DNA of 64,000 nt from Nitrospinota bacterium (GTDB lineage Bacteria; Nitrospinota_A; UBA7883; JACRLM01). A program made the position numbers and the translations under genes. The stretch covers positions 4,179-68,178 of the forward strand of contig JACRLM010000066.1 in the NCBI GenBank assembly GCA_016235255.1. The letters run 5' to 3'. The notes beneath the pieces were generated by a model. The model ran no database searches. It worked only from the letters and a program-made list of their open reading frames with translations, and was not told the origin of the DNA. Below are positions 1-64,000 of this stretch, piece after piece (positions within the stretch are counted from its first letter, which is position 1; every line of letters starts with the position of its first letter).

Positions 1-3429
<3,429 letters not shown>

Positions 3430-3432
3430 GGG

Positions 3433-3455
3433 CGGGCCTTTGGCCCGTTCTTTAT
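3433..3455 (+). terminator. Weak hairpin plus T-tract in the rpoB-rpoC spacer (possible attenuator, not a full stop)
   Basis: cgggcc-ttt-ggcccg (6-bp GC stem, 3433..3447) followed by ttctttat. It lies 4 nt after the rpoB stop and 54 nt before the rpoC ATG. Confidence 0.25.
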
Positions 3456-3508
3456 CCGGCGGATCAGGATTGTTACAGAGAGCTTAAGAAACTTACAGCT
3501 TAGGAGAT

Positions 3509-7675
<4,167 letters not shown>

Positions 7676-7710
7676 ACTTTGTAAAGTCCAGGTTCGATTT
7701 ATGCTAAAAA

Positions 7711-7744
7711 GGCCGGTGAGCAAGTAGCCACCGGCCTTTCTTTT
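7711..7744 (+). terminator. Rho-independent terminator after rpoC
   Basis: ggccggtg (7711..7718) pairs with caccggcc (7729..7736) around a 10-nt loop and is followed by tttctttt. An A-run precedes the stem, so it could act bidirectionally. Confidence 0.6.
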
Positions 7745-7771
7745 GGATTCGATCAGGCCACAGCGAGGCAT

Positions 7772-9565
7772 ATGGCGCGATTTGGGTGGATACAATCCAG
7801 GCTCGGTAAGGCGATGGAAGACGCCTTCATCAAAAAGCCGCAACATGAGCACACCGCGTTCCTAATCACCGCCGGAATCCTGGGGGCGGCCTGCGGCGCC
7901 ACGGCGGTGCTGTTCGAGAGGATGATCGCCGAGTTCCGCTTCCTTTTTTTCGACGCCTCAGCCGCCCTGTTCACCGCCGATTCTTCGGTGTACCGCTACG
8001 CCGTCATCCCGCTGATACCCGCATTGGGCGGCCTTATCGTGGGGCTTATGACCTGGTGGTTCAAAATGGGGAACGAGACCGCATCCGCCGCCGAAGTAAT
8101 GAAATGGGCGGCGGTGGACGGAGGGGTGGTCCGGCCCAGGACGGTGTGGTTCCGTACGCTTGCCACCTCCATATTCCTGGGCTCCGGAGGCTCCGGCGGA
8201 AGGGAAGGGCCAATCGCCCAGATCGCCGGCGCGTTGGGATCGGTGTTCGGCCAGGTGTTGCATGCGTCCACGGAGAGGCTGCGGGTGCTGGTGGGATGCG
8301 GGGCGGCGGCCGGCATAGCCGCTTCGTTCAATGCCCCCATAGCGGGCGTGATCTTCACCGTGGAGATCGTGCTGGGGGATTTTAACGTGGTCTCTTTCCT
8401 CCCCATAGTCATTAGCTCCGTGATGGCCACCACCACAAAGCACCTTCTGCTTGGGGGGGACATCCCCACATTCACCGCCCCCGCATACTCGCTGGTGTCG
8501 CCGTGGGAGATATTCCTTTATTTCCTGCTGGGCATTTTCTGCGGGCTTGCGGCAAGGCTGTATTTTGTCACCACATTCGCCGTGGAGGGCTTTTTCAAGA
8601 CGAGGGTGAAGACCCATCCGGTATTCAAGCCGGCCATCGGCGGCTTTATCGTGGGGCTTATCGGCATATTCCTCCCCGAAGTGTTCGGCAACGGCTACCA
8701 TGTGATAGACCAGATGCTGTACGGCAAGATGGCGATGAATCTGGCGCTGGTCCTTGTCTTCGCGAAGATCATCGCCACAGCCATTTCATTGGGCTCGGGG
8801 GGCTCTGGCGGCATATTCGCCCCGTCGCTGTTTATTGGCTGCATGACCGGCGGCGCCTTCGGCTATGTGGTGAACACCCTGGCGCCCGGTTCGGTGGCCT
8901 CCCCCGGCGCGTATGCCATGGTTGGCCTTGGCGCGGTGATGGCCGCGGTGGCCCACGCCCCCCTCACCAACATTTTGATGGGATACGAGCTTACCGGCAA
9001 CTACCAGATCATCCTCCCTGTCATGACGTCGTGCATAATGGCCACTTTTGTGATGACCCGTTTTTCGGGAGAATCTTATTACACCGAAAAACTCAAACGG
9101 CGCGGAATCATGCTCTGGCGCGGGCGGGACCTGACGGTGATGGACCGCATCCGGGTGGGGGAGGTGATGACCGAAGGGGTGACTGCGGTGCCGGAAAACC
9201 TTCCGTTCAGGAAAATTATGGAGCTTATCACCACATCGCGGGACAGCTATTTCCCGGTGATCAACCCCTCGGGAGAACTTTCCGGCATCATATCCGTCCA
9301 GAACATACGGGGCATCCTGCTGGACTCGGCGGAGCTTGCGGACCTTGTCGTCGCCAAGGAAATCGCCACGGCAAACGTCATCACTGTCACCGTGGACAAC
9401 AATCTCAACGAGGCCATGGAGCGGTTCGCGCTAAAGGACATAGAGCAGCTCCCGGTCGTGCGCCCAAACGAGCCGAAAAAGGTGATAGGGATGCTTCGCC
9501 GGGTGGACATCATGGCCGCGTACAAAAAAGAGGTGCTGAAAAAATCACAGGTGGAGGAGGTATAA
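7772..9565 (+). CDS. ClC-family voltage-gated chloride channel / H+-Cl- antiporter with a C-terminal CBS pair
   Basis: ClC selectivity-filter motifs GSGGSGGREGP, GVIFTVE and GGIFAPSLFIG in a polytopic N-terminal part. Two CBS-like repeats lie at the C-terminus (VGEVMTEGVTAVPEN...FPVINPSGELSGIIS; ANVITVTVDNNLNEAMERFALKDIEQLPVV). Confidence 0.9.
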   Translation: MARFGWIQSRLGKAMEDAFIKKPQHEHTAFLITAGILGAACGATAVLFERMIAEFRFLFFDASAALFTADSSVYRYAVIPLIPALGGLIVGLMTWWFKMGNETASAAEVMKWAAVDGGVVRPRTVWFRTLATSIFLGSGGSGGREGPIAQIAGALGSVFGQVLHASTERLRVLVGCGAAAGIAASFNAPIAGVIFTVEIVLGDFNVVSFLPIVISSVMATTTKHLLLGGDIPTFTAPAYSLVSPWEIFLYFLLGIFCGLAARLYFVTTFAVEGFFKTRVKTHPVFKPAIGGFIVGLIGIFLPEVFGNGYHVIDQMLYGKMAMNLALVLVFAKIIATAISLGSGGSGGIFAPSLFIGCMTGGAFGYVVNTLAPGSVASPGAYAMVGLGAVMAAVAHAPLTNILMGYELTGNYQIILPVMTSCIMATFVMTRFSGESYYTEKLKRRGIMLWRGRDLTVMDRIRVGEVMTEGVTAVPENLPFRKIMELITTSRDSYFPVINPSGELSGIISVQNIRGILLDSAELADLVVAKEIATANVITVTVDNNLNEAMERFALKDIEQLPVVRPNEPKKVIGMLRRVDIMAAYKKEVLKKSQVEEV

Positions 9566-9570
9566 GAACA

Positions 9571-10095
9571 ATGACCGCCGCTTCTTTCCAGAAAGTTGTG
9601 TCATCCATTCCAGCCGCGCTCGCGCTTGTGGCCGCGCTTGCCCATGTGTCCTTCGCGCATGGCGGCAAACAGCACGATGAAGAAAAGAAAACGCCCGCCC
9701 CGGCCCAAAGCGTCAAGGCAGATGACACGCTAACGCAAATCAGTGAACGTTATGTGAAGGAGGTTTTGCCGGTCTTCAAGCGCGCCTGTTTTAACTGCCA
9801 CTCGTCGCAGCCGGTGTTCCCGTGGTATTACGCCATCCCCGGCGTTAAGCAGCTTATCAACCATGATATCCGCGAAGCCCGGGAGCATATGGACATGACG
9901 GCCGGTTTCCCTTTCAAGGGGCATGGCAAACCGAAAGAGGATCTGGCGGCGATAATTAAATCGATGGAAAAAGGGACCATGCCGCCGTTGCGCTACCGGA
10001 TATTGCACGGCAATGAAGCCCTAAGCCAGGCCGAAAGGGAAATCATAAAAAAATGGGCCGCCGACGGGCTGGCGCTTATGGAGCGGAAACGTTAA
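9571..10095 (+). CDS. Small secreted haem-binding-domain protein (CxxCH; Haem_bd/PF14376-like)
   Basis: The real start is the ATG at 9571, inside the listed ORF 8503..10095. It has a signal-peptide-like MTAASFQKVVSSIPAALALVAALAHVSFA, the c-type haem motif CFNCH followed by PVFPWYYAIPGVKQLINHDIREAREHMD, and GTMPPLRYRILHGNEALSQAEREIIKKWA. It starts 5 nt after the ClC stop. Confidence 0.65.
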   Translation: MTAASFQKVVSSIPAALALVAALAHVSFAHGGKQHDEEKKTPAPAQSVKADDTLTQISERYVKEVLPVFKRACFNCHSSQPVFPWYYAIPGVKQLINHDIREAREHMDMTAGFPFKGHGKPKEDLAAIIKSMEKGTMPPLRYRILHGNEALSQAEREIIKKWAADGLALMERKR

Positions 10096-11081
10096 CCTTT
10101 GTTAAGGACTTTTCCGGCGGCGCCGTAAACTTCGTCCACCGTCACCGACGCCATGCACCTGTGGTCCTCCGGGCAGACTCTCTCCCAGCAAGGGGCGCAA
10201 TCGGCCTTGTGATAAATCACGGTCACGTTATCGCCCAGCGGCATGGTCTCCTCCGGCGATGTGGGGCCGAATATGGCCACCACGGGGACTCCGAGGGCGG
10301 AGGCAAGATGCATCGGCCCGGTGTCGTTTGTGATGTACAGCGACAGGCGGGACAGCGCCGCCGCCAGCGTGGCGAGCCCCGTCCTTCCCACGAGGGATAA
10401 CGGGCGGGATTTTGCGTGGGCTTTTGTCCGCGCTTCCAACTCCTTGTCCGATGCGGCCCCTATCAATACCACGTCCGCCTGCCCGGATAGCCGGTCGATC
10501 AGCTCCGCGAATTTTTCAGCCGGCCACATTTTCGCCGAGCCGTAACTTGCGCCGAATCCTATCCCCACCAGAGGCTTTCCGGAAACCGGCAATAGCGAGG
10601 CCGCTTCATCATTTGCTTTGTCTGGAATCACAAGTTTTGCCGGGATAGCTTCCACTTTGGGGAAAAATGCTTTGACCAGGTTGGCGTAATAATCCTGCTG
10701 GTGGAGCGAATGTTTTGGCGGGCGCGGGGCGGCGTGGGTGAGGAGGATGGAGCGCAATTCACCCGCATACCCTATCCTCCGGGGTGAGCCCATCATCATG
10801 GAGCGCCAGGCGGAGTTGAACGAGTTTGGCAGTATAAGCGCCGTGTCATACCTCCCATTCCTTATTCCCCCAATCGCGCTTAAGTCATCCGATGGGTGCG
10901 TGGCGGCCACATCAGGCAGGAGCGAACCTAACTCCATGAATGCGGACTTCACCGCGATGGACATGGAAAGTTCCGGGAACGCTTTTTTCATTCCGTACAG
11001 GGCGGGCAGCGCCATGACGCAATCTCCCAGCCAGTTTGGCATCACCGCCAGCAGTTTTCGGGGTGCGGCCATGTCAGCCAT
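10092..11081 (-). CDS. waaF: ADP-heptose:LPS heptosyltransferase (GT9), RfaF/WaaF-like
   Basis: LLAVMPNWLGDCVMALPAL, ILPNSFNSAWRSMMMGSPRRIGYAGELRSILL (compare E. coli RfaF VLPNSFKSAL...RTGWRGEMRYGLL), and ITNDTGPMHLASALGVPVVAIFGPTSP. Its stop overlaps the convergent haem-protein stop in a shared TTAA (10092..10095). Confidence 0.8.
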   Translation of the reverse strand: MADMAAPRKLLAVMPNWLGDCVMALPALYGMKKAFPELSMSIAVKSAFMELGSLLPDVAATHPSDDLSAIGGIRNGRYDTALILPNSFNSAWRSMMMGSPRRIGYAGELRSILLTHAAPRPPKHSLHQQDYYANLVKAFFPKVEAIPAKLVIPDKANDEAASLLPVSGKPLVGIGFGASYGSAKMWPAEKFAELIDRLSGQADVVLIGAASDKELEARTKAHAKSRPLSLVGRTGLATLAAALSRLSLYITNDTGPMHLASALGVPVVAIFGPTSPEETMPLGDNVTVIYHKADCAPCWERVCPEDHRCMASVTVDEVYGAAGKVLNKG

Positions 11082-12069
11082 TTGCGGCTGTCCCCATGCC
11101 GGTCTTATTTGTGGCGGAGCGGATTATCTCCATGTCGCGCTCAATTTCCTCAAGGTCGGCCACGCCGGGCCTGGTCTTCCAGCGTTTGTGTATCCATAGC
11201 CATTGCTCCGGCGCCTGGCGGATCGCCTCTTCCAATGTCCCGCTTATCCTTGTCATTGCAAGGCGGATGTCCGCGGACCTGTCTCCGGTGACGTTCAACT
11301 CCACCGGGGGATGTATCCTCACCGTGTATGTGTCCGCCGCGTCGTCCCGCGCGCAAAAGACCGGAAGCACCGGAGCCCCGGTCCGCATCCCCATCACCGC
11401 GGGAGTCATGAAAGTGGCGGCGGCCTTGCCGAAGAACGGGACGAAGATGTTGTTGAACCCCGCGTTCTGGTCTATGGCGATTGTCACCACATGGCCGGCC
11501 CGAAGGTGGCGCAGGATTTCCCCGGCGGAGTTTTCCTTTTTTATCACGCCAAGCCCCGTGGCGCACCGGTCGCGGTCTATCAGCCTGTCGAGCATGGGAT
11601 TGTCCACGGTGCGGATCACCGACCACACAGGATATCCCATCACCGCCAATGCGCCGTTGGCCAATTCAAAATGGCCGAAATGCCCCGTGGCCAGGATCAC
11701 ACCTTTTCCCCTGGCGAACGCGTTGGTGAAATTCTCCAGCCCCTCGAACTTCACCAGCTTTGCAAGGCCCCCCCTGTCGAGCAGCGCAAACCGCCCCATC
11801 TCCAGAAGGAACCTTCCGAAATGGCGGAACACGCGGCGGAGAATATTTTCCAGTTCCCAGCGAGGCGCGTCCGGCCACAGGTTGCGGAGGTTTTCGATGG
11901 ACGCATCAATCCTGTTGCGCGAAAGTTTTGTGATTTGCCACCCAAGCCAGCCCACCGCCGAACCGATGGCCAGCGCGGTCTTTCTGGATGCCGCGCGCGA
12001 CAGGAAACTTAGCCCACGGACGAGTTGGTACGCCACAAAGTCCAGGGCGGCGTTCCTTTTTCGGCTCAC
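11074..12069 (-). CDS. Lipid A biosynthesis (Kdo)2-lipid IVA acyltransferase family protein (LpxL/HtrB-like)
   Basis: HX4E acyltransferase motif in ATGHFGHFELANG and a family-typical C-terminus PEQWLWIHKRWK. The listed ORF runs to 12162 but would overlap hisH by 89 nt. A GTG at 12069, 4 nt after the hisH stop, is the more likely start. The 3' end overlaps the waaF start by 8 nt. Confidence 0.7.
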   Translation of the reverse strand: MSRKRNAALDFVAYQLVRGLSFLSRAASRKTALAIGSAVGWLGWQITKLSRNRIDASIENLRNLWPDAPRWELENILRRVFRHFGRFLLEMGRFALLDRGGLAKLVKFEGLENFTNAFARGKGVILATGHFGHFELANGALAVMGYPVWSVIRTVDNPMLDRLIDRDRCATGLGVIKKENSAGEILRHLRAGHVVTIAIDQNAGFNNIFVPFFGKAAATFMTPAVMGMRTGAPVLPVFCARDDAADTYTVRIHPPVELNVTGDRSADIRLAMTRISGTLEEAIRQAPEQWLWIHKRWKTRPGVADLEEIERDMEIIRSATNKTGMGTAANG

Positions 12070-12073
12070 GGCG

Positions 12074-12694
12074 TCATCCCCCGGCAAGCTTTGTGAAATT
12101 GCGCAGCAGCGCAAGCCCGGCATTCTGGCTTTTCTCCGGGTGGAACTGGGTGGCGAAAACATTCCCGCTTTCTATGGATGATGCGAACGTCTCGCCATAC
12201 TCCGTCATCCCGGTCACGATGCCATCTTCCGGCACGGGGTAATATGAATGGACGAAGTAAAAATCGGTCCCGTCCGCGATCCCCTCGAAAAGTTTTCCTT
12301 TGTTGCGGAAGTTCACCTGGTTCCACCCCATGTGCGGGATTTTATGGCCGGGCGAAGGCTTAAAGCCGAACCTCACGCACCTGCCCCGGAATATCCCAAG
12401 CCCCTTGCACGAGCCGAATTCCTCGCTCTGCTCGAAAAGCATCTGGTAACCGACGCATATGCCAAGGAACGGCCTGCCGGAGGCGATGAAGTCCTTCACC
12501 GGTCCCGTCAACCCGTACTTTTCCAGGTTTCCCATGCACTCGGCGAAGGCGCCCACCCCGGGCAAAACAAGGGCCGTTGCGTCCTTGATGCCGGCTGGCG
12601 ACCGGGATACGACGGCGGAAGCGCCCACCCGCTCGAAAGCTTTCTGGACGCTCCGCAGGTTCCCAACGTCGTAATCGGCGATGACTATCGGCAT
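12074..12694 (-). CDS. hisH: Imidazole glycerol phosphate synthase, glutamine amidotransferase subunit
   Basis: 206 aa. MPIVIADYDVGNLRSVQKAFERVG, the class I GATase nucleophile context PFLGICVGYQMLF, and the C-terminal FATQFHPEKS. Confidence 0.95.
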   Translation of the reverse strand: MPIVIADYDVGNLRSVQKAFERVGASAVVSRSPAGIKDATALVLPGVGAFAECMGNLEKYGLTGPVKDFIASGRPFLGICVGYQMLFEQSEEFGSCKGLGIFRGRCVRFGFKPSPGHKIPHMGWNQVNFRNKGKLFEGIADGTDFYFVHSYYPVPEDGIVTGMTEYGETFASSIESGNVFATQFHPEKSQNAGLALLRNFTKLAGG

Positions 12695-12733
12695 ATTGTG
12701 CGCATTATTGGAAAAACGGCGCCGCCCGGCGGG

Positions 12734-13324
12734 CTACAGCGCGCCTTTTGTGGAGGGGATGGCCCCTTCAAGCCGGCTGTCCAGCCGCACGGCCTGGCCC
12801 AGCGCCCGCGCGATGGCCTTGAACATCGCTTCTACTATGTGATGCAGGTTCGTCCCCCTCCGCGCGTCCACGTGCATGGTCAGCCCCGCGCTGTTCACCA
12901 GCGCCCGGACGAATTCCTCGGCCAGCTCAGCGTCAAACTCGCCTACCTTGCCTTTAGGTATGCTCGCCTCGAACACGCAATAGGGGCGCCCCGAAACGTC
13001 CAGGCTCACCTCCACCAGCGATTCGTTCATCGGTATGGAGGCGAACCCATATCGGGTCATCCCTCGCTTGTCCCCCCAGGCCTGCGAAAGGGCCTGCCCC
13101 AGGGTGATGCCGATGTCCTCCACCGTGTGATGCCCGTCTATGTGCAGGTCTCCTTTCGCCTCCACCTTCATGTCTATGAGAGAGTGGCGCGAAAGATGGT
13201 CGAGCATGTGATCCAAAAAGGGCACGCCCGTGTTGATCGCCGACGTCCCGGCTCCGTCCAGGTCCAACTGGATGGATATGTCGGTCTCGTTTGTCTTCCT
13301 TTTAACCGATGCGGTCCGGCTCAT
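12734..13324 (-). CDS. hisB: Imidazoleglycerol-phosphate dehydratase
   Basis: 196 aa. RKTNETDISIQLDLDG, GVPFLDHMLDHLSRHSLIDM, DLHIDGHHTVEDIGITLGQA, GTNLHHIVEAMFKAIARAL. Confidence 0.95.
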   Translation of the reverse strand: MSRTASVKRKTNETDISIQLDLDGAGTSAINTGVPFLDHMLDHLSRHSLIDMKVEAKGDLHIDGHHTVEDIGITLGQALSQAWGDKRGMTRYGFASIPMNESLVEVSLDVSGRPYCVFEASIPKGKVGEFDAELAEEFVRALVNSAGLTMHVDARRGTNLHHIVEAMFKAIARALGQAVRLDSRLEGAIPSTKGAL

Positions 13325-13420
13325 TTTACCCTGCCAATTATTTACGTAAACTATATTAATAACACGTTATCACCGCATTGACAAACCCACACGCAACGCG
13401 TGCAAAAGGATGGCGTGGAC

Positions 13421-13550
13421 TTCCTTTTCTTTGGAAAGAAAAGGAAGCGAAAAGAAACTTTATCTGCGCCGCCTGGGGGGGATGGAATCCCCCACAAGAC
13501 GGCGCACACGGTTTTCTTTTGGTTCTTTTCTTTTTCCCAAAAGAAAAGAA
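13421..13550. repeat. Composite palindromic element in the hisB/sspB divergent intergenic region
   Basis: A perfect 12-bp-arm homopyrimidine/homopurine hairpin ttccttttcttt-gg-aaagaaaaggaa lies at 13421..13446. A second is ttcttttctttt-tccc-aaaagaaaagaa at 13523..13550. Between them is a GC hairpin gggggat-gga-atccccc nested in gcgccg...cggcgc (13466..13505). Confidence 0.6.
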
Positions 13551-13627
13551 CGCCCCCGGCCCTCTTTTACGCATTGAATTATGGGGTGGAGGGTGGGATA
13601 ATGCCGGAATTTTAACGGTGATCCAAA

Positions 13628-14005
13628 TTGAGCAAGCTACCTGTTTTCGACTGGTTCTATCAGAAGGGCGACGTATTGATCACCGTTGACACGCGTTCGG
13701 CCGACGTGGCCGTGCCTGCGCACTTAAAAGACCGTGAATCGGTGGATTTCATCCTTGGCCAGGTTCCCACGCCCAAGCTCACCTGCGGCGGCAATGGTAT
13801 ATACTCCCCTATGCGATTCGGCGGCGCCATGTTCGACTGTTTTTTCCCGTGGGAATCCATCGTCCGCATCAGCGGGCACGACGCGGTGATCCAGTTCAAG
13901 ATAAACACCGCCGCCCCCGGCCCCGTAGCCGCCGACGCCACGCAGGGCGTTGCCGGGGAAGTCCCCAGGAAAAAGGGAAGGCCGAACTTGCGGGTGGTCA
14001 AATAG
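13628..14005 (+). CDS. sspB: SspB-like ClpXP adaptor (stringent starvation protein B family)
   Basis: 125 aa with a TTG start. The body follows the SspB pattern (VLITVDTRSADVAVPAHL...ILGQ...MRFGGAMFDCFFPWESIVRI, compare E. coli VVDVTLPGVQVPMEY...ARFGGIPRQVSVPLAAVLAIY). The C-terminus RPNLRVVK matches the E. coli SspB ClpX-binding tail RPALRVVK. Confidence 0.6.
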   Translation: MSKLPVFDWFYQKGDVLITVDTRSADVAVPAHLKDRESVDFILGQVPTPKLTCGGNGIYSPMRFGGAMFDCFFPWESIVRISGHDAVIQFKINTAAPGPVAADATQGVAGEVPRKKGRPNLRVVK

Positions 14006-14013
14006 CGGGTTTG

Positions 14014-15810
14014 CTATCTCCCTGAAACGGACTCCATCCTTTTCACAAACAGCTCCGCCTCTTCAAAACCTGTGAGCCGAAGTTCCGGTTTCTCGGCGCC
14101 GGATGAGTCTATAAATACGATGGTGGGGACACCGGCCACGTTATATCGCTTTTTCAATTCATCCATGCGCACGTCGCCGCCATGGGTGACGTCCGCCTTG
14201 AGCATTATGAAACCGGAAGAAAGCTCAATCACCCGCTTGTCCGTGAATGTGAAACGGTCCAGCTCCTTGCAGGGGAGGCACCACTCCGCGGAGAAGTCCA
14301 CTATCACAGGTTTCCCGGCTGCGGCGGCGATGGCCTCGCTGGAAGCGGCGCGCCAATCAATGGCCGGGCCGGAGGTTGATTTTGCCGGATATGCGATATA
14401 GCCCCCCATCGCAATCAGGGCAACGCCCAGAGTCCATTTTGCTGTTTTAAGGCCAGCCCCGCCGGCCTTGACAGAGGATATCCACCCCAGGAAAACGCCG
14501 GTGCCGATGATGAACACGCCGATGGCGGGTTTGTACAAGGTTTTAGGGATAAGCGGTTCCAGGAAATAAATGGCCATGCCCAGCATGATAAATCCGAACA
14601 CCTGCTTCACCCACACCATCCACACGCCGGAACGCGGCAGGGACGATAGTCCGCCGGAGAACAGCGCCAGCGCCACGAACGGCAAGCCCAGCCCCAGCGA
14701 CAGCGCGAAGAACATGGTGAATCCCAATACAGGATCACCTTTTTCCCCCACGAACGTCAGAAGCCCCAGCACGAAAGGCCCGATGCACGGGGCGGCGATT
14801 ATTCCCACCGTAAGCCCCATCATGAACGTCCCGCCAAGCCCCTCGCGGTTCTTCCCCCCCATGTCCATAAGGAAGGAAGGCATCCTTATCTCGTAAAAAC
14901 CGAACATGGCGAAGGCCAGCCCCGCCATGACCCCGGCGATTAACAGCACCACGGCCCAATGCTGCAGGGCCCCGCCGAACAGGCCGCCTGTGAGCGCCGC
15001 GAACAGCCCAAGGGACGAATACATGGCCGACATGCCCAGAAGGTAGAGCAGCGCATGGACGAACAGTTTCCCTTTTTTCTTTTCGCTCTGCCCGCCGAAA
15101 TAGGAGACCGTCACCGGGATGAGCGGATACACGCACGGCGTAAGGTTTAGCGCCAGCCCGCCGATGAACACGAAAAGGTAAGTGAGCGCCAGCCCGTGCT
15201 TTGCAAGATAGTCCTCGATCTGGTTCTTTGATCCTGTGGAGGCTCCATCCCCGGCGGATTGCTTAAAAAGCCCTTCGTTGGCGCTATATATATCCTCATT
15301 TAATGGCGCTCCCTGTTTGCCCGGTTCGGAGACTTTCAGCGGAACGGAGATTTGCACGTTGGAAGGCGCCAGGCAAGACTTGTCGTTGCACGCCTGGATC
15401 GTAAGCGTGGCGCGGACGGAATGTTCCCCGGCGGGAGCGTCCTGCGCGATCGCAAGGCTCGATCCGATATAAGTGTCCCCCTCGTAAACGGAAAGAGGCT
15501 CCGGTGAAAAGGAGAATTTGGCCATCTTCCCGGAGGGGTATATCACCCTGCCGGGGCTTATCTTGTCCGTCCCGGCCAAGGCGATGACAGTGGGGACCAA
15601 CCCTTCCATCGAAGGAGTATGCGACTGGCCGTGCCAACCCTCCTTGAAACGCAGCCGGAACAGGACGGGGAAAGAAGAGCCCCGCTCGTGGCTTTCGCGC
15701 GCGGGGACGTATGAGAACTCCACCACGCTTTTGCTCGGCACAAGCTGCGCCCAACCGGCCTGGGCGGCCAGCGCAACGGCGAAGAGCGCCAGAAGAAACC
15801 TTTTCATCAT
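14014..15810 (-). CDS. dsbD: Thiol:disulfide interchange protein DsbD (alpha domain, CcdA-type membrane core, thioredoxin domain)
   Basis: The likely start is MMKRFLLALFAVALAAQAGWA at 15810; the listed ORF extends to 16149 with no supporting signal. The N-terminal domain has IQACNDKSCLAP, the membrane core has LTPCVYPLIP and AAPCIGPF, and the C-terminal thioredoxin fold has AEWCLPCKE. Confidence 0.9.
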   Translation of the reverse strand: MMKRFLLALFAVALAAQAGWAQLVPSKSVVEFSYVPARESHERGSSFPVLFRLRFKEGWHGQSHTPSMEGLVPTVIALAGTDKISPGRVIYPSGKMAKFSFSPEPLSVYEGDTYIGSSLAIAQDAPAGEHSVRATLTIQACNDKSCLAPSNVQISVPLKVSEPGKQGAPLNEDIYSANEGLFKQSAGDGASTGSKNQIEDYLAKHGLALTYLFVFIGGLALNLTPCVYPLIPVTVSYFGGQSEKKKGKLFVHALLYLLGMSAMYSSLGLFAALTGGLFGGALQHWAVVLLIAGVMAGLAFAMFGFYEIRMPSFLMDMGGKNREGLGGTFMMGLTVGIIAAPCIGPFVLGLLTFVGEKGDPVLGFTMFFALSLGLGLPFVALALFSGGLSSLPRSGVWMVWVKQVFGFIMLGMAIYFLEPLIPKTLYKPAIGVFIIGTGVFLGWISSVKAGGAGLKTAKWTLGVALIAMGGYIAYPAKSTSGPAIDWRAASSEAIAAAAGKPVIVDFSAEWCLPCKELDRFTFTDKRVIELSSGFIMLKADVTHGGDVRMDELKKRYNVAGVPTIVFIDSSGAEKPELRLTGFEEAELFVKRMESVSGR

Positions 15811-15875
15811 GCTTCCGGAATTAAAAAAACAATTATCCCATGTGAAACGGCGTACCGCAAAAATAAGAGGGGCGG

Positions 15876-16051
15876 GGCGCCGCTTTTGTAGCGCCGGCAT
15901 CTTGCCGGCAATTGCCACCGGGACGGTGGCGTTACACAGGAAAGTCCGTGGCGACCGCCCTTGCGGGCTACAACACCCCGGACAGCGATTCGTTCCCCTT
16001 GGGAGCGGTATTACGCTCACCGGGCAACTTGGCTCAAACACACCCAGCCAA
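15876..16051. repeat. Cluster of short GC hairpins in the dsbD/GT2 divergent intergenic region (REP-like element or structured RNA)
   Basis: ggcgc...gcgcc (15876..15895), gccggca-tct-tgccggc (15893..15909), gccaccg-gga-cggtggc (15914..15930), gccc-ttgc-gggc (15957..15968), gagcg-gtatta-cgctc (16003..16018), ttggct...agccaa (16029..16051). Only one copy lies in the window, so repetitiveness cannot be shown. Confidence 0.35.
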
Positions 16052-16128
16052 CGATTAAGCTGATATAATGCCCGCCAAGGCCGATCTTGATTGGTAGATA
16101 AAAACATAAATATTTCGAATCCGGCTAT

Positions 16129-17145
16129 ATGGGGCAGATGACAGATCACACAGCGGAAGTTTCTCCGGGCGGCAACGAGACGCCAAAAGTCCGCCCACGT
16201 ATAGCCGTTGTGATTCCTTGCTACAAGGTGGGAGATATGGCGCTGGGGGTGATCGAAAGGATCGGCCCGGAGGTAAATTCAATCTATGTGGTGGACGACG
16301 CATGCCCGGAAAAAATCGGCCAGAGGGTCCAGGAAAAATGCCGCGATCCAAGGGTGCGGGTCCTATTCCACGATATCAACCAGGGGGTTGGCGGGGCGGT
16401 GATGACCGGATACGCAAAGGCCCTTGAAGAGGGCGCGGACATCATCGTGAAGCTCGACGGCGACGGGCAGATGGACCCGGCCATGATCCCGCGCCTTGTA
16501 AAGCCGCTTATAGACGAAGAGGCGGACTATTCCAAGGGGAACCGTTTTTTTTCATTGGAGGCGGCGCGCTCCATGCCCGCGGTGCGCTGGTTCGGCAACA
16601 TCGGCCTGTCATTCCTGGCCAAGCTTTCGACAGGTTATTGGGACATATTCGACCCGGCCAACGGATTCACCGCCATAAACGCCACGGTACTGCGGCTTTT
16701 GCCCATGGAAAAAATAAGCCGCCGTTATTTTTTCGAGACCGACATGCTATTCCGGCTCAACACCATACAGGCCGTGGTGGCGGACATGCCCATGAACGCA
16801 AAATACGGCGACGAGAAGAGCGGCCTTAGCGTCACCTCCTCTTTCTTCGAGTTCTCCGCCCGGCATATCGCAAACCTGTTCAAGCGGATAATTTACAACT
16901 ATTATCTGCGCGACTTTAACATCGCCTCGCTGGAACTTGCCGCCGGGCTTGCCATGGGCTCCTTCGGGACCGTTTTCGGGCTTTACCACTGGATCACAAG
17001 CGTGGCCAGGGGCGAGGCGGCCACGGCAGGCACCGTGATGCTTGCGGCGCTGCCTGTGATCCTGGGGGCGCAGTTGATCCTGGCTTTCCTCTCGTTTGAC
17101 GTTAGCGCAAGGCCCGCATGGCCAATCTCAAAAAAGCTGAAGTGA
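16129..17145 (+). CDS. Family 2 glycosyltransferase of the polyprenyl-phosphate sugar synthase type (GtrB/ArnC/DPM1-like)
   Basis: IAVVIPCYKVGDMALGVIERI, VVDDACPE, VKLDGDGQMDP (DxD-type). Two C-terminal TM helices (LAAGLAMGSFGTVFGLYHWI; GTVMLAALPVILGAQLILAFL) are typical of the lipid-phosphate-sugar-forming GT2 subgroup. Confidence 0.8.
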   Translation: MGQMTDHTAEVSPGGNETPKVRPRIAVVIPCYKVGDMALGVIERIGPEVNSIYVVDDACPEKIGQRVQEKCRDPRVRVLFHDINQGVGGAVMTGYAKALEEGADIIVKLDGDGQMDPAMIPRLVKPLIDEEADYSKGNRFFSLEAARSMPAVRWFGNIGLSFLAKLSTGYWDIFDPANGFTAINATVLRLLPMEKISRRYFFETDMLFRLNTIQAVVADMPMNAKYGDEKSGLSVTSSFFEFSARHIANLFKRIIYNYYLRDFNIASLELAAGLAMGSFGTVFGLYHWITSVARGEAATAGTVMLAALPVILGAQLILAFLSFDVSARPAWPISKKLK

Positions 17146-18029
17146 TTGCGGACGGCGCTTCCATGGGCCAGGAGACGGTGGAGTATGTCAAAGGGAGCCT
17201 TACGGACGAGGAGATCGGCAAAACGGTCTCATTGCTAAAGGTTGTCTGGCCGGACGCGGGCTTTACCCGGGAATATATAAACTGGCTGTATCGTGAAAAT
17301 CCCTCCGGGCGGGCTGAAATATTCAATGCGTGGGACAAGGGGGAGATCGTCGCCCATTACGCGGCCATCCCGGTCAAGGCGCGCCTTTTCGGCGAGCTTG
17401 AAAAAGGGCTGCTGTCGCTGAATATCGCCGTGAGCCCCGCGCACAGGGCCAGGGGATACTTCAAGGCATTGGGATCTCGGACGTTTGAGAGCGCTTGTGA
17501 ACGCGGTTTTGGTTTCGCCGCCGGTGTAGCCAACGCAAACAGCACCTTGCTTTTCAGAAGACAACTGCGCTTCCAACTGGTCTGCCCCCTTGACGTGAAG
17601 ATCGGCGCTGGCCCAATCGCCCGATCTCCGGGGCGCGGCGGGGAGGAGCGGGACTATATCCAAAGCTGGGACGGGCAAACGCTCTCATGGCGTCTGCGCA
17701 GGCCGGGGGCAAAGTACAGGTGCATCAAACGAGTTGGATCCATGTCCGTATTCGCCCACACCGGCAAATACGGGATATGGGCCGTCATGAATGATATTGA
17801 CCCCGCCGGAGTCGCGCCGCCGGAGGCAGGCCATTTGCGATGGAATCCGCTTAACGTATGGATAGGACTAAATCCTGAATACGACTGGGCGAAATCGGCG
17901 TATATAAATCTTCCGGAACGGTTCAAGCCGTCACCACTTAATTTGATTTTCAGGGATTTGACCGGGCGTGGCCGCGTCCTTGATCCGCAAAAGACCGTTT
18001 TTTCCCTTCTCGACTTTGACGCGTACTGA
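17118..18029 (+). CDS. GNAT-family N-acyltransferase (putative)
   Basis: EYINWLYRENPSGRAEIFNAWDKGEIVAHYAAIPVKA...LSLNIAVSPAHRARGYFKALGSRTFESA resembles the GNAT acyl-CoA-binding core (R-x-x-G-x-G/A-like ARGYFKALG). The start is ambiguous: 17118 overlaps GT2 by 28 nt, and the alternative ATG is at 17163. Confidence 0.55.
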   Translation: MANLKKAEVIADGASMGQETVEYVKGSLTDEEIGKTVSLLKVVWPDAGFTREYINWLYRENPSGRAEIFNAWDKGEIVAHYAAIPVKARLFGELEKGLLSLNIAVSPAHRARGYFKALGSRTFESACERGFGFAAGVANANSTLLFRRQLRFQLVCPLDVKIGAGPIARSPGRGGEERDYIQSWDGQTLSWRLRRPGAKYRCIKRVGSMSVFAHTGKYGIWAVMNDIDPAGVAPPEAGHLRWNPLNVWIGLNPEYDWAKSAYINLPERFKPSPLNLIFRDLTGRGRVLDPQKTVFSLLDFDAY

Positions 18030-18030
18030 C

Positions 18031-18837
18031 ATGAGCGCCGGCAAGTCCGCGGCCCTGTTCTTCTTCCCCCATCAGGACGACGAGTACGGAGTCTTTCAGC
18101 AGATCGCCGATGATCTGCAATCAGGCCATCGTGTTTGTTGCGTCTATATTACCGATGGCGGCATGGTTATAAGTGAACGCCGCAACGCGGAGTCTCTGGC
18201 CGTGCTCAAGCGGTTGGGAGCGCAGCGGCAGGATGTCTTCTTCGCTGGCACGGAACTGGGTATCCCCGACGGCGGACTGCCGGAGCATCTGGAGACCGCC
18301 GCCGGATGGATACGCGGCTGGCTGACAGGCTTTGAGCGCGTGGCGGCGATATATGCGCCGGCATGGGAGGGGGGGCATCCCGATCACGACGCGCTTCATG
18401 CGTTAGTGGCTCATATCGCGCGGGAGCGGGGAATGCTGGAAATCGTCCGGCAGTATTCGCTATATAACAGCTATCAGCTCCCCGGCCCTCTGTTCAGGGT
18501 GTTTCTCCCGCTGCCGGAAAACGGCCAGGCCACAAGAACAAGGATTCCATGGAAAAACCGTTTCCGGTTCCTGCGCCTTTGCCTGTGCTATCCATCCCAG
18601 GCTAAAACATGGCTTGGGCTTTTCCCATGCGTCATGTTCCATTATCTGACCAAGGGCTCCCAACTGCTTCAGCCGGTCTCGGCCGGGCGGATCGGCCAGC
18701 GCCCCCACGAAGGGAGGCTGTACTACGAAAAGCGGAGTTTTTTCACATGGGAGAAAATGAGCGCATGCCTTGCCAACTGGCAGTCCGCCCAAGGAATTGG
18801 CGTGGACGCGCCCGGCGGTGGTAAAATCGGCAAATGA
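18031..18837 (+). CDS. PIG-L / LmbE-family N-acetylglucosaminyl deacetylase
   Basis: The start is taken as MSAGKSAALFFFPHQDDE at 18031, 2 nt after the GNAT stop. Metal-binding motifs of the family are present: PHQDDE and GGHPDHDALH. Confidence 0.75.
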   Translation: MSAGKSAALFFFPHQDDEYGVFQQIADDLQSGHRVCCVYITDGGMVISERRNAESLAVLKRLGAQRQDVFFAGTELGIPDGGLPEHLETAAGWIRGWLTGFERVAAIYAPAWEGGHPDHDALHALVAHIARERGMLEIVRQYSLYNSYQLPGPLFRVFLPLPENGQATRTRIPWKNRFRFLRLCLCYPSQAKTWLGLFPCVMFHYLTKGSQLLQPVSAGRIGQRPHEGRLYYEKRSFFTWEKMSACLANWQSAQGIGVDAPGGGKIGK

Positions 18838-20750
18838 ATATGCGCGCAAGGGCCGTCATGCTGGCCGTTTCAGGGGCATTATGCCTGGCCCTTTTCACCG
18901 CGGTTTTCCAGATGTATAACCATTCCATTTACTACCCAGACCAGAATGCGCGCGGTGATTTCTGGCGGGGGATATCGGAGTATGCGGCCGATCCTTCGAC
19001 CGGGAAAATACCGTTTCAAATTCCCGGCCCGCAGGACCAATGGGCCGGCCCAGGGGCCAAAAAGATTGCGCTTCCAGTCCATTCCTTGGCCGGCGCGGAG
19101 CTTGTCATTAAACTTGCCGACACCCACCCCTCCCAACCTCCGGAGCTAATGGTGGAAGCCGATGGCCGCGTTTTGAGAATGTTTCAAACACCCGCCGGAA
19201 GCGGCCAGTCCGAAGGCAAGTGGCTTGAGGCCGGCGGAAAGTCCGCGTTCACGGTGCATGTCCCCGCCAACTTGCTCCGGCCCAACACCATAGTCCACTT
19301 AAGCTCGGCGAAAGGTTCATGGGCGGCCATCGAGTCCATCGAAATAAGCCCGGACGTCCCTTTGTGGAGCGTTATCGGCTCCTTGACGCTGCTGCTTGCG
19401 CTGCTTTACTCGCTCAGGTCATACCCGCCACGGATCCGCGGCTTTATCGTGTCCGTGGACTGGGCCATCCCGGGGCGGATATTTTTCGCGGGGGTCATCG
19501 CCCTTACCGTGCTCAGCTTCGAGGCTCCCGATTGGGACAAAGTCTCCTTGCAGCCCGATTCGTCCGGGTATATGCCTCCGGCCGACAGTTACCGCACATA
19601 CGGCTATCCGCTGTTCATAAAGCTTGTGGCCGGGGACAACCTCAGGGAGGACCTGCATGATTTCAACGCGAAACGCGGCCGCTTCGTGGCCGTGGCAAGG
19701 GCGCAGAAGATTGTTCTGTTCTTTTCGTTGCTGGCCCTGTTTTTCAGCCTTTCCGCCGTTGTGACCACATTCCCGGCGTTCGTGTTCTGCTATTGGTTCT
19801 ACCTGTCCGGATTTCTTGTCAATCCTTACTCCGGCGGGAGCGCGCTGCTGGCCGAGACGCTCACGCAGTCATTTGTTCTGCTGGCCGTCTCGTCCCTTTT
19901 ACTATCGTTGCGCTGGCCCGGCCTGATTTTGTCCACTTCCTGCGCCCTTTTCTCCGGGCTTGCCATGACCGCAAGGCCGGACAGCGCATATACCGTCCTT
20001 TTCCTGGGGGCGGTGGCTGTCATCCTTTACTCAAGAAAGCGCGGACGCTGGCTTGCATACAGCCTGATCCCGGCGCTGCTCTTCGGGGGCATTTATGTTT
20101 CCATGTCTGGTTCCGTGTCCTCGATGCAAAGCCAGACACAGATGCGCGTGGCCCTTCAATTTGTCACCGAGGAGGACATCGCCAATCTGCCGGACGAGGA
20201 AGCGAAGGCTTTTATCAGGAAATGCCTGGAGTTTAAAAAAGAAAGCGATTTGAAAATATTGCGCGGCCGCGACCGCCGCGAGGTTCCCGATTTCGAGTTT
20301 TATGACCCGAATTTTTTTGACGTGGCGGGCAAGGCCTTTGCGCAGACGCCGGGAAAAGACCCGGAGGCGCTGATGAAAAAGACCGCGCCGCTGATATTGG
20401 CCGCCCACCGCATGGAATGGCTGCGTGTCACATATGAGGGATTCTATTACGGCGCCAGACTGATGACCCGTTTTGGAAGCGAAGCGCTGGGGCTGTCGCT
20501 GGTCAATTACATCCCGTATATTCTGCTGACGCTGGCGGCCCTGGCCCTCCTTGAAGCGGAAATCGGAGCCGTCTGCCTGGCCCTTTTTCTTGGGCACCTT
20601 TTGCATTCGTTCATATGCTCGGTGTATCTGCATCCGCAGGAAAGGTACATCTTCGCTTCCGAATGGCTTGTGGTTCTGGCGGCGTACCTGGCGGTGTTCG
20701 CGTTTTACGATATCGGAATAAGGCGGGCCCGTTCCGGGGCCGCCCGTTAG
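18834..20750 (+). CDS. Large polytopic membrane protein; possibly a GT-C-type (ArnT/PMT-like) glycosyltransferase, function uncertain
   Basis: The ATGA overlap with the upstream gene implies translational coupling. There is one N-terminal TM helix, then a ~150-aa extracytoplasmic domain, then about 11 more hydrophobic helices. A loop reads PDSSGYMPPADSYRTYGYPLFIKL, an acidic/aromatic loop reminiscent of GT-C first-loop motifs. No diagnostic motif is recognised with certainty. Confidence 0.5.
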   Translation: MNMRARAVMLAVSGALCLALFTAVFQMYNHSIYYPDQNARGDFWRGISEYAADPSTGKIPFQIPGPQDQWAGPGAKKIALPVHSLAGAELVIKLADTHPSQPPELMVEADGRVLRMFQTPAGSGQSEGKWLEAGGKSAFTVHVPANLLRPNTIVHLSSAKGSWAAIESIEISPDVPLWSVIGSLTLLLALLYSLRSYPPRIRGFIVSVDWAIPGRIFFAGVIALTVLSFEAPDWDKVSLQPDSSGYMPPADSYRTYGYPLFIKLVAGDNLREDLHDFNAKRGRFVAVARAQKIVLFFSLLALFFSLSAVVTTFPAFVFCYWFYLSGFLVNPYSGGSALLAETLTQSFVLLAVSSLLLSLRWPGLILSTSCALFSGLAMTARPDSAYTVLFLGAVAVILYSRKRGRWLAYSLIPALLFGGIYVSMSGSVSSMQSQTQMRVALQFVTEEDIANLPDEEAKAFIRKCLEFKKESDLKILRGRDRREVPDFEFYDPNFFDVAGKAFAQTPGKDPEALMKKTAPLILAAHRMEWLRVTYEGFYYGARLMTRFGSEALGLSLVNYIPYILLTLAALALLEAEIGAVCLALFLGHLLHSFICSVYLHPQERYIFASEWLVVLAAYLAVFAFYDIGIRRARSGAAR

Positions 20751-20840
20751 ACAGCCAGACCCTGGCGGGCTAAAAGCGCGGGAAAATCACTGCGACAGCG
20801 CCTTCCAATACCGCGGGCGCGGACCCGGCGCATTGAAAAA

Positions 20841-20917
20841 TGGTGCGCCCGGCAGGATTCGAACCTGCGGCCTACGGATTAGAAGTCCGTTGCTCTATCC
20901 TGCTGAGCTACGGGCGC
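20841..20917 (-). tRNA. tRNA-Arg (anticodon UCU), CCA encoded
   Basis: The reverse complement reads GCGCCCG-TA-GCTC-AGCAGGATA-GAGC-A-ACGGA-CTTCTAA-TCCGT-AGGCC-GCAGG-TTCGAAT-CCTGC-CGGGCGC-A-CCA. All four stems are perfect, U33 and the TTCGAAT T-loop are present, and the anticodon is TCT. Length 77 nt. Confidence 0.95.
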
Positions 20918-21199
20918 CACGTTTGTTTATTTCAAACCATCGCGGCGTTTAATTCAAGCCGATATTCGCTCAGACCCGTTTTTTGCCGCCGTTTTCAGCC
21001 CTGTTTCGCGTTTCACGCGCCGCGCTGTGGATATTATCCCTAACATCGGGATGTCCGCAACGTTTATCGGGGACGGGAAAGGAGGCATAAAACGACTATC
21101 ATGAAAATATAGTTGAATTTCATGGCGCACTCTTATATATATAGCGGGGTAGAGCGCGAGGGGGGAGCAAAAACGCTTGTCAAACATTGGAGACGGAAC

Positions 21200-21709
21200 A
21201 TGAACGAGACTCTGGAAAACAAACCTTCGGCGGTGAGTGGTAATTTGGAAGATGATGCCATGGGAATAGTCCGAAAGCACGTTTACGCGGCCATGGGTTT
21301 CGGGCTTCTGCCAATCCCCGGTTTTGACATTGTGGCCATGACCGGCACACAGCTGAACCTCGTGAGGATGCTGTCGAACCTTTACGGCGTCGGCTTTAAG
21401 AAAGAGGCGGTCAAGGGGATCATCGGTTCGCTTGTGGGCGGGTTCACTCCGGTCGCTTTCGCGGCTCCGGTGGCATCGCTGCTCAAGCTGATACCCGTGG
21501 TCGGCCAGACGGCCGGCGGGCTTTCCCTTTCACTCACCGGCGGCGCATCTACGTACGCCCTGGGCAAGGTGTTCATCCAGCACTTTGCGTCCGGCGGAAC
21601 GATGCTCACCTTCGATCCGGCCGCGATGAAGAACTATTACACCGAGAAGTACTGCGAGGGGATCAAGGTCGCCTCCGAAATGAAGGAAGCGAAGGCCAAA
21701 GGCGCCTGA
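21200..21709 (+). CDS. DUF697-like small membrane-associated protein
   Basis: The start is taken at the ATG at 21200, preceded by ggagacgg. LPIPGFDIVAMTGTQLNLVRMLSNLYGV...LLKLIPVVGQTAGGLSLSLTGGASTYALGKVFIQHF follows the DUF697 pattern (IPxPxxD...Q..M...YG...L.K.IPG.G...GG...A.T.ALG.A). Confidence 0.55.
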   Translation: MNETLENKPSAVSGNLEDDAMGIVRKHVYAAMGFGLLPIPGFDIVAMTGTQLNLVRMLSNLYGVGFKKEAVKGIIGSLVGGFTPVAFAAPVASLLKLIPVVGQTAGGLSLSLTGGASTYALGKVFIQHFASGGTMLTFDPAAMKNYYTEKYCEGIKVASEMKEAKAKGA

Positions 21710-21728
21710 GCGAACACTGTTGAACGTT

Positions 21729-21766
21729 CCCGCCGGTGTTTTTGCGCCGGCGGGTTTTTATTTTTG
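21729..21766 (+). terminator. Rho-independent terminator
   Basis: cccgccgg (21729..21736) pairs with ccggcggg (21747..21754) and is followed by tttttattttt. It lies 20 nt after the stop at 21709. Confidence 0.6.
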
Positions 21767-21826
21767 CGCGCCCGGCGGCCAGCCTTGAGCGCGGCTTTTT
21801 GTCTGGCCTGTTTTTCTCTTCCGGCG

Positions 21827-21855
21827 TTGACCAGCCAATCCGCGCGTAATATCAT
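21827..21855 (+). promoter_or_regulatory. Candidate sigma70-type promoter for the ABC exporter gene
   Basis: TTGACC (21827..21832), a 17-nt spacer, then TATCAT (21850..21855). A small hairpin agccc-ttg-gggct lies just downstream. This is a hand scan only. Confidence 0.35.
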
Positions 21856-21906
21856 TAGGAGCCCTTGGGGGCTTCATTGGTGGCGTGGCAATCAGCATAA
21901 TTAAAG

Positions 21907-23565
21907 ATGACGAACATAAACCGCGGTTACGGATTCTCCACGATCGTTAATTTCTACAGGAGGGAGGTGGAGTCCCCCGGAACCAGGATACTGATAATGG
22001 CCACGGTGTCCGGCATTTCCGGAGCCGTGCTGCTGGGCCTTATCAACATGGCGGCGCAGATGGCCTCTGAGCGGGAGATACACGCCCGGCTGTTCTCGTT
22101 GTTCATCGCCGCGCTCCTTCTTTACATATACACCAGAAGATTCGCCCTCGAAGAGGCCACCAGCGGGGCCGAAGTGGCGGTGAACAAGGTTCGGGTGCGG
22201 ATCACGGACAAACTGCGCCGGGCGGACCTGCAATTCATCGAGGGAGTCGGGGACACCAAGATATACACCCGGATAAGCCAGGAGACCGCGCTGTTGTCCC
22301 AGGCCGCGTTCATCATCGTGGACGCGCTGCAGTCGGTGATACTGCTTGTGGCGTGCTTTGCCTACATATTCATTATATCCGGCCTTGCGTTCATGATGAC
22401 AGTCGCGGCGATCGCCGTGGGCATTTCCCTCTATTTCGTGAACACCAAGGAAATAAACAGGGAGATGCGGCAGGCCGCCGCCAAGGAAGAGGAGTTTTTC
22501 GAGCTGCTCAGCCACGTGCTGGCGGGATTTAAGGAGATAAAGCTAAACCACAGGCGCAACGAGGAGATTTACCGGGTCATAAAGGGAGTGGCGGACGAGA
22601 CCCAGCGGCTCAAGCTGAACACCAACAGCAAGTTTCTTGTGGACTACATGTTCGGCCAGGTGTTCTTTTACGCATTGCTGGGCGTAATGGTCTTCGTGCT
22701 GCCGGCGATGGTGGAGATAGACGCAAAGGACGTGGCCAAGCTTGCCTCCACGCTTCTTTTCATCATCGGGCCGCTGACGGCGGCGGTGTCGTCCGTGCAG
22801 ATATTCTCCAAGACCTCCATTTCCATAGAAAACCTGTACTCGCTGGAGGAAATGATAGACAACTCCACGAAGCTCGCCGCTTCCGCCCCCCCGCCCCCCG
22901 TCACCCCGGCCTTTGAGCTGATAACCCTGGAGAACCTGGTGTTCAATTATATGGACCAGACCGGCGCGAGCGCGTTCCAGGTGGGGCCTGTGGACATGGA
23001 GATAAAGCGGGGAGAGACCATATTTCTGGTGGGCGGCAACGGATCGGGCAAGTCCACGCTGTTAAAGCTTATGACGGGGCTTTACAATCCGCGGTCGGGC
23101 AAAATAAAGATAGACGGGAAATTTGTGGAGGCCTCCGGAATGCAGGGATACCGGGAGTATTTCACCGCGATCTTCGGCGATTTCCACCTTTTCGACAGGC
23201 TTTACGGGCTTGAGGGGGTGGCCGACGGGAGGGTGGACGAGCTTTTGCGCCTGGTGATGCTGGAAAAGAAGACCGAATTCAGGGACGGCAAGTTTTCCAA
23301 CCTGGAGCTTTCCACCGGGCAGCGCAAAAGGCTGGCCCTGGTGGTGTCGTTCCTGGAGGACAAACCCATATATGTGTTTGACGAGTGGGCGGCCGACCAG
23401 GATCCGGAGTTCCGCCGGTTTTTCTACGACACCATCCTGTCCGGGCTCAAGGAGCGGGGGAAGACCGTGATAGCCGTCTCGCACGACGACCGTTATTTCA
23501 AGCACGCCGACAGGACGTTGCGCATGGACTACGGCCGGGTTGTGGAAGCCACCGATAACAGATAA
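21907..23565 (+). CDS. Cyclic-peptide export ABC transporter (fused permease-ATPase, SyrD/PvdE/YojI type)
   Basis: 552 aa. The N-terminal six-helix permease part has the family-typical start (ILIMATVSGISGAVLLGLINMAAQ). Walker A is GGNGSGKST, the ABC signature is LSTGQRKRLALV, and Walker B is IYVFDEWAADQD. Confidence 0.85.
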   Translation: MTNINRGYGFSTIVNFYRREVESPGTRILIMATVSGISGAVLLGLINMAAQMASEREIHARLFSLFIAALLLYIYTRRFALEEATSGAEVAVNKVRVRITDKLRRADLQFIEGVGDTKIYTRISQETALLSQAAFIIVDALQSVILLVACFAYIFIISGLAFMMTVAAIAVGISLYFVNTKEINREMRQAAAKEEEFFELLSHVLAGFKEIKLNHRRNEEIYRVIKGVADETQRLKLNTNSKFLVDYMFGQVFFYALLGVMVFVLPAMVEIDAKDVAKLASTLLFIIGPLTAAVSSVQIFSKTSISIENLYSLEEMIDNSTKLAASAPPPPVTPAFELITLENLVFNYMDQTGASAFQVGPVDMEIKRGETIFLVGGNGSGKSTLLKLMTGLYNPRSGKIKIDGKFVEASGMQGYREYFTAIFGDFHLFDRLYGLEGVADGRVDELLRLVMLEKKTEFRDGKFSNLELSTGQRKRLALVVSFLEDKPIYVFDEWAADQDPEFRRFFYDTILSGLKERGKTVIAVSHDDRYFKHADRTLRMDYGRVVEATDNR

Positions 23566-23571
23566 CATACT

Positions 23572-24450
23572 TTGACCAAAGCGGACGGAAAAATGGAAGA
23601 AAAGAAAACGCTAAGACAAAGGATCAGGGAACGGCTGTACCGGAACCTGCCTTACCTGATAATACTTTCCATAACCCTGATATTCCTGTTCATATTATTC
23701 TTCCCCAGGATTGTGATAACCATCCACGCCGGCCGGGCCGGGGTGCTGTACAAAAGGCTGACGGTGGGAACCGTGACCGACTATGTGTACCCTGAAGGGC
23801 TGTACCTTATCGCCCCATGGAACAGGATGTACATCTACAACGTGCGCAAGCAGGTGGTGACGAAGGACTACAGTTTCATGACGGCCAAGGGGCTGCCGGT
23901 GACGCTCACCATATCCATACGCTATCAGCCGGACTACGATTTCCTCGGGTACCTGCACAAATCGCTGGGTCCGGACTATCTGGACGTGGTGGTGTGGCCC
24001 AGCGTGGAGGCGACGATAAGGCAGGTCATCAGCAAGTTGAACGTGGAGGAGGTCTATTCCACGCAGGAATCGGTGCTAAGCAAGCTTGTCAACGAGGCGC
24101 TGGACGACGCCGCCAGCGGATTTGTGATGATCGACGATGTTCTTATAAGGAAGGTGAGCCTTCCCGCCAACATCCAGACGGCGGTGGAAAAGAAGCTCAC
24201 CAACGAACAGGAGTTCCAGGCGTATGAGTTCATCCTGAAGAAAGAGGCGCAGGAGGCGGAGCGCAAGCGCATAGAGGCGCGAGGCATAAGAGACTTCCAG
24301 GCGACCGTGAAGGAGACGCTGAACGCCGACGTGCTCAAGCTTCGCGGAGTGATGGCCACCGAGCAGCTGGCGACATCCCAGAACGCCAAGACGATAGTGA
24401 TCGGCGGAGGCAAGGACGGGCTGCCTGTGATATTGAATGGCAAAGAATGA
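23572..24450 (+). CDS. SPFH/band-7 (prohibitin-like) membrane protein
   Basis: N-terminal TM helix (LIILSITLIFLFILFF), then an SPFH core (IHAGRAGVLYKRL...GLYLIAPW...VTKDYSFMTAKGLPVTLTISIRYQP) and a coiled-coil tail (EQEFQAYEFILKKEAQEAERKRIEARG). The listed start 23572 is TTG; the ATG at 23593 is an alternative. Confidence 0.85.
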   Translation: MTKADGKMEEKKTLRQRIRERLYRNLPYLIILSITLIFLFILFFPRIVITIHAGRAGVLYKRLTVGTVTDYVYPEGLYLIAPWNRMYIYNVRKQVVTKDYSFMTAKGLPVTLTISIRYQPDYDFLGYLHKSLGPDYLDVVVWPSVEATIRQVISKLNVEEVYSTQESVLSKLVNEALDDAASGFVMIDDVLIRKVSLPANIQTAVEKKLTNEQEFQAYEFILKKEAQEAERKRIEARGIRDFQATVKETLNADVLKLRGVMATEQLATSQNAKTIVIGGGKDGLPVILNGKE

Positions 24451-25649
24451 CATTTCCACCTGAAGGCCGTTTGCGGCCCTGGCCCCTTTTGGCCGCCGGA
24501 TATACGGGAAGAACGGTTTACGCATGCCTGGTTTTGGCGGCATGTTTTTTCATTATGTCGTGCCAGGACGGGCAGTCAACCGGGGCTGTCCGCAACGCCC
24601 GCGTGATGGACAGCGGGGAGGCGGTGATCGGCATTGTCTATCCCCGGGAGAAGACCGGCGAATCCTTCGCCAACGGCGCGCTTCTGGCGGTGGATGAGAT
24701 TAACGCACGCGGCGGGATAATGGGAAAGAAGCTGGCGCTGGAGATAATGGACGACCGGGGGGACCCCAGGGTCAGCGTGGAGATGGCGAAAAAAATAGCG
24801 AAAGACATGGACATCATCGCCGTCATCGGCCATCTTTCATCCGACGCGGCCATAGCCTCATCGCTGGCATATCATATCAATGACATGCTGTTCATGGCGC
24901 CCCAGGCCGCATCGCCATACCTTACGATGCACAAGTTCGAGACCGTTTTCCGCACCATTTCCAGCGACAGGCTGGTGGCGGCTAAGGCCCTTGAGTACAT
25001 GAAGAATAAAGGACTGACCAAGTTGATCATCGCCAACGAACAGTCCAGGTACGGAGTTGACCTTTCGCACTTGATGATCGCGCATTCAAAGGAGTTCGGG
25101 ATTACCGTGGTATCGCAGAAAAATTACTTTAACGCCGACACGGATTTCCGGCGCGGGCTGATCGGGATGCAGGACATGGACTTTGACGCGGTTTTCATAG
25201 CCGGCGGCTTTCCGGCGGGGGCGATCCTGATCCGGCAGATAAGGGAGATGGGCTTTAATCAGCCGATTTTCACCGGCGGCGCCCTGAACTCCCCGAAACT
25301 TATGGAGATCGCCGGAAAAGCCGCCGAAGGGGTGGTGTCCGCCAGCCATTTTTCCATGAGCGACCCCATTCCGGAGATGGCGGCCTTCGTCGCCAAATAC
25401 AGGGCGCGCTTTAAGGAGGAGCCGGAGCAGAATTCCGCGCGCAGTTACGAGGCGGTGTCGTTGCTGGCGCAGTCGCTTGAAAAATCGAAAAGTTTCAATC
25501 CCGTGGTAGTGGCCTCCACCTTCAAGGTGTACAAGCAGTGGCGCGGGCTCACGGGGCTGTATGATTTCACCCGTTACGGAGACGTAACAGGGCACAAGCT
25601 GTATCTGGAAACGGTGAAGAACGGCAAGTTTGAGCTTTTGATCGACTGA
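24447..25649 (+). CDS. Periplasmic substrate-binding protein, type I (Leu/Ile/Val-binding, LivK-like)
   Basis: ATGA overlap with the SPFH gene. It has a signal/lipobox-like LVLAACFFIMSC, then IGIVYP...GALLAVDEINARGGIMGKKLALEIMDDRGDP...AVIGHLSSD, typical of ABC branched-chain amino-acid binding proteins. No cognate permease or ATPase genes are adjacent. Confidence 0.8.
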   Translation: MTFPPEGRLRPWPLLAAGYTGRTVYACLVLAACFFIMSCQDGQSTGAVRNARVMDSGEAVIGIVYPREKTGESFANGALLAVDEINARGGIMGKKLALEIMDDRGDPRVSVEMAKKIAKDMDIIAVIGHLSSDAAIASSLAYHINDMLFMAPQAASPYLTMHKFETVFRTISSDRLVAAKALEYMKNKGLTKLIIANEQSRYGVDLSHLMIAHSKEFGITVVSQKNYFNADTDFRRGLIGMQDMDFDAVFIAGGFPAGAILIRQIREMGFNQPIFTGGALNSPKLMEIAGKAAEGVVSASHFSMSDPIPEMAAFVAKYRARFKEEPEQNSARSYEAVSLLAQSLEKSKSFNPVVVASTFKVYKQWRGLTGLYDFTRYGDVTGHKLYLETVKNGKFELLID

Positions 25650-25664
25650 TTATACGGCGGGGAG

Positions 25665-25856
25665 ATGGCGCCCCGCAAAGGCGCAGGGAGGAAAGACATG
25701 GAAATAGTTGCTTTGATGGTCGCGTTGAGCGGGATTGTGGGCCTTTTGGGCATCAACAGGAAGTTCGGCTTCTGGGGTTATTTTTTCGCCTCCCTGTTGC
25801 TGACCCCGGCTATCGGGCTTTTGCTGGTGCTCGCGTCGTCGCCGCCGCGCAAGTGA
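25665..25856 (+). CDS. Small two-helix membrane protein (hypothetical)
   Basis: MEIVALMVALSGIVGLLGI and FWGYFFASLLLTPAIGLLLVLA are hydrophobic helices. The likely start is the internal ATG at 25698. I recognise no family, so coding status is uncertain. Confidence 0.35.
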   Translation: MAPRKGAGRKDMEIVALMVALSGIVGLLGINRKFGFWGYFFASLLLTPAIGLLLVLASSPPRK

Positions 25857-25866
25857 AAGCCGGGGC

Positions 25867-26502
25867 TTAAAAGATTTGGGCCTGTTTGACGATGACAGGC
25901 TCGCCATGCCTGTCAAAAGCGGCGTGGCATATGTGACCTTCCCCCACGCTGACGGGGGTGATATACCATAGTTTGCCGTGGATCCGCGCCGCGCCGTCCA
26001 TAAGCCGCACTTCCTCCAAAGGTATCGAAAGCCCTCTGCCGTCGGCCTTGATGGCGCTCTCTTTCATCGTCCATATCCGGAAAAACCGGGCCAGGGGGTC
26101 TTGCGCCTTTTTGACTGATTCCATTTCATCGGCGGAGAAGTATCTTTCAAAACCGGAAATGTCCACATCCCGGACAATTTCCACGTCCACTCCCAGCCGG
26201 CAAGTTGAACTTATCGCGCACACGGCGATCTGGCCGGAATGTGAAAGGTTGAAATCAAAGTTCCCGCTGATAAACGGCCGGCCGAACTCGTTTGTTTTTA
26301 CCAGCCGTATCTCTTCCGGATCGCGGCCAACAAGTTCAAGGGCCTTGGCGATCAGAAGTTTTCCCGCCAGCGCAAGATGCCGGTCCTGCCATTTTCTGAA
26401 ACGTTCCACATCCGCTCTCATTTCAGCCGAGAGTTTGTTGACAAGCCGCTCCCATTCCCCCCCTTCAATCCGCCGCTGGACACGGCTGACCAGAATCTCC
26501 AT
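25867..26502 (-). CDS. Sfp-type 4'-phosphopantetheinyl transferase
   Basis: FNLSHSGQIAVCAIS, LGVDVEIV, FFRIWTMKESAIKADGRGL (the W/KEA motif). It is transcribed divergently from the megasynthase genes. Confidence 0.85.
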   Translation of the reverse strand: MEILVSRVQRRIEGGEWERLVNKLSAEMRADVERFRKWQDRHLALAGKLLIAKALELVGRDPEEIRLVKTNEFGRPFISGNFDFNLSHSGQIAVCAISSTCRLGVDVEIVRDVDISGFERYFSADEMESVKKAQDPLARFFRIWTMKESAIKADGRGLSIPLEEVRLMDGAARIHGKLWYITPVSVGEGHICHAAFDRHGEPVIVKQAQIF

Positions 26503-26659
26503 CCGTTGTTTCCCTGATGATACACAGCTTACCGGGCCCGAAATCCCAGTTTATACGATATGGATGCTGACAGGAGCATAAATTAATAGTAACAAAACGA
26601 AATTTCTTTAGTAATTTCAGCTTGTTGTCAGATTTTAGACCCGTTATAACAAAGTTCTG

Positions 26660-26688
26660 TTGCGTCAAATTATTTAATGGGTTAGATT
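26660..26688 (+). promoter_or_regulatory. Candidate promoter for the megasynthase operon in a conspicuously AT-rich spacer
   Basis: TTGCGT (26660..26665), a 17-nt spacer, then TAGATT (26683..26688). The surrounding 26580..26700 is far more AT-rich than the rest of the window. This is a hand scan only. Confidence 0.2.
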
Positions 26689-26698
26689 ATTAAGCTGA

Positions 26699-29600
26699 TT
26701 GGTGATCGTGGGGGGACGCATACTTTACCTTGATGGGGGAAACGTGTCCTCAAACGCGGTTAAAAAGATGATTGTCCAAGCAGTTGAAATGGAAAAAGCC
26801 TTGAAATTTTCCTCGATCACCGAGGTTTTATCATGGCGGGCCTCCCGCAATGGCGATAAAACAGCCTTCACGTTCCTTCATGAAGGCAAAACTCCGGAGC
26901 GTTCCATTACATTCCGGCAGTTGGACGAGCAAGCATGCGCATTGGCCACAACACTTAAAGACCTGGGCGCCGAGGGGGAAAGGGCGTTGCTCATATATCC
27001 CGCCGGGATCGAGTTTGTGGTGGCGTTCATGGGATGCCTGTATGCGGGCGTCATCGCCGTCCCCCTCCCGCCGCCGGACTCGGCAAGATTGAAAAGGAGC
27101 CTTCCAAGGCTCAACCTTGTGGCGGAGGATTCCGGGGCCAAATTCGTCCTTTGCCTGGGAAACATGGCGCAAACGCTGGAATCTTCCCTGGTGGACTACA
27201 AATGGCTTAAAAGCATGCGCCTGATCGCCACTGACGGCCTTGGGATGGCGGGGCAAACCGGATTTAAGGGCGCCGCCGCGCCGGAAGGCATAGCTTATCT
27301 GCAATACACCTCCGGCTCCACCTCCGATCCCAAAGGGGTGATAGTGCGGCATGAAAACATCATGGCCAACTCCATGTGCGTACAACGCATGTGGAGCTAT
27401 TCGGAGGAGAGCGTATCGCTTGTGTGGATGCCCAATTTTCACGACTACGGGCTTGTGGACGGGATTATCCAGCCCATATTCTCCGGCGCTTCGTCATATT
27501 TAATGTCCCCGATGGCATTCCTGAAAAATCCGCTGCGGTGGGTGGAGGCGGTGTCGCGGTTCGGGGTGACAAACAGCGGAGGTCCGAACTTCGCCTTCGA
27601 ATACTGCGCCGCCAAAATCACACCGGAGAAAAAAGCGGGGCTGGACCTTTCACGATGGAAGGTGGCCCATTGCGGCGCCGAACCGATCCGCAAGGTTACT
27701 GTGGACAGTTTTACGAAAGAATTTTCCATATGCGGATTCGACAGCCGATCGTTCTACGCCGGATACGGCTTGGCCGAGGCCACGCTGATGGTCACCACCA
27801 AACGCCGGGGGAGCGAACCGCCGTTTTTTACCGCCTCCGCCGCAAGCCTGGAAAAAGACCTGGCCGTTCCGGCGGATGGAGGGCAAAAGGCCCGTCATAT
27901 CGCCGGATGCGGCGTCCCGGCGGGGGATATGGACGTGGTCATCGCCGATCCAGACAGCCATGCGCGGCTTGAGCCTGGAAAGATCGGCGAGGTGTGGGTG
28001 GCTGGCCAGCCGGTGTCGCCCGGCTACTGGGGGAAAGAAAAGGAGAGCGGCGATACTTTCCGCGCTCAACTTGCCGGGGAATCGGCCGCAAAATACCTTC
28101 GCACCGGCGACCTTGGATTCATGCTCGACGGCGAGTTGTATATCACAGGACGCCGAAAGGACCTGGTGATCATAGGCGGGGTGAACCATTATCCGCAGGA
28201 CATCGAACTGACGGTGGAAAGCTGCCACCCGAACCTCCGCAAGAACGGGTCGGCCGCGTTTTCCGTGGACGTGGAGGGGGAGGAGCGGCTTTGCGTTGTG
28301 GCGGAGGTGGACAGCGCCGCCAAGGAATTTGGCGCGATACTCCGGCAAATCATCTCGGCGGTCTCGGAAAACCACGAGTTGGAAGTCTTTGCGGCGGTCC
28401 TTATCAGGAAGGGGACGTTATTGAAGACCACCAGCGGCAAGGTCCAGCGCGGCGCCTGCCGTAAAGTGTTCCTCGAAGGGGGGCTGGAGGAGGCCGCCGT
28501 AATGCGGAAGAAAGCCATCGGGCACGCGTCCCACCCGGCAGGCGGTGGAACTGGCGCGGCTGGAAAAATTATGGCTAAAGAGCAGGCGGTAAATTCAATA
28601 TCCGTACTGCTCGCCCAAAGGCTTGGCCTGCGGTTGGAGGAAATCGTCCCCGCCGAAACGTTCTCAAGTTTCGGCCTGTCGTCGCGGGAGGCGGTACGTC
28701 TTGCCGGCGAACTTGAAGAGGCCTTCGGAATGGAGCTTGCGCCCACCATTCTCTGGAAATATCCGACGGTGGACTCTCTGGCGGGGCATTTATGCGGGGA
28801 AGCAGACCTGGCGCAGCCTTCATCTTTGGAGCGGCGCAACAAAAATTCAAGCAGCGAGCCCATCGCCATTGTGGGGATTGGCCTTAAGTTCCCGGGGGCG
28901 GACGATCCGGACTCGTTCTGGAGGATGCTTTTGGAGGGGAAGGACGCAATATCGGAAGTTCCCGCCGGAAGGTGGCCCATTGAAGATTATTACGATCCGG
29001 CCCCGGCCACACCCGGGAAGATGAACACCCGATGGGGAGGGTTCATCGACGGGGTGGACATGTTCGACGCTGAATTTTTCGGGATCACCCCCCGCGAGGC
29101 GGAAGCAATGGATCCGCAGCAGCGGCTTGTTCTGGAAACGGCATGGCGGGCGCTGGAGAACGCCGGGATTCCACCGGCGGGGCTTGCCGGATCGGCTGGC
29201 GGAGTGTTCATTGGCGTAAGCGCGGACGATTATTCCAGGCTCCAGTTCAATCAGTCGGCGTCGTCGAGCGCATACGCCGGCACAGGCTCATCGCTAAGCC
29301 TTACGGCCAACCGCCTGTCGTATTATCTGGACCTTAAAGGCCCTTCTCTGGCGGTGGACACGGCTTGCTCGTCATCCCTTATGGCCGTGCATCTTGCGGT
29401 GGGCGCCCTGCGGCGCGGCGAGTGCGATCTGGCGCTGGCCGGAGGGGTGAGCCTGACGCTCACACCGCACGCCACGGTGGCGTTGTCGCAGGCGAAAATG
29501 CTCTCTCCCACGGGGCGATGCAGGACTTTCGGCGCGGATGCGGACGGATACGCGCGCGGCGAAGGATGCGGCGTCGTGGTCATGAAAAGTCTTTCTGATG

Positions 29601-32600
29601 CGCTGGAAAGCGGCGACAGGATAATTGCAATTGTCCGCGGCTCGGCGGTGAACCAGGACGGCAGGAGCAACGGGCTGACCGCGCCAAACGGGCTTTCCCA
29701 GGTGGAAGTGATGCGCCGCGCGCTGTCGGACGCAGGTGTGGAGCCGCGCAGCGTGGGATATGTGGAGGCCCACGGCACCGGCACTCCTCTGGGCGATCCG
29801 ATAGAGATGGAATCGATAAAGACCGCCTTTGGCGGAGCGGATGGGGATGAGGCTCCATGCCATACCAGCTCCGTGAAAACGAACATAGGCCATCTGGAGG
29901 CGGCGGCTGGGGTGGCAGGGCTTATCAAAACGGCGCTGTCTCTGTGGCACGGGAAGATACCACCCCATGCGAATCTGAAAAAAATCAATCCGCTGATAAA
30001 GCTTGAAGGGACGCGGTTTGCCATTCCCGAGAAGGTGGAGACATTCCATTCGCATAACGGCGTCCGGCGGGCGGGGGTGAGTTCTTTCGGATTCGGCGGG
30101 GCGAACGCCCATGTGATACTTGAAAGCCACGATCAGCCGATTGATGCGCCATCAACGCCGGAAAGACCCTTGCACGTCATCGCCATCTCCGCCAAGAACG
30201 GCGCGGTTCTTATGGAACTTGCCGCAAAATATCTGAACCTTTTGGAAAGTGATCCGGCGATCCGGCTTGCCGATCTGGCCTGCGCGGCCAACGCCGGGCG
30301 CTCCCACATGCCGGTGCGGGCGGCGTTTGTGGCCGGGTCCTGCGCCGAACTTGCGGAGAAACTTCGCGTATTTATCAGGGAGGGCGCTCCGGCGAAGAAA
30401 AGCGCGGGCGTGAAAACCGGCGATACGTCCAGGCTCCCGGCCCATGATGAGGATATGTTTGCAAGCAGGGAGAAACTCGAACAACTGGCGGCCGCATACA
30501 GGGACGGCGTCAACGTGGACTGGACGAAGTATTATTCAAGGCGGCGGTGTACTGCCTTTGGCGCCCCTTTATATCCGTTCCAGCGCAAGCGCCATTGGGC
30601 TTTAACCGAACATCATGGAACACAGCCCGGCCGCGCCGCCACGGAGCTTCCGGGGGAGAAGATCGAATTGGCCGATCCTCCCGGCGGCTGTGTCTATCAA
30701 GGCGCGATATCGGCTGCGGCGACTCCCTGGATCGCAGGGCACATAATAAACGGTGAAATGGCGCTTCCCGGCGTAGCGTACATGCTTATGGCCCTGGACG
30801 CGGCTTTCGGAGAAGGGGAATCCGTGGCCGGCGTCGAAATGAACGATATACGGTTTGACAACCTGATCATCGTCAGGGGGGCGGGGCAAAAGGATATTTT
30901 CACCCAATGCACTCCGGATGGGGATGGCCACTCAATCGCTATTTACTCCGCGCCAGATATCAACCACATGAAATGCGGGATTCGCAAATATCCGCGGTCC
31001 GGCCAATCCCGCGGTCTGTTGCCTGTGGATGAAATAAAAGCGAGGCTCGGCGAACCATCAACAGGGGCCCGATTCTATGAGGCATGGGTCGGCCGGGGTT
31101 TCAGCTGGAGCGAAGGTTTTAACAACGTTACAGATTTGTGGACAGGGGAGGGGGAGGCGCTGGCGTTGGTGGAAACGCCATCGGGCTCCGGTCTTGGCGT
31201 ACGCGCCGGAATTCTTGACGCCTGCGGCCATTCTTTGGCCGAGATCGCCGGGGGGATGAACAAGGGAGTCTTCGTCTTCAAATCGGCGGACTCGTTCAGG
31301 ATGCACCTGCCCATCGCCGGGAAGAAGTTTTGGTCCCACGCAACGGGCAATTACAGCGCGGTGGAAAATGCGCTGACCGGGGACATCACCATCGCTTTGG
31401 AGACAGGCGAAGTGGCCGCGGAATTTCGCGGGGTGCGATTGGTGTTCATAAACGCCATGGCGGAAGCCGCGGCCGTACCCGCCGCCAAAGAGGCCGATCC
31501 GATCAATGACGATCTTCTCCAGACCTACGGCGCGGACATGGAAAAGGCGATCCGCGCATGGCTGGCCTCGGAAGCGGGCCGGATATTCATGATCAAGGAA
31601 GACGAAATTGATATAGACACACCGCTGGGGGCGCTTGGGATGGACTCCCTCATGGCGATGGACCTGGCCGACTCGATATCCGCCAGGTTGAAAATCAAAA
31701 TCAGCGCTGTGGAACTGATGGGGGACGATGTGAGCCTTGCCGGGCTTGCAAAGCATCTTGCCGGGCCGCTTCCGGACACTGCGAATGAAGCGGCCGGGCT
31801 TATAATCCCGGAGGCACCCACGGCGGAAAATTTTTCTCCCCTTTCATACGGGCAGCGCGCGCTGTGGTTTGTCAGCAAAATGTCGCCGGACAGCGCGGCG
31901 TACAATGTGGCCTTCGCCGCCGCCATCCGTTCGCAAATCGGCCATGGAGCGTTGCGCGCCGCCCTCGATACGCTGGCGCAAAGGCATCCGGCTTTGCGGA
32001 CGGTGTTCACGATGGCGGGCGGGGAAGTCAAATGCAGGGAATTGGAGGAGGGAAGGATCGAATTCAACGTCACGCAAGCGCTGGGATCCGATGACGCGGC
32101 TGTCCGGGAACAGGTGAACAAAGCTTACGGGCGTCCCTTTGACCTTGAGAACGGCCCCCTGGCGCGGGTGGACATCTTCACCCGCTCGCCCAAAGATCAC
32201 GTCATGCTCGTCACGGTGAGCCATATCATCTGCGATGGATGGTCGCTGTGGCTGCTGATGGACGAGATGGGCAAGCTTTACGGGGCGCAAGTAAAAGGGA
32301 CAACGGCGGACCTGCCTCCGGTGGCCAAAACGTACGGCGATTTCACCTCGTGGCAAAAGGGGATGGTGGACGGGCCGGAGGGGCGCAAGAGCCTTGAATA
32401 CTGGACGAAACGGATTTCCGGGGACATCCCGCCACTGGATCTGCCCGTGGACAGACCAAGGCCGGAGGTGAAAACGGAGAACGGCGCCACTGTCAATTTT
32501 GATATGCCGGGAAACGTTTCGGAAGGGATCAAAAGGCTGGCCAGGGAGGCGAACACCACCCCCTATACAGTGGCGCTCTCCGCCTTTTTCGCGTTTTTAT

Positions 32601-35092
32601 ACAGGTACACCAACCAGGAAACATTGCTTGCCGGATCGCCGATGGCCGCGCGCCCTTCCTCCGGGTTTTACGGAGTGGCGGGTGATTTCGTCAATCCGGT
32701 GGTGATGCGGGCGGACATCAAAAAGGGGCAGACCTTCAGGAGCCTTCTGGATCAGACGCGCGCCGTTGTGATGGAGGCGATGGAACGGCAGGACTACCCG
32801 TTCGGGCTGCTGGTGGAAAAACTGAAAGTCCGGCGCGACCCGGCCCGTTCGCCGCTGTTCGATGTCATGTTCATCTACCAGAAGCCGCAGCAGTCCGCCG
32901 GGATAATCGGCATGATGGCCGTGGCAGGGAACGGAGCTTCCTTCGAATGGGGAGGGCTTGCCATGGCCCCGTTTGGCGTGGCGCAGCAGGAAGGGCAGAT
33001 GGACCTGGCCCTGGAAATAGCCGAGACTCCGGACGCAATGTTCGGCTCCATGAAATACAACACGGACATTTATGGTTCGCAGACCGTTTCACGCATGGCT
33101 TCGCATTATATGCGGATGCTGGAAGCCGCGATAAATTCACCGGACACGCCAATCGCCGCCGCCCCGATGATGCGCGACGAAGAGCTCCGGGGGGAGATAG
33201 ACACGTGGAACGCCACGGACATCCGGTTTGACATGCCGCGCCCTGTTCACGAAATATTCGAGGAAGCGGCGCGCCGGGCGCCACAATCGCCAGCCGTGAT
33301 TTCTGAAACAGGCCGGATTACTTATGGAGAGCTGGACGCCGCTTCGGACAGGATCGCTCTAAGGCTCGTTGAAGAAGGATGCGTTCCCGGAGGGCTTGCG
33401 GCGGTGTTCATGGAACGCTCGCCGGAGGCGCTGGCGGGGATCATCGGCGCGATGAAGGCGGGGCTCGCCTATGTCCCGGTGGACCCGGAATACCCGGCGC
33501 AACGGGTGGAGTTCATGCTTGGCGACGCTTGCCCGGCGGCGGTGATCGCAAACAGCCGGACGGCGTCAAGGCTTGCTCCCGGCAAATGGAAAATCATCCC
33601 GGCCGATTCACCATTGAACGGCGCCAAAGGCCCGGCAAAGGCTAAAACTGAGGCGAAAGTTGCGATGGACTGTCTGGCATATGTGATATACACCTCCGGC
33701 TCCACGGGAACGCCTAAAGGAGTGATGGTCACGCACGCCAATCTTTTCAACTCCACCATGGCCCGGATGGCGTATTACGCCAAAGCGCCGGAACGATACC
33801 TTCTATTATCGTCATTGTCGTTCGACAGCTCCGTGGCGGGGCTGTTCTGGACATTATGCTCGGGCGGGGCGATTGTCCTGCCGCCGAAGGATTTTGGCAA
33901 AGACATCGGTTCGCTGGCGGACTTGATCGCGCGGGAGAAAGTGACGCACACCCTGGCGCTTCCTTCGCTTTATTCGCTCCTGTTGGGCGGGCCGGACGCA
34001 TCAAAGCTTGAAAGCCTCAAGGTGGTGATAGCCGCCGGGGAGGTGATCCCGCCATCCCTGCCTGTCCGGCATCATGACCTGGCGCCGGGAGCGGATTTTT
34101 ACAACGAATATGGCCCCACGGAAGGGACGGTGTGGTGCTGCGCTCATAAATGCGAAGCGGACAACGGCGCTTCGGCCGTTCCCATCGGGCGGCCCATCGC
34201 CAACGCGAAGCTATATGTCCTCAATGAAGCGATGGAACCTGCGCCGGCAGGTGTGGCAGGGGAGCTGTACATCGGCGGGCCGCAGGTGGCCAAAGGTTAT
34301 TTGAACCAGCCGGAACTTACGGAAGAAAGATTCGTGGCGGACCCGTTTTCGCGCGGCGGCCGGCTTTACAGGACCGGGGACATCGCGCGGCGTTTAAAAG
34401 ACGGCGCCCTGGAATTCATCGGCAGGATGGACGGGCAGGTGAAGGTCCGTGGATACAGGATAGAACAGGGAGAAATCGAGGCGGCGCTGCTTGCGCACCC
34501 TTCCGTAAAGGAAGCGGCAGTGACTGCGTGGAGCGATCCGTCCGGCGGCAAGCGAATCGTCGCATACATAACCTCCGCCAATGGGGCGCTGGACGTGTTG
34601 CGTATAAAGGAATACCTGGGAGGAAAGCTCCCTTCATTCATGGTCCCTTCGGCGATTGTTACCCTGGATGCGATGCCGCTGTCGCCAAATGGCAAGCTGG
34701 ACAAAAAGGCGCTCCCCGCCCCGGACATGGACACCTTGCGCGGGGAAAATGAATACACTCCTCCGTCCAACGAGATGGAGACGCTCATCGCGTCTGTGTG
34801 GGGCGGGCTGCTGAACATGGAAAAAGTGGGGGCGCGGGACAATTTTTTCGATATGGGGGGCCATTCGCTGCTCATGGCGCGGGCGCACGCGGCCTTGCAG
34901 GAAAAAATGGCGAGGAACTTCTCGATAGTGGAAATGTACAAGAATCCGACCATAGAGTCGCTGGCCGCCGCCCTTGCCGGGAACGGTGATGACGGCGCAC
35001 CTTCCGCCAAACTTGCGGAAGCGGCGGCCCGGGGGGGACTGCGGGGCGAAATGAGCCGGATGCGGGCGGCCAGGCGCGGGATGAAAAAATGA
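26699..35092 (+). CDS. Hybrid PKS-NRPS starter megasynthase: FAAL-ACP-KS-(no AT)-DH-ACP-C-A-PCP
   Basis: FAAL/acyl-AMP ligase: YLQYTSGSTSDPKGV, YRTGDLGF. ACP1: FGLSSRE (Ser 28682). KS: DTACSSS (Cys 29366), EAHGTGTPLGDP, KTNIGHLEAAAG. DH: HIINGEMALPG (His 30740), LDACGH. ACP2: LGMDSL (Ser 31646). C: SHIICDGWS. A: YVIYTSGSTGTPKGV, NEYGPTEGTV, YRTGDIARR, GRMDGQVKVRGYRIE. PCP: GGHSL (Ser 34865). The listed TTG start at 26699 is doubtful; the ATG at 26768 (MIVQAVEMEKALKFSSITEVL) is more likely. Confidence 0.93.
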   Translation: MVIVGGRILYLDGGNVSSNAVKKMIVQAVEMEKALKFSSITEVLSWRASRNGDKTAFTFLHEGKTPERSITFRQLDEQACALATTLKDLGAEGERALLIYPAGIEFVVAFMGCLYAGVIAVPLPPPDSARLKRSLPRLNLVAEDSGAKFVLCLGNMAQTLESSLVDYKWLKSMRLIATDGLGMAGQTGFKGAAAPEGIAYLQYTSGSTSDPKGVIVRHENIMANSMCVQRMWSYSEESVSLVWMPNFHDYGLVDGIIQPIFSGASSYLMSPMAFLKNPLRWVEAVSRFGVTNSGGPNFAFEYCAAKITPEKKAGLDLSRWKVAHCGAEPIRKVTVDSFTKEFSICGFDSRSFYAGYGLAEATLMVTTKRRGSEPPFFTASAASLEKDLAVPADGGQKARHIAGCGVPAGDMDVVIADPDSHARLEPGKIGEVWVAGQPVSPGYWGKEKESGDTFRAQLAGESAAKYLRTGDLGFMLDGELYITGRRKDLVIIGGVNHYPQDIELTVESCHPNLRKNGSAAFSVDVEGEERLCVVAEVDSAAKEFGAILRQIISAVSENHELEVFAAVLIRKGTLLKTTSGKVQRGACRKVFLEGGLEEAAVMRKKAIGHASHPAGGGTGAAGKIMAKEQAVNSISVLLAQRLGLRLEEIVPAETFSSFGLSSREAVRLAGELEEAFGMELAPTILWKYPTVDSLAGHLCGEADLAQPSSLERRNKNSSSEPIAIVGIGLKFPGADDPDSFWRMLLEGKDAISEVPAGRWPIEDYYDPAPATPGKMNTRWGGFIDGVDMFDAEFFGITPREAEAMDPQQRLVLETAWRALENAGIPPAGLAGSAGGVFIGVSADDYSRLQFNQSASSSAYAGTGSSLSLTANRLSYYLDLKGPSLAVDTACSSSLMAVHLAVGALRRGECDLALAGGVSLTLTPHATVALSQAKMLSPTGRCRTFGADADGYARGEGCGVVVMKSLSDALESGDRIIAIVRGSAVNQDGRSNGLTAPNGLSQVEVMRRALSDAGVEPRSVGYVEAHGTGTPLGDPIEMESIKTAFGGADGDEAPCHTSSVKTNIGHLEAAAGVAGLIKTALSLWHGKIPPHANLKKINPLIKLEGTRFAIPEKVETFHSHNGVRRAGVSSFGFGGANAHVILESHDQPIDAPSTPERPLHVIAISAKNGAVLMELAAKYLNLLESDPAIRLADLACAANAGRSHMPVRAAFVAGSCAELAEKLRVFIREGAPAKKSAGVKTGDTSRLPAHDEDMFASREKLEQLAAAYRDGVNVDWTKYYSRRRCTAFGAPLYPFQRKRHWALTEHHGTQPGRAATELPGEKIELADPPGGCVYQGAISAAATPWIAGHIINGEMALPGVAYMLMALDAAFGEGESVAGVEMNDIRFDNLIIVRGAGQKDIFTQCTPDGDGHSIAIYSAPDINHMKCGIRKYPRSGQSRGLLPVDEIKARLGEPSTGARFYEAWVGRGFSWSEGFNNVTDLWTGEGEALALVETPSGSGLGVRAGILDACGHSLAEIAGGMNKGVFVFKSADSFRMHLPIAGKKFWSHATGNYSAVENALTGDITIALETGEVAAEFRGVRLVFINAMAEAAAVPAAKEADPINDDLLQTYGADMEKAIRAWLASEAGRIFMIKEDEIDIDTPLGALGMDSLMAMDLADSISARLKIKISAVELMGDDVSLAGLAKHLAGPLPDTANEAAGLIIPEAPTAENFSPLSYGQRALWFVSKMSPDSAAYNVAFAAAIRSQIGHGALRAALDTLAQRHPALRTVFTMAGGEVKCRELEEGRIEFNVTQALGSDDAAVREQVNKAYGRPFDLENGPLARVDIFTRSPKDHVMLVTVSHIICDGWSLWLLMDEMGKLYGAQVKGTTADLPPVAKTYGDFTSWQKGMVDGPEGRKSLEYWTKRISGDIPPLDLPVDRPRPEVKTENGATVNFDMPGNVSEGIKRLAREANTTPYTVALSAFFAFLYRYTNQETLLAGSPMAARPSSGFYGVAGDFVNPVVMRADIKKGQTFRSLLDQTRAVVMEAMERQDYPFGLLVEKLKVRRDPARSPLFDVMFIYQKPQQSAGIIGMMAVAGNGASFEWGGLAMAPFGVAQQEGQMDLALEIAETPDAMFGSMKYNTDIYGSQTVSRMASHYMRMLEAAINSPDTPIAAAPMMRDEELRGEIDTWNATDIRFDMPRPVHEIFEEAARRAPQSPAVISETGRITYGELDAASDRIALRLVEEGCVPGGLAAVFMERSPEALAGIIGAMKAGLAYVPVDPEYPAQRVEFMLGDACPAAVIANSRTASRLAPGKWKIIPADSPLNGAKGPAKAKTEAKVAMDCLAYVIYTSGSTGTPKGVMVTHANLFNSTMARMAYYAKAPERYLLLSSLSFDSSVAGLFWTLCSGGAIVLPPKDFGKDIGSLADLIAREKVTHTLALPSLYSLLLGGPDASKLESLKVVIAAGEVIPPSLPVRHHDLAPGADFYNEYGPTEGTVWCCAHKCEADNGASAVPIGRPIANAKLYVLNEAMEPAPAGVAGELYIGGPQVAKGYLNQPELTEERFVADPFSRGGRLYRTGDIARRLKDGALEFIGRMDGQVKVRGYRIEQGEIEAALLAHPSVKEAAVTAWSDPSGGKRIVAYITSANGALDVLRIKEYLGGKLPSFMVPSAIVTLDAMPLSPNGKLDKKALPAPDMDTLRGENEYTPPSNEMETLIASVWGGLLNMEKVGARDNFFDMGGHSLLMARAHAALQEKMARNFSIVEMYKNPTIESLAAALAGNGDDGAPSAKLAEAAARGGLRGEMSRMRAARRGMKK
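30126..30600 (+). other. KS-to-DH linker with the acyltransferase domain missing
   Basis: Only ~157 aa separate the KS end (GANAHVILES) from the post-AT-linker motif YPFQRKRHW (30571..30597). The corresponding span is ~443 aa in the KS-AT gene 35089..39615. No GQGxQ or GHSxG AT motifs occur in this gene. Confidence 0.8.
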
Positions 35093-38000
35093 CAGGGGCG
35101 CAAGCGGGAGGACATCCGGAATACTCCGGAAAGGTTGCGGTGACAGGCATGGCGCTTCGCATGCCCGGGGCCAATACTCCGGCGGAGTTCTGGGCGAACA
35201 TCTGCGACGGGAAGGACTGCATAACGGCATTCAGCCGGGAGGCGCTTATCCAAGCGGGGGTCAAGCCCGCGATAGTGGACAATCCGGACTACGTCCGCTC
35301 CAAAGGGATTATTGATGCGGTCGAAATGTTCGACGCGGCCTTTTTCGGATATTCCCCCCGCGAGGCGGAGCTTATGGACCCGCAGGGGAGGATATTCCTG
35401 GAATGCGCGTGGGAAGCGATGGAAGACGCCGGATACGCCCCCGGCTCGTTCCATGGCGCGGCGGGCGTCTTCGCCGGGGCGGGGATGAACACATACCTTG
35501 CCAGCAACGTATATCCGTGCGCGGACCTTTCGGAAACTTCGGCCATGTACCTTGCCATGACCGGCAACTCAAACGACTTTCTGGCCACCCGGGTCTGCTA
35601 CGCCATGAACTTCACCGGGCCGGGAGTCACCGTGCAGACCGCATGCTCCACGTCGCTTGTGGCGGCGCACATGGCCTGCCAGAGCCTTTTGGGAATGGAG
35701 TGCGACATGGCGCTGGCCGGCGGCGTGGCGATAAGGACTCCGTACATCGCCGGGTACATGTACCAGGAGGGGATGATCCTCTCCCCGGACGGCAAATGCC
35801 GCGCCTTCGACGCGAAGGCCAAAGGGACCGTGCCTGGCTCCGGCGCCGGGGTGGTGGTCTTAAAAAGGCTGGAGGACGCCATAGCGGATGGCGACCGGAT
35901 ATACGCTGTGATATCAGGCTCCGCCATAAACAACGACGGATCGGCAAAGGCGGGCTACACGGCGCCGGGGGTGGAGGGGCAGTCCTCCGTTATCCGGGAG
36001 GCGCACGCCGTGGCGGGGATCGAGCCTTCGTCCATTACATATGTGGAGACCCACGGGACAGGGACGACGGTGGGAGACCCGATAGAGATATCGGCCCTGA
36101 ACATTGCCTTCGGCGCTGGCGCCGGCAAAAGGGGATGCGCCATAGGGTCGGTGAAATCGAACATCGGCCATCTGGACGCGGCGGCGGGAGTGGCCGGGCT
36201 TATAAAGACGGCGCTGGCGCTTCACAACAGGAAAATCCCCCCCAGCGCGCATTTTAATACGCCGAACCCGGCCATAGATTTTTCCTCCGGGCCGTTCTAC
36301 ATGAACACTTCACTTTGCGGCTGGATTTCAGCAAACGGCGCTCCAAGGCGCGCCGGAGTGAGCTCATTTGGCGTTGGGGGGACCAACGCCCACATGGTAT
36401 TGGAGGAGGCGCCGCAAGGGGCCGTTTCAGGCCCTTCACGGCCATTGCAGGTGATCACCGTGTCCGCCCGGAGTTCCGAGGCCCTTGCCCGGGCATGTTC
36501 AAACCTTGCGGACAGGTTCCGCGATGAACCTTCAATCTCGCTTCCGGACGCGGCGTACACGCAGGCCGCCGGCCGCAAGATTTTTGGGCACAGGAGGGCG
36601 TTGGTGTGCGGATCGGCGATGGAAGCTGCGGACGCGCTTGAACAGGCCGCAAACGGGCCGGGGGTGGAATCCGTTGATGACGCAGACATACCGATAGTCC
36701 TGATGTTCCCCGGCCAGGGGGCGCAGCATGTGGACATGGGGCGCAAGCTGTACGAAGCGGAGCCTGTTTTCCGGGAGGCGATGGACCGGTGCTTTGCGAT
36801 ACTGAAAAAAACGGCGGGGTTCGATCTGCGCGGCGTCATGCATCCGGAACGGGCGACACCGGAAGCGGCGGAGCTTATCAACAAAACGGAATACGCACAG
36901 CCCGCCCTTTTCGCCACTGGATACGCTCTCGCGGAATTGTGGGCCGAATGGGGCGCAAAGCCTTCGGCGATGATCGGCCACAGCGTGGGCGAGTACGTGG
37001 CGGCATGTATCGCCGGAGTGTTCCCGCTGGAAGAGGCGCTGCCGCTTGTGGCCGGACGCGGCAGGCTGATGGGGAGCATGGAGCCGGGGGCTATGGCGGC
37101 GGTGATGGCCGGGGAAGATGCGGCGCGCGCCGGGCTTATGGACGGACTTTCCATTGCGGCGGTGAACGCTCCGGAGGCCTGTGTGGTGTCCGGGCCGGAG
37201 AAGTCGGTGAAAGCTTATATGGATGCCGCCGCGAGGGACGGACTTGCATGCGCTCCGCTCCACGTGTCCCACGCATTCCATTCGGCGATGATGGAGCCAG
37301 CCGCGGCGCCTCTTTGCGATCTGGCCGGAAAGCTGAAACTTAACGCGCCAACTATTCCATTCGTATCCAACGTCACCGGCGGTTGGATCACCCCGGCCCA
37401 GGCGCAAGACCCCGGATACTGGGGGACGCATCTTATGAAGACCGTGATGTTCGGCGGCGGGATCGCCACAATCGCCGGCAAATTAAAAAACGCCGTTTTC
37501 ATCGATGCGGGGGCTGGCCGGACGCTTTGCTCCCTTGCGGCCAGGAACATCGGACCTGCCGCCGGATTTGCCATTATCCCTTCCATGCCCCATCCGAAGG
37601 ACGGAAAGGATGGCCACAGGTTCATTCTCGAAGCGCTCGCAAAAGTGTGGCAGGCGGGGGGCGGGGTGGACTGGACCGGTTTTTACAAGGGAGAAAAAAG
37701 ACAAAGGATCGCGCTCCCCACATATCCGTTCGAACGCAAGCGGCACTGGCTCGAACCTGCCGGGCGCGGCGGTGATGCGAAAAGCGGCCGGGCCGATATA
37801 TCAAAATGGCTTTACGCCCCGTCGTGGACCCCATCTTTGCCGCCCGTCATCGGAAATGAACGTGCGCCGGAGCTTTGCGTTGTTTTCGGCGCCGCCGGAT
37901 TGGGCGAGGATTTAATAAAGAATTTTAGCGCCGCAGGCCGCAAGACAATCTTCGTTACAACCGGCGATGGTTATGCGGAAAACGCCGGCGGATCATACAC

Positions 38001-39615
38001 GGTCAATCCAGCGTCCAAAGATGATTACGTAAAACTGTTTTCGAGAATCCAGCCGGACGGCGGGATTCTCGTCGCGCACACGTGGCTTGCCGAAGAGACA
38101 GACGGTGAGGAAGCTGATTTAAAGCTTGGCTACTACAGCCTTCTTGGCATCGTCCAGGCGCTGGACGAAACCGGAATTATTGGGCGCGCATCCGTGTGCG
38201 TTGTGACGCGCGGAGTTTTCGATGTGACCGGTAAAGAAGACATCCACCCCGCCCGTGCGGCGGTATTAGGCCCGATTTTGAGCGCCCCCAGGGAATATCC
38301 CGGACTGACCACCAGATGCGTGGACATCGGCGGCGTGAGACCAGATGTTGAAAGTATCGCGCGCGAAATCCTCCACGGGCATGGGCAAGTGGCGGCCATA
38401 CGGGATGGAAGAGGCTGGACGCAAGGATTATCCCCGGTTCCGCTTTCATCAAAATCAATCCAACCTCTCCGGGAAGGCGGGGTGTATGTGATAACCGGAG
38501 GGCTGGGGGCCATCGGCCATGCGCTGGCTGTGCGGATGGCCAAAACAGCGCGGGTGAAGCTGGCGCTTATCGTCCGCTCGCCGCTGCCGCCGAGGGAACA
38601 ATGGGCTGCTTATTCGGACGGTCATCCACTGGGCGATCCTGTATCGCTAAAAATCGCCAGGGCGATGGAGATTGAAAAACTGGCGGAGCGGACGCTTGTG
38701 ATCGCGGCGGACATGGGGGATGAAAAGGTTGTTGCCGATGCGTTGGCCAAAGTGGAAAAATATCTGGGCGCGGTCAACGGGGTGGTCCATTGCGCCGGGG
38801 AGACCGGTGAGATATCGCTTAAGACCCTAAGCCAGACAGATTTTCAGATCAGCGAGGCCAACTTCGCCCCAAAGGGGCGCGGTGCGTTGGCCATAGAAAA
38901 AGCGTTGCGGGGCAAGAATCCCGATTTTTGCGTGTTGATGTCGTCATTGGCCTCCATGACAGGCGGCGTGGGCTTTACCGCGTACTCGGCGGCGAACGCA
39001 TATATGGACGCGGTGGCTGTGAAGGCCGGCCGCGAATCGGCCGCGCGGTGGATCACGATCAACTGGGACGGCTGGCGCCATTCCGCCGGAAAAGTGTTGG
39101 GTGGAATCGGAAACGCCGAGGCGGAGAGCCTTTTGATATCGCCGGACGAAGGAGTGTATCTGTTTTTTAAAATAGTGGCCGATCCCTGGTCTGCAAGGAT
39201 GGTGGTGTCCGTTGTCAATCTGGCGGAAAGGGACGAAATAATTGGCGGGATGCGAAAGCGTGCCTTCACGCACACTGCCGTGGCGCAAAACGGGAATGGC
39301 CGCAAAACCGCAACGCATCCGCCACGCAACGAGGTGGAAAAAAGCCTGGCACTGATGTGGACGAACCTTCTGGGAGTGGAGACGGTGGGGATCCACGACG
39401 ATTTTTTCGAGATGGGAGGCCATTCGCTGCTGGCCACTCAGATCATATCAAGGGTAAAAAAGGAATTTGGCGTGGAATGCCCGCAGTCGGCCATTTTCCA
39501 GTACCCAACAGTGGCCAGGCTGGCCGGGACGATAAGCGGAATGCAACTGGCGGAGAAGCTTGCCGGAGTTGAAACCGGCGATCCGCCTGCCGCCAGGGAA
39601 GAGATGGAACTGTGA
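35089..39615 (+). CDS. Type I PKS module: KS-AT-KR-carrier protein
   Basis: ATGA overlap with the upstream gene. KS: TACSTSL (Cys 35644), ETHGTGT, KSNIGHLDAAAG. AT: FPGQGAQ, GHSVGEY (Ser 36982), HAFHS (malonyl-type). KR: ITGGLGAIG (38494..38517), SSLASMTGGVGFTAYSAANAY. Carrier: FFEMGGHSLLATQ (Ser 39424). The C-terminus ends AREEMEL. Confidence 0.95.
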   Translation: MTGAQAGGHPEYSGKVAVTGMALRMPGANTPAEFWANICDGKDCITAFSREALIQAGVKPAIVDNPDYVRSKGIIDAVEMFDAAFFGYSPREAELMDPQGRIFLECAWEAMEDAGYAPGSFHGAAGVFAGAGMNTYLASNVYPCADLSETSAMYLAMTGNSNDFLATRVCYAMNFTGPGVTVQTACSTSLVAAHMACQSLLGMECDMALAGGVAIRTPYIAGYMYQEGMILSPDGKCRAFDAKAKGTVPGSGAGVVVLKRLEDAIADGDRIYAVISGSAINNDGSAKAGYTAPGVEGQSSVIREAHAVAGIEPSSITYVETHGTGTTVGDPIEISALNIAFGAGAGKRGCAIGSVKSNIGHLDAAAGVAGLIKTALALHNRKIPPSAHFNTPNPAIDFSSGPFYMNTSLCGWISANGAPRRAGVSSFGVGGTNAHMVLEEAPQGAVSGPSRPLQVITVSARSSEALARACSNLADRFRDEPSISLPDAAYTQAAGRKIFGHRRALVCGSAMEAADALEQAANGPGVESVDDADIPIVLMFPGQGAQHVDMGRKLYEAEPVFREAMDRCFAILKKTAGFDLRGVMHPERATPEAAELINKTEYAQPALFATGYALAELWAEWGAKPSAMIGHSVGEYVAACIAGVFPLEEALPLVAGRGRLMGSMEPGAMAAVMAGEDAARAGLMDGLSIAAVNAPEACVVSGPEKSVKAYMDAAARDGLACAPLHVSHAFHSAMMEPAAAPLCDLAGKLKLNAPTIPFVSNVTGGWITPAQAQDPGYWGTHLMKTVMFGGGIATIAGKLKNAVFIDAGAGRTLCSLAARNIGPAAGFAIIPSMPHPKDGKDGHRFILEALAKVWQAGGGVDWTGFYKGEKRQRIALPTYPFERKRHWLEPAGRGGDAKSGRADISKWLYAPSWTPSLPPVIGNERAPELCVVFGAAGLGEDLIKNFSAAGRKTIFVTTGDGYAENAGGSYTVNPASKDDYVKLFSRIQPDGGILVAHTWLAEETDGEEADLKLGYYSLLGIVQALDETGIIGRASVCVVTRGVFDVTGKEDIHPARAAVLGPILSAPREYPGLTTRCVDIGGVRPDVESIAREILHGHGQVAAIRDGRGWTQGLSPVPLSSKSIQPLREGGVYVITGGLGAIGHALAVRMAKTARVKLALIVRSPLPPREQWAAYSDGHPLGDPVSLKIARAMEIEKLAERTLVIAADMGDEKVVADALAKVEKYLGAVNGVVHCAGETGEISLKTLSQTDFQISEANFAPKGRGALAIEKALRGKNPDFCVLMSSLASMTGGVGFTAYSAANAYMDAVAVKAGRESAARWITINWDGWRHSAGKVLGGIGNAEAESLLISPDEGVYLFFKIVADPWSARMVVSVVNLAERDEIIGGMRKRAFTHTAVAQNGNGRKTATHPPRNEVEKSLALMWTNLLGVETVGIHDDFFEMGGHSLLATQIISRVKKEFGVECPQSAIFQYPTVARLAGTISGMQLAEKLAGVETGDPPAAREEMEL

Positions 39616-39780
39616 GCGTAAAAGAGCTTTTGGAAAAACTCGGCGGGCTGGACGTGCGAGTGCGCGCGGACGGCGGCAGGCTTAAGATAAGCGCGCCGGA
39701 AGGGACGCTCACGGAAATGCTGCGCGGGGAGATCGCCGGACGCAAGGGGGAGATAATCGCCTTTCTGGCGGAAGCGGCGG
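39612..39780 (+). other. TubC-N-type beta-hairpin docking domain (junction 1)
   Basis: The first ~55 aa precede the C domain and follow the pattern LLxxLxxxGVxLxxEGxxLRxxAPxGxLTxxL...K.EI. The upstream PKS ends in the acidic tail EEMEL. Confidence 0.6.
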
Positions 39781-42700
39781 GAACCCGCAAGAGCTCCAGT
39801 ATCGTCCGCGTCCCACGCGAGGGCCGGATTCCGCTCTCCTCGGCGCAAAGACGGCTGTGGTTCATGGACAGGATGGAGGGGCCCGGCGCGGCGTACAACA
39901 TGCCAGCGGCCTTTAAGCTGACCGGCCGGTTTGACGAAGCGGCGTTTTTCAAGGCGGTGGACGCGATAGTAATGCGCCATGAGACGTTAAGGACGGCGTT
40001 CCCATCGGAAGACGGCGAGCCGTACCAGAATATTCAGGGCGCGAGCAGGGCTCCTGTGGCATATGACGATCTTACGGCGCTGCCGCATGAAGAGCGGGAG
40101 GCGAAAGCATTGCGCTCGATAAAAGAACTGACCGCAAGGCCTTTTGACCTTTCCGAGGGGCCGCTTCTGCGGACACACCTGATTAGGACAGGCGAGGATG
40201 AAAGATACCTGGCCTTTTCGATAAGCCATATCGTTTCCGACGGATGGTCGGCCGGGGTCTTCACGCGGGAGATTGAATGGCTGTACGAAGAGCATCTTTG
40301 CGGACGCGGCGCCGGGCTGCCGGAGCTTGAGGTCCAATATGCCGATTATTCGGCGTGGGAACGCGTGGAACTCGCGGAAGGAAAACTCATGCGGCAGGTG
40401 GAGTATTGGCGCGAGACCCTTGCAGGAGCCCCGCCGTCGCTAAACCTTCCGGCGGACAAGGCGCGGCCGGCCATTCAAAGCTCGCGCGGCAGGACCATTG
40501 GCTTTGCGATAGGGGACGATGTACGCGCAAGCCTGGCGAGGATATCCGCCCGGAGCGGCTCCACGATGTTCATGACCCTGGCGGCGGCATACGCCGTCAC
40601 GATGGGCCGTCTTTCAGGGCAGGAGAGCGTGGTGATCGGCGTTCCCGCGGCGAACCGGAACACGCCGGAGTTGGAGGGGATGATCGGCCTTTTCGCCAAC
40701 ACACTTCCGTTATGGATAAAACTGGACGGCAATCCGTCTTTCACAACTCTGTTGGAACGCGCCAGGCTTGCCGCCATCGGGATGTTTGAGAACAGCGAAG
40801 CTCCTTTTGAAAGCCTGGTTGCCGCGTTGAATCCGGAAAGGGATTTGAGCCGCAACCCGATAGCCCAGACCCTTTTCGCCCTGCACAAGTCGCCCCGGCA
40901 CTCCATGTTTCCGGAGCTTAATTTCCCAGGCGTGAAATCGGACACTGTGGAGATCGAAAACGAGCATGTGCGGTACGACGTGGAAACGCACATGTGGGAG
41001 ACCGGCGGCGGGATAGGCGGGCTTCTTATGTACAACACGGGCATTTTTAATGAATCCACCGCACGGAGGCTGGCGGCCCGATACGTAATGCTGGCCGAAT
41101 CAATAGCCGCCGATCCGGAGAAGCGGATATACGACTACGGCCTGCTGACGGCTGAGGAGATAACGCTTGTCTCGGATTGGGGAGGGACTGTGTCCGCCAA
41201 TCCCGCGGGGACTGTCCATGGACTGTTTGAAAAAATCGCGGAGCAAAAGCCGGACGCGGCGGCGGTGATATCAGGCGATGAGACAGTCAACTATGCTCAA
41301 CTAAATAGCCGGGCCGATGCGCTGGCCGTAAGGTTGGCCGCCGCTGGCGCGGGGCGCGGGGCGGCCGTTGGGATATTCATGGAGCGCGGGGCCGGTATGG
41401 TGGCGGCGCTTTTGGGCGCGCTGAAATCCGGCGCGGCTTATGTGCCGGTGGACCCGTCGTACCCGAAAGAGCGGGTGGAGTTCATGCTCGCCGATTCGGG
41501 GATCCGCGCCGTGGTCACGAGCGCCGCGCTGGCCTCTTCACTTCCAGCCGGTGATTTTAGCGTTGTGACGATGGAAGGATTGTCCGGCGCCGTGGCGGCC
41601 GAAGAGGATCGCCCCGCTGAAAAAATATCGTCCGATGATCTGGCGTATATCATCTACACCTCCGGTTCCACAGGCAAGCCCAAGGGAGTGATGGTGACAC
41701 ACTCCAACGTGGTCAACTTCCTTTCGTCCATGGCCGAGGCGCCGGGGATATCGCCGGAGGAGACGGCTCTTGCGGTCACAACAATATCCTTTGATATCGC
41801 GGCGCTGGAGATATTCCTGCCGCTTACATCCGGAGCCCGGGTGGTGATCGCCTCCACCGGGCAGGCGCGGGACGCGGCCAGCCTCATGGCGCTGATGGAA
41901 AAACATTCCGTCACCTTCGCCCAGGCCACGCCGTCCACATGGCGGATGCTCATCGAGGCCGGATGGAACGGCGGGACAGGCCTTAAAGTCCTTTGCGGAG
42001 GCGAGGCCCTTTCAACGGAGCTTGCGGCGAAGCTTCGCGCGCGATCGGGCGCGTTATGGAACATGTACGGACCGACAGAGACCACAATCTGGTCATCCAT
42101 ATATCGCGTGACGGATGCGGACATGGAAGGGGGCGTTGCCACACAACCTGTCGGCAAACCAATCGCCAACACGGTCATGCGGATTCTCGACGCCGTCCTC
42201 AAGCCTGTTCCCATCGGCGCGGCAGGTGAACTTTACATCGGGGGGGCTGGAGTGGCGGCCGGGTACAAAAACAGGCCGGAGCTCACCGCCGAGCGGTTCA
42301 TACCTGATCCATCCGGCGCCACTGGGGCAAAGTTGTACAGAACCGGCGACCTGGCCCGCTACCTCCCCTCCGGGGATATTGAGTATCTGGGCCGCAGTGA
42401 TTTTCAGGTGAAATTCCGGGGACACAGGATCGAGCTTGGCGAGGTGGAATCGGCAGTGGCCTCCGCCCCGGGGGTGGCGCGGGCAGTGGTTGTTGTGCGC
42501 GAGGATGCGCCGGGGGACAAGAGATTGGTGGCGTATGTCACCCCAAGCAAAGCTGAACACGCCGAGGACGCTATAAAGGTGGCCGTGAAAGCGAAGCTGC
42601 CAGACTACATGGCGCCATCGGTTTATGTTTTCATGGACGATCTGCCGCTAACGCCAAACGGCAAGGTGGACCGCAAGGCGCTTCCCGCGCCGCGGAATAA

Positions 42701-43067
42701 ACATCGCGCCCCTTCGGCGGATGCTCGCCCGGCCAACGATCTGGAGCGGGACATGGCCGCCATATGGGGCAGGCTGCTGCAAAAGGAAGACGTGAGCGTA
42801 ACAGACAACCTTTTTGACATCGGAGCGCACTCGTTCTTGATCGTGAAGGCCCAGGCGGTGATAGAAAAAGAACTGGGGATCAGAATGGAGACGATAGAGA
42901 TGTTCCGCAACCCCACCATCCGCTTGCTGGCAAGGCGGCTTGGCGAAGCTTCACCGGGAACGGCCACTTGCGCCACCTTGGATCATTCGTCCACGGCGGA
43001 AAAGAGCAGGGGTGCCATTGCAAGGCAACGGGCGTTGATGAAAAAAATAAGAGGAGCCAATGGCTGA
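39612..43067 (+). CDS. NRPS module: beta-hairpin docking domain-C-A(Gly)-PCP
   Basis: GTGA overlap with the upstream gene. The N-terminus is TubC-N-like: MSVKELLEKLGGLDVRVRADGGRLKISAPEGTLTEMLRGEIAGRKGEIIAFL. C: LSSAQRRLWF, SHIVSDGWS. A: YIIYTSGSTGKPKGV, NMYGPTETTIW, YRTGDLARY. The hand-extracted specificity code is DILQLGMIWK, which matches the Gly code DILQLGLIWK at 9 of 10 positions. PCP: IGAHSF (Ser 42831). Confidence 0.93.
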   Translation: MSVKELLEKLGGLDVRVRADGGRLKISAPEGTLTEMLRGEIAGRKGEIIAFLAEAAGTRKSSSIVRVPREGRIPLSSAQRRLWFMDRMEGPGAAYNMPAAFKLTGRFDEAAFFKAVDAIVMRHETLRTAFPSEDGEPYQNIQGASRAPVAYDDLTALPHEEREAKALRSIKELTARPFDLSEGPLLRTHLIRTGEDERYLAFSISHIVSDGWSAGVFTREIEWLYEEHLCGRGAGLPELEVQYADYSAWERVELAEGKLMRQVEYWRETLAGAPPSLNLPADKARPAIQSSRGRTIGFAIGDDVRASLARISARSGSTMFMTLAAAYAVTMGRLSGQESVVIGVPAANRNTPELEGMIGLFANTLPLWIKLDGNPSFTTLLERARLAAIGMFENSEAPFESLVAALNPERDLSRNPIAQTLFALHKSPRHSMFPELNFPGVKSDTVEIENEHVRYDVETHMWETGGGIGGLLMYNTGIFNESTARRLAARYVMLAESIAADPEKRIYDYGLLTAEEITLVSDWGGTVSANPAGTVHGLFEKIAEQKPDAAAVISGDETVNYAQLNSRADALAVRLAAAGAGRGAAVGIFMERGAGMVAALLGALKSGAAYVPVDPSYPKERVEFMLADSGIRAVVTSAALASSLPAGDFSVVTMEGLSGAVAAEEDRPAEKISSDDLAYIIYTSGSTGKPKGVMVTHSNVVNFLSSMAEAPGISPEETALAVTTISFDIAALEIFLPLTSGARVVIASTGQARDAASLMALMEKHSVTFAQATPSTWRMLIEAGWNGGTGLKVLCGGEALSTELAAKLRARSGALWNMYGPTETTIWSSIYRVTDADMEGGVATQPVGKPIANTVMRILDAVLKPVPIGAAGELYIGGAGVAAGYKNRPELTAERFIPDPSGATGAKLYRTGDLARYLPSGDIEYLGRSDFQVKFRGHRIELGEVESAVASAPGVARAVVVVREDAPGDKRLVAYVTPSKAEHAEDAIKVAVKAKLPDYMAPSVYVFMDDLPLTPNGKVDRKALPAPRNKHRAPSADARPANDLERDMAAIWGRLLQKEDVSVTDNLFDIGAHSFLIVKAQAVIEKELGIRMETIEMFRNPTIRLLARRLGEASPGTATCATLDHSSTAEKSRGAIARQRALMKKIRGANG

Positions 43068-46000
43068 TAAGTACGAGCAGACGGGGCTTGAGCCTATCGC
43101 GGTGGTGGGGATGGCCATGCGCTATCCCGGCGCCGCCACAGCCGAAGGATTCTGGGCGAATCTGCGCAACGGGGTGGAGTCCGTCCGGCGTTTCACCGAT
43201 GAGCAGCTTGCCGCCGCTGGAGTGGCCCCGAAGCTTGTGAAAGATCCTCGGTATGTGAAGGCGCGCGCGGTGCTGGACGGGATAGACATGTTCGACGCCT
43301 CTTTTTTCGGATTCACGGAGTTGGAGGCGCGCCAGACGGACCCGCAGCACAGGCTGTTTCTCGAATGCGCGTGGGAGGCGATGGAGGACGCGGGGTATGA
43401 CTCCACCAAGTACTCCGGAAGGATCGGCGTTTTCGGCGGGTGCGGGTTCAACTCCTACCTTGCTCTAAACTTGTCCGAGGGACTCGATGCCGGCGATCCG
43501 GCCGGGGCCTATGGGCTTTACATTGGCAACGACAAGGATTTCCTGTCCACGCGCGTGGCGTACAAATTAAACCTCACGGGGCCGGCCGTCACCGTGAACA
43601 GCGCGTGCTCCACCTCCCTTGTGGCGGTCCATTTGGCCTGCCAGAGCCTTCTTTCATACCAGTGCGACATGGCGCTGGCCGGAGGCTCCTCTGTCAACGC
43701 CCGGCAGATGGAAGGGTACCTTTACGAGGAGGGGATGATTTTAAGCCCAGACGGCCATTGCAGGGCCTTTGACGCAAAAAGCTCCGGCATCGTGCCGGGA
43801 AGCGGGACGGGGATCGTCGCGCTCAAACGGCTGGAGGACGCGCTGCGCGACGGCGACACGGTGAACGCGGTGATATTGGGCTCCGCGGTGAACAACGACG
43901 GCGCCGTGAAGGCCGGGTACACCGCCCCCAGCGTGGACGGGCAGGCGAAAGTGATAAGCGAGGCCATCGCCATCGCCGGGGTCGAGCCTGAGACCATAAG
44001 TTATGTGGAGGCGCACGGCACCGGTACGCCGATGGGCGACCCGATAGAGATCGCGGCGCTCACGCAGGCTTTTGGGACCGGGAAAAAAGCATATTGCGCC
44101 ATAGGTTCGGTGAAGACTAACATCGGCCACACCGACACGGCGGCGGGGGTGGCCGGACTGATCAAGACCGCGCTGGCGCTTAAAAACCGCGAAATCCCGC
44201 CAAGCCTGAACTACACGGCTCCAAACCCGGCGATTGATTTTGCGAACGGGCCGTTTTTCGTGAACGCCAGATTGCGCCCGTGGGAAGCATTGACCGGGCC
44301 GCGCAGGGCCGGTGTAAGCTCGTTGGGGATAGGGGGGACGAACGCCCATGTGATCATGGAGCAGGCTCCGGCGCAAAGGGATGCGGGAAAATCGCGCAAA
44401 TACTATCTTGCCCCCATGTCCGCCAAAACCGGCAAAGCCCTTGAGACGATGCAAGGCGCCATTGCGGAACGGTTGTCCGCCAATCACGTGCCCATCCAGG
44501 ACGCGGCGTACACCCTTGGCGTGGGCCGCAGGGATTTTGCGGACCGCTCGGCGGTGGTGTGCGCGGGAGCGGATGACGCGGCGCGAAAGTTGAAAAGCGG
44601 CGCGGTCATCACAGGCGAGGCGGGAAGCGGGGCTCGGCCTGTTGTCTTCATGTTCCCGGGGCAGGGGGCGCAAAGCGCGAACATGGCGCGGGGACTGTAT
44701 GAAACGGAGCCTGTGTTCAGGTACGCCATGGACGAATGTTTTGCGATCCTGAGCGGCGTGATGGACACCGATCTTAAATCCATACTCTACCCGTCTCCGG
44801 GCATGGAAGCCGAGGCGGCGTGCCAGCTGACTCGCACAAAATACGCCCAACCGGCCCTTTTCGCGGTATGCCGTTCGCTTGCCGTGGTGTGGAGGAAATG
44901 GGGCGTGACGCCATGCTGCTCCATCGGGCATAGCGTGGGGGAATATGTGAGCGCGCATCTTGCCGGGGTGTTTTCGCTGGAGGACGCGCTAAAACTTGTT
45001 GCGGCGCGGGGAAGGGTCATCGAAAAACAGCCCGGGGGCGCCATGACGGCGGTGTTCATGGACGAGCGGGACATCGCGGGGATCGTCAATGGCGAAATCT
45101 CTATCGCCGCAGTGAACGCGCAGGACGTTTGCGTGCTCTCCGGCCCGGTGGCGGCCGTGGAGCGGATTGAGGCGCAGTTCGGATCGCGCTCGATCTCGTT
45201 CAAAAGGCTCCACACCTCGCACGCGTTCCACTCGGCGATGATGGAGCCTGCGGTGGCGGAGTTTGAAAAAATCGTCCGCGATATGAAGCTTGACGCTCCG
45301 CGCTTTGCGTTCATCTCCAACGTCACGGGAACCTGGATCACCAAAGAGGACGCGGTTGATCCTGCGTACTGGTCGAAACATATCCGGGCAACGGTGCGCT
45401 TCTCCGGGGGAGTGCGGGAAATAATGAAAAAGTACGAAGACGCGGCGTTCCTTGAGGCCGGGCCGGGCCGGACGCTCTCGGGCCTCGTTTCGCGGCACGG
45501 CGCGAAGTTGTCCGTGGCGTGCCTGCCTCATCCCGGCGAGGAGGTGGACGATGTGGAGAAGGCGCTGGACGCGTTGGGGCGCCTTTGGGTGAATGGCGCC
45601 CGGGTGGACTGGCAAGGATTTAATGAAGGCCGGGAGGGGTGCCGCGTGAGCTTGCCGAAATATCCATTCGAGAAAAGACCCTATTGGGCCGGAGGCAAGG
45701 CATCCGGCCATGCGAAAGCGGCGCTGGTGAAGGAAACCGACATGTCGCGCTGGTTTTACGTCCCCTCTTGGAAGCGGACTCCTTCTTCGCCAAAGCAGGA
45801 AGGAACGGGCGACATCCTTGTATTCACGGACAGGGAAGGGAGCGGCGCTTTCCTTGCCGCCCGGCTGGCGGAGCGCGGGATGAGGGTGACCACCGTATAT
45901 GGCGGCGAAGCTTACGAGGCGGGCGATGGACATTTCACGGTGCGGCCCGATTCGCCGGAGGATTGCCGGAAACTGTTCGGGGCGCTCGGAACGGTCCCCG

Positions 46001-48714
46001 GCAGGATCGCCCATCTTTGGGGGATGTCGGCGCAGTCCGGTGAGGAAAGCGTGGACGATGCGCTCGGGCGGGGATTTTACAGTCTGGTCAATATCGTCAA
46101 ACAGGTGGAAAGCCTTGGCAGGAAGATTGAGATATCTGTTTTCACGCGGGACTTGTGGCGCGTCACCGGAGACGAAAACCTGCGCGTGAATTATTCCACC
46201 GTGATGGGGCCGGTGCGGTCGGCCTGGCTGGAGAACGAAAACATAAGCATGCGCAACATTGACTTCGATTCGCGCACCATCCACTCGAAAGGATTCACCA
46301 CCACGGCGCTGGGGGAGATACTTTCCGGATCGGAAGACCGGGTGGCGGCGTACAGAGGCCGCAGCAGGTGGGTGGAGACATTCGCAAGGCTCCCTCTCGG
46401 CCCTGTGGATGCGCGGCCCGGATGGATCCGTGAAAACGGGGCGTACCTTGTCACCGGCGGACTTGGCGCCATCGGGCTTGCGGTGGCCGGGCGCATGGCA
46501 GGCGTGCGCGGGGTGAAGCTGATATTGGGGGGGCGCGGGACACTCCCGCCAAAAAGCGAATGGGACGGCATACTGGCGGGCCGGGGAGGGGACCAGGCGG
46601 CGCGGCTTGGCGCGTTCATCGCCGGAACCGAGCGCCGGATCAAGGACGCCGCCGGCATACGCACCATAGACATGATCGAAGGATTTGAAGAGCGGATGAA
46701 CGCGCTTTGTTCGTCCATCGTGGTGGACTATCTTGCGTCGTGCGGGGTGGCGGTCCGCAAGGGCTCTTCCACCTCGGCCGAATCCGTCAAGGCCACTCTT
46801 GGGATCATACCTAAATTCGAAAAATTCTATCTTGCCTTCCTTAGGATGCTCGGGGAAGACTCCATCATCCGCGTGGAGCGGGGGGCATTGACGTTCCTGA
46901 AAGACGCCGATGAAATTCCACGGTCAAAAGAAATGTCCGCAAAATTGCGCGCGGCCTATCCCGGATTTGAGGGGATGTTGTCGATACTGGAGCATTGCGG
47001 CGCAAGCTATAAGGACGCGCTGTCGGGCAAGATCGAGGCGATAAGCGTGCTTTATCCAAAGGGCGGGGCTGGCCTGATGGAAAGCGCGGTGGCCAACACG
47101 GAGAAACATACCCAACATGACACATACATAAGCCTGCTGGCCGAAACCGTGGCGCATCTGGCCGCCAAACAGGGCGGAGCGCGCATCCTGGAGTTCGGCG
47201 GTGGAAACGGGGCCGTCACGCGCAAGCTCGTCCCGCTTCTTCGCGGGATGGACGTGGAGTATCACTTCACGGACATCGGACGGGCGTTCACAGTGGCCGC
47301 CAGAAACAACGCAAAAAAGCATGGCCACGATTTCATGAAATTCGGCGAGCTGGACATAAGCCGCGACCCGGCCTCGCAAGGCTATGAGCCGGGTAGTTTT
47401 GACGTTGTGTTCGGGCTGGACGTGGTCCACGCCACCCCAAAAATAGAAGAGACGTTGCGGCAGGTGAAAAAACTGTTGAGGCCCGGCGGCGCGCTTTTAT
47501 TGGTGGAGTCCACATCTTTCTGTCGCTGGTTTGACATGGCGTGGGGGCTGGCGGAAGGGTGGTGGTATTTTAATGACACTCAGTACCGCGCAGGTTCGCC
47601 GCTTGTGCGCGCGGACAAGTGGGAGCTGGCGCTGGCGCGTTGCGGATTCACCGGCGCGCAAGCCTGGCCCAAAGAGGAAACGGAAAGAAACACCAGCGGA
47701 TGCGCCATGATAACGGCCTTTAACGGAGTTGCGGACGCGCGGGAAGAAGGCCATGGTCTCATTGGCAAGATACAGGCCGTCAGGCGGCTGGAAAGTATGG
47801 GCGCCACAGTGGAGACGCTGGGCGCCGATGTGGCCGATTGCGCCCGGTTTGCGGAGGCATTGGCGGCGGCGGAGGAGGTGACCGGCCCCGTATCCGGAGT
47901 GATACACGCCGCCGGGCTGGAGGCGAGCGGGACAATCTGCGGCGCCGCGGCGCACAACGCGGCGCGCGAGTTCGCCCCTAAAATCCACGGCATGATCACT
48001 CTGGACAAATATTTCGCCCACCGGCGGCTTGATTTCATGGTCCTGTTCTCGTCCCTAAGCTCCGTGACAGGAGGGGCGGGCCAGGCCGGATACGCGGCTT
48101 CGAACGCGTATATGGACGCATACGCCCAAAAGCGCCACGCATCGGATGGAGTGACCGTCAGCGTCAACTGGGACATGTGGCGCGGCATGGGCCTGGCCCG
48201 GCGGCTGCTTGACCGGATGGAGAAAGTGGCCGGCGGCAAGCTGGACGCCGGGATGAGCGGCGCTCAGGGGGTGGACGCGTTTGAAAGGATCATGAACGGG
48301 ACTTGCGAGCCGCAGGTGATCGTCTCGACGGCGGACATCCGCCAGGTGATCGCAAAGTCAAAAGAGATGTACTCCAGCCTACTTGACGGAGCGGGTGGCG
48401 GGGCTGGACGCAGGCCGGTGAATGACAACCTGGACGCCCTTAGCCAGACGCAACGCGCCGTCGCACGGATATGGATGGACACTCTGGGCGCCGATGTGGC
48501 CGGCGTGTCCGACAATTTTATCGAATTGGGCGGGGACTCTTTGACGGCCATAAGGATCGTCTCCCGGATACGGGACGAGTTCGGGGTGGAGGCTCCGGTG
48601 CGCATCGTGTTCGAGCGCCCCACCATCGGCCAGTTCGCCGGATGGATTGAAACGGCGATGGGCCCAAGCGGTGGAAACGTTGTTGTGGACGAACTGGAGG
48701 AAGGCGAGCTGTGA
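43060..48714 (+). CDS. Type I PKS module: KS-AT-KR with an embedded methyltransferase-carrier protein
   Basis: 8-nt overlap with the upstream gene. KS: SACSTSL (Cys 43606), EAHGTGT, KTNIGHTDTAAG. AT: FPGQGAQ, GHSVGEY (Ser 44932), HAFHS. KR N-part: VTGGLGAIG (46453..46476). MT: ILEFGGGNG (47185..47211), VVFGLDVVHA, LLRPGGALLLVE. KR C-part: GVIHAAG, SSLSSVTGGAGQAGYAASNAY. Carrier: LGGDSL (Ser 48538). The C-terminus ends DELEEGEL. Confidence 0.93.
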   Translation: MADKYEQTGLEPIAVVGMAMRYPGAATAEGFWANLRNGVESVRRFTDEQLAAAGVAPKLVKDPRYVKARAVLDGIDMFDASFFGFTELEARQTDPQHRLFLECAWEAMEDAGYDSTKYSGRIGVFGGCGFNSYLALNLSEGLDAGDPAGAYGLYIGNDKDFLSTRVAYKLNLTGPAVTVNSACSTSLVAVHLACQSLLSYQCDMALAGGSSVNARQMEGYLYEEGMILSPDGHCRAFDAKSSGIVPGSGTGIVALKRLEDALRDGDTVNAVILGSAVNNDGAVKAGYTAPSVDGQAKVISEAIAIAGVEPETISYVEAHGTGTPMGDPIEIAALTQAFGTGKKAYCAIGSVKTNIGHTDTAAGVAGLIKTALALKNREIPPSLNYTAPNPAIDFANGPFFVNARLRPWEALTGPRRAGVSSLGIGGTNAHVIMEQAPAQRDAGKSRKYYLAPMSAKTGKALETMQGAIAERLSANHVPIQDAAYTLGVGRRDFADRSAVVCAGADDAARKLKSGAVITGEAGSGARPVVFMFPGQGAQSANMARGLYETEPVFRYAMDECFAILSGVMDTDLKSILYPSPGMEAEAACQLTRTKYAQPALFAVCRSLAVVWRKWGVTPCCSIGHSVGEYVSAHLAGVFSLEDALKLVAARGRVIEKQPGGAMTAVFMDERDIAGIVNGEISIAAVNAQDVCVLSGPVAAVERIEAQFGSRSISFKRLHTSHAFHSAMMEPAVAEFEKIVRDMKLDAPRFAFISNVTGTWITKEDAVDPAYWSKHIRATVRFSGGVREIMKKYEDAAFLEAGPGRTLSGLVSRHGAKLSVACLPHPGEEVDDVEKALDALGRLWVNGARVDWQGFNEGREGCRVSLPKYPFEKRPYWAGGKASGHAKAALVKETDMSRWFYVPSWKRTPSSPKQEGTGDILVFTDREGSGAFLAARLAERGMRVTTVYGGEAYEAGDGHFTVRPDSPEDCRKLFGALGTVPGRIAHLWGMSAQSGEESVDDALGRGFYSLVNIVKQVESLGRKIEISVFTRDLWRVTGDENLRVNYSTVMGPVRSAWLENENISMRNIDFDSRTIHSKGFTTTALGEILSGSEDRVAAYRGRSRWVETFARLPLGPVDARPGWIRENGAYLVTGGLGAIGLAVAGRMAGVRGVKLILGGRGTLPPKSEWDGILAGRGGDQAARLGAFIAGTERRIKDAAGIRTIDMIEGFEERMNALCSSIVVDYLASCGVAVRKGSSTSAESVKATLGIIPKFEKFYLAFLRMLGEDSIIRVERGALTFLKDADEIPRSKEMSAKLRAAYPGFEGMLSILEHCGASYKDALSGKIEAISVLYPKGGAGLMESAVANTEKHTQHDTYISLLAETVAHLAAKQGGARILEFGGGNGAVTRKLVPLLRGMDVEYHFTDIGRAFTVAARNNAKKHGHDFMKFGELDISRDPASQGYEPGSFDVVFGLDVVHATPKIEETLRQVKKLLRPGGALLLVESTSFCRWFDMAWGLAEGWWYFNDTQYRAGSPLVRADKWELALARCGFTGAQAWPKEETERNTSGCAMITAFNGVADAREEGHGLIGKIQAVRRLESMGATVETLGADVADCARFAEALAAAEEVTGPVSGVIHAAGLEASGTICGAAAHNAAREFAPKIHGMITLDKYFAHRRLDFMVLFSSLSSVTGGAGQAGYAASNAYMDAYAQKRHASDGVTVSVNWDMWRGMGLARRLLDRMEKVAGGKLDAGMSGAQGVDAFERIMNGTCEPQVIVSTADIRQVIAKSKEMYSSLLDGAGGGAGRRPVNDNLDALSQTQRAVARIWMDTLGADVAGVSDNFIELGGDSLTAIRIVSRIRDEFGVEAPVRIVFERPTIGQFAGWIETAMGPSGGNVVVDELEEGEL
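46600..47750 (+). other. SAM-dependent methyltransferase region nested inside the KR Rossmann fold
   Basis: The distance from TGGLGAIG to the GV(V/I)H(C/A)AG strand is 87 aa in the KR of 35089..39615 but 473 aa here. The extra ~385 aa carry the class I MT motif I ILEFGGGNG and post-I/II-like strands. Confidence 0.75.
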
Positions 48715-48880
48715 AATCAGCCGAAGATATAATCCGGGAACTGGATGGGCTGGGGGTAAAGCTCCGGGTGGAAGGCGAAGCCCTGCGCTATAAAGGCCCC
48801 AAAGGCGCAATCACCGGGCGGATGCGGGAGATCATCGGCGGGATGAAGGCCGAAATCATGGCGGCCGCCGCCCGCATGGC
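48711..48880 (+). other. TubC-N-type beta-hairpin docking domain (junction 2)
   Basis: The N-terminal ~55 aa are alignable by eye with 39612..39780. The upstream PKS ends in ELEEGEL. Confidence 0.6.
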
Positions 48881-51800
48881 GGATGACATACTGCCGCCTG
48901 TCATAAACCGTGAAAGGGGGGAAGGAGAGGCGCTGCCGCTGTCATTCGCGCAATTGAGACTATGGTTCCTGTACCGGATGGAGGGGCCCAGCCCAACTTA
49001 CAACGTCCCATCAGCGCACAGGATTAAAGGGAAGCTGGACATTGGCGCGTTGACAAAAAGCGTCAACCATATCATTGCTCGCCATGAGCCGTTGCGTATG
49101 CGCTTTTTCGAGAAAGATGGCGAGGCGTACCAGGCCGCGCGCCCGGTGATGGAGATAGATATACCAGTGGTCCGCCTTGCGGCCGATTCCCATGACGCGC
49201 GGATGGAACAGGCGCGGCGCATGGCAAGCCAAGAGGCGCTAAGGCCGTTTGATCTGGCCGCGGATCCGCTGATCCGGGTGTCCATGGTGGAAATAAGCGA
49301 GGACGACCGGCTGTTGCTTATAACGCTCCACCACATAATCGCCGACGGGTGGTCGGCGACAATTCTCACAATGGAACTGGAGAGACTGTACGATTCGTAT
49401 TTAAACGGCGCCTCTGTCAATCTACCATCGCTCGGGGTGAAATATTCCGATTACTGCCAATGGCAGAAGGATGTGCTAGTGGGTGAAAGGCTGGACAGGC
49501 AGGTCGCCGTTTGGACAGAAAAGCTGAAGGGGGCCCCTGCGCTTCATTCCCTGCCGCTGGACAGGCCACGCCCGGCCTTGCAAAGTTTTAAGGGTGAATC
49601 GGTATATTTCACCATCGGCGCGGACTTGACCGGACGGCTCAAGGCGTTCTGCCGCCAGGAAGGGGTGAGCCTTTTCATGGCCACACTTGCGGCGTTCGCG
49701 GCGATAGTGGCGAAGTACGGCGGGAAGGAGAGCATGGTCATCGGCGTTCCGGCGGCCAACCGGCTTCGCAAAGAGCTTGAGCCGCTCATCGGGCTTTTCG
49801 TCAACACGATTCCCCTGAGGGTGGAGGCCGGACTGGCGCTTTCGTTCAGGGAGCTTGCGGCGCGCACAAGGGAAGTTACGCTGGACTCTTTTTCCGGCCA
49901 GCAGGCCCCGTTTGAAAAACTGGTGGACGTCCTCCAGCCGGACCGGAACATGGCGTACAATCCCCTTACGCAGCTTTCGTTCATCCTGCAGGACAAAAAC
50001 ATGGGGACGCTAAAGCTCGGCGGGATCGCCATCGAGCCTTTCCCCACGGAGTGCAACACCGCCAAGTGCGACCTGACCCTTACCGTGCAGGAGGGCGCCG
50101 CCGGGCTGGACTGTTTTATCGCCTACGCCTCGGACATTTTCTGCCGCCCCTTCATCACCGGCATGGCCCGCCATTATCAAAACCTGATAGACCGCGCCCT
50201 CGGCGAACCGGACCGCCCCGTGGGCCAACTCGACCTTATGGACGGCGAGGAGCGGCGCCTTGCGCTAACGCAATGGAGCGGGGCCGCCAAATGTTCGAGG
50301 CACGACGGGCCTCTCGCCCATGAAATGATCGGCCAGGCCGCCAAACGCCATCCTGACGCAATGGCGGTGTCCGATGGAGCGTCGAGCCTCACGTACGCCC
50401 AGCTTGACGCGCGGGCGCTTGCCATCGCAAAAAGCCTTGCCGCCCGAGGCGCAGGCCCGGACAAAATAATCGGGATATGCCTGGAGCGTTCAGTTGACCT
50501 TATCGCCGCCATACTGGGAGTTTGGAAGGCAGGCGGGGCGTATATGCCGATAGACCCGGATTTCCCTCCGGCCAGGATGAAGTACATGGTGGAGAACTCT
50601 GGCGCGGTGGCTGTGATCACATCGTCCACTCTGGAACATGCCGCCGTCGAGGCTGGCGCTCCTCTGGTTTTTATTGATCGCGCATTCAAAACTTCTTCCG
50701 AGCCCGTATTTATCCATTCTGCGCGGCCCGAAAACCTGGCGTATGTCATATATACCTCCGGCTCCACGGGCCAGCCCAAAGGGGTGATGATAGAGCATCG
50801 CTCCTTAAGAAACCTCGTTCATGCGGTAAATAAGAGCATATATGAACCGTATGAGGGGCGGTTGAACGTGGCGCTTCTCGCTTCGGAAGCTTTTGACGCC
50901 TCGGTAAAGCAGATAGCGACGGCCCTTTGCCTTGGCCACACCCTGTTCGTGGTGGACGGGGCCACAAAAAGGGACGACAAGGCGCTCAAGGAGTTCTTCC
51001 GCAAACACAGGATAGACATGACCGACTGCACACCGAGCCTTCTTTCCGTGATGATCAACGCCGGGATACCGGGTGACGTGGAGTTGCGCCTGAAACATAT
51101 AGATGTGGGGGGTGAAGCGCTGACAAAAACCCTTGCCGCAAACTTCCATCGGCGAGCGCTCGGCACGGGAGTCACCCTTACCAACGCCTATGGGCCGGCG
51201 GAATGCTGCGTGGACGCGGCGAATTTCAATATTGATTCCTTCGCGCCGGGAGAACGGGGGATTGTGCCCGTGGGGGCTCCTCTTCAGAACGTCCGGATTT
51301 ACATCCTCGACGGGGAACTTGCGCCTGTCCCGCCCGGTGTGCCCGGGGAGATATGCATCGCCGGCGAGGGGGTGGGCCGCGGTTACATAAACAATCCAGC
51401 GCTCACGGCGGAACGCTTCATAGGCCACGGACCGCTGGGCGAGGCGCGGCTTTACCGCACCGGCGATATCGGCAGATGGTCCCATGACGGAATGGTGGAG
51501 TTCATCGGGCGCGCCGACGGCCAGGTGAAGGTGCGCGGTTACAGGATCGAGCTGGGGGAGGTGGAGGCGGCGCTAAAGAGCATACCCGGCGTGAAGTCCG
51601 CGGCGGTGGCGGCGGTGGAATTGGAGGACGAAACCCGGCGGCTGGAAGCGCTCTTGCAAGTGTCAAGTCCGGTGACCCCCGGCGGGCTGCGCGCAACGCT
51701 GCTGGAAACGCTGCCGGAGTACATGGTCCCGTCCCGGTTTTACGTGGTGGACTCCATTTCGCTGAACACAAGCGGAAAACTGGACAGGGGCGCGCTGGCG

Positions 51801-53471
51801 GCAATGAAAAAAACGGCGCTGGACAGCGGCGAGGAATTCATGGCCCCACGCGGGCAGCGGGAGGAAATTCTCGCGGAAGTGTGGCGGTCGGTCCTGGGGC
51901 TTGACAGGGTAAGCATCCGCGACAATTTTTTCACCATCGGCGGCGATTCCATAAAAGCGTTGCAGATAGCCGCCCGGCTGCGCGAAAGGAATTTCGAGAT
52001 CGCCATACGCGATCTGTTTTCCCGCCCCACCATCGAAGGACTGGAGCCGCTGCTAAAGGCCGTGAAACCCGAGGTGGACGGGGAAAATTCCGCCGATGGC
52101 CCTGTTCACCTTACCCCGATACAACTATGGTTTTTCGGCCAGTTCGGCGGGAACAAGGCGCATTTCAACCAGACCCTTCTGCTTGCGGCCAAGGAACGGC
52201 TGGACGAGGCCGCCCTGCGCAAAGCGCTGGAGGCCGCGACGGGAAGGCATGACGCGCTGCGCTCCCGGTTCTTCGGGCATGACGGGAAATGGACACAAGA
52301 GATTGGCGGGACTGACCGGCCTTTCAGATTGGACGTGGTGGACCTGACGGCCGAGGAGCATCCGGCCGGGGCGCTGAAAAAGCACGCTTCACTTTTGCAG
52401 GCCGGGATTGACATGGAACGCGGCCCGCTGTTCAACGCGGCGATCTACAGATTGAAAGATGGCGACAGGCTGTTTATGACCTGCCATCACCTGGTGGTGG
52501 ACGCCGTCTCATGGCGTTTTATTTTGGAGGACCTTGCCGCAGCTTACCAGCAGGCGTCCAAAGGCATGGCCCCAAAACTGCCGCCCAAACCTTTCCCGCT
52601 GAAAAAATGGGCCGCGCAGCTTTCCGCCTCGGCCAGCTCGATTGCGGCAGGCCAGATGGAGCACTGGAGCGAAGTGGAGGCGGAGGCGGTAAAAGCGCCG
52701 CGGCTGGCGCCGTTCAAACGCGGGCTTTATTCGGAACGGACGGAGGCCACCCGCTTGCTTGGCGCGGACGCCACATCAAAAATGCTGGACGGGGCCAACA
52801 AGGCATTTAACACGCGGCCGCAGGAACTTATGCTTACGGCGCTTCTGCGGACTTTTCAAAAGCTCGGCGGCGGCGATTCGATGGCTGTGACCCTCGAAGG
52901 CCACGGCCGTGAAGGTATCTTGCCCGGCGCCGATGTGAGCGGAACAGCCGGGTGGTTCACATCCAAGTATCCGGTGGTGTTCACCTCACCGGATGGTGAA
53001 GATATCGCCTCGCAGATTAAAGCGGTGAAGGAAGCGGTGCGGCGGACGCCCCATGGCGGAGCCGGGTACGGTGTCGCCCGGTATATGGCGGGGCAAAGCC
53101 CGGACGGCGGAATGTGGAGCGACCCTGAAATCCTTTTCAACTACCTTGGCGGCTTTGAAGAGCTGGACAACGATCTTTTCGGCAGAGCGTTCGAGGATGT
53201 TGGGCCGCACGCCTCGCCGGATGCGCGGGTGGGATGCGGCATCGAGCTGGTCTCGTACGTCTCGCGGGGAAACCTGGAAATATCGGTGTATTGCGACGGC
53301 CCGTCTTACACGGAAGGTTTTGCGGGGCATTTCGCGGAACGGTATATCAGGGAGCTGGAATCGGTGGCGGAGTTTGCGCTGTCGATGGAGAATCCGCAGC
53401 TCACTCCGTCGGACATAGACTACGACGGGTTCGGCATCGCCCAACTCGACGAATTCATCAATAAGCTGTAG
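48711..53471 (+). CDS. NRPS module: beta-hairpin docking domain-C-A-PCP-E
   Basis: GTGA overlap with the upstream gene. N-terminus: MKSAEDIIRELDGLGVKLRVEGEALRYKGPKGAITGRMREIIGGMKAEI. C: LSFAQLRLWF, HHIIADGWS. A: YVIYTSGSTGQPKGV, NAYGPAECCVDA, YRTGDIGRW. PCP: IGGDSIKAL (Ser 51948, the GGDSI form typical before E domains). E: HHLVVDAVSW. The C-terminal tail is COM-donor-like: TPSDIDYDGFGIAQLDEFINKL. Confidence 0.93.
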   Translation: MKSAEDIIRELDGLGVKLRVEGEALRYKGPKGAITGRMREIIGGMKAEIMAAAARMADDILPPVINRERGEGEALPLSFAQLRLWFLYRMEGPSPTYNVPSAHRIKGKLDIGALTKSVNHIIARHEPLRMRFFEKDGEAYQAARPVMEIDIPVVRLAADSHDARMEQARRMASQEALRPFDLAADPLIRVSMVEISEDDRLLLITLHHIIADGWSATILTMELERLYDSYLNGASVNLPSLGVKYSDYCQWQKDVLVGERLDRQVAVWTEKLKGAPALHSLPLDRPRPALQSFKGESVYFTIGADLTGRLKAFCRQEGVSLFMATLAAFAAIVAKYGGKESMVIGVPAANRLRKELEPLIGLFVNTIPLRVEAGLALSFRELAARTREVTLDSFSGQQAPFEKLVDVLQPDRNMAYNPLTQLSFILQDKNMGTLKLGGIAIEPFPTECNTAKCDLTLTVQEGAAGLDCFIAYASDIFCRPFITGMARHYQNLIDRALGEPDRPVGQLDLMDGEERRLALTQWSGAAKCSRHDGPLAHEMIGQAAKRHPDAMAVSDGASSLTYAQLDARALAIAKSLAARGAGPDKIIGICLERSVDLIAAILGVWKAGGAYMPIDPDFPPARMKYMVENSGAVAVITSSTLEHAAVEAGAPLVFIDRAFKTSSEPVFIHSARPENLAYVIYTSGSTGQPKGVMIEHRSLRNLVHAVNKSIYEPYEGRLNVALLASEAFDASVKQIATALCLGHTLFVVDGATKRDDKALKEFFRKHRIDMTDCTPSLLSVMINAGIPGDVELRLKHIDVGGEALTKTLAANFHRRALGTGVTLTNAYGPAECCVDAANFNIDSFAPGERGIVPVGAPLQNVRIYILDGELAPVPPGVPGEICIAGEGVGRGYINNPALTAERFIGHGPLGEARLYRTGDIGRWSHDGMVEFIGRADGQVKVRGYRIELGEVEAALKSIPGVKSAAVAAVELEDETRRLEALLQVSSPVTPGGLRATLLETLPEYMVPSRFYVVDSISLNTSGKLDRGALAAMKKTALDSGEEFMAPRGQREEILAEVWRSVLGLDRVSIRDNFFTIGGDSIKALQIAARLRERNFEIAIRDLFSRPTIEGLEPLLKAVKPEVDGENSADGPVHLTPIQLWFFGQFGGNKAHFNQTLLLAAKERLDEAALRKALEAATGRHDALRSRFFGHDGKWTQEIGGTDRPFRLDVVDLTAEEHPAGALKKHASLLQAGIDMERGPLFNAAIYRLKDGDRLFMTCHHLVVDAVSWRFILEDLAAAYQQASKGMAPKLPPKPFPLKKWAAQLSASASSIAAGQMEHWSEVEAEAVKAPRLAPFKRGLYSERTEATRLLGADATSKMLDGANKAFNTRPQELMLTALLRTFQKLGGGDSMAVTLEGHGREGILPGADVSGTAGWFTSKYPVVFTSPDGEDIASQIKAVKEAVRRTPHGGAGYGVARYMAGQSPDGGMWSDPEILFNYLGGFEELDNDLFGRAFEDVGPHASPDARVGCGIELVSYVSRGNLEISVYCDGPSYTEGFAGHFAERYIRELESVAEFALSMENPQLTPSDIDYDGFGIAQLDEFINKL

Positions 53472-53483
53472 GCGGCGGGAACA

Positions 53484-56400
53484 ATGGCCATAGAGAAGAG
53501 CAACATAAAGAACATTTATCCATTGACCCCCACGCAGGAGGGGATGCTTTTCCATGCGCTCATGGAAACGTCGCCGGAGGCGTATTTCAACCAGATCATA
53601 TATACGCTGCGCGGTGATCTGGACGCCGACGCGTTCGAGAAAAGCTGGAACGAGATAATAAAGCGCCACGACACCCTGCGGACCCTGTTCACATACAGGA
53701 ACACCGACAGGCCCCTGCAGGTGGTGCTGCGGGAACGGCCCTTGCGCGCCTCCATCCACGATCTTATCGGCCTGCCACAGGCGCAAAAGGAGCTTGCGGC
53801 GGAGGAGATACGCCGCGCGGACCTTGCAAAGCCTTTCGACCTGGAACAGGACATCCTGATGCGGCTATATGTGATCCGTCTGGAGGACAATCTGTGGAAG
53901 GTGATATGGAGCCATCATCACATTCTCATGGACGGATGGTCGGTGGGCAATGTGATGAAAGAGCTTATGGCGGTGTACCTTGCCATGAAAAAAGGGACAA
54001 GGCCGGCCCTCGCCCCGCCGCCTCCATACGCTGAATACATAAAGTGGCTCGAAAAGCTGGACAAGTCCGCCTCGGGGGACTACTGGAAGCGTTACCTTGC
54101 CGGTTATGAAAAGCCGGTGACTTTCCCACGCTTGAAACGTCCATCTGGCAAACGGGAGATAAAGGACTTCAGATTCTCGTTTGATGAAACGTTGACCTCC
54201 CAGGTGGAGCGCTTCACCCGGGAGCGCGGCGTCACGCTGGGGGCTGTCACGCAGGGGGCGTGGGGCGCCCTTATGGCAAGGTATAACGGGGTGGACGACG
54301 TGGTGTCCGCTTCCGTCGTCTCCGGAAGGCCGCCGGAACTTGAGGGGGTGGAGTCCTATGTGGGGCTTTTCATAAACGCAATACCTGTCCGCTCCCGGAT
54401 CGGGGCCTCCACATCCTTCGCCGGGTTGACGGAGAGCCTTATGCGGGACGCGGCCGATGGCGCGGCCCACCACTATTATCCGCTGGGTAAAATACAGACG
54501 GCCCATCCTCTCGGGCGCAATCTTCTGGACCATGTGACGGCCCTGGAAAACTATCCTGTCCAGGAGCGGCTAAACGATCCGGCGCTGTATGAAGACCTCG
54601 GGTTTGCCCCAGTTAGCTTTGAATGGACCGAGCGCACCAACTACGACTACGATTTTATGGCCATCCCCGGCAAGCGGCTGGACTTCCATGTGACGTACGA
54701 CTCGAACATGTTCGATGCAGGGCAGATGGAGGCGATGGCGGGGCATCTTGAGAACATCGTCCGTTCGGCCGCCGCCGACCCCCTCGCGCCGCTGAATAAA
54801 ATGGACATCCTTGCCCCGGCAGAGAGAGAACGGATACTGTTCGAGTTTGGCGGGCCCGCCTCCATAAATCCACCGGATGGGACCGTCTTGAACCTTATCG
54901 AAGAGAACGCCCGTAAAACTCCCGATGCGGCAGCGCTGGTGTGCGCCGGACGGCGGCTTACCTATTCGCAATTGAACCAACGCGCCAACCGGATCGCCGG
55001 AAGGCTTATAAAAGCTTACGGTGTGCGCCCCGGGGACATTGTGGGTGTGATGATGGAAAAGAGCGAGCGGGCGGTGGTTGCCATCCTCGCCATCTTAAAG
55101 GCGGGCGCGGCGTACCTGCCTTTGGACCCGGAGCATCCGGAGAAAAGGACAGCCGGCATACTGGCGCAGGCAGGCGCGAAAATGCTTATCACCGAACAGC
55201 GCGTGGCCGAAGGGATGGAGTTTGACGGCATCCTGGACTTCATCATGCCGCAAACCGGGATCGTGACCACCCCCCCCCGCTCCAGCATACAGGAGCTGGA
55301 CTCGCTCCCCTACGCGGACAGGTCGGTGATCAATTACGAGAAATACCACAACTTCATCGGCCAGTCCGTGGCAAAGCGCGCTATGGCCATCCAGTCCACC
55401 CGGGGATGCCCATACCTTTGCGCCTACTGCCACAAAGTGTGGCCGAAAAAGCACAAGCGCCGCTCCGCCGAAAACCTTTTCGGCGAGGTGAAAAAACTGC
55501 ATGACTGCGGTGTGCGCAGGTTCGTGTTCATAGACGATATTTTCAACATGGACCGCGCCAACAGCGCAAGGTTCTTCGAGATGGTGATCCGCGCCCGGCT
55601 GGACATACAGATATTCTTCAGCAACGGGCTGCGGGGGGACACGCTGACCCCGGACTACATAGACCTTATGGTGGAGGCTGGGACGAAGAGCATGGCCCTG
55701 GCGCTGGAGACCGCGTCGCCACGCCTGCAGAAACTGATGAAGAAAAACCTGCGCCTCGAGCGGTTCAAGGAAAACCTGGACTATATCGCCGCCCGCCACC
55801 CGCAGGTGATCCTGGAGCTTTTCACCATGCACGGCTTCCCCACGGAGACGGAGGAAGAGGCCATGATGACGCTGGATTTCATCCGCGGGATAAAGTGGAT
55901 ACATTTTCCCTATGTGTTCATCCTCCGCATTTTCCCGGACACGGACATGGCAAGGCTGGCGATGGACAACGGCGTGAGCGCGGAAGCGATAAAAGCTTCC
56001 GCCACGCTGGGCTACCACGAGCTGCCGTCAATACTGCCATTCCCGGCCAGCTTTTCAAAACGATATCAGATGACGTTCCTGAACGAGTACTTCCTCTCGC
56101 GCGAGCGGCTGATTTCCGTGCTGCCGCGCCAGATGGCGCTTTTGAGCGAGGACGAGCTTGTCCAGAAATACAACAGCTATCTGCCAAAAGACATCCGGTC
56201 GTTCGGCGATTTTCTGGAGCTTGCGGGGCTTTCAATGGAAGACCTGCGGGGGGCGGCCTTCGCGGAGGACGGCGCAAAGCAGTCCGCCGGGCTCAACAGC
56301 AGGCTCGCCGCCGCGTTCCCCTCGCCTAACCCTGAGAAAGGGGCGCTCCGCGTCCTGCTGCTCGACCTTTCGCAGAATTTTACGAAGGACAAAACCCTCC

Positions 56401-59400
56401 TGTACGATGTGATGGAGCCGCCGCTTGGGCTTGCGCTGCTGGCCACAAGGCTGAAAAACGAGTTCGGCCCCAAAGTGGAGGTGAAGATAGCCAAGGCCCG
56501 CGCCGATTTCGACAGTTTTGAAGAATTGCGCGCGCTGATGGACGACTTCCGGCCGGACCTGACCGGGGTGCGCTCATTGACCTATTACAGGAGCTTTTTC
56601 CACAAGACGGTGTTCCTTGTCCGTCAATGGGGATATGAAGGCGCCATCATCGCCGGCGGCCCCCATGCGACCAGCGCAACGGCGGACACATTGCGAAATC
56701 CCGGCGTGGCCTTCGCCGCCCTGGGGGAAGGGGAGGAGACGCTGGCGGAGCTTGTGCGTGAAACGATCAATAACAAAGGGCGGCTTCCCGGCAGGGACGT
56801 ATTGGGCCGCGTGGCAGGCGCCGCCATGGCGCGTGATGCGCGGAACGGCGCTGAATATCCTCGAGCCGCGCTTTTTGAAAAGCTGGAAAGGGACTCAGCC
56901 GCGCTCTCCGCCGAAGACATAAACGAGGCGAAAAGCGACGGCCTTGCGTATGTGATCTTTACCTCCGGCTCCACTGGGGAGCCCAAGGGGGTGATGGTGG
57001 AGCACAGGCAACTATGCAACCTGGTCACATGGATCGGCAGTGACATGTATTCAACGCTTCCCAAGCCTGTCAACGAAGCCATGCTTCCGTCGCTTGTGTT
57101 CGACGTGTCGGCCCAGCAGATTTTCGGAGCGCTCTCCACCGGGAACACTCTGCATGTAATAGAGGACGACGTGCGGCTCGACCCTCAAATGTTGCTCGAT
57201 TATCTTCGCGAGAACGAAATCCATGTCGTCAACTTCACTCCGACGCTGTTGCGGCGCGCTCTATCGTCCGCCGGATCGCGGAATCCGGGCTGGGCGCTAA
57301 GGCACGTGATCGTGGGGGCGGAGCCTTTGTGGATGGAGGACGTGGAATCGTTTTACTCCACGCCGGCCAACCGGGGGATCGTCATGCGCAACATGTACGG
57401 CCCAACCGAATGCTGCGTGGACGCCACCAGTTTCGTATTCGGCTTTTCAGCGCCGTTAGAGTGGAATAGCGTGCCCATAGGCAGGCCCATAGGTAACGCC
57501 CGGGCGCTGATTCTCGACGGCGCCGGGCTGCCGGTCCCCGCCGGGGTGGAAGGGGAGCTTTATGTGTCCGGCGCGGGGGTGGCCAGGGGATATGTTAAAG
57601 ATGACGGCGGCGGAAGGTTCATGGCCGATCCGTTCGCGCCGGGCTTGCGCATGTACCGTACCGGCGACATGGCGCGATGGCTGCCGGGCGGGAACATAGA
57701 ATTTCTGGGCCGGATGGACAACCAGGTGAAGGTTCGCGGCCACAGGATAGAACTGGGCGAGATAGAGAACAGGCTGCGATCCCATCCAAGGGTGTCCGGG
57801 GCGGCGGCGATCTTGCGCAAGACGGACGAGGGCGAAAGCGAGCTTGTGGCGTATGTGGCCTCCGGCGACGGGCTGGACGCCGAAGGGCTCCGGGAATATA
57901 TGGGCGGCCACCTGCCCGATTACATGATCCCATCCCATATAGCGCTGGTGGACAAAATCCCGGTGACACCGGGGGGGAAAGTGGACCTGCGCGCGTTGGA
58001 TTCCACAGCGGCGCAAGCGGCCCCCACGAATGGCGAGGATAGCGCCGCCCCCCGGTCGGAGATGGAAAAGACGGTGGCGGCCATATTCGCCAATACCCTC
58101 GGCCAGCCTTCCATGGGGATACATGACAATTATTTTTCGATGGGGGGCGATTCGATTAAGGCCATTCAGATACTGTCGCGGCTGCGGCAGAAAAACCTGA
58201 ACCTCAAGCTTGCCGACCTTTTTTCGAATCCCACCATAGCCGGAGTGGCGCCTTATGTGGTGAGGCTGGACCGCACCGCGCAACAAGGGCTCATCACCGG
58301 GCCGGTCCCGCTCACCCCGATCCAGCGCGCCTTCTTTGAAAGGGACGCCGCGGCGCCTGACCATTTCAACCATTCCATAGCGCTGCGGGCAAAAAAGCCG
58401 CTGGATCCGGCGATCCTGGAAAAAGCCCTTTCGGCCGTGTGGGAGTGGCATGACGCGCTGCGCATGAGGTACAGGCGCGATGGGGAAGAGGTCGTCCAGG
58501 AATGCGCTGGGCTTGAGAACAGGCTGGATTTCTCATTCAAAGACCTGTCCACGTCCCCGGACGGCGACACGGAGGCCATGCGCGCGATGGGCGAGGCGCA
58601 ACAGCGGTTCGACCTGGCCACGGGGCCGCTGGCCAGGTTCATCCTGTTCCGGCTTGCCGGCGGCGAGACGCTTTTCATCACCGTCCACCACCTTATCATT
58701 GACATGGTCTCGTGGAGATTGTTGCTTGAGGACATTTCCACGGCCTACGAGCAAGCGGCGCGGGGCGGCCAGGCGCGCCTGCCGGCCAAGACCGATTCGT
58801 TCCGACAATGGGGCGAGGCCCTTTTGGAATTCGCAAAAAGCCCAAAACTTCTTGCCGAACTTGAAACATGGGCACAGATCGAAAACAGCGAATACGCCGA
58901 GCCCGTTCCGGACTTCCCGGGAGGCGGCAACACCTTCGCCAGCGAACATATTGAAAGTTTCACCCTGCAGGCGCAGATGGGGGAGAAACTGACCGGGGAG
59001 GCCAACAGGGCATATAACACCACGCCCGACGAGCTTGTGCTGGCAGCCCTTGGCCAGGCTTTGGAAAAATGGGGGATGAAAGGCGCCACGTTGATCGATC
59101 TGGAGGGGCACGGCAGGGAGGAGATCTCGCCGGGGCTGGACATAAGCCGTACCGTCGGCTGGTTCACCTCCACGCACCCTTTCACGCTGGGCCTTGACGG
59201 CGCTCCGATGGACGCGCGCATAAAGAGAGTGAAGGAAGCCAGGCGGAAGGTTCCACACAAGGGAATAGGCCACGGGATATTGGGCAGGATCACACCCCGC
59301 GAATTGCTGAGGGGAGCCAGATTCACCCAAAAGCCGGGAATAAGTTTCAATTACCTGGGCTTTATTGGCGGATCGGCCATGGGGCCGCTGTTCGAGCCGT

Positions 59401-59684
59401 CGCCGCTTGCGTCCGGCCGGGATGTAAGCCCGCTCAATCAAAGGGTGGCGGGTCTGGACATAAGCTGCGCGGCGTGGACGGGGGGCTTCACTTTGTCCAT
59501 CCGCTACAGCGGCGAGCAATACCGAAGTGATAATATCAAGCGCCTGCTCGGCCAGATAGAAGAAGGAATCGCCGCGGCCCTTTCCCTCTGCCTTAAAATG
59601 GAGGCCACGGAGCCCACCCCGTCGGACATGACGTACAAGGGGCTTAGCCTTCAGGAGTTCGAGGAGATATTCGCCGATGATTAG
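53484..59684 (+). CDS. NRPS module with an interrupted adenylation domain: C(DCL-type)-A[N-part]-radical SAM-B12-binding-A[C-part]-PCP-E
   Basis: C: IYPLTPTQEGMLFH, HHHILMDGWS. A1: LTYSQLNQRANRIAG. A2: LKAGAAYLPLDP (55095..55130). Insert: STRGCPYLCAYCH, FVFIDDIF, then VLLLDLSQ...PPLGLALLATRL...IIAGGPHATS...GEGEETLAELV. A3: LAYVIFTSGSTGEPKG (56943..56990). A4-A10: FDVSAQQ, NMYGPTECCVDAT, YRTGDMARW, GRMDNQVKVRGHRIELGEIE, GGKVD. PCP: MGGDSIKAI (Ser 58152). E: VHHLIIDMVSW. The reading frame is uninterrupted throughout. Confidence 0.9.
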   Translation: MAIEKSNIKNIYPLTPTQEGMLFHALMETSPEAYFNQIIYTLRGDLDADAFEKSWNEIIKRHDTLRTLFTYRNTDRPLQVVLRERPLRASIHDLIGLPQAQKELAAEEIRRADLAKPFDLEQDILMRLYVIRLEDNLWKVIWSHHHILMDGWSVGNVMKELMAVYLAMKKGTRPALAPPPPYAEYIKWLEKLDKSASGDYWKRYLAGYEKPVTFPRLKRPSGKREIKDFRFSFDETLTSQVERFTRERGVTLGAVTQGAWGALMARYNGVDDVVSASVVSGRPPELEGVESYVGLFINAIPVRSRIGASTSFAGLTESLMRDAADGAAHHYYPLGKIQTAHPLGRNLLDHVTALENYPVQERLNDPALYEDLGFAPVSFEWTERTNYDYDFMAIPGKRLDFHVTYDSNMFDAGQMEAMAGHLENIVRSAAADPLAPLNKMDILAPAERERILFEFGGPASINPPDGTVLNLIEENARKTPDAAALVCAGRRLTYSQLNQRANRIAGRLIKAYGVRPGDIVGVMMEKSERAVVAILAILKAGAAYLPLDPEHPEKRTAGILAQAGAKMLITEQRVAEGMEFDGILDFIMPQTGIVTTPPRSSIQELDSLPYADRSVINYEKYHNFIGQSVAKRAMAIQSTRGCPYLCAYCHKVWPKKHKRRSAENLFGEVKKLHDCGVRRFVFIDDIFNMDRANSARFFEMVIRARLDIQIFFSNGLRGDTLTPDYIDLMVEAGTKSMALALETASPRLQKLMKKNLRLERFKENLDYIAARHPQVILELFTMHGFPTETEEEAMMTLDFIRGIKWIHFPYVFILRIFPDTDMARLAMDNGVSAEAIKASATLGYHELPSILPFPASFSKRYQMTFLNEYFLSRERLISVLPRQMALLSEDELVQKYNSYLPKDIRSFGDFLELAGLSMEDLRGAAFAEDGAKQSAGLNSRLAAAFPSPNPEKGALRVLLLDLSQNFTKDKTLLYDVMEPPLGLALLATRLKNEFGPKVEVKIAKARADFDSFEELRALMDDFRPDLTGVRSLTYYRSFFHKTVFLVRQWGYEGAIIAGGPHATSATADTLRNPGVAFAALGEGEETLAELVRETINNKGRLPGRDVLGRVAGAAMARDARNGAEYPRAALFEKLERDSAALSAEDINEAKSDGLAYVIFTSGSTGEPKGVMVEHRQLCNLVTWIGSDMYSTLPKPVNEAMLPSLVFDVSAQQIFGALSTGNTLHVIEDDVRLDPQMLLDYLRENEIHVVNFTPTLLRRALSSAGSRNPGWALRHVIVGAEPLWMEDVESFYSTPANRGIVMRNMYGPTECCVDATSFVFGFSAPLEWNSVPIGRPIGNARALILDGAGLPVPAGVEGELYVSGAGVARGYVKDDGGGRFMADPFAPGLRMYRTGDMARWLPGGNIEFLGRMDNQVKVRGHRIELGEIENRLRSHPRVSGAAAILRKTDEGESELVAYVASGDGLDAEGLREYMGGHLPDYMIPSHIALVDKIPVTPGGKVDLRALDSTAAQAAPTNGEDSAAPRSEMEKTVAAIFANTLGQPSMGIHDNYFSMGGDSIKAIQILSRLRQKNLNLKLADLFSNPTIAGVAPYVVRLDRTAQQGLITGPVPLTPIQRAFFERDAAAPDHFNHSIALRAKKPLDPAILEKALSAVWEWHDALRMRYRRDGEEVVQECAGLENRLDFSFKDLSTSPDGDTEAMRAMGEAQQRFDLATGPLARFILFRLAGGETLFITVHHLIIDMVSWRLLLEDISTAYEQAARGGQARLPAKTDSFRQWGEALLEFAKSPKLLAELETWAQIENSEYAEPVPDFPGGGNTFASEHIESFTLQAQMGEKLTGEANRAYNTTPDELVLAALGQALEKWGMKGATLIDLEGHGREEISPGLDISRTVGWFTSTHPFTLGLDGAPMDARIKRVKEARRKVPHKGIGHGILGRITPRELLRGARFTQKPGISFNYLGFIGGSAMGPLFEPSPLASGRDVSPLNQRVAGLDISCAAWTGGFTLSIRYSGEQYRSDNIKRLLGQIEEGIAAALSLCLKMEATEPTPSDMTYKGLSLQEFEEIFADD
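55230..56905 (+). other. Roughly 550-aa insert in the A domain: radical SAM core (about 55300..56330) followed by a cobalamin-binding-type domain (about 56340..56800)
   Basis: The CxxxCxxC Cys codons are at 55407, 55419 and 55428. The upstream LPYADRSVINYEKY and downstream RRFVFIDDIFNMDR and LALETASPRLQKLMKK match class B radical SAM strand patterns. The B12-domain pattern is PPLGLAxLAxxL...(F)RPDLTG(V)...GGPHAT...GEGEET. Boundaries are approximate to about 60 nt. Confidence 0.8.
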
Positions 59685-62600
59685 CAAGGAAAACCTCAAG
59701 GACATGTATCCGCTCTCCCCCATGCAGGAGGGGATGCTTTATCACGCCGTGGCGGACAGGGATTCGCGCGCGTATTTCGAGCAGATATCGTTCCGGATAA
59801 GCGGAGAGCTGGACATCGGAAAATTCATGGAGGCGTGGACGGAGATATTCCGCCGCCACGATATCCTGCGCACGGCGTTCCTGCTGGAAAAGGCCAGCAG
59901 GCCGCTCCAGATAGTGCTCAAGGAGCGCAAACCCGGCTTTAGCGTGGATGACATAAGCGCCGAGCCCGAGGAGGAAAAGGAAAGGACCGTCATCCGGTTC
60001 CGGGAAGAAGATAAACAGCGCGGATTTGATCTGGCGCGCGATCCGCTGATGAGGTTTCGCGTAATAGTCCTGGGCGGGGGCCGGTTCGAGGTCATATGGA
60101 GCTTAAGCCACATCGTCATGGACGGATGGGGCATATCGCTGGCGCATACGGAATTTTTTGAGATATACACCGCTTTGAAGGAGGGACGCGCCCATACACT
60201 TCCTCCGGCGCCTCCTTATTCGCGCTTTATCCAGTGGCTGGAGGAGCGGGACAAAAGAGCATCGTTGGACTATTGGGAGAAATACCTGGCGGACTATCAG
60301 ACGGCCGTATCAATCCCGAAACTTCCGGGCGCGCCCAACGGGAAAGAGTTTGCGGTGGCGATACACTCTTCCACCCTCGGAGCGGAGCGGGTGCGCAAGG
60401 TCGAGCAGCTTGCCGCGGCGCATGCCGTCACGCCGAACATGGTTTTCCAGGCGGCGTTATCGGTGGCGCTTTGCATGTACAACGGGGTGGACGACGCCGT
60501 TTTCGGATCAGTGGTGTCCGGCAGGCCGCCGGAGCTTCCCGGCGCGGAAAAGACCCTCGGACTTTTCATAAACACCATCCCGGTGCGGGGGAGTGTGGAC
60601 TGGGACAGCGGGTTGGACGTGCTTTTAAAGCGCCTGATGAAAAGCGGCGTGGAGAGCGCCCCGCATCATCACAGTTTCCTGGGGGAGGTGATCGGCCGCT
60701 CCACCCCCGGGCGGGACCTGATCAGTGCCCTGCTTATTTTTGAGAACTATCCGTTGGACGCCTTGACCATGCTCCCGTCCACCGGATTTGATATCATCCG
60801 GACCAAACGCTTTGAAATGACCACGTCGGATTTTAACGTTGTGGTAATTCCGGGCGGTGACATGCGGGTGGATTATCACTACAACCAGAACGTCCACAGC
60901 GCGGCCCAGGTGGAGCGGACGGCGTCGCATCTGGTGAAAATCCTCGATTTTGCGATAGAAGGGGCTTCTCGGCCTCTTTCCATGCTCAAGGTCATGGACG
61001 ATGAGGAGATGAACGCCGTGACTATCGGATTCCAGGGGAAGTCCGCCGCGATCCCGGAAGGCAAGACAGTGGACGCCATGTTCACGGACTCGGCTTTAAA
61101 GCACGGGGACAGGATCGCGGCGATGGATGGCGCTGGCGAGGTGACATATCAAAGGCTCGACCGCATGGCCAACGGCGTGGCGCGGGCGCTCATTGAAAAA
61201 GCTTCGGTGGGCAAGGGGGACGTGGTGGCGGCGGTGGTGCACAGGTCGCGCTGGCTTGCCGCTTCGTTCATGGGCATATTGAAGGCCGGCGGGTTGTACC
61301 TTCCTTGCGATCCTGATCTGCCCGCCGAAAGGATACGATTCATGATGCGCGATTCAGCCTGCAAGGCTGTGATCGTGGATGACGCAGGCGTCGCCGCGCA
61401 ACTGGCCGATGGCGGCGTTCCGGTCATAATGACGGACGACATAAAAGAAAGCCCGGCCCAATCCGCCGCCGCCGCCGATCCGGAAGAGCCGGCCTATCTT
61501 ATATACACATCCGGTTCCACTGGTGTCCCCAAAGGTGCGCTCATCAGCCACCGGGCCGCCATCAACCTGAGCATGTGGCACAACCGGTTCTACAAAGTGG
61601 ACGAAAACAGCAGGGGCACGTTGCACGCCTCACCTTCGTTCGACGCCTCCGTATGGGAGACGTTGCCGTACCTGTTCGCAGGCGCCAGCCTTTGCGCCGT
61701 GGAAGGGGAGACGCGCACCGATATGGCTAAACTGGCCTCATTTTATCAGGACAAACGTATCACGCACAGCTTTCTGCCCCCAGCCCTGCTCACGCAGTTT
61801 CTGGAGGAGAACGGCGGCTCCCTCGCGGGCAAAATAACGATAGTCACCGGAGGCGAGACGCTAAAGCGCGCGGGCGACGGTTCCGTCCTGGTGGCGAACA
61901 ATTATGGGCCGACCGAATGCGCCGTGGCGGCCACCGCCGTTTGCCTGGACGAGCCGCGCCTTCGCGAATGCATCCCAATCGGCCGCCCGATAGACAACGT
62001 GAAAGTTTATATTCTGGACAGCCGCATGCGACCCGTTCCCATCGGCGCCATCGGCGAGATTTATATAGGCGGCGCCGGAGTGGGGAATGGATACGTAAAC
62101 CGGCCCGAGCTCACGGCGGCGGCGTTTGCGCCAGGCCCTTTTGAAAACGGCGCGAAACTTTACAGGACGGGGGACATGGCCCGGTGGCGCGACGACGGGC
62201 TTATTGATTTTACCGGCAGGCGGGACGGCCAGGTGAAAATACGCGGTAACAGGGTTGAGACAGGCGAGATTGAAAAGCTTCTTGAGGGGCACGCGACGGT
62301 CACCTCGGCGGCGGTGGTGGCCAGGGACGATGGCGCGGGGTCGAAGGAACTGGCGGCGTTCTATGTTTCCGGCAAAGAGGAGGATGTGGCGGACCTGCGG
62401 GCGCATCTTGCGTCCAGAGTCCCGGAATACATGATTCCTTCCATGTTCATCAGGATGGAAAAGCTGCCGCTGGCATCCAGTGGAAAAGTGGACCGGAGCG
62501 CCCTGGAGGCCGCCGCCATTGCCGCCGCGCGTCCTCAAAAACAGGGAGGGGCCCCCAGAAATCCCGCGGAAACACGGATGCTGGAAATCTGGGCGGGGGT

Positions 62601-62856
62601 TATGGGTGTGAAGGGGGCTGGAATATTTGACAATTTCTTCGACCTGGGTGGCCACTCCATAAAAGCGGCGCAACTGGCCTCGCGCATTCGCAAGGAGTTC
62701 GGCGTGGAGATGCCCCCCAATTCCATATTCGAAAATCCGACGGTGGAGAGTATCTGCCAGGCCATGGAAACGGTGAAACAGGCGGCTCCCGGCAATGGTG
62801 GACAGATGATTGGCAAAGCCCCGCGCGGCCGCAAGCCGGCCGTGATGGACAGTTGA
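59677..62856 (+). CDS. NRPS module: C(DCL-type)-A-PCP
   Basis: 8-nt overlap with the upstream gene. MYPLSPMQEGMLYH, SHIVMDGWG. A: LKAGGLYLPCDP, YLIYTSGSTGVPKGA, NNYGPTECAVAA, YRTGDMARW. The hand-extracted code DAWFVGNVAK is closest to the Leu code DAWFLGNVVK. PCP: LGGHSIKAA (Ser 62656). Confidence 0.93.
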   Translation: MISKENLKDMYPLSPMQEGMLYHAVADRDSRAYFEQISFRISGELDIGKFMEAWTEIFRRHDILRTAFLLEKASRPLQIVLKERKPGFSVDDISAEPEEEKERTVIRFREEDKQRGFDLARDPLMRFRVIVLGGGRFEVIWSLSHIVMDGWGISLAHTEFFEIYTALKEGRAHTLPPAPPYSRFIQWLEERDKRASLDYWEKYLADYQTAVSIPKLPGAPNGKEFAVAIHSSTLGAERVRKVEQLAAAHAVTPNMVFQAALSVALCMYNGVDDAVFGSVVSGRPPELPGAEKTLGLFINTIPVRGSVDWDSGLDVLLKRLMKSGVESAPHHHSFLGEVIGRSTPGRDLISALLIFENYPLDALTMLPSTGFDIIRTKRFEMTTSDFNVVVIPGGDMRVDYHYNQNVHSAAQVERTASHLVKILDFAIEGASRPLSMLKVMDDEEMNAVTIGFQGKSAAIPEGKTVDAMFTDSALKHGDRIAAMDGAGEVTYQRLDRMANGVARALIEKASVGKGDVVAAVVHRSRWLAASFMGILKAGGLYLPCDPDLPAERIRFMMRDSACKAVIVDDAGVAAQLADGGVPVIMTDDIKESPAQSAAAADPEEPAYLIYTSGSTGVPKGALISHRAAINLSMWHNRFYKVDENSRGTLHASPSFDASVWETLPYLFAGASLCAVEGETRTDMAKLASFYQDKRITHSFLPPALLTQFLEENGGSLAGKITIVTGGETLKRAGDGSVLVANNYGPTECAVAATAVCLDEPRLRECIPIGRPIDNVKVYILDSRMRPVPIGAIGEIYIGGAGVGNGYVNRPELTAAAFAPGPFENGAKLYRTGDMARWRDDGLIDFTGRRDGQVKIRGNRVETGEIEKLLEGHATVTSAAVVARDDGAGSKELAAFYVSGKEEDVADLRAHLASRVPEYMIPSMFIRMEKLPLASSGKVDRSALEAAAIAAARPQKQGGAPRNPAETRMLEIWAGVMGVKGAGIFDNFFDLGGHSIKAAQLASRIRKEFGVEMPPNSIFENPTVESICQAMETVKQAAPGNGGQMIGKAPRGRKPAVMDS

Positions 62857-62900
62857 CCGGCGGCGGTGAAAGTTATCAAAAAAAACAATCGAAGCACAGG

Positions 62901-64000
62901 ATGACGATGAGCGAAGAGACGGTTGAAACATTCGTGTTTCCCATGTCCTATTCCCAAAGGAGGCTGTGGTTCCTCGAACAGATGGAGCCGGGCTCGGCGG
63001 CCTACCATATTCCGGCCGCCCTTTTAATGGAAGGAAAGCTGGACACAGCAGCGTTGGAAAAGAGTCTCAAGGCGATCGTGGAGCGCCATGAACCTTTGCG
63101 CACCACTTTCAAAATGGTGGAAGGGGAACCGTGCCAGGTGATCGGCTCCAAAGCGGACGTTTCCATTTCAATCATGGACGCGGCGCAGTGGCCTGAGGGG
63201 GAGAGGATGGACATTATACGCCGCCTGGTCGCCGAAAAGTCCGCCCGTCCGTTCGACCTTGCCGCCGGGCCGCTTCTGCGGGTCACCCTGATAAAGGCAG
63301 GCGAAAACAAAAGTGTGCTGGCCCTGGTTATGCATCATATCATTTCCGACGGGTGGTCCATGGGGGTGTTGATAAAGGAGTTTTCGGAGAATTATTCCGC
63401 CTTCGTCTCCGGTCAGGAGCCGCAAACGCCGGAGCTTGCCATCCAGTACGCCGATTACTCCGAGTGGCAGCGTGGAATGCTTGAGGGGGATGCATGGGCC
63501 GGCATGCTCGAATACTGGAAAAACACGCTCCACGGCGCGCCGCCGTTTCTGGACTTGCCCGCGGACAGGCAACGCTCTCCACTCAAGACATACAACGGCG
63601 CCATGGAGAGGTTTAACATCGGAGCCGGGACTTTCAGCAAGCTCGACACCCTTTGCCGGGGGAATTCGGCCTCGCTATTCATGTGTTTGTTCGCGGCCTT
63701 TTCCGCTCTTGTGTCCAGGTACACGCAAAAGGAGGACATGGTCCTGGCCACACTTCTGGCCAACAGGAACAGGGAAGAGCTTGAGCCGATAATCGGTTTT
63801 TTCGTGAACACGCTTCCACTGCGGCTGGACATGTCCGGCGATCCATCTTTCCAGCAATTGCTGGAGAAGGCCCGCCGCGTGTGCATGGACGCGTTCGCCC
63901 ATCAGGACGCCCCGTTTGACAAGCTTGTCGAATCGCTCAATCCCGAGCGCAATCTTGGCCATACGCCCATAGTCAACGTGATGATGACACTGCAGAATAC
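62901..64000 (+). CDS. NRPS, N-terminal part only (LCL-type C domain); continues beyond the window
   Basis: Not in the supplied ORF list because no stop falls in the window. ATG at 62901 gives MTMSEETVETFVFPMSYSQRRLWFLEQMEPGSAAYHIPAALLMEGKLD, with MHHIISDGWS near 63330 and the frame open to 64000. Confidence 0.88.
   Translation, partial: MTMSEETVETFVFPMSYSQRRLWFLEQMEPGSAAYHIPAALLMEGKLDTAALEKSLKAIVERHEPLRTTFKMVEGEPCQVIGSKADVSISIMDAAQWPEGERMDIIRRLVAEKSARPFDLAAGPLLRVTLIKAGENKSVLALVMHHIISDGWSMGVLIKEFSENYSAFVSGQEPQTPELAIQYADYSEWQRGMLEGDAWAGMLEYWKNTLHGAPPFLDLPADRQRSPLKTYNGAMERFNIGAGTFSKLDTLCRGNSASLFMCLFAAFSALVSRYTQKEDMVLATLLANRNREELEPIIGFFVNTLPLRLDMSGDPSFQQLLEKARRVCMDAFAHQDAPFDKLVESLNPERNLGHTPIVNVMMTLQN

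Follow-up and report, generated by a model that had tools for sequence, protein, structure and literature searches.

The window, by which we mean the whole stretch of 64,000 nucleotides analysed, contains 42 kb of a 55-kb locus that extends from 21.9 to 77.0 kb in window-equivalent coordinates (Table 1). Genes for an exporter, an SPFH/Band-7 protein, a substrate-binding protein and a phosphopantetheinyl transferase (PPTase) are followed by ten megasynthase genes (A to I and K) and a gene for a stand-alone radical SAM enzyme (J). The assembly line totals 16,151 aa, with three PKS and eight NRPS modules and 12 carrier domains, and there is no internal stop across these megasynthases. The proteins of the window are MBI5815625-52 at NCBI, from a MAG whose phylum label, Nitrospinota, is that of the submitter.

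A preliminary description of this DNA had proposed extending the contig in search of the terminating module. We extended the locus rightwards with independent Logan assemblies of two runs, which match the window without a single difference along 14,324 nt; the two also agree with one another at 100% identity along 15,722 nt. The line does go on past the edge and ends about 13 kb beyond it, with H, I, J and the terminal gene K.

Table 1. Features of the locus (positions beyond 64000 are window-equivalent)
Feature	Position	Strand	Basis or remark
Terminator-like hairpin, left border	21729-21754	+	11-bp stem, T-run; 3' of DUF697 gene
Promoter-like site TTGACC-17-TATCAT, left border	21827-21855	+	ahead of exporter gene
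Cyclic-peptide export ABC transporter, SyrD/PvdE type, 552 aa	21907-23565	+	TIGR01194; ABC_tran 1e-25
SPFH/Band-7 protein	23572-24450	+	PF01145 9e-25; 6 nt 3' of ABC gene
Periplasmic substrate-binding protein, Leu/Ile/Val-binding type	24447-25649	+	Peripla_BP_6 2.7e-45
Sfp-type 4'-phosphopantetheinyl transferase, 211 aa	25867-26502	-	ACPS 1e-13; AASDHPPT_N 4e-11; divergent from gene A
Gene A: loading unit, PKS module 1, NRPS module 2	26699-35092	+	Pfam/domain mapping
Gene B, PKS module 3: KS-AT(malonyl)-structural KR-KR-ACP	35089-39615	+	AT motifs GHSVG, HAFH
Gene C, NRPS module 4: TubC_N dock-C-A-T	39612-43067	+	code DILQLGMIWK
Gene D, PKS module 5: KS-AT(malonyl)-structural KR-KR interrupted by cMT-ACP	43060-48714	+	domain mapping
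cMT-bearing stretch, ~400 aa (D residues 1169-1569)	46564-47766	+	Methyltransf_12 2e-16 at residues 1377-1479
Gene E, NRPS module 6: TubC_N dock-C-A-T-E	48711-53471	+	code DAKDDGAVDK
Gene F, NRPS module 7: DCL-type C-A(interrupted)-T-E	53484-59684	+	code DVQNIGMVDK
556-aa insert in F A domain, between a2 and a3	55218-56885	+	Pfam, motif context
Gene G, NRPS module 8: DCL-type C-A-T	59677-62856	+	code DAWFVGNVAK
Gene H, 1411 aa: C-A(interrupted)-T; LCL-type C in window	62907-67142 (window part to 64000)	+	code DLTKVGEVGK
Gene I: C-A-T-C	67135-71871		Logan extension
Gene J: stand-alone PhpK-family B12 radical SAM enzyme	71902-73602		TIGR04479
Gene K: half-C-A(Tyr)-T-TE	73622-76957		Logan extension

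The ORFs and junctions read from the sequence lie exactly where the earlier description put its genes, overlaps and gaps, and the numbers of domains agree as well. Genes are translationally coupled at five junctions: ATGA at 35089 (A/B), GTGA at 39612 (B/C) and 48711 (D/E), and 8-nt overlaps at 43060 (C/D) and 59677 (F/G). E and F are 12 nt apart (53472-53483). The gap between G and H is 44 nt (62857-62900); it widens to 50 nt with the second ATG (62907) as start codon, the position chosen by Prodigal-type calls on the Logan contigs; the partial gene runs from 62901/62907 up to the window edge. For gene A, NCBI has a TTG start at 26801 (2763 aa).

The terminator-like and promoter-like sites of the left border are consensus matches only, such sites being no more numerous in the region than in shuffled sequence, and their position (21729..21855) fits a switch from housekeeping to cluster genes. 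On the right, unrelated genes for DUF481, hexapeptide-repeat and CcmH proteins lie 3' of K.

Export, priming and the question of a siderophore

The likeness of the exporter to SyrD and PvdE consists in a match to TIGR01194 ('cyclic peptide export ABC transporter') that runs along its full length and exceeds the curated threshold (346 bits, cut-off 286.2), and NCBI gives the protein (MBI5815639.1) the same name. The SPFH/Band-7 gene probably belongs to the exporter operon. The substrate-binding protein also matches NF011933 (2.5e-39, under its cut-off), and NCBI starts it 36 aa later. The best NCBIfam matches of the PPTase are the HetI and AusB models, both under cut-off. The PPTase is this minus-strand ORF; a plus-strand ORF (25958-26581) shadows it and has no family match.

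We take TIGR01194 to include PvdE as well as SyrD, and this raises the question of whether the locus makes a pyoverdine-like siderophore and not a lipopeptide that serves some other purpose. The FAAL start is similar to PvdL, the best NCBIfam match of the N-terminus being PRK05691 (PvdL-type; 495 bits, far under cut-off because the match is partial), and a Peripla_BP_6 gene sits in the operon beside the exporter. However, that binding protein belongs to the branched-chain amino-acid class, no code specifying hydroxamate, catecholate or hydroxy-Asp ligands was seen among the A domains, and the 58 kb seen contain no TonB-dependent receptor, N-hydroxylase or binding protein of siderophore type (Peripla_BP_2). 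A siderophore is highly improbable.

Modules and the proposed course of assembly

Family-model matches recover the FAAL-primed hybrid PKS/NRPS line with its exporter and Sfp-type PPTase much as first described, and Pfam E-values of 1e-70 to 1e-174 exclude chance for the KS, AT, KR, C and A assignments. Domain mapping gives the same count for the window as before, three PKS modules (A, B and D) and six NRPS modules (A, C, E, F, G and partial H). Neither Thioesterase nor NAD_binding_4 has a Pfam match there, as expected from the reported absence of a TE or reductase. The description of the chemistry as strictly alternating has to be abandoned: PKS and NRPS alternate only in modules 1-6, the remaining five are all NRPS, and E, F, G and H are four consecutive NRPS modules within the window. 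Non-canonical arrangements, several of which had been announced, are indeed present: a KS-DH module lacking AT and KR, an A domain with a radical SAM/B12 insert, and a KR whose catalytic subdomain houses a cMT.

The first of these is PKS module 1 in gene A, whose order is FAAL(35-600)-ACP(630-700)-KS(722-1092)-KS/AT-linker remnant(1097-1226)-DH(1319-1586)-ACP(~1620-1700)-C(1713-2152)-A(2187-2666)-T(2697-2759). The module is thus KS-linker-DH-ACP. Its KS has the motifs DTACSS, HGTGT and NIGH, its DH, with HxxxGxxxxP and DxxxH, is most similar to those of CurJ/CurK, and no gene for a trans-AT or trans-KR was found in the 58 kb seen. Cys-His-His is intact in all three KS domains; the AT domains carry GHSVG and HAFH.

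Each of the eight A domains retains Asp235 and Lys517, and the carrier serine is present in 12 of 12 carriers. The alignment frame for the codes was validated on GrsA, from which it recovered DAWTIAAICK. We take the codes of C, E, G and H to specify Gly, a Glu-like residue, Leu and Asn, respectively; against published codes, no substrate was assigned to module 2 (DSALIAEVWK) or module 7. The E domain of gene E contains TPIQLWFF, HHLVVDAVSW and EGHGRE. The C domains carry (H/S)HxxxD, several with SHxxxD as against HHxxxD, and the catalytic second His of HHxxxDG is in all of them; in module 10 (SHIISDAW) the Gly after Asp is missing. Bit scores cleanly separate three classes of C domain, and those of DCL type (F and G) are exactly the ones after the two E domains, so that collinearity is internally consistent. 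TubC_N docking domains occur only on NRPS proteins downstream of PKS proteins. The C-termini of the E domains presumably resemble COM-type donor helices.

Given these domains, the following course of assembly can be suggested, with chemistry drawn from knowledge of each domain family. The PPTase would prime the carriers and the FAAL would put a fatty acid onto the first ACP. KS1, with its intact triad, would extend the chain on an ACP malonylated in trans, and, provided that a reductase works in trans, the DH would yield a 2-enoyl chain; this is the weakest step. Module 2 would add amino acid 1, which KS-AT-KR of gene B would convert to a gamma-amino-beta-hydroxy unit. Gly would be added by C, and KS-AT-cMT-KR of gene D would turn it into 4-amino-3-hydroxy-2-methylbutanoyl. 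Gene E would then add a D-Glu-like residue by virtue of its E domain. The residue of gene F would most likely be C-methylated in cis by the radical SAM/B12 insert and then epimerised to D, and G would add Leu. At H, the embedded PP-loop ATPase might alter Asn by ATP-dependent activation of the carboxamide or carbonyl oxygen, the outcome being an amidine, a nitrile or a thioamide. Pro would follow, and then Tyr, the terminal C domain of I joining the chain to Tyr on K. The TE of K (motif GWSFG) would release the product by hydrolysis or macrocyclisation, and the SyrD/PvdE-type ABC transporter would export it. The expected product should be a fatty-acid-capped peptide-polyketide hybrid.

Gene J scores 665 bits against TIGR04479 (cut-off 600). 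Terasakiella has a cassette of J and K as well, again with a Tyr-type code. J is thus encoded beside a Tyr module in both places; it probably methylates the Tyr residue or the finished peptide.

Inserts in the adenylation domains

The insert of F is flanked by a2 (LKAGAAYLPLD) and a3 (LAYVIFTSGSTGEPKG), both intact. It holds a radical SAM domain (nt 55392-55883; CPYLCAYC, a CX3CX2C motif; Pfam Radical_SAM 1.6e-19) and, C-terminal to it, a B12-binding domain (nt 56418-56756; 3e-12), each above cut-off. Its AF2 model (pLDDT 88.7, pTM 0.88) matches B12 radical SAM enzymes in Foldseek, with at most 20% identity to every solved structure. The family has more than 2,600 homologs, stand-alone beside NRPS genes or embedded in A domains, more than 100 among the matches listed being 45-55% identical. 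Aminicenantes, Acidobacteriota and Deferrimicrobium have NRPS proteins with embedded members; stand-alone ones beside NRPS genes include that of the cultured [Clostridium] polysaccharolyticum.

The near-full-length Foldseek alignment is to Mmp10, the B12 radical SAM enzyme that C-methylates arginine in methyl-coenzyme M reductase (521 columns for the 556-aa model). We take Mmp10 to have an N-terminal radical SAM and a C-terminal cobalamin domain, an unusual order that the insert shares. The two are only 11-12% identical, an rmsd of ~16 A over the full length indicates different domain packing, and Mmp10 acts on protein arginine, outside any NRPS context.

CysS (cystobactamid) and DscE (discodermin) share with the insert the CX3CX2C motif, a B12 domain and NRPS association, and they set a precedent: in NRPS pathways, B12 radical SAM enzymes can act as methylases. 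Crystal structures exist of CysS with pantetheinylated substrates (PDB 9n1b-d), and DscE C-methylates Val and Ala residues of discodermin, a nonribosomal peptide (PMC12858407). CysS acts on pantetheinyl-tethered substrates as a free-standing enzyme in trans, whereas the insert is fused within its A domain; the domain order, radical SAM first and B12 second, is also the reverse of the CysS/DscE type. Gene J is a stand-alone enzyme of that general kind and a distant relative of the insert (30% identity over 84 aa). The insert most likely C-methylates a carrier-bound aminoacyl thioester in cis. It could also catalyse something else; against methylation stands its top PDB match, the diol dehydratase AprD4.

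In gene H, a 344-aa PP-loop ATPase with SGGKDS interrupts the A domain at a8-a9, again between intact flanking motifs. Only a weak similarity, to WbuX amidotransferases (87.6 bits, cut-off 203) and to QueC, suggests the chemistry proposed for it.

Foreign catalytic domains are known at the same two sites, a2-a3 in TioN and MarQ, as in F, and a8-a9 in KtzH, TioS, PchF and McyA, as in H. As inserts, class I SAM methyltransferases, Ox, KR and MOx domains have been described, as against the radical SAM/B12 didomain and PP-loop ATPase found here. A 2020 categorisation of interrupted A domains (PMC8341866) does not mention radical SAM, B12 or PP-loop domains, and a 2024 review (PMC11355689) has only M, Ox, KR and MOx as inserts, with the word 'radical' absent. 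By analogy with the described cases, such an insert should act on a carrier-bound substrate.

Could the inserts instead be disruptive, in a pathway that is decaying? F and H would then be dead or skipped and module 1 a relic, and a shorter product, or nothing, would be made. The lack of AT and KR in a module that has a DH, the SHxxxD motifs, the missing Gly of module 10 and the fact that the genes come from a MAG might be read in this way. Yet reading frames are open throughout, catalytic and carrier residues are all intact, including the catalytic His of every C domain, and the inserts sit at two sites tolerant of insertion with flanking motifs kept. Moreover, each insert family is conserved in different phyla with this embedded arrangement, a sign of selection. 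We regard decay as quite unlikely.

Known pathways and relatives

Apart from the two inserts all domain types are standard, and parts of the line recall characterised systems. MycA, the starter of iturin and mycosubtilin synthesis, is acyl ligase-ACP-KS-ACP-aminotransferase-C-A-PCP, with malonyl supplied in trans. Gene A likewise unites on one protein a domain for fatty-acid activation, two ACPs with an AT-less KS between them, and the first NRPS module, but it has a DH in place of the aminotransferase and no KR to make the DH substrate; the cluster contains no gene for a FenF-like malonyl transacylase. BlmVIII and HMWP1-type modules are KS-AT-cMT-KR-ACP between NRPS modules. Gene D has the same domain set at the same place between two NRPS modules, and its predicted product is a 4-amino-3-hydroxy-2-methyl acid, with Gly as the predicted upstream residue as against Ala. 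In D, the cMT lies within the catalytic KR subdomain just past the GGLGAIG/beta-2 region; in BLASTP, residues 903-1172 of B align with 894-1168 of D and residues 1188-1380 with 1570-1762.

Such resemblances, together with TubC_N docking domains typical of myxobacterial systems, might suggest a diverged copy of a characterised lipopeptide pathway, e.g. a cyanobacterial or myxobacterial FAAL-primed hybrid, making a known class of compound. This is unlikely. The cluster proteins looked up are all singletons at 90% identity among ~15 billion proteins (NCBI among the sources), and the best homologs of three tailoring parts are 55-64% identical, uncharacterised metagenome sequences with names absent or generic. 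When JGI metagenomes were scanned with the starter module, long matches did not exceed 49% identity and none of the loci had a matching layout, and we know of no compound with the predicted unit order. We put at about 80% the probability that this is a complete, orphan hybrid PKS/NRPS assembly line encoded in the chromosome of an uncultivated Nitrospinota bacterium. The cluster is ordinary in kind and stands without a close relative found, and the kinds of enzyme inserted in two of its A domains are absent from the two reviews of interrupted A domains cited above.

The assembly line and its chemistry

The assembly line is now delimited and can be read from end to end, with eleven modules and a terminating thioesterase (TE). 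Ten megasynthase genes encode 16,151 aa in all, organized as 3 PKS and 8 NRPS modules with 12 carrier domains; the remaining gene of the series A to K, gene J, encodes a free-standing protein. The part beyond the right edge of the window comes from Logan assemblies of two sequencing runs, which are 100% identical to the window across an overlap of 14,324 nt and to each other across 15,722 nt.

Genes A to K and other features discussed in the text. Plain positions are those of the window; w.e. marks window-equivalent positions taken from the Logan assemblies; L numbers denote loci fetched for comparison or extension
Feature	Position	Length or residues	Domain order or content	Module	A-domain code
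Gene A		2797 aa	FAAL-ACP-KS-linker-DH-ACP-C-A-T	1, 2	DSALIAEVWK (module 2)
Gene B			KS-AT-KR-ACP	3	
Gene C			TubC_N dock-C-A-T	4	DILQLGMIWK
Gene D			KS-AT-cMT/KR-ACP	5	
cMT stretch of D	46564-47766	D residues 1169-1569			
Gene E			TubC_N dock-C-A-T-E	6	DAKDDGAVDK
Gene F			C-A(interrupted)-T-E	7	DVQNIGMVDK
Gene G			C-A-T	8	DAWFVGNVAK
Gene H, part in window			partial C		
Gene H	w.e. 62907-67142	1411 aa	C-A-T	9	DLTKVGEVGK
Insert of H	L012 8464-9495; w.e. ~65598-66629, outside the window	H residues 898-1241			
Gene I	w.e. 67135-71871		C-A-T-C	10	DVQFIAHV-K
Gene J	w.e. 71902-73602	566 aa	stand-alone B12 radical SAM protein		
Gene K	w.e. 73622-76957		C-terminal half of C domain, then A-T-TE (PF00975, GWSFG)	11	DASTIAAVCK
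J/K cassette, this cluster	L012 14768-19823				
J/K cassette, Terasakiella	L003 9890-15007				
Tandem F-insert relatives, JGI Ga0452210_001446	L007 8230-13334	572, 553 and 539 aa	three stand-alone copies		
Interrupted A domains, Aminicenantes CP070627.1	5664049-5686895 (L008)		four within 23 kb		
F-insert homolog, [Clostridium] polysaccharolyticum FOHN01000005.1	L009 10001-12981		stand-alone		

The preliminary description of this locus was accurate in what it observed and largely right in its interpretation. Each of its gene coordinates was recovered in the ORF list. Reading of the junction sequences returned the overlaps that it had listed (ATGA at 35089, GTGA at 39612 and 48711, and 8 nt at 43060 and 59677), and the gaps of 12 nt at 53472-53483 and 44 nt at 62857-62900 are there as well; the latter becomes 50 nt if the second ATG (62907) is taken as the start of H, which is how the Logan contigs were annotated. 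Domain order was mapped with phmmer seeds. Together with Pfam, whose matches are very strong (e.g. Condensation 2e-174, ketoacyl-synt 2.5e-98), this mapping gave the same 3 PKS and 6 NRPS modules within the window and placed neither a TE nor a reductase there. It had been predicted that the line would run on past the window, and it does: H is completed, I, J and K follow, and the releasing TE is in K. The supposed strict alternation of PKS and NRPS chemistry holds for modules 1-6 but then gives way to four consecutive NRPS modules in the window.

The catalytic apparatus appears intact throughout. All three KS domains have the Cys-His-His triad (DTACSS, QTACST and NSACST; HGTGT; N-I-G-H), the ATs of modules 3 and 5 have GHSVG and HAFH and are of the malonyl type, the DH of A has HxxxGxxxxP and DxxxH with the CurJ and CurK dehydratases as its nearest relatives, and the phosphopantetheine-accepting serine is present in every one of the 12 carrier domains. 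Pairwise scores divide the C-type domains into three groups. Those of modules 2, 4, 6, 9 and 10 and the C domain at the end of I are LCL-like, while the DCL-like ones are those of F and G, exactly the two downstream of the E domains (TPIQxWFF, HHLxxDxVSW, EGHGRE) at the C-termini of E and F. TubC_N docking domains are confined to C and E, the NRPS proteins that come after PKS proteins, and the tails of both B and D terminate in an acidic EExEL motif.

Stachelhaus codes were obtained by alignment to GrsA in a frame that recovers GrsA's own DAWTIAAICK. All eight begin with D and end with K (the Asp235 and Lys517 anchors). By comparison with published codes, we take the substrates to be Gly for module 4, a Glu-like residue for module 6, Leu for 8, Asn for 9, Pro for 10 and Tyr for 11; the codes of modules 2 and 7 gave no assignment.

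At the start of the line, the best NCBIfam matches of the putative FAAL region are FAAL models, besides a partial PvdL-type match, all of them below the curated cut-offs; the match to PRK05850 (422 bits, likewise below its cut-off) spans positions 3-569 of 578. The region also matches PF23024 (6e-15), and an ACP is next in line. Module 1, which comes after it, is KS-linker-DH-ACP and has neither AT nor KR, with only a remnant of the KS-AT linker (PF16197, PF22621, PF22336) behind the KS. If malonyl were loaded in trans and the reduction also occurred in trans, this module might deliver a 2-enoyl chain. The 58 kb covered contain no free-standing gene for an AT or a KR. The idea that the line as a whole is a trans-AT PKS was rejected: two of its three PKS modules carry cis-ATs and there is no AT gene at the locus. 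A search of protein representatives with ACP-KS-DH-ACP returned just one full-length match, the NCBI version of gene A itself, in a list so swamped by giant multi-KS PKS proteins that the rarity of the layout is not readable from it. In JGI metagenomes the same query was covered whole by two loci, both with an AT or another domain order, so that the layout was not found there again.

Module 5 is unusual in another way. A cMT is expected upstream of the structural KR subdomain; the cMT of D lies in some 400 aa that interrupt the catalytic KR subdomain right after the GGLGAIG/beta-2 region. Alignment of the two proteins brings this out, as B 903-1172 corresponds to D 894-1168 and B 1188-1380 to D 1570-1762.

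The analysis shows which domains are present and in what order, their catalytic residues, where the cluster begins and ends, and that the insert families are conserved. We infer every chemical step of the pathway proposed here, least firmly the working of module 1, the reactions of the two A-domain inserts described below (in F, methylation versus other radical chemistry), what J acts on and how the TE releases the product.

Enzymes inserted in the A domains of F and H

Two A domains of this line are interrupted. That of F contains 556 aa between a2 (LKAGAAYLPLD) and a3 (LAYVIFTSGSTGEPKG), and both of its halves are intact. The insert has the radical SAM motif CPYLCAYC (CX3CX2C) and exceeds the Pfam cut-offs for PF04055 (71 bits versus 29.5) and for the B12-binding domain PF02310 (46.8 versus 32.1). 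An alignment of 47 sequences shows the cysteines of the motif to be invariant in its family. The radical SAM domain (637-800) precedes the B12 domain (979-1091), as in all stand-alone relatives, whereas the usual class B radical SAM methylase has its B12 domain at the N-terminus. The structure, predicted with confidence (pLDDT 88.7, pTM 0.88), matches the B12 radical SAM enzymes AprD4, MgmA, TsrM, CysS, TokK and OxsB, and its alignment with Mmp10 runs almost from end to end. Going by its published structure, Mmp10 is the only methylase known to have its radical SAM domain ahead of the B12 domain in this way.

The family of the F insert is large: at E<=1e-5 it numbers over 2,600 proteins, the best of them 55% identical. 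Some relatives, of about 550 aa, stand alone next to NRPS genes, and others are embedded in NRPS A domains in Aminicenantes, Acidobacteriota and Deferrimicrobium. Both states can occur side by side: in JGI Ga0452210_001446 the three tandem stand-alone copies lie directly 3' of a gene for a 3949-aa NRPS/PKS protein that has an embedded copy. The interrupted A domains of the Aminicenantes genome belong to three NRPS modules and one gene consisting of an A domain only, and among them is a radical SAM gene that stands alone and has its domains the other way round (B12 first). In the cultured anaerobe [Clostridium] polysaccharolyticum, an NRPS-PKS cluster ends with a stand-alone homolog (48% identity) and another B12 radical SAM gene. 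One might suppose that radical SAM-interrupted A domains share a conserved substrate. Their codes differ, however: DVQNIGMVDK in F as against DVMNFGIINK and DPWYLGTIN- in the Aminicenantes genome. Hence the insert is portable, a tailoring unit without a fixed substrate.

In H the insert comprises 344 aa between a8 (GRADGQVKVQGYRIEPGEIE) and a9 (LPEFMIP) of an Asn-type A domain whose halves are again intact. It combines a zinc-ribbon-like CxxC pair with the PP-loop motif SGGKDS, and over its full length it weakly resembles QueC and, with 87.6 bits and thus under the cut-off, the WbuX-type N-acetyl-sugar amidotransferases. Its 313 homologs are mostly embedded in the same manner and come from Bacteroidota, Chloroflexota, Gemmatimonadales and Acidimicrobiales.

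What might these inserts do? The insert of F may carry out cobalamin-dependent radical C-methylation of the carrier-bound amino acid, acting from within the module's own A domain. That of H could convert a carboxamide or carbonyl, at the expense of ATP, to an amidine, a nitrile or a thioamide. We put at a little over one in three the chance that the cluster makes a new lipopeptide scaffold with both of these on-line tailorings, cis radical C-methylation in F and PP-loop conversion in H, which would be new to descriptions of NRPSs. Radical SAM inserts are widespread in the NRPSs of Aminicenantes and Acidobacteriota. Hence, if the proposal is correct, bifunctional A domains of this kind would form a large class that has gone unrecognised.

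The sites and the logic of insertion are familiar; the inserted enzymes are not. The interrupted A domains of bacteria treated in 2020 (PMC8341866) carry methyltransferase inserts alone, and radical SAM, B12 and PP-loop domains go unmentioned. A 2024 review (PMC11355689), in which the word 'radical' does not occur, names four kinds of insert for a2-a3 and a8-a9: M, Ox, KR and MOx. Both inserts thus fall outside the described kinds. Our full-text literature search, which left subscription journals mostly uncovered and so is weak evidence, found no account of an A domain that is interrupted by a radical SAM domain. B12 radical SAM methylation does exist in NRPS pathways, in the hands of free-standing enzymes. 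Crystal structures exist for CysS with pantetheinylated substrates (PDB 9n1b-d), and DscE C-methylates discodermin, a pairing of NRPS and radical SAM that its authors call 'an unusual enzyme combination' (PMC12858407). The F insert differs from CysS and DscE in being embedded. Such radical C-methylation has so far been seen only with free-standing enzymes (CysS, DscE). The F-insert family, spread across uncultivated phyla, is a concrete target for discovering on-line radical C-methylation in NRPSs.

Gene J and the J/K cassette

The product of J reaches 665.4 bits against the PhpK-family model TIGR04479 (cut-off 600), with residues 3-500 matching positions 2-504 of 504. PhpK-like P-methylation is, nevertheless, unlikely here. 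No phosphinate or phosphonate pathway genes (PEP mutase and related) were found in the 58 kb seen, and the neighbours of J here, and of its relatives in Terasakiella and 'Candidatus Entotheonella serta', are NRPS genes, which makes C-methylation, as by DscE, the more likely reaction. In the GTDB species-genome collection, from which the window's own genome is absent, the N-terminal part of J has only relatives of 51-54% identity (Terasakiella, Allorhizocola).

In Terasakiella the pair of J and K recurs as a PhpK-like radical SAM gene followed by a K homolog (35% identity over 1100 aa), which, like K, begins with only the C-terminal half of its C domain and continues with A, T and TE. Its code, DASTIAGVCK, is of the Tyr type, as in K. 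This cassette (T. brassicae is a cultured species) and the stand-alone relative in [Clostridium] polysaccharolyticum are tractable entry points for experiments.

Setting, export and relatives

Beyond its inserts the cluster is made of standard hybrid PKS/NRPS parts. It is an orphan, but of a kind that is very well known, and since hybrid clusters are common in genomes from metagenomes its existence as such is no surprise. What distinguishes it is the combination, in one fully readable line, of two A-domain inserts absent from the catalogues, the phylum and the lack of a close relative in the collections searched. In a collection of about 15 billion proteins, each of the cluster proteins looked up is a singleton at 90% identity; only for A and the binding protein does the cluster also contain versions of the same gene with another start. 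Literature searches for a characterised natural product from Nitrospinota found none, only BGC surveys. A siderophore pathway was considered and is unlikely from the gene content of the 58 kb covered.

The SyrD-type exporter of the preliminary description is well founded: residues 29-549 match positions 24-551 of 554 of TIGR01194, 'cyclic peptide export ABC transporter', with 346 bits against a cut-off of 286.2. The Sfp-type PPTase is also real, both of its subdomains (AASDHPPT_N and ACPS) scoring above the Pfam cut-offs, one model with 51.7 versus 25 and the other with 43.6 versus 27, but it is encoded on the minus strand, at 25867-26502. Its score with the HetI equivalog model is 74.5, which does not reach the cut-off of 370. 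A plus-strand ORF at 25958-26581 was considered for this role and has no family match.

Window proteins correspond by exact look-up to MBI5815625-MBI5815652 of a MAG labelled Nitrospinota, on a contig of 109,608 bp. The window opens with rpoB, rpoC and other housekeeping genes, which places the locus on the chromosome; the label Nitrospinota for this contig with rpoB and rpoC is the submitter's. Immediately left of the exporter gene, a hairpin resembling a terminator (21729-21754) is followed by a promoter-like site (21827-21855). Genes for DUF481, hexapeptide-repeat and CcmH proteins lie 3' of K and set the right border at about 76,957. The GC content of the cluster (mostly 59-62%) is like that of its flanks (56-63%), and nothing in the composition points to recent horizontal transfer.

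A tRNA-Arg(TCT) gene lies on the minus strand at 20841-20917, roughly 1 kb outside the left border of the cluster. It could be an integration site for an island, for which GC content gives no support. One of the Logan contigs begins within this gene, at window-equivalent 20871. Further left, a 638-aa ORF without a Pfam match (18834-20750, plus strand) lies 3' of glycosyltransferase, GNAT and PIG-L-type genes. A plus-strand ORF of 377 aa without a family match (12248-13381) is probably spurious, since it overlaps a minus-strand gene for imidazoleglycerol-phosphate dehydratase (12734-13324, 9e-65). Two start calls within the cluster differ between sources. NCBI starts A at TTG 26801 (2763 aa) and the binding protein at 24555 (364 aa), 36 aa later than the longest ORF; the Logan calls take the longest ORF for both, from 26699 and 24447.

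Follow-up and report, generated by a model that had tools for sequence, protein, structure and literature searches.

In a Nitrospinota metagenome-assembled genome, what appears to be one elongation module of a lipopeptide-making hybrid PKS/NRPS line has an adenylation (A) domain with a radical SAM/B12 insert in a surface loop, between its core motifs a2 and a3. This A domain represents a new type of interrupted A domain. Judged from its homologues, the inserted enzyme, a permuted one, probably C-methylates the PCP-bound amino acid of the module, both cobalamin binding and C-methylation being predicted from homology. The module, of the layout C-A(rSAM/B12)-PCP-E (2066 aa, 53484..59684), was delineated by the open reading frame list, translation, Pfam and exact look-up within the window, by which we mean the whole 64,000-nucleotide stretch of DNA analysed; all features described here lie on the plus strand. 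It opens with a Condensation domain (aa 9-452, 53508..54839; Pfam PF00668, 2e-174), which we infer to be DCL-like because it is similar to the C domain of 59677..62856, itself placed after an E domain (the assignment rests on BLAST comparison with the C/E domains of the window itself rather than on C-subtype HMMs); the module upstream likewise ends in an E-like domain. The N-terminal fragment of the A domain (54891..55220), delimited by aligning it to three further A domains in the window, holds motif A1 (LTYSQLNQRANRIAG, 54957-55001), motif A2 (LKAGAAYLPLDP, 55095-55130) and then a helix-strand-helix up to the insertion point. The insert follows (aa 580-1140, about 555-561 aa, 55221..56903; bounded by alignment and by free-standing homologues with the same start and end points), comprising a radical SAM core (aa 637-800, 55392..55883) with the [4Fe-4S] motif CPYLCAYC at 55407-55430, a helical bridging region taken from AF2 secondary structure (about aa 840-950, 56001..56333) that is family-conserved and gave no Pfam match, and a B12-binding-type Rossmann domain (aa 979-1091, 56418..56756) with the motifs PPLGLALLA, IIAGGPHATS and LGEGEE. 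The rest of the A domain (56904..58013; specificity code DVQNIGMVDK) resumes with A3 (LAYVIFTSGSTGEPKG, 56943-56990) and runs through A4 FDVSAQQ, A5 NMYGPTE, A6, A7 YRTGD, A8, A9 LPDYMIP and A10 GGKVD to a PCP domain (aa 1530-1590, 58071..58253; Pfam PF00550, 1.4e-11; Ser in GGDSI, 58143-58157) and an E domain (about aa 1600-2050, 58281..59633), a second Condensation-family stretch with HHLIIDMVSW at 58686-58715; in BLAST, the domains that follow the closest homologous modules matched it best. In NCBI, the protein (MBI5815649.1) is annotated merely as 'AMP-binding protein'.

The initial annotation had described this A domain as split between A2 and A3 by 604 residues, and both the coordinates and the motifs hold, compared with gaps of 58, 59 and 61 residues in the three other NRPS A domains measured in the window. 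A1 to A10 are all present (54957-57986) in a single polypeptide, and the PCP serine and E-domain motif follow A10 in the same open frame of 2066 codons, in agreement with the uninterrupted frame claimed earlier; the foreign catalytic domain thereby sits between two consecutive core motifs. Pfam analysis of the whole protein divided the AMP-binding match into two stretches, plus AMP-binding_C, and placed within the split match, as had been anticipated, Radical_SAM (PF04055, aa 637-800, E = 6.4e-19, 69 bits vs a cut-off of 29.5) and B12-binding (PF02310, aa 979-1091, E = 1.1e-11, 45 bits vs a cut-off of 32.1), matches that are far beyond chance. The Cys codons of the CxxxCxxC motif stand at 55407, 55419 and 55428, where they had been reported, and belong to a PF04055-matching partial TIM-barrel core. 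In a structure model of the whole domain, the A-domain fold was preserved around the insert (N-terminal A fragment, pLDDT 88-96). The a2-a3 insertion site itself is on Acore.

The two domains of the insert are those of class B radical SAM enzymes, a PF02310-type Rossmann domain and a radical SAM core in one polypeptide, but their order (radical SAM core, helical bridge, B12 domain) is the reverse of the canonical class B layout, in which the B12 domain lies N-terminal to the core. The class B pairing proposed initially was borne out in domain content; the order differs. Among the curated models of class B subfamilies (BchE, PhpK, KedN5, rSAM_ocin_1, others), none came near its cut-off on the insert, which scored 62-91 bits against model cut-offs of 360-750 bits. 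The top NCBIfam match was BchE (90.9 bits vs a cut-off of 481), a cyclase rather than a methylase. Matches of NCBIfam class B models (BchE, ApyD, PhpK, KedN5, others) fell on the insert's first half, at model positions of about 150-400. In profile alignment, positions 390-506 of the family profile matched residues 23-140 of a classical B12-radical SAM enzyme, and positions 45-212 matched residues 189-362. These profile comparisons make the insert a circularly permuted form of the class B layout, in a family distinct from the curated class B subfamilies. The chain ends of the insert correspond to the B12-domain/radical SAM-core junction of classical enzymes, a position that may let it either sit within a loop or stand alone. 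The AF2 model of the insert (pLDDT 91.7, pTM 0.91) placed the radical SAM core nearest class B and MTTase enzymes and the Rossmann domain nearest cobalamin-binding domains, and the nearest solved structure was AprD4 (PDB 6fd2, a dehydratase by its PDB title; 19% identity). Mmp10 (PDB 7qbs), a B12-dependent radical SAM arginine C-methyltransferase, is said to have been described by Fyfe et al. in 2022 with the radical SAM domain before a C-terminal cobalamin-binding domain, and the radical SAM-then-B12 order as such would then be precedented in a proven C-methylase.

The nesting is not a singular oddity of the window: a search of other genomes revealed a large cross-phylum family, nested as well as free-standing, which we define in this analysis as the permuted NRPS-associated radical SAM/B12 family. 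The window insert matches the family profile over its full length (about 540 aa) in the order core, bridge, B12 domain. A GTDB scan returned at least 434 confirmed relatives, and most of the 78 loci kept from it had A2 upstream and A3/A7/A10 downstream in frame. Among the matches listed, nesting at a2-a3 recurred in dozens of genomes that span about 15 phyla, with the closest genomic relative of the insert at 64% identity; the cultured Desulfosediminicola flagellatus has the same nesting and a syntenic cluster. The spacing from A2 to the cluster motif was 91-93 aa in 59 modules, and that from A2 to A3 was 602-621 aa in 43 modules. With 91 aa from A2 to the cluster motif and 74 aa from GEGE to A3, the window module falls within the ranges that mark the conserved a2-a3 position (91-93 and 72-85 aa, respectively). 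The best 150 of the 50%-identity representatives (E below 1e-256) contained 146 proteins of 1032-7548 aa, some of them with 2-3 copies. Against 120 database members, the window insert showed 45-55% identity over 82-99% of its length (mostly at least 93%). Free-standing members were located within NRPS/PKS clusters, and the family as a whole appears to be dedicated to such clusters, mostly in anaerobes, its members being nested at the a2-a3 site, fused to A-domain remnants or free-standing.

By sequence identity, the insert is the most conserved segment of the module. Compared with the Ozemobacteraceae homologue, identity was 71% for the radical SAM core, about 50% for the A flanks and 40% for the E domain; with the Desulfosediminicola homologue it was 66%, about 46% and 30%, respectively. 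The helical bridge showed 66% and 46% identity to two relatives (L004 and L008, respectively), and the B12 domain 57% and 54% across phyla with nearly invariant PLG, GGP[YH]AT and GEGE motifs, while the cluster cysteines were at least 90% conserved in the family. In some Aminicenantes proteins the A domain is decayed and the radical SAM part intact. We count the insert as functional because of this conservation, the retained cysteines and its persistence where the A domain has decayed. Host A-domain codes in the family correspond to Thr, Pro, Ile, Leu, Glx, Asn and Tyr, and nearest neighbours by insert shared the A-code class in 38 of 57 cases (6.1 expected; maximum of 17 in 5000 shuffles). 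At the level of sequence, insert similarity thus tracks the A-domain specificity code, a correlation that can also arise from the A domain and insert being inherited as one unit.

In the mechanism that we propose, the A domain would put its amino acid on the PCP, and the Ppant arm would bring the aminoacyl thioester to the radical SAM active site, where reductive SAM cleavage at the [4Fe-4S] cluster would yield a 5'-dA radical that strips an unactivated sp3 carbon, C-beta being the most plausible one, of a hydrogen; a methyl radical would then come from methylcobalamin, with cob(I)alamin re-methylated by a second SAM, and the methylated residue would be condensed and epimerised by the E domain. 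The epimerisation foreseen by the initial annotation fits the E domain of the window module, whereas, of 41 related modules, only about 10 have an E domain next. Action on the module's own substrate is favoured because insert similarity tracks the host A code and free-standing members reside in NRPS/PKS clusters, and is further supported by interrupted A domains with M inserts, in which methylation takes place on the T-domain-bound substrate (PMC11355689). A pantetheinylated ligand, named in the PDB titles of entries 9n1b/9n1c for CysS, points the same way; CysS is an enzyme of an NRPS pathway. As claimed earlier, methyltransferase insertion at a2-a3 is documented, namely for methyltransferases that act on side chains (PMC8341866, PMC11355689). 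In TioN A-Ms-A of thiocoraline and in MarQ, too, an A domain that is otherwise complete is split between a2 and a3 by a SAM-using tailoring domain of foreign origin (Lundy et al. 2020, PMC8341866; PMC11355689). Those inserts modify the amino-acid side chain of a carrier-bound substrate, a feature that the window insert is proposed to share, but they are class I (Rossmann) SAM methyltransferases of ~300-400 aa for polar N-, O- or S-methylation, whereas the window insert, of ~555 aa, would be a radical enzyme with two cofactors and sensitivity to oxygen, for which unactivated C-H bonds are the expected targets. In the solved interrupted A domain TioS(A4aM4A4b) (PDB 5wmm), by contrast, a backbone N-methyltransferase is inserted at a8-a9 in the mobile Asub, whereas the window insert is in Acore. 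A full-text literature search found no description of a radical SAM or B12 insert in an NRPS A domain, consistent with the novelty proposed initially, and the papers PMC8341866 and PMC11355689 on interrupted A domains mention neither radical SAM, B12 nor cobalamin.

The strongest alternative, which we regard as unlikely yet deserving serious weight, is that the nested enzyme is active but not a methylase, catalysing dehydration or rearrangement (AprD4/OxsB-like), desaturation, or cyclisation/cross-linking (BchE-like) on the tethered residue or chain, with a Rossmann domain that lacks cobalamin or puts it to another use. The BchE top match, the distance of the family from all curated methylase models and the chemical diversity of the host residues are in line with such a role. 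AprD4, a radical SAM 1,2-diol dehydratase of classical domain order, acts on an aminoglycoside without methylation; to our knowledge, its B12-like domain is present with cobalamin unused, and we know of no sequence motif diagnostic for cobalamin binding. AprD4 thus warns that homology alone does not fix the chemistry. Nevertheless, the class B enzymes characterised so far that have a PF02310 domain are, as far as we know, mostly methylases, and those of peptide pathways C-methylases. The classical class B methylases CysS (9n1b/9n1c), TokK (7kdx), TsrM (6wte), MgmA (9ccb), PoyC and DscE share both homologous domain types with the insert, but are free-standing with an N-terminal B12 domain, in contrast to the permuted family with its reversed order and family-specific helical bridge. 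C-methylation of aliphatic peptide residues is established for the stand-alone B12-radical SAM enzymes DscE, acting on the nonribosomal peptide discodermin (PMC12858407), and PoyC and EreB, acting on ribosomal peptides. The conservation of the B12 domain across phyla argues for a working cofactor site, and C-beta methylation is one reaction compatible with all host specificities seen.

We consider it quite improbable that the enzyme modifies a target other than its own aminoacyl-S-PCP, be it the growing peptidyl chain, the substrate of a module next to it or the peptide after release, with the A domain as a mere scaffold holding the enzyme to the assembly line. DscE does work on the finished discodermin peptide (PMC12858407), and Aminicenantes proteins, in which an intact radical SAM/B12 unit is flanked by no more of the A domain than an A1-A2 fragment or a degenerate A3, suggest that the A part can be a mere adaptor; moreover, 39 of 89 free-standing members end in an acidic tail, FNDDLE[ND]E, like the tails before TubC_N docking domains in the window. 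Against this, insert similarity follows the host A code across phyla, the A domain of 53484..59684 is fully intact, and the inserts of known interrupted A domains work on the host-loaded substrate (PMC11355689). The reading of the insert as an inactive relic, or of the nesting as an assembly chimera or frameshift artefact, draws on the metagenome-assembled origin of the genome and is effectively refuted already by the exact 2066-aa product on four contigs (including Logan assemblies of the separate runs SRR12113394 and SRR12113395 and the NCBI MAG), by the recurrence of this nesting, its junction spacing varying by no more than 2 residues, in dozens of unrelated genomes, one of them the complete genome of a cultured strain, by an insert better conserved than its host domains with every cluster cysteine and family-invariant residue present, and by a GC content without discontinuity at either insert junction. 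The nested radical SAM/B12 unit is not an assembly artefact, because identical proteins occur in independent assemblies and the same nesting recurs across dozens of genomes.

For the family as a whole, we see about even chances that anaerobic and microaerophilic bacteria of many phyla possess an undescribed yet widespread NRPS tailoring system, in which circularly permuted B12/radical SAM domains, either set in A domains or docking in trans, would add methyl groups to unactivated carbons in the side chains of carrier-bound residues (Thr, Pro, Ile, Leu, Glx, Asn, Tyr and others) while the chain is being assembled. If true, this would be a nonribosomal counterpart of polytheonamide/proteusin C-methylation, and NRPSs would thereby gain their first known in-cis radical enzyme; the system would yield beta-branched or tert-alkyl residues beyond current structure-prediction tools.

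The interrupted module is encoded by an ORF at 53484..59684 on the forward strand, which the ORF list and translation gave as 2066 codons without interruption. Pfam assigned to it, all on that strand, a Condensation domain (aa 9-452), a second C-family stretch representing the E domain, AMP-binding_C, PP-binding, and an AMP-binding match split into two stretches (the best at aa 1142-1370, profile positions 152-383), within which Radical_SAM (aa 637-800, E 6.4e-19) and B12-binding (aa 979-1091, E 1.1e-11) were nested, in agreement with the motif-based reading of the initial annotation. The motif coordinates behind that reading proved exact (A2 at 55095-55130, A3 at 56943-56990, cluster Cys codons at 55407/55419/55428), and the reported A2-A3 gap of 604 residues was confirmed against 58, 59 and 61 residues in the window's three other measured NRPS A domains. 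Alignment with the window's other A domains placed the insert at about aa 580-1140 (55221-56903, forward strand), starting after the post-A2 helix-strand-helix and ending before the strand that runs into A3. The exact protein is MBI5815649.1 of a Nitrospinota MAG, with 'AMP-binding protein' as its sole annotation; it was identically encoded on four contigs, among them Logan contigs assembled from two separate sequencing runs, SRR12113394 and SRR12113395, and GC content showed no break at the insert junctions. A chimeric assembly or frameshift was ruled out by the identical product in independent assemblies and by a junction geometry that is conserved across genomes.

The same nesting, sought in other genomes, recurred in many unrelated ones. 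A profile scan of GTDB species representatives yielded at least 434 confirmed relatives, and in most of the 78 loci kept from among them the match lay in frame in a large ORF, preceded by A2 and followed by A3, A7 and A10. Hosts among these loci included Aminicenantes, Acidobacteriota, Deferrimicrobium, Clostridia, Halanaerobiales, Bacteroidales, Desulfobacterota, Omnitrophota, Chloroflexota, SAR324, Planctomycetota, Melioribacteraceae, Elusimicrobia and Ozemobacteraceae, as well as the cultured Desulfosediminicola flagellatus IMCC35005 (complete genome) and Lachnoclostridium phytofermentans; Pfam bore out the nesting in both of these and in an Ozemobacteraceae MAG. The distance from the end of A2 to the RGCP cluster motif was 91-93 aa in 59 modules, and in the related modules GEGE to A3 spanned 72-85 aa and A2 to A3 602-621 aa, a near-invariant geometry that points to one homologous insertion site.

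Searched against a protein database, the insert had more than 2,500 matches at E<=1e-5, the best of them only 55% identical. Among the top 120 matches, 90 were free-standing, 540-600 aa long and bounded at the same points as the insert, and about 30 were flanked by A-domain sequence; the two forms were intermixed at 50-58% identity in average-linkage clustering, and the free-standing members examined were located within NRPS/PKS clusters. An acidic tail, FNDDLE[ND]E, was conserved in 39 of 89 free-standing members checked (P0002, P0006, P0008, P0051 and others; locus L003, 8298..11665) and may be a docking motif for action in trans on the assembly line. In the window, proteins preceding TubC_N docking domains end in similar acidic stretches (…AAREEMEL, …DELEEGEL). 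When 1.84 billion 50%-identity representatives were searched exhaustively with HMMER, 6,408 proteins (50%-identity clusters) matched at E<=1e-30, among which there may be ordinary class B enzymes; of the best 150 (E below 1e-256, full-length), almost all were megasynthases and 146 were previously unseen (1032-7548 aa, median 2865). Where the databases named family proteins, they did so only as 'AMP-binding protein', 'radical SAM protein' or 'YgiQ (UPF0313 family)', and to our knowledge BGC product-prediction tools hold no model of such a domain. Some proteins carried two or three insert copies (P0124-P0130, up to 7548 aa). Multi-copy genomes, which carry nested or free-standing units, were also observed: of the 78 loci kept, 8 to 10 came from one MAG (L010, L028, L031, L032, L039, L040, L045, L064), and Aminicenantes CS4-C025 had many copies (L014, L016, L017, L030, L037, L038, L043, L048, L063). 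Such copy numbers per genome and per protein hint at heavily modified peptides.

Within the insert, the radical SAM domain precedes the B12 domain, the reverse of the order in canonical class B enzymes. NCBIfam class B models (BchE, ApyD, PhpK, KedN5, HpnJ, BzaD and others) matched insert residues ~12-255, all far under their cut-offs (best 91 bits versus 481), and these matches fell at model positions ~150-400, after the models' N-terminal B12 domain. A profile built from the family and searched against a classical-order B12-radical SAM protein of [Clostridium] polysaccharolyticum produced two matches in swapped order, with profile positions 390-506 on residues 23-140 (B12 domain) and 45-212 on 189-362 (radical SAM core). 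Together, the model positions and the swapped matches show the family to be circularly permuted relative to the class B architecture. In the NRPS/PKS cluster of [Clostridium] polysaccharolyticum (locus L001), a free-standing permuted member (10001..11641) adjoins the classical-order protein (11656..12981, 441 aa), so that both layouts occur in one pathway. No solved structure of a close homologue of the insert was found, and when the B12 domain was searched by itself against PDB sequences, only noise came back (E>=0.07; HisRS, TrpA).

Among the matches listed, the nearest relatives of the window module were those of Ca. Ozemobacteraceae (64% insert identity) and D. flagellatus (58%), both with the code DVQN[IL]GMVDK and the C-A(rSAM/B12)-PCP-E layout of the window. 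Neighboring ORFs measured 1586/2066/1059 in the window, 1536/2057/1038 in Ca. Ozemobacteraceae (L004, 35..17526) and 1595/2073/1051 in D. flagellatus (L008, 104..17586; NZ_CP050698), where the orthologous ORF lies at 8210..14431 of the locus, and the genes form a syntenic cluster common to three phyla, in one of which the carrier is a cultured strain. Segment by segment, the insert was the most conserved part of the module relative to these two relatives: identities to Ozemobacteraceae and D. flagellatus, respectively, were 71% and 66% for the radical SAM core, 57% and 54% for the B12 domain, about 50% and 46% for the A flanks, 50% and 36% for the C domain, and 40% and 30% for the E domain. 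Across 121 sequences, conservation reached at least 90% at the three cysteines of the cluster motif and at some 100 further positions. Some Aminicenantes proteins had a decayed A domain and an intact insert; in one type, of about 725 aa, an A1-A2 fragment and the rSAM/B12 unit were followed by a short '…DYDF' tail without A3-A10 (two in tandem at L084, 5802..10175; also P0015 and P0043), and in the other (P0039) a degenerate A3 was kept, LAYINVSFDLKGKPNS. In these proteins the A domain seems to serve as an adaptor, with the radical enzyme retained, and the conservation pattern as a whole argues for a functional insert.

Specificity codes were compared across 57 host A domains. The Thr class (canonical DFWNIGMVHK) comprised 12 modules and Pro-type codes (DVQFIAHVVK and variants) 11, alongside Ile (4), Leu, Glu/Gln-like, Asn and Tyr-like codes and codes without a matched amino acid (DPWY..., DPEN..., DVMN..., DVQN...). 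The window code, DVQNIGMVDK, agreed at 7/10 positions with the Thr code (DFWNIGMVHK) and at 6-7/10 with the Gln code (DAQDLGVVDK), and was assigned to neither. Two recurrent codes fit no amino-acid code known to us, namely DPWY[ILF]GT[IV]N (L039, L041, L048, L055, L065, L067, L068, L073) and DPENIG[HQ][IV][DE] (L022, L033, L061, L072), and such modules may select unusual substrates. The nearest neighbor of an insert belonged to the same code class in 38 of 57 cases; 6.1 were expected, and 5000 label shuffles gave no more than 17. The correspondence often held across phyla. Insert similarity thus tracks the code, which shows that the A domain evolves together with its insert and is compatible with substrate matching, though no proof of it.

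An E-like domain followed only about 10 of 41 related modules, and the remaining downstream domains resembled ordinary C domains, which rules out a universal A(rSAM)-PCP-E module. The statement in the initial annotation that the residue is then epimerized accordingly stood for the window module, which has an E domain, and did not extend to the family, epimerization being a feature of the window module's subclade. That the radical SAM unit might itself act as a PoyD-like epimerase in place of E is unlikely: where E is missing, the post-PCP domains resembled C domains located after PKS modules in the window and were unlike those located after E, in a BLAST comparison with the window's own domains only, which is a weak test. 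We know of no radical SAM epimerase with a B12 domain.

The permuted architecture of the insert, its conservation and its NRPS association are shown; for the chemistry, class-B-type C-methylation of the aminoacyl-S-PCP would be the most economical reading. Non-methylating radical chemistry by the insert is a serious rival to it, since the closest structure, AprD4, which is not known to use cobalamin, is a dehydratase, and the best HMM match, BchE, is a cyclase. Analogies lend support to C-methylation: M inserts of interrupted A domains act on a T-bound substrate (PMC11355689), the PDB titles of the CysS entries 9n1b and 9n1c name a pantetheinylated ligand, DscE C-methylates Ala and Val residues in the nonribosomal peptide discodermin (PMC12858407), and PoyC and EreB perform the same C-methylation in RiPPs. 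In the C-methylation scheme, SAM would be cleaved reductively at the [4Fe-4S] cluster, and the resulting 5'-dA radical would abstract hydrogen from an sp3 carbon of the tethered residue, most plausibly C-beta, the one position common to every host specificity seen; methylcobalamin would then give the methyl, a second SAM would re-methylate cob(I)alamin, and condensation, plus epimerization in the window module, would follow.

The left end of the window carries rpoB (a start-truncated ORF call) and rpoC (112..7675), phylogenetic markers on a contig that NCBI assigns to Nitrospinota, followed by housekeeping and envelope genes to about 26 kb. The biosynthetic cluster starts at 26699 with a FAAL-like A, ACP, KS, DH, carrier domain, C, A and PCP (26699..35092), and continues with KS-AT-KR-ACP (35089..39615), TubC_N-C-A-PCP (39612..43067), KS-AT-cMT-KR-ACP (43060..48714), TubC_N-C-A-PCP-E (48711..53471), the rSAM/B12-interrupted C-A-PCP-E module (53484..59684, forward strand), C-A-PCP (59677..62856), and a 1411-aa C-A-PCP NRPS gene running from 62907 to beyond 64000 (19424..23659 in locus L082). 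In the A domain encoded by this last gene, about 400 aa separate a8 from a9 as an insert, which (at ~aa 900-1230 in L082) matched the NCBIfam model TIGR03573 (E 2e-24, positions 3-324 of 344), a WbuX N-acetyl sugar amidotransferase of the PP-loop ATPase type, and Pfam QueC (E 1e-5). The same cluster holds a second, different unusual interrupted A domain, with a WbuX-like PP-loop amidotransferase as its insert.

Interrupted A domains are established, and a2-a3, the site of the window insert, is a documented position (TioN, MarQ). A 2020 census of bacterial interrupted A domains lists M domains only (PMC8341866), and the words 'radical', 'B12' and 'cobalamin' are all absent from it; a 2024 review covers M, Ox, KR and MOx inserts only (PMC11355689), and a 2025 paper calls the co-occurrence of an NRPS and a stand-alone radical SAM C-methyltransferase an 'unusual enzyme combination' (PMC12858407). 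The full-text literature searched, with subscription-only papers outside its scope, held no radical SAM or B12 domain inside an A domain, and the earlier impression that no NRPS with such a domain in cis had been described held in open full text. On this literature, the window insert represents a class of insert new to interrupted A domains, and its family a permuted branch of B12-type radical SAM enzymes that is new, dedicated to NRPSs and abundant in sequence data; both are undescribed as far as can be told. The circular permutation explains in concrete structural terms how a two-domain cofactor enzyme came to be insertable, which is of use for engineering, and the syntenic cluster in cultured D. 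flagellatus IMCC35005 makes the question directly testable. Family members come mainly from little-studied anaerobes (Aminicenantes, Acidobacteriota, Clostridia, Desulfobacterota, Bacteroidales, Omnitrophota, Nitrospinota). Tailoring by the inserts known so far, namely class I methyltransferases, KR, Ox and MOx, is polar only. With a radical SAM/B12 insert, C-H functionalization at unactivated carbons, hitherto assigned to free-standing enzymes or RiPP pathways, would enter the assembly line itself.
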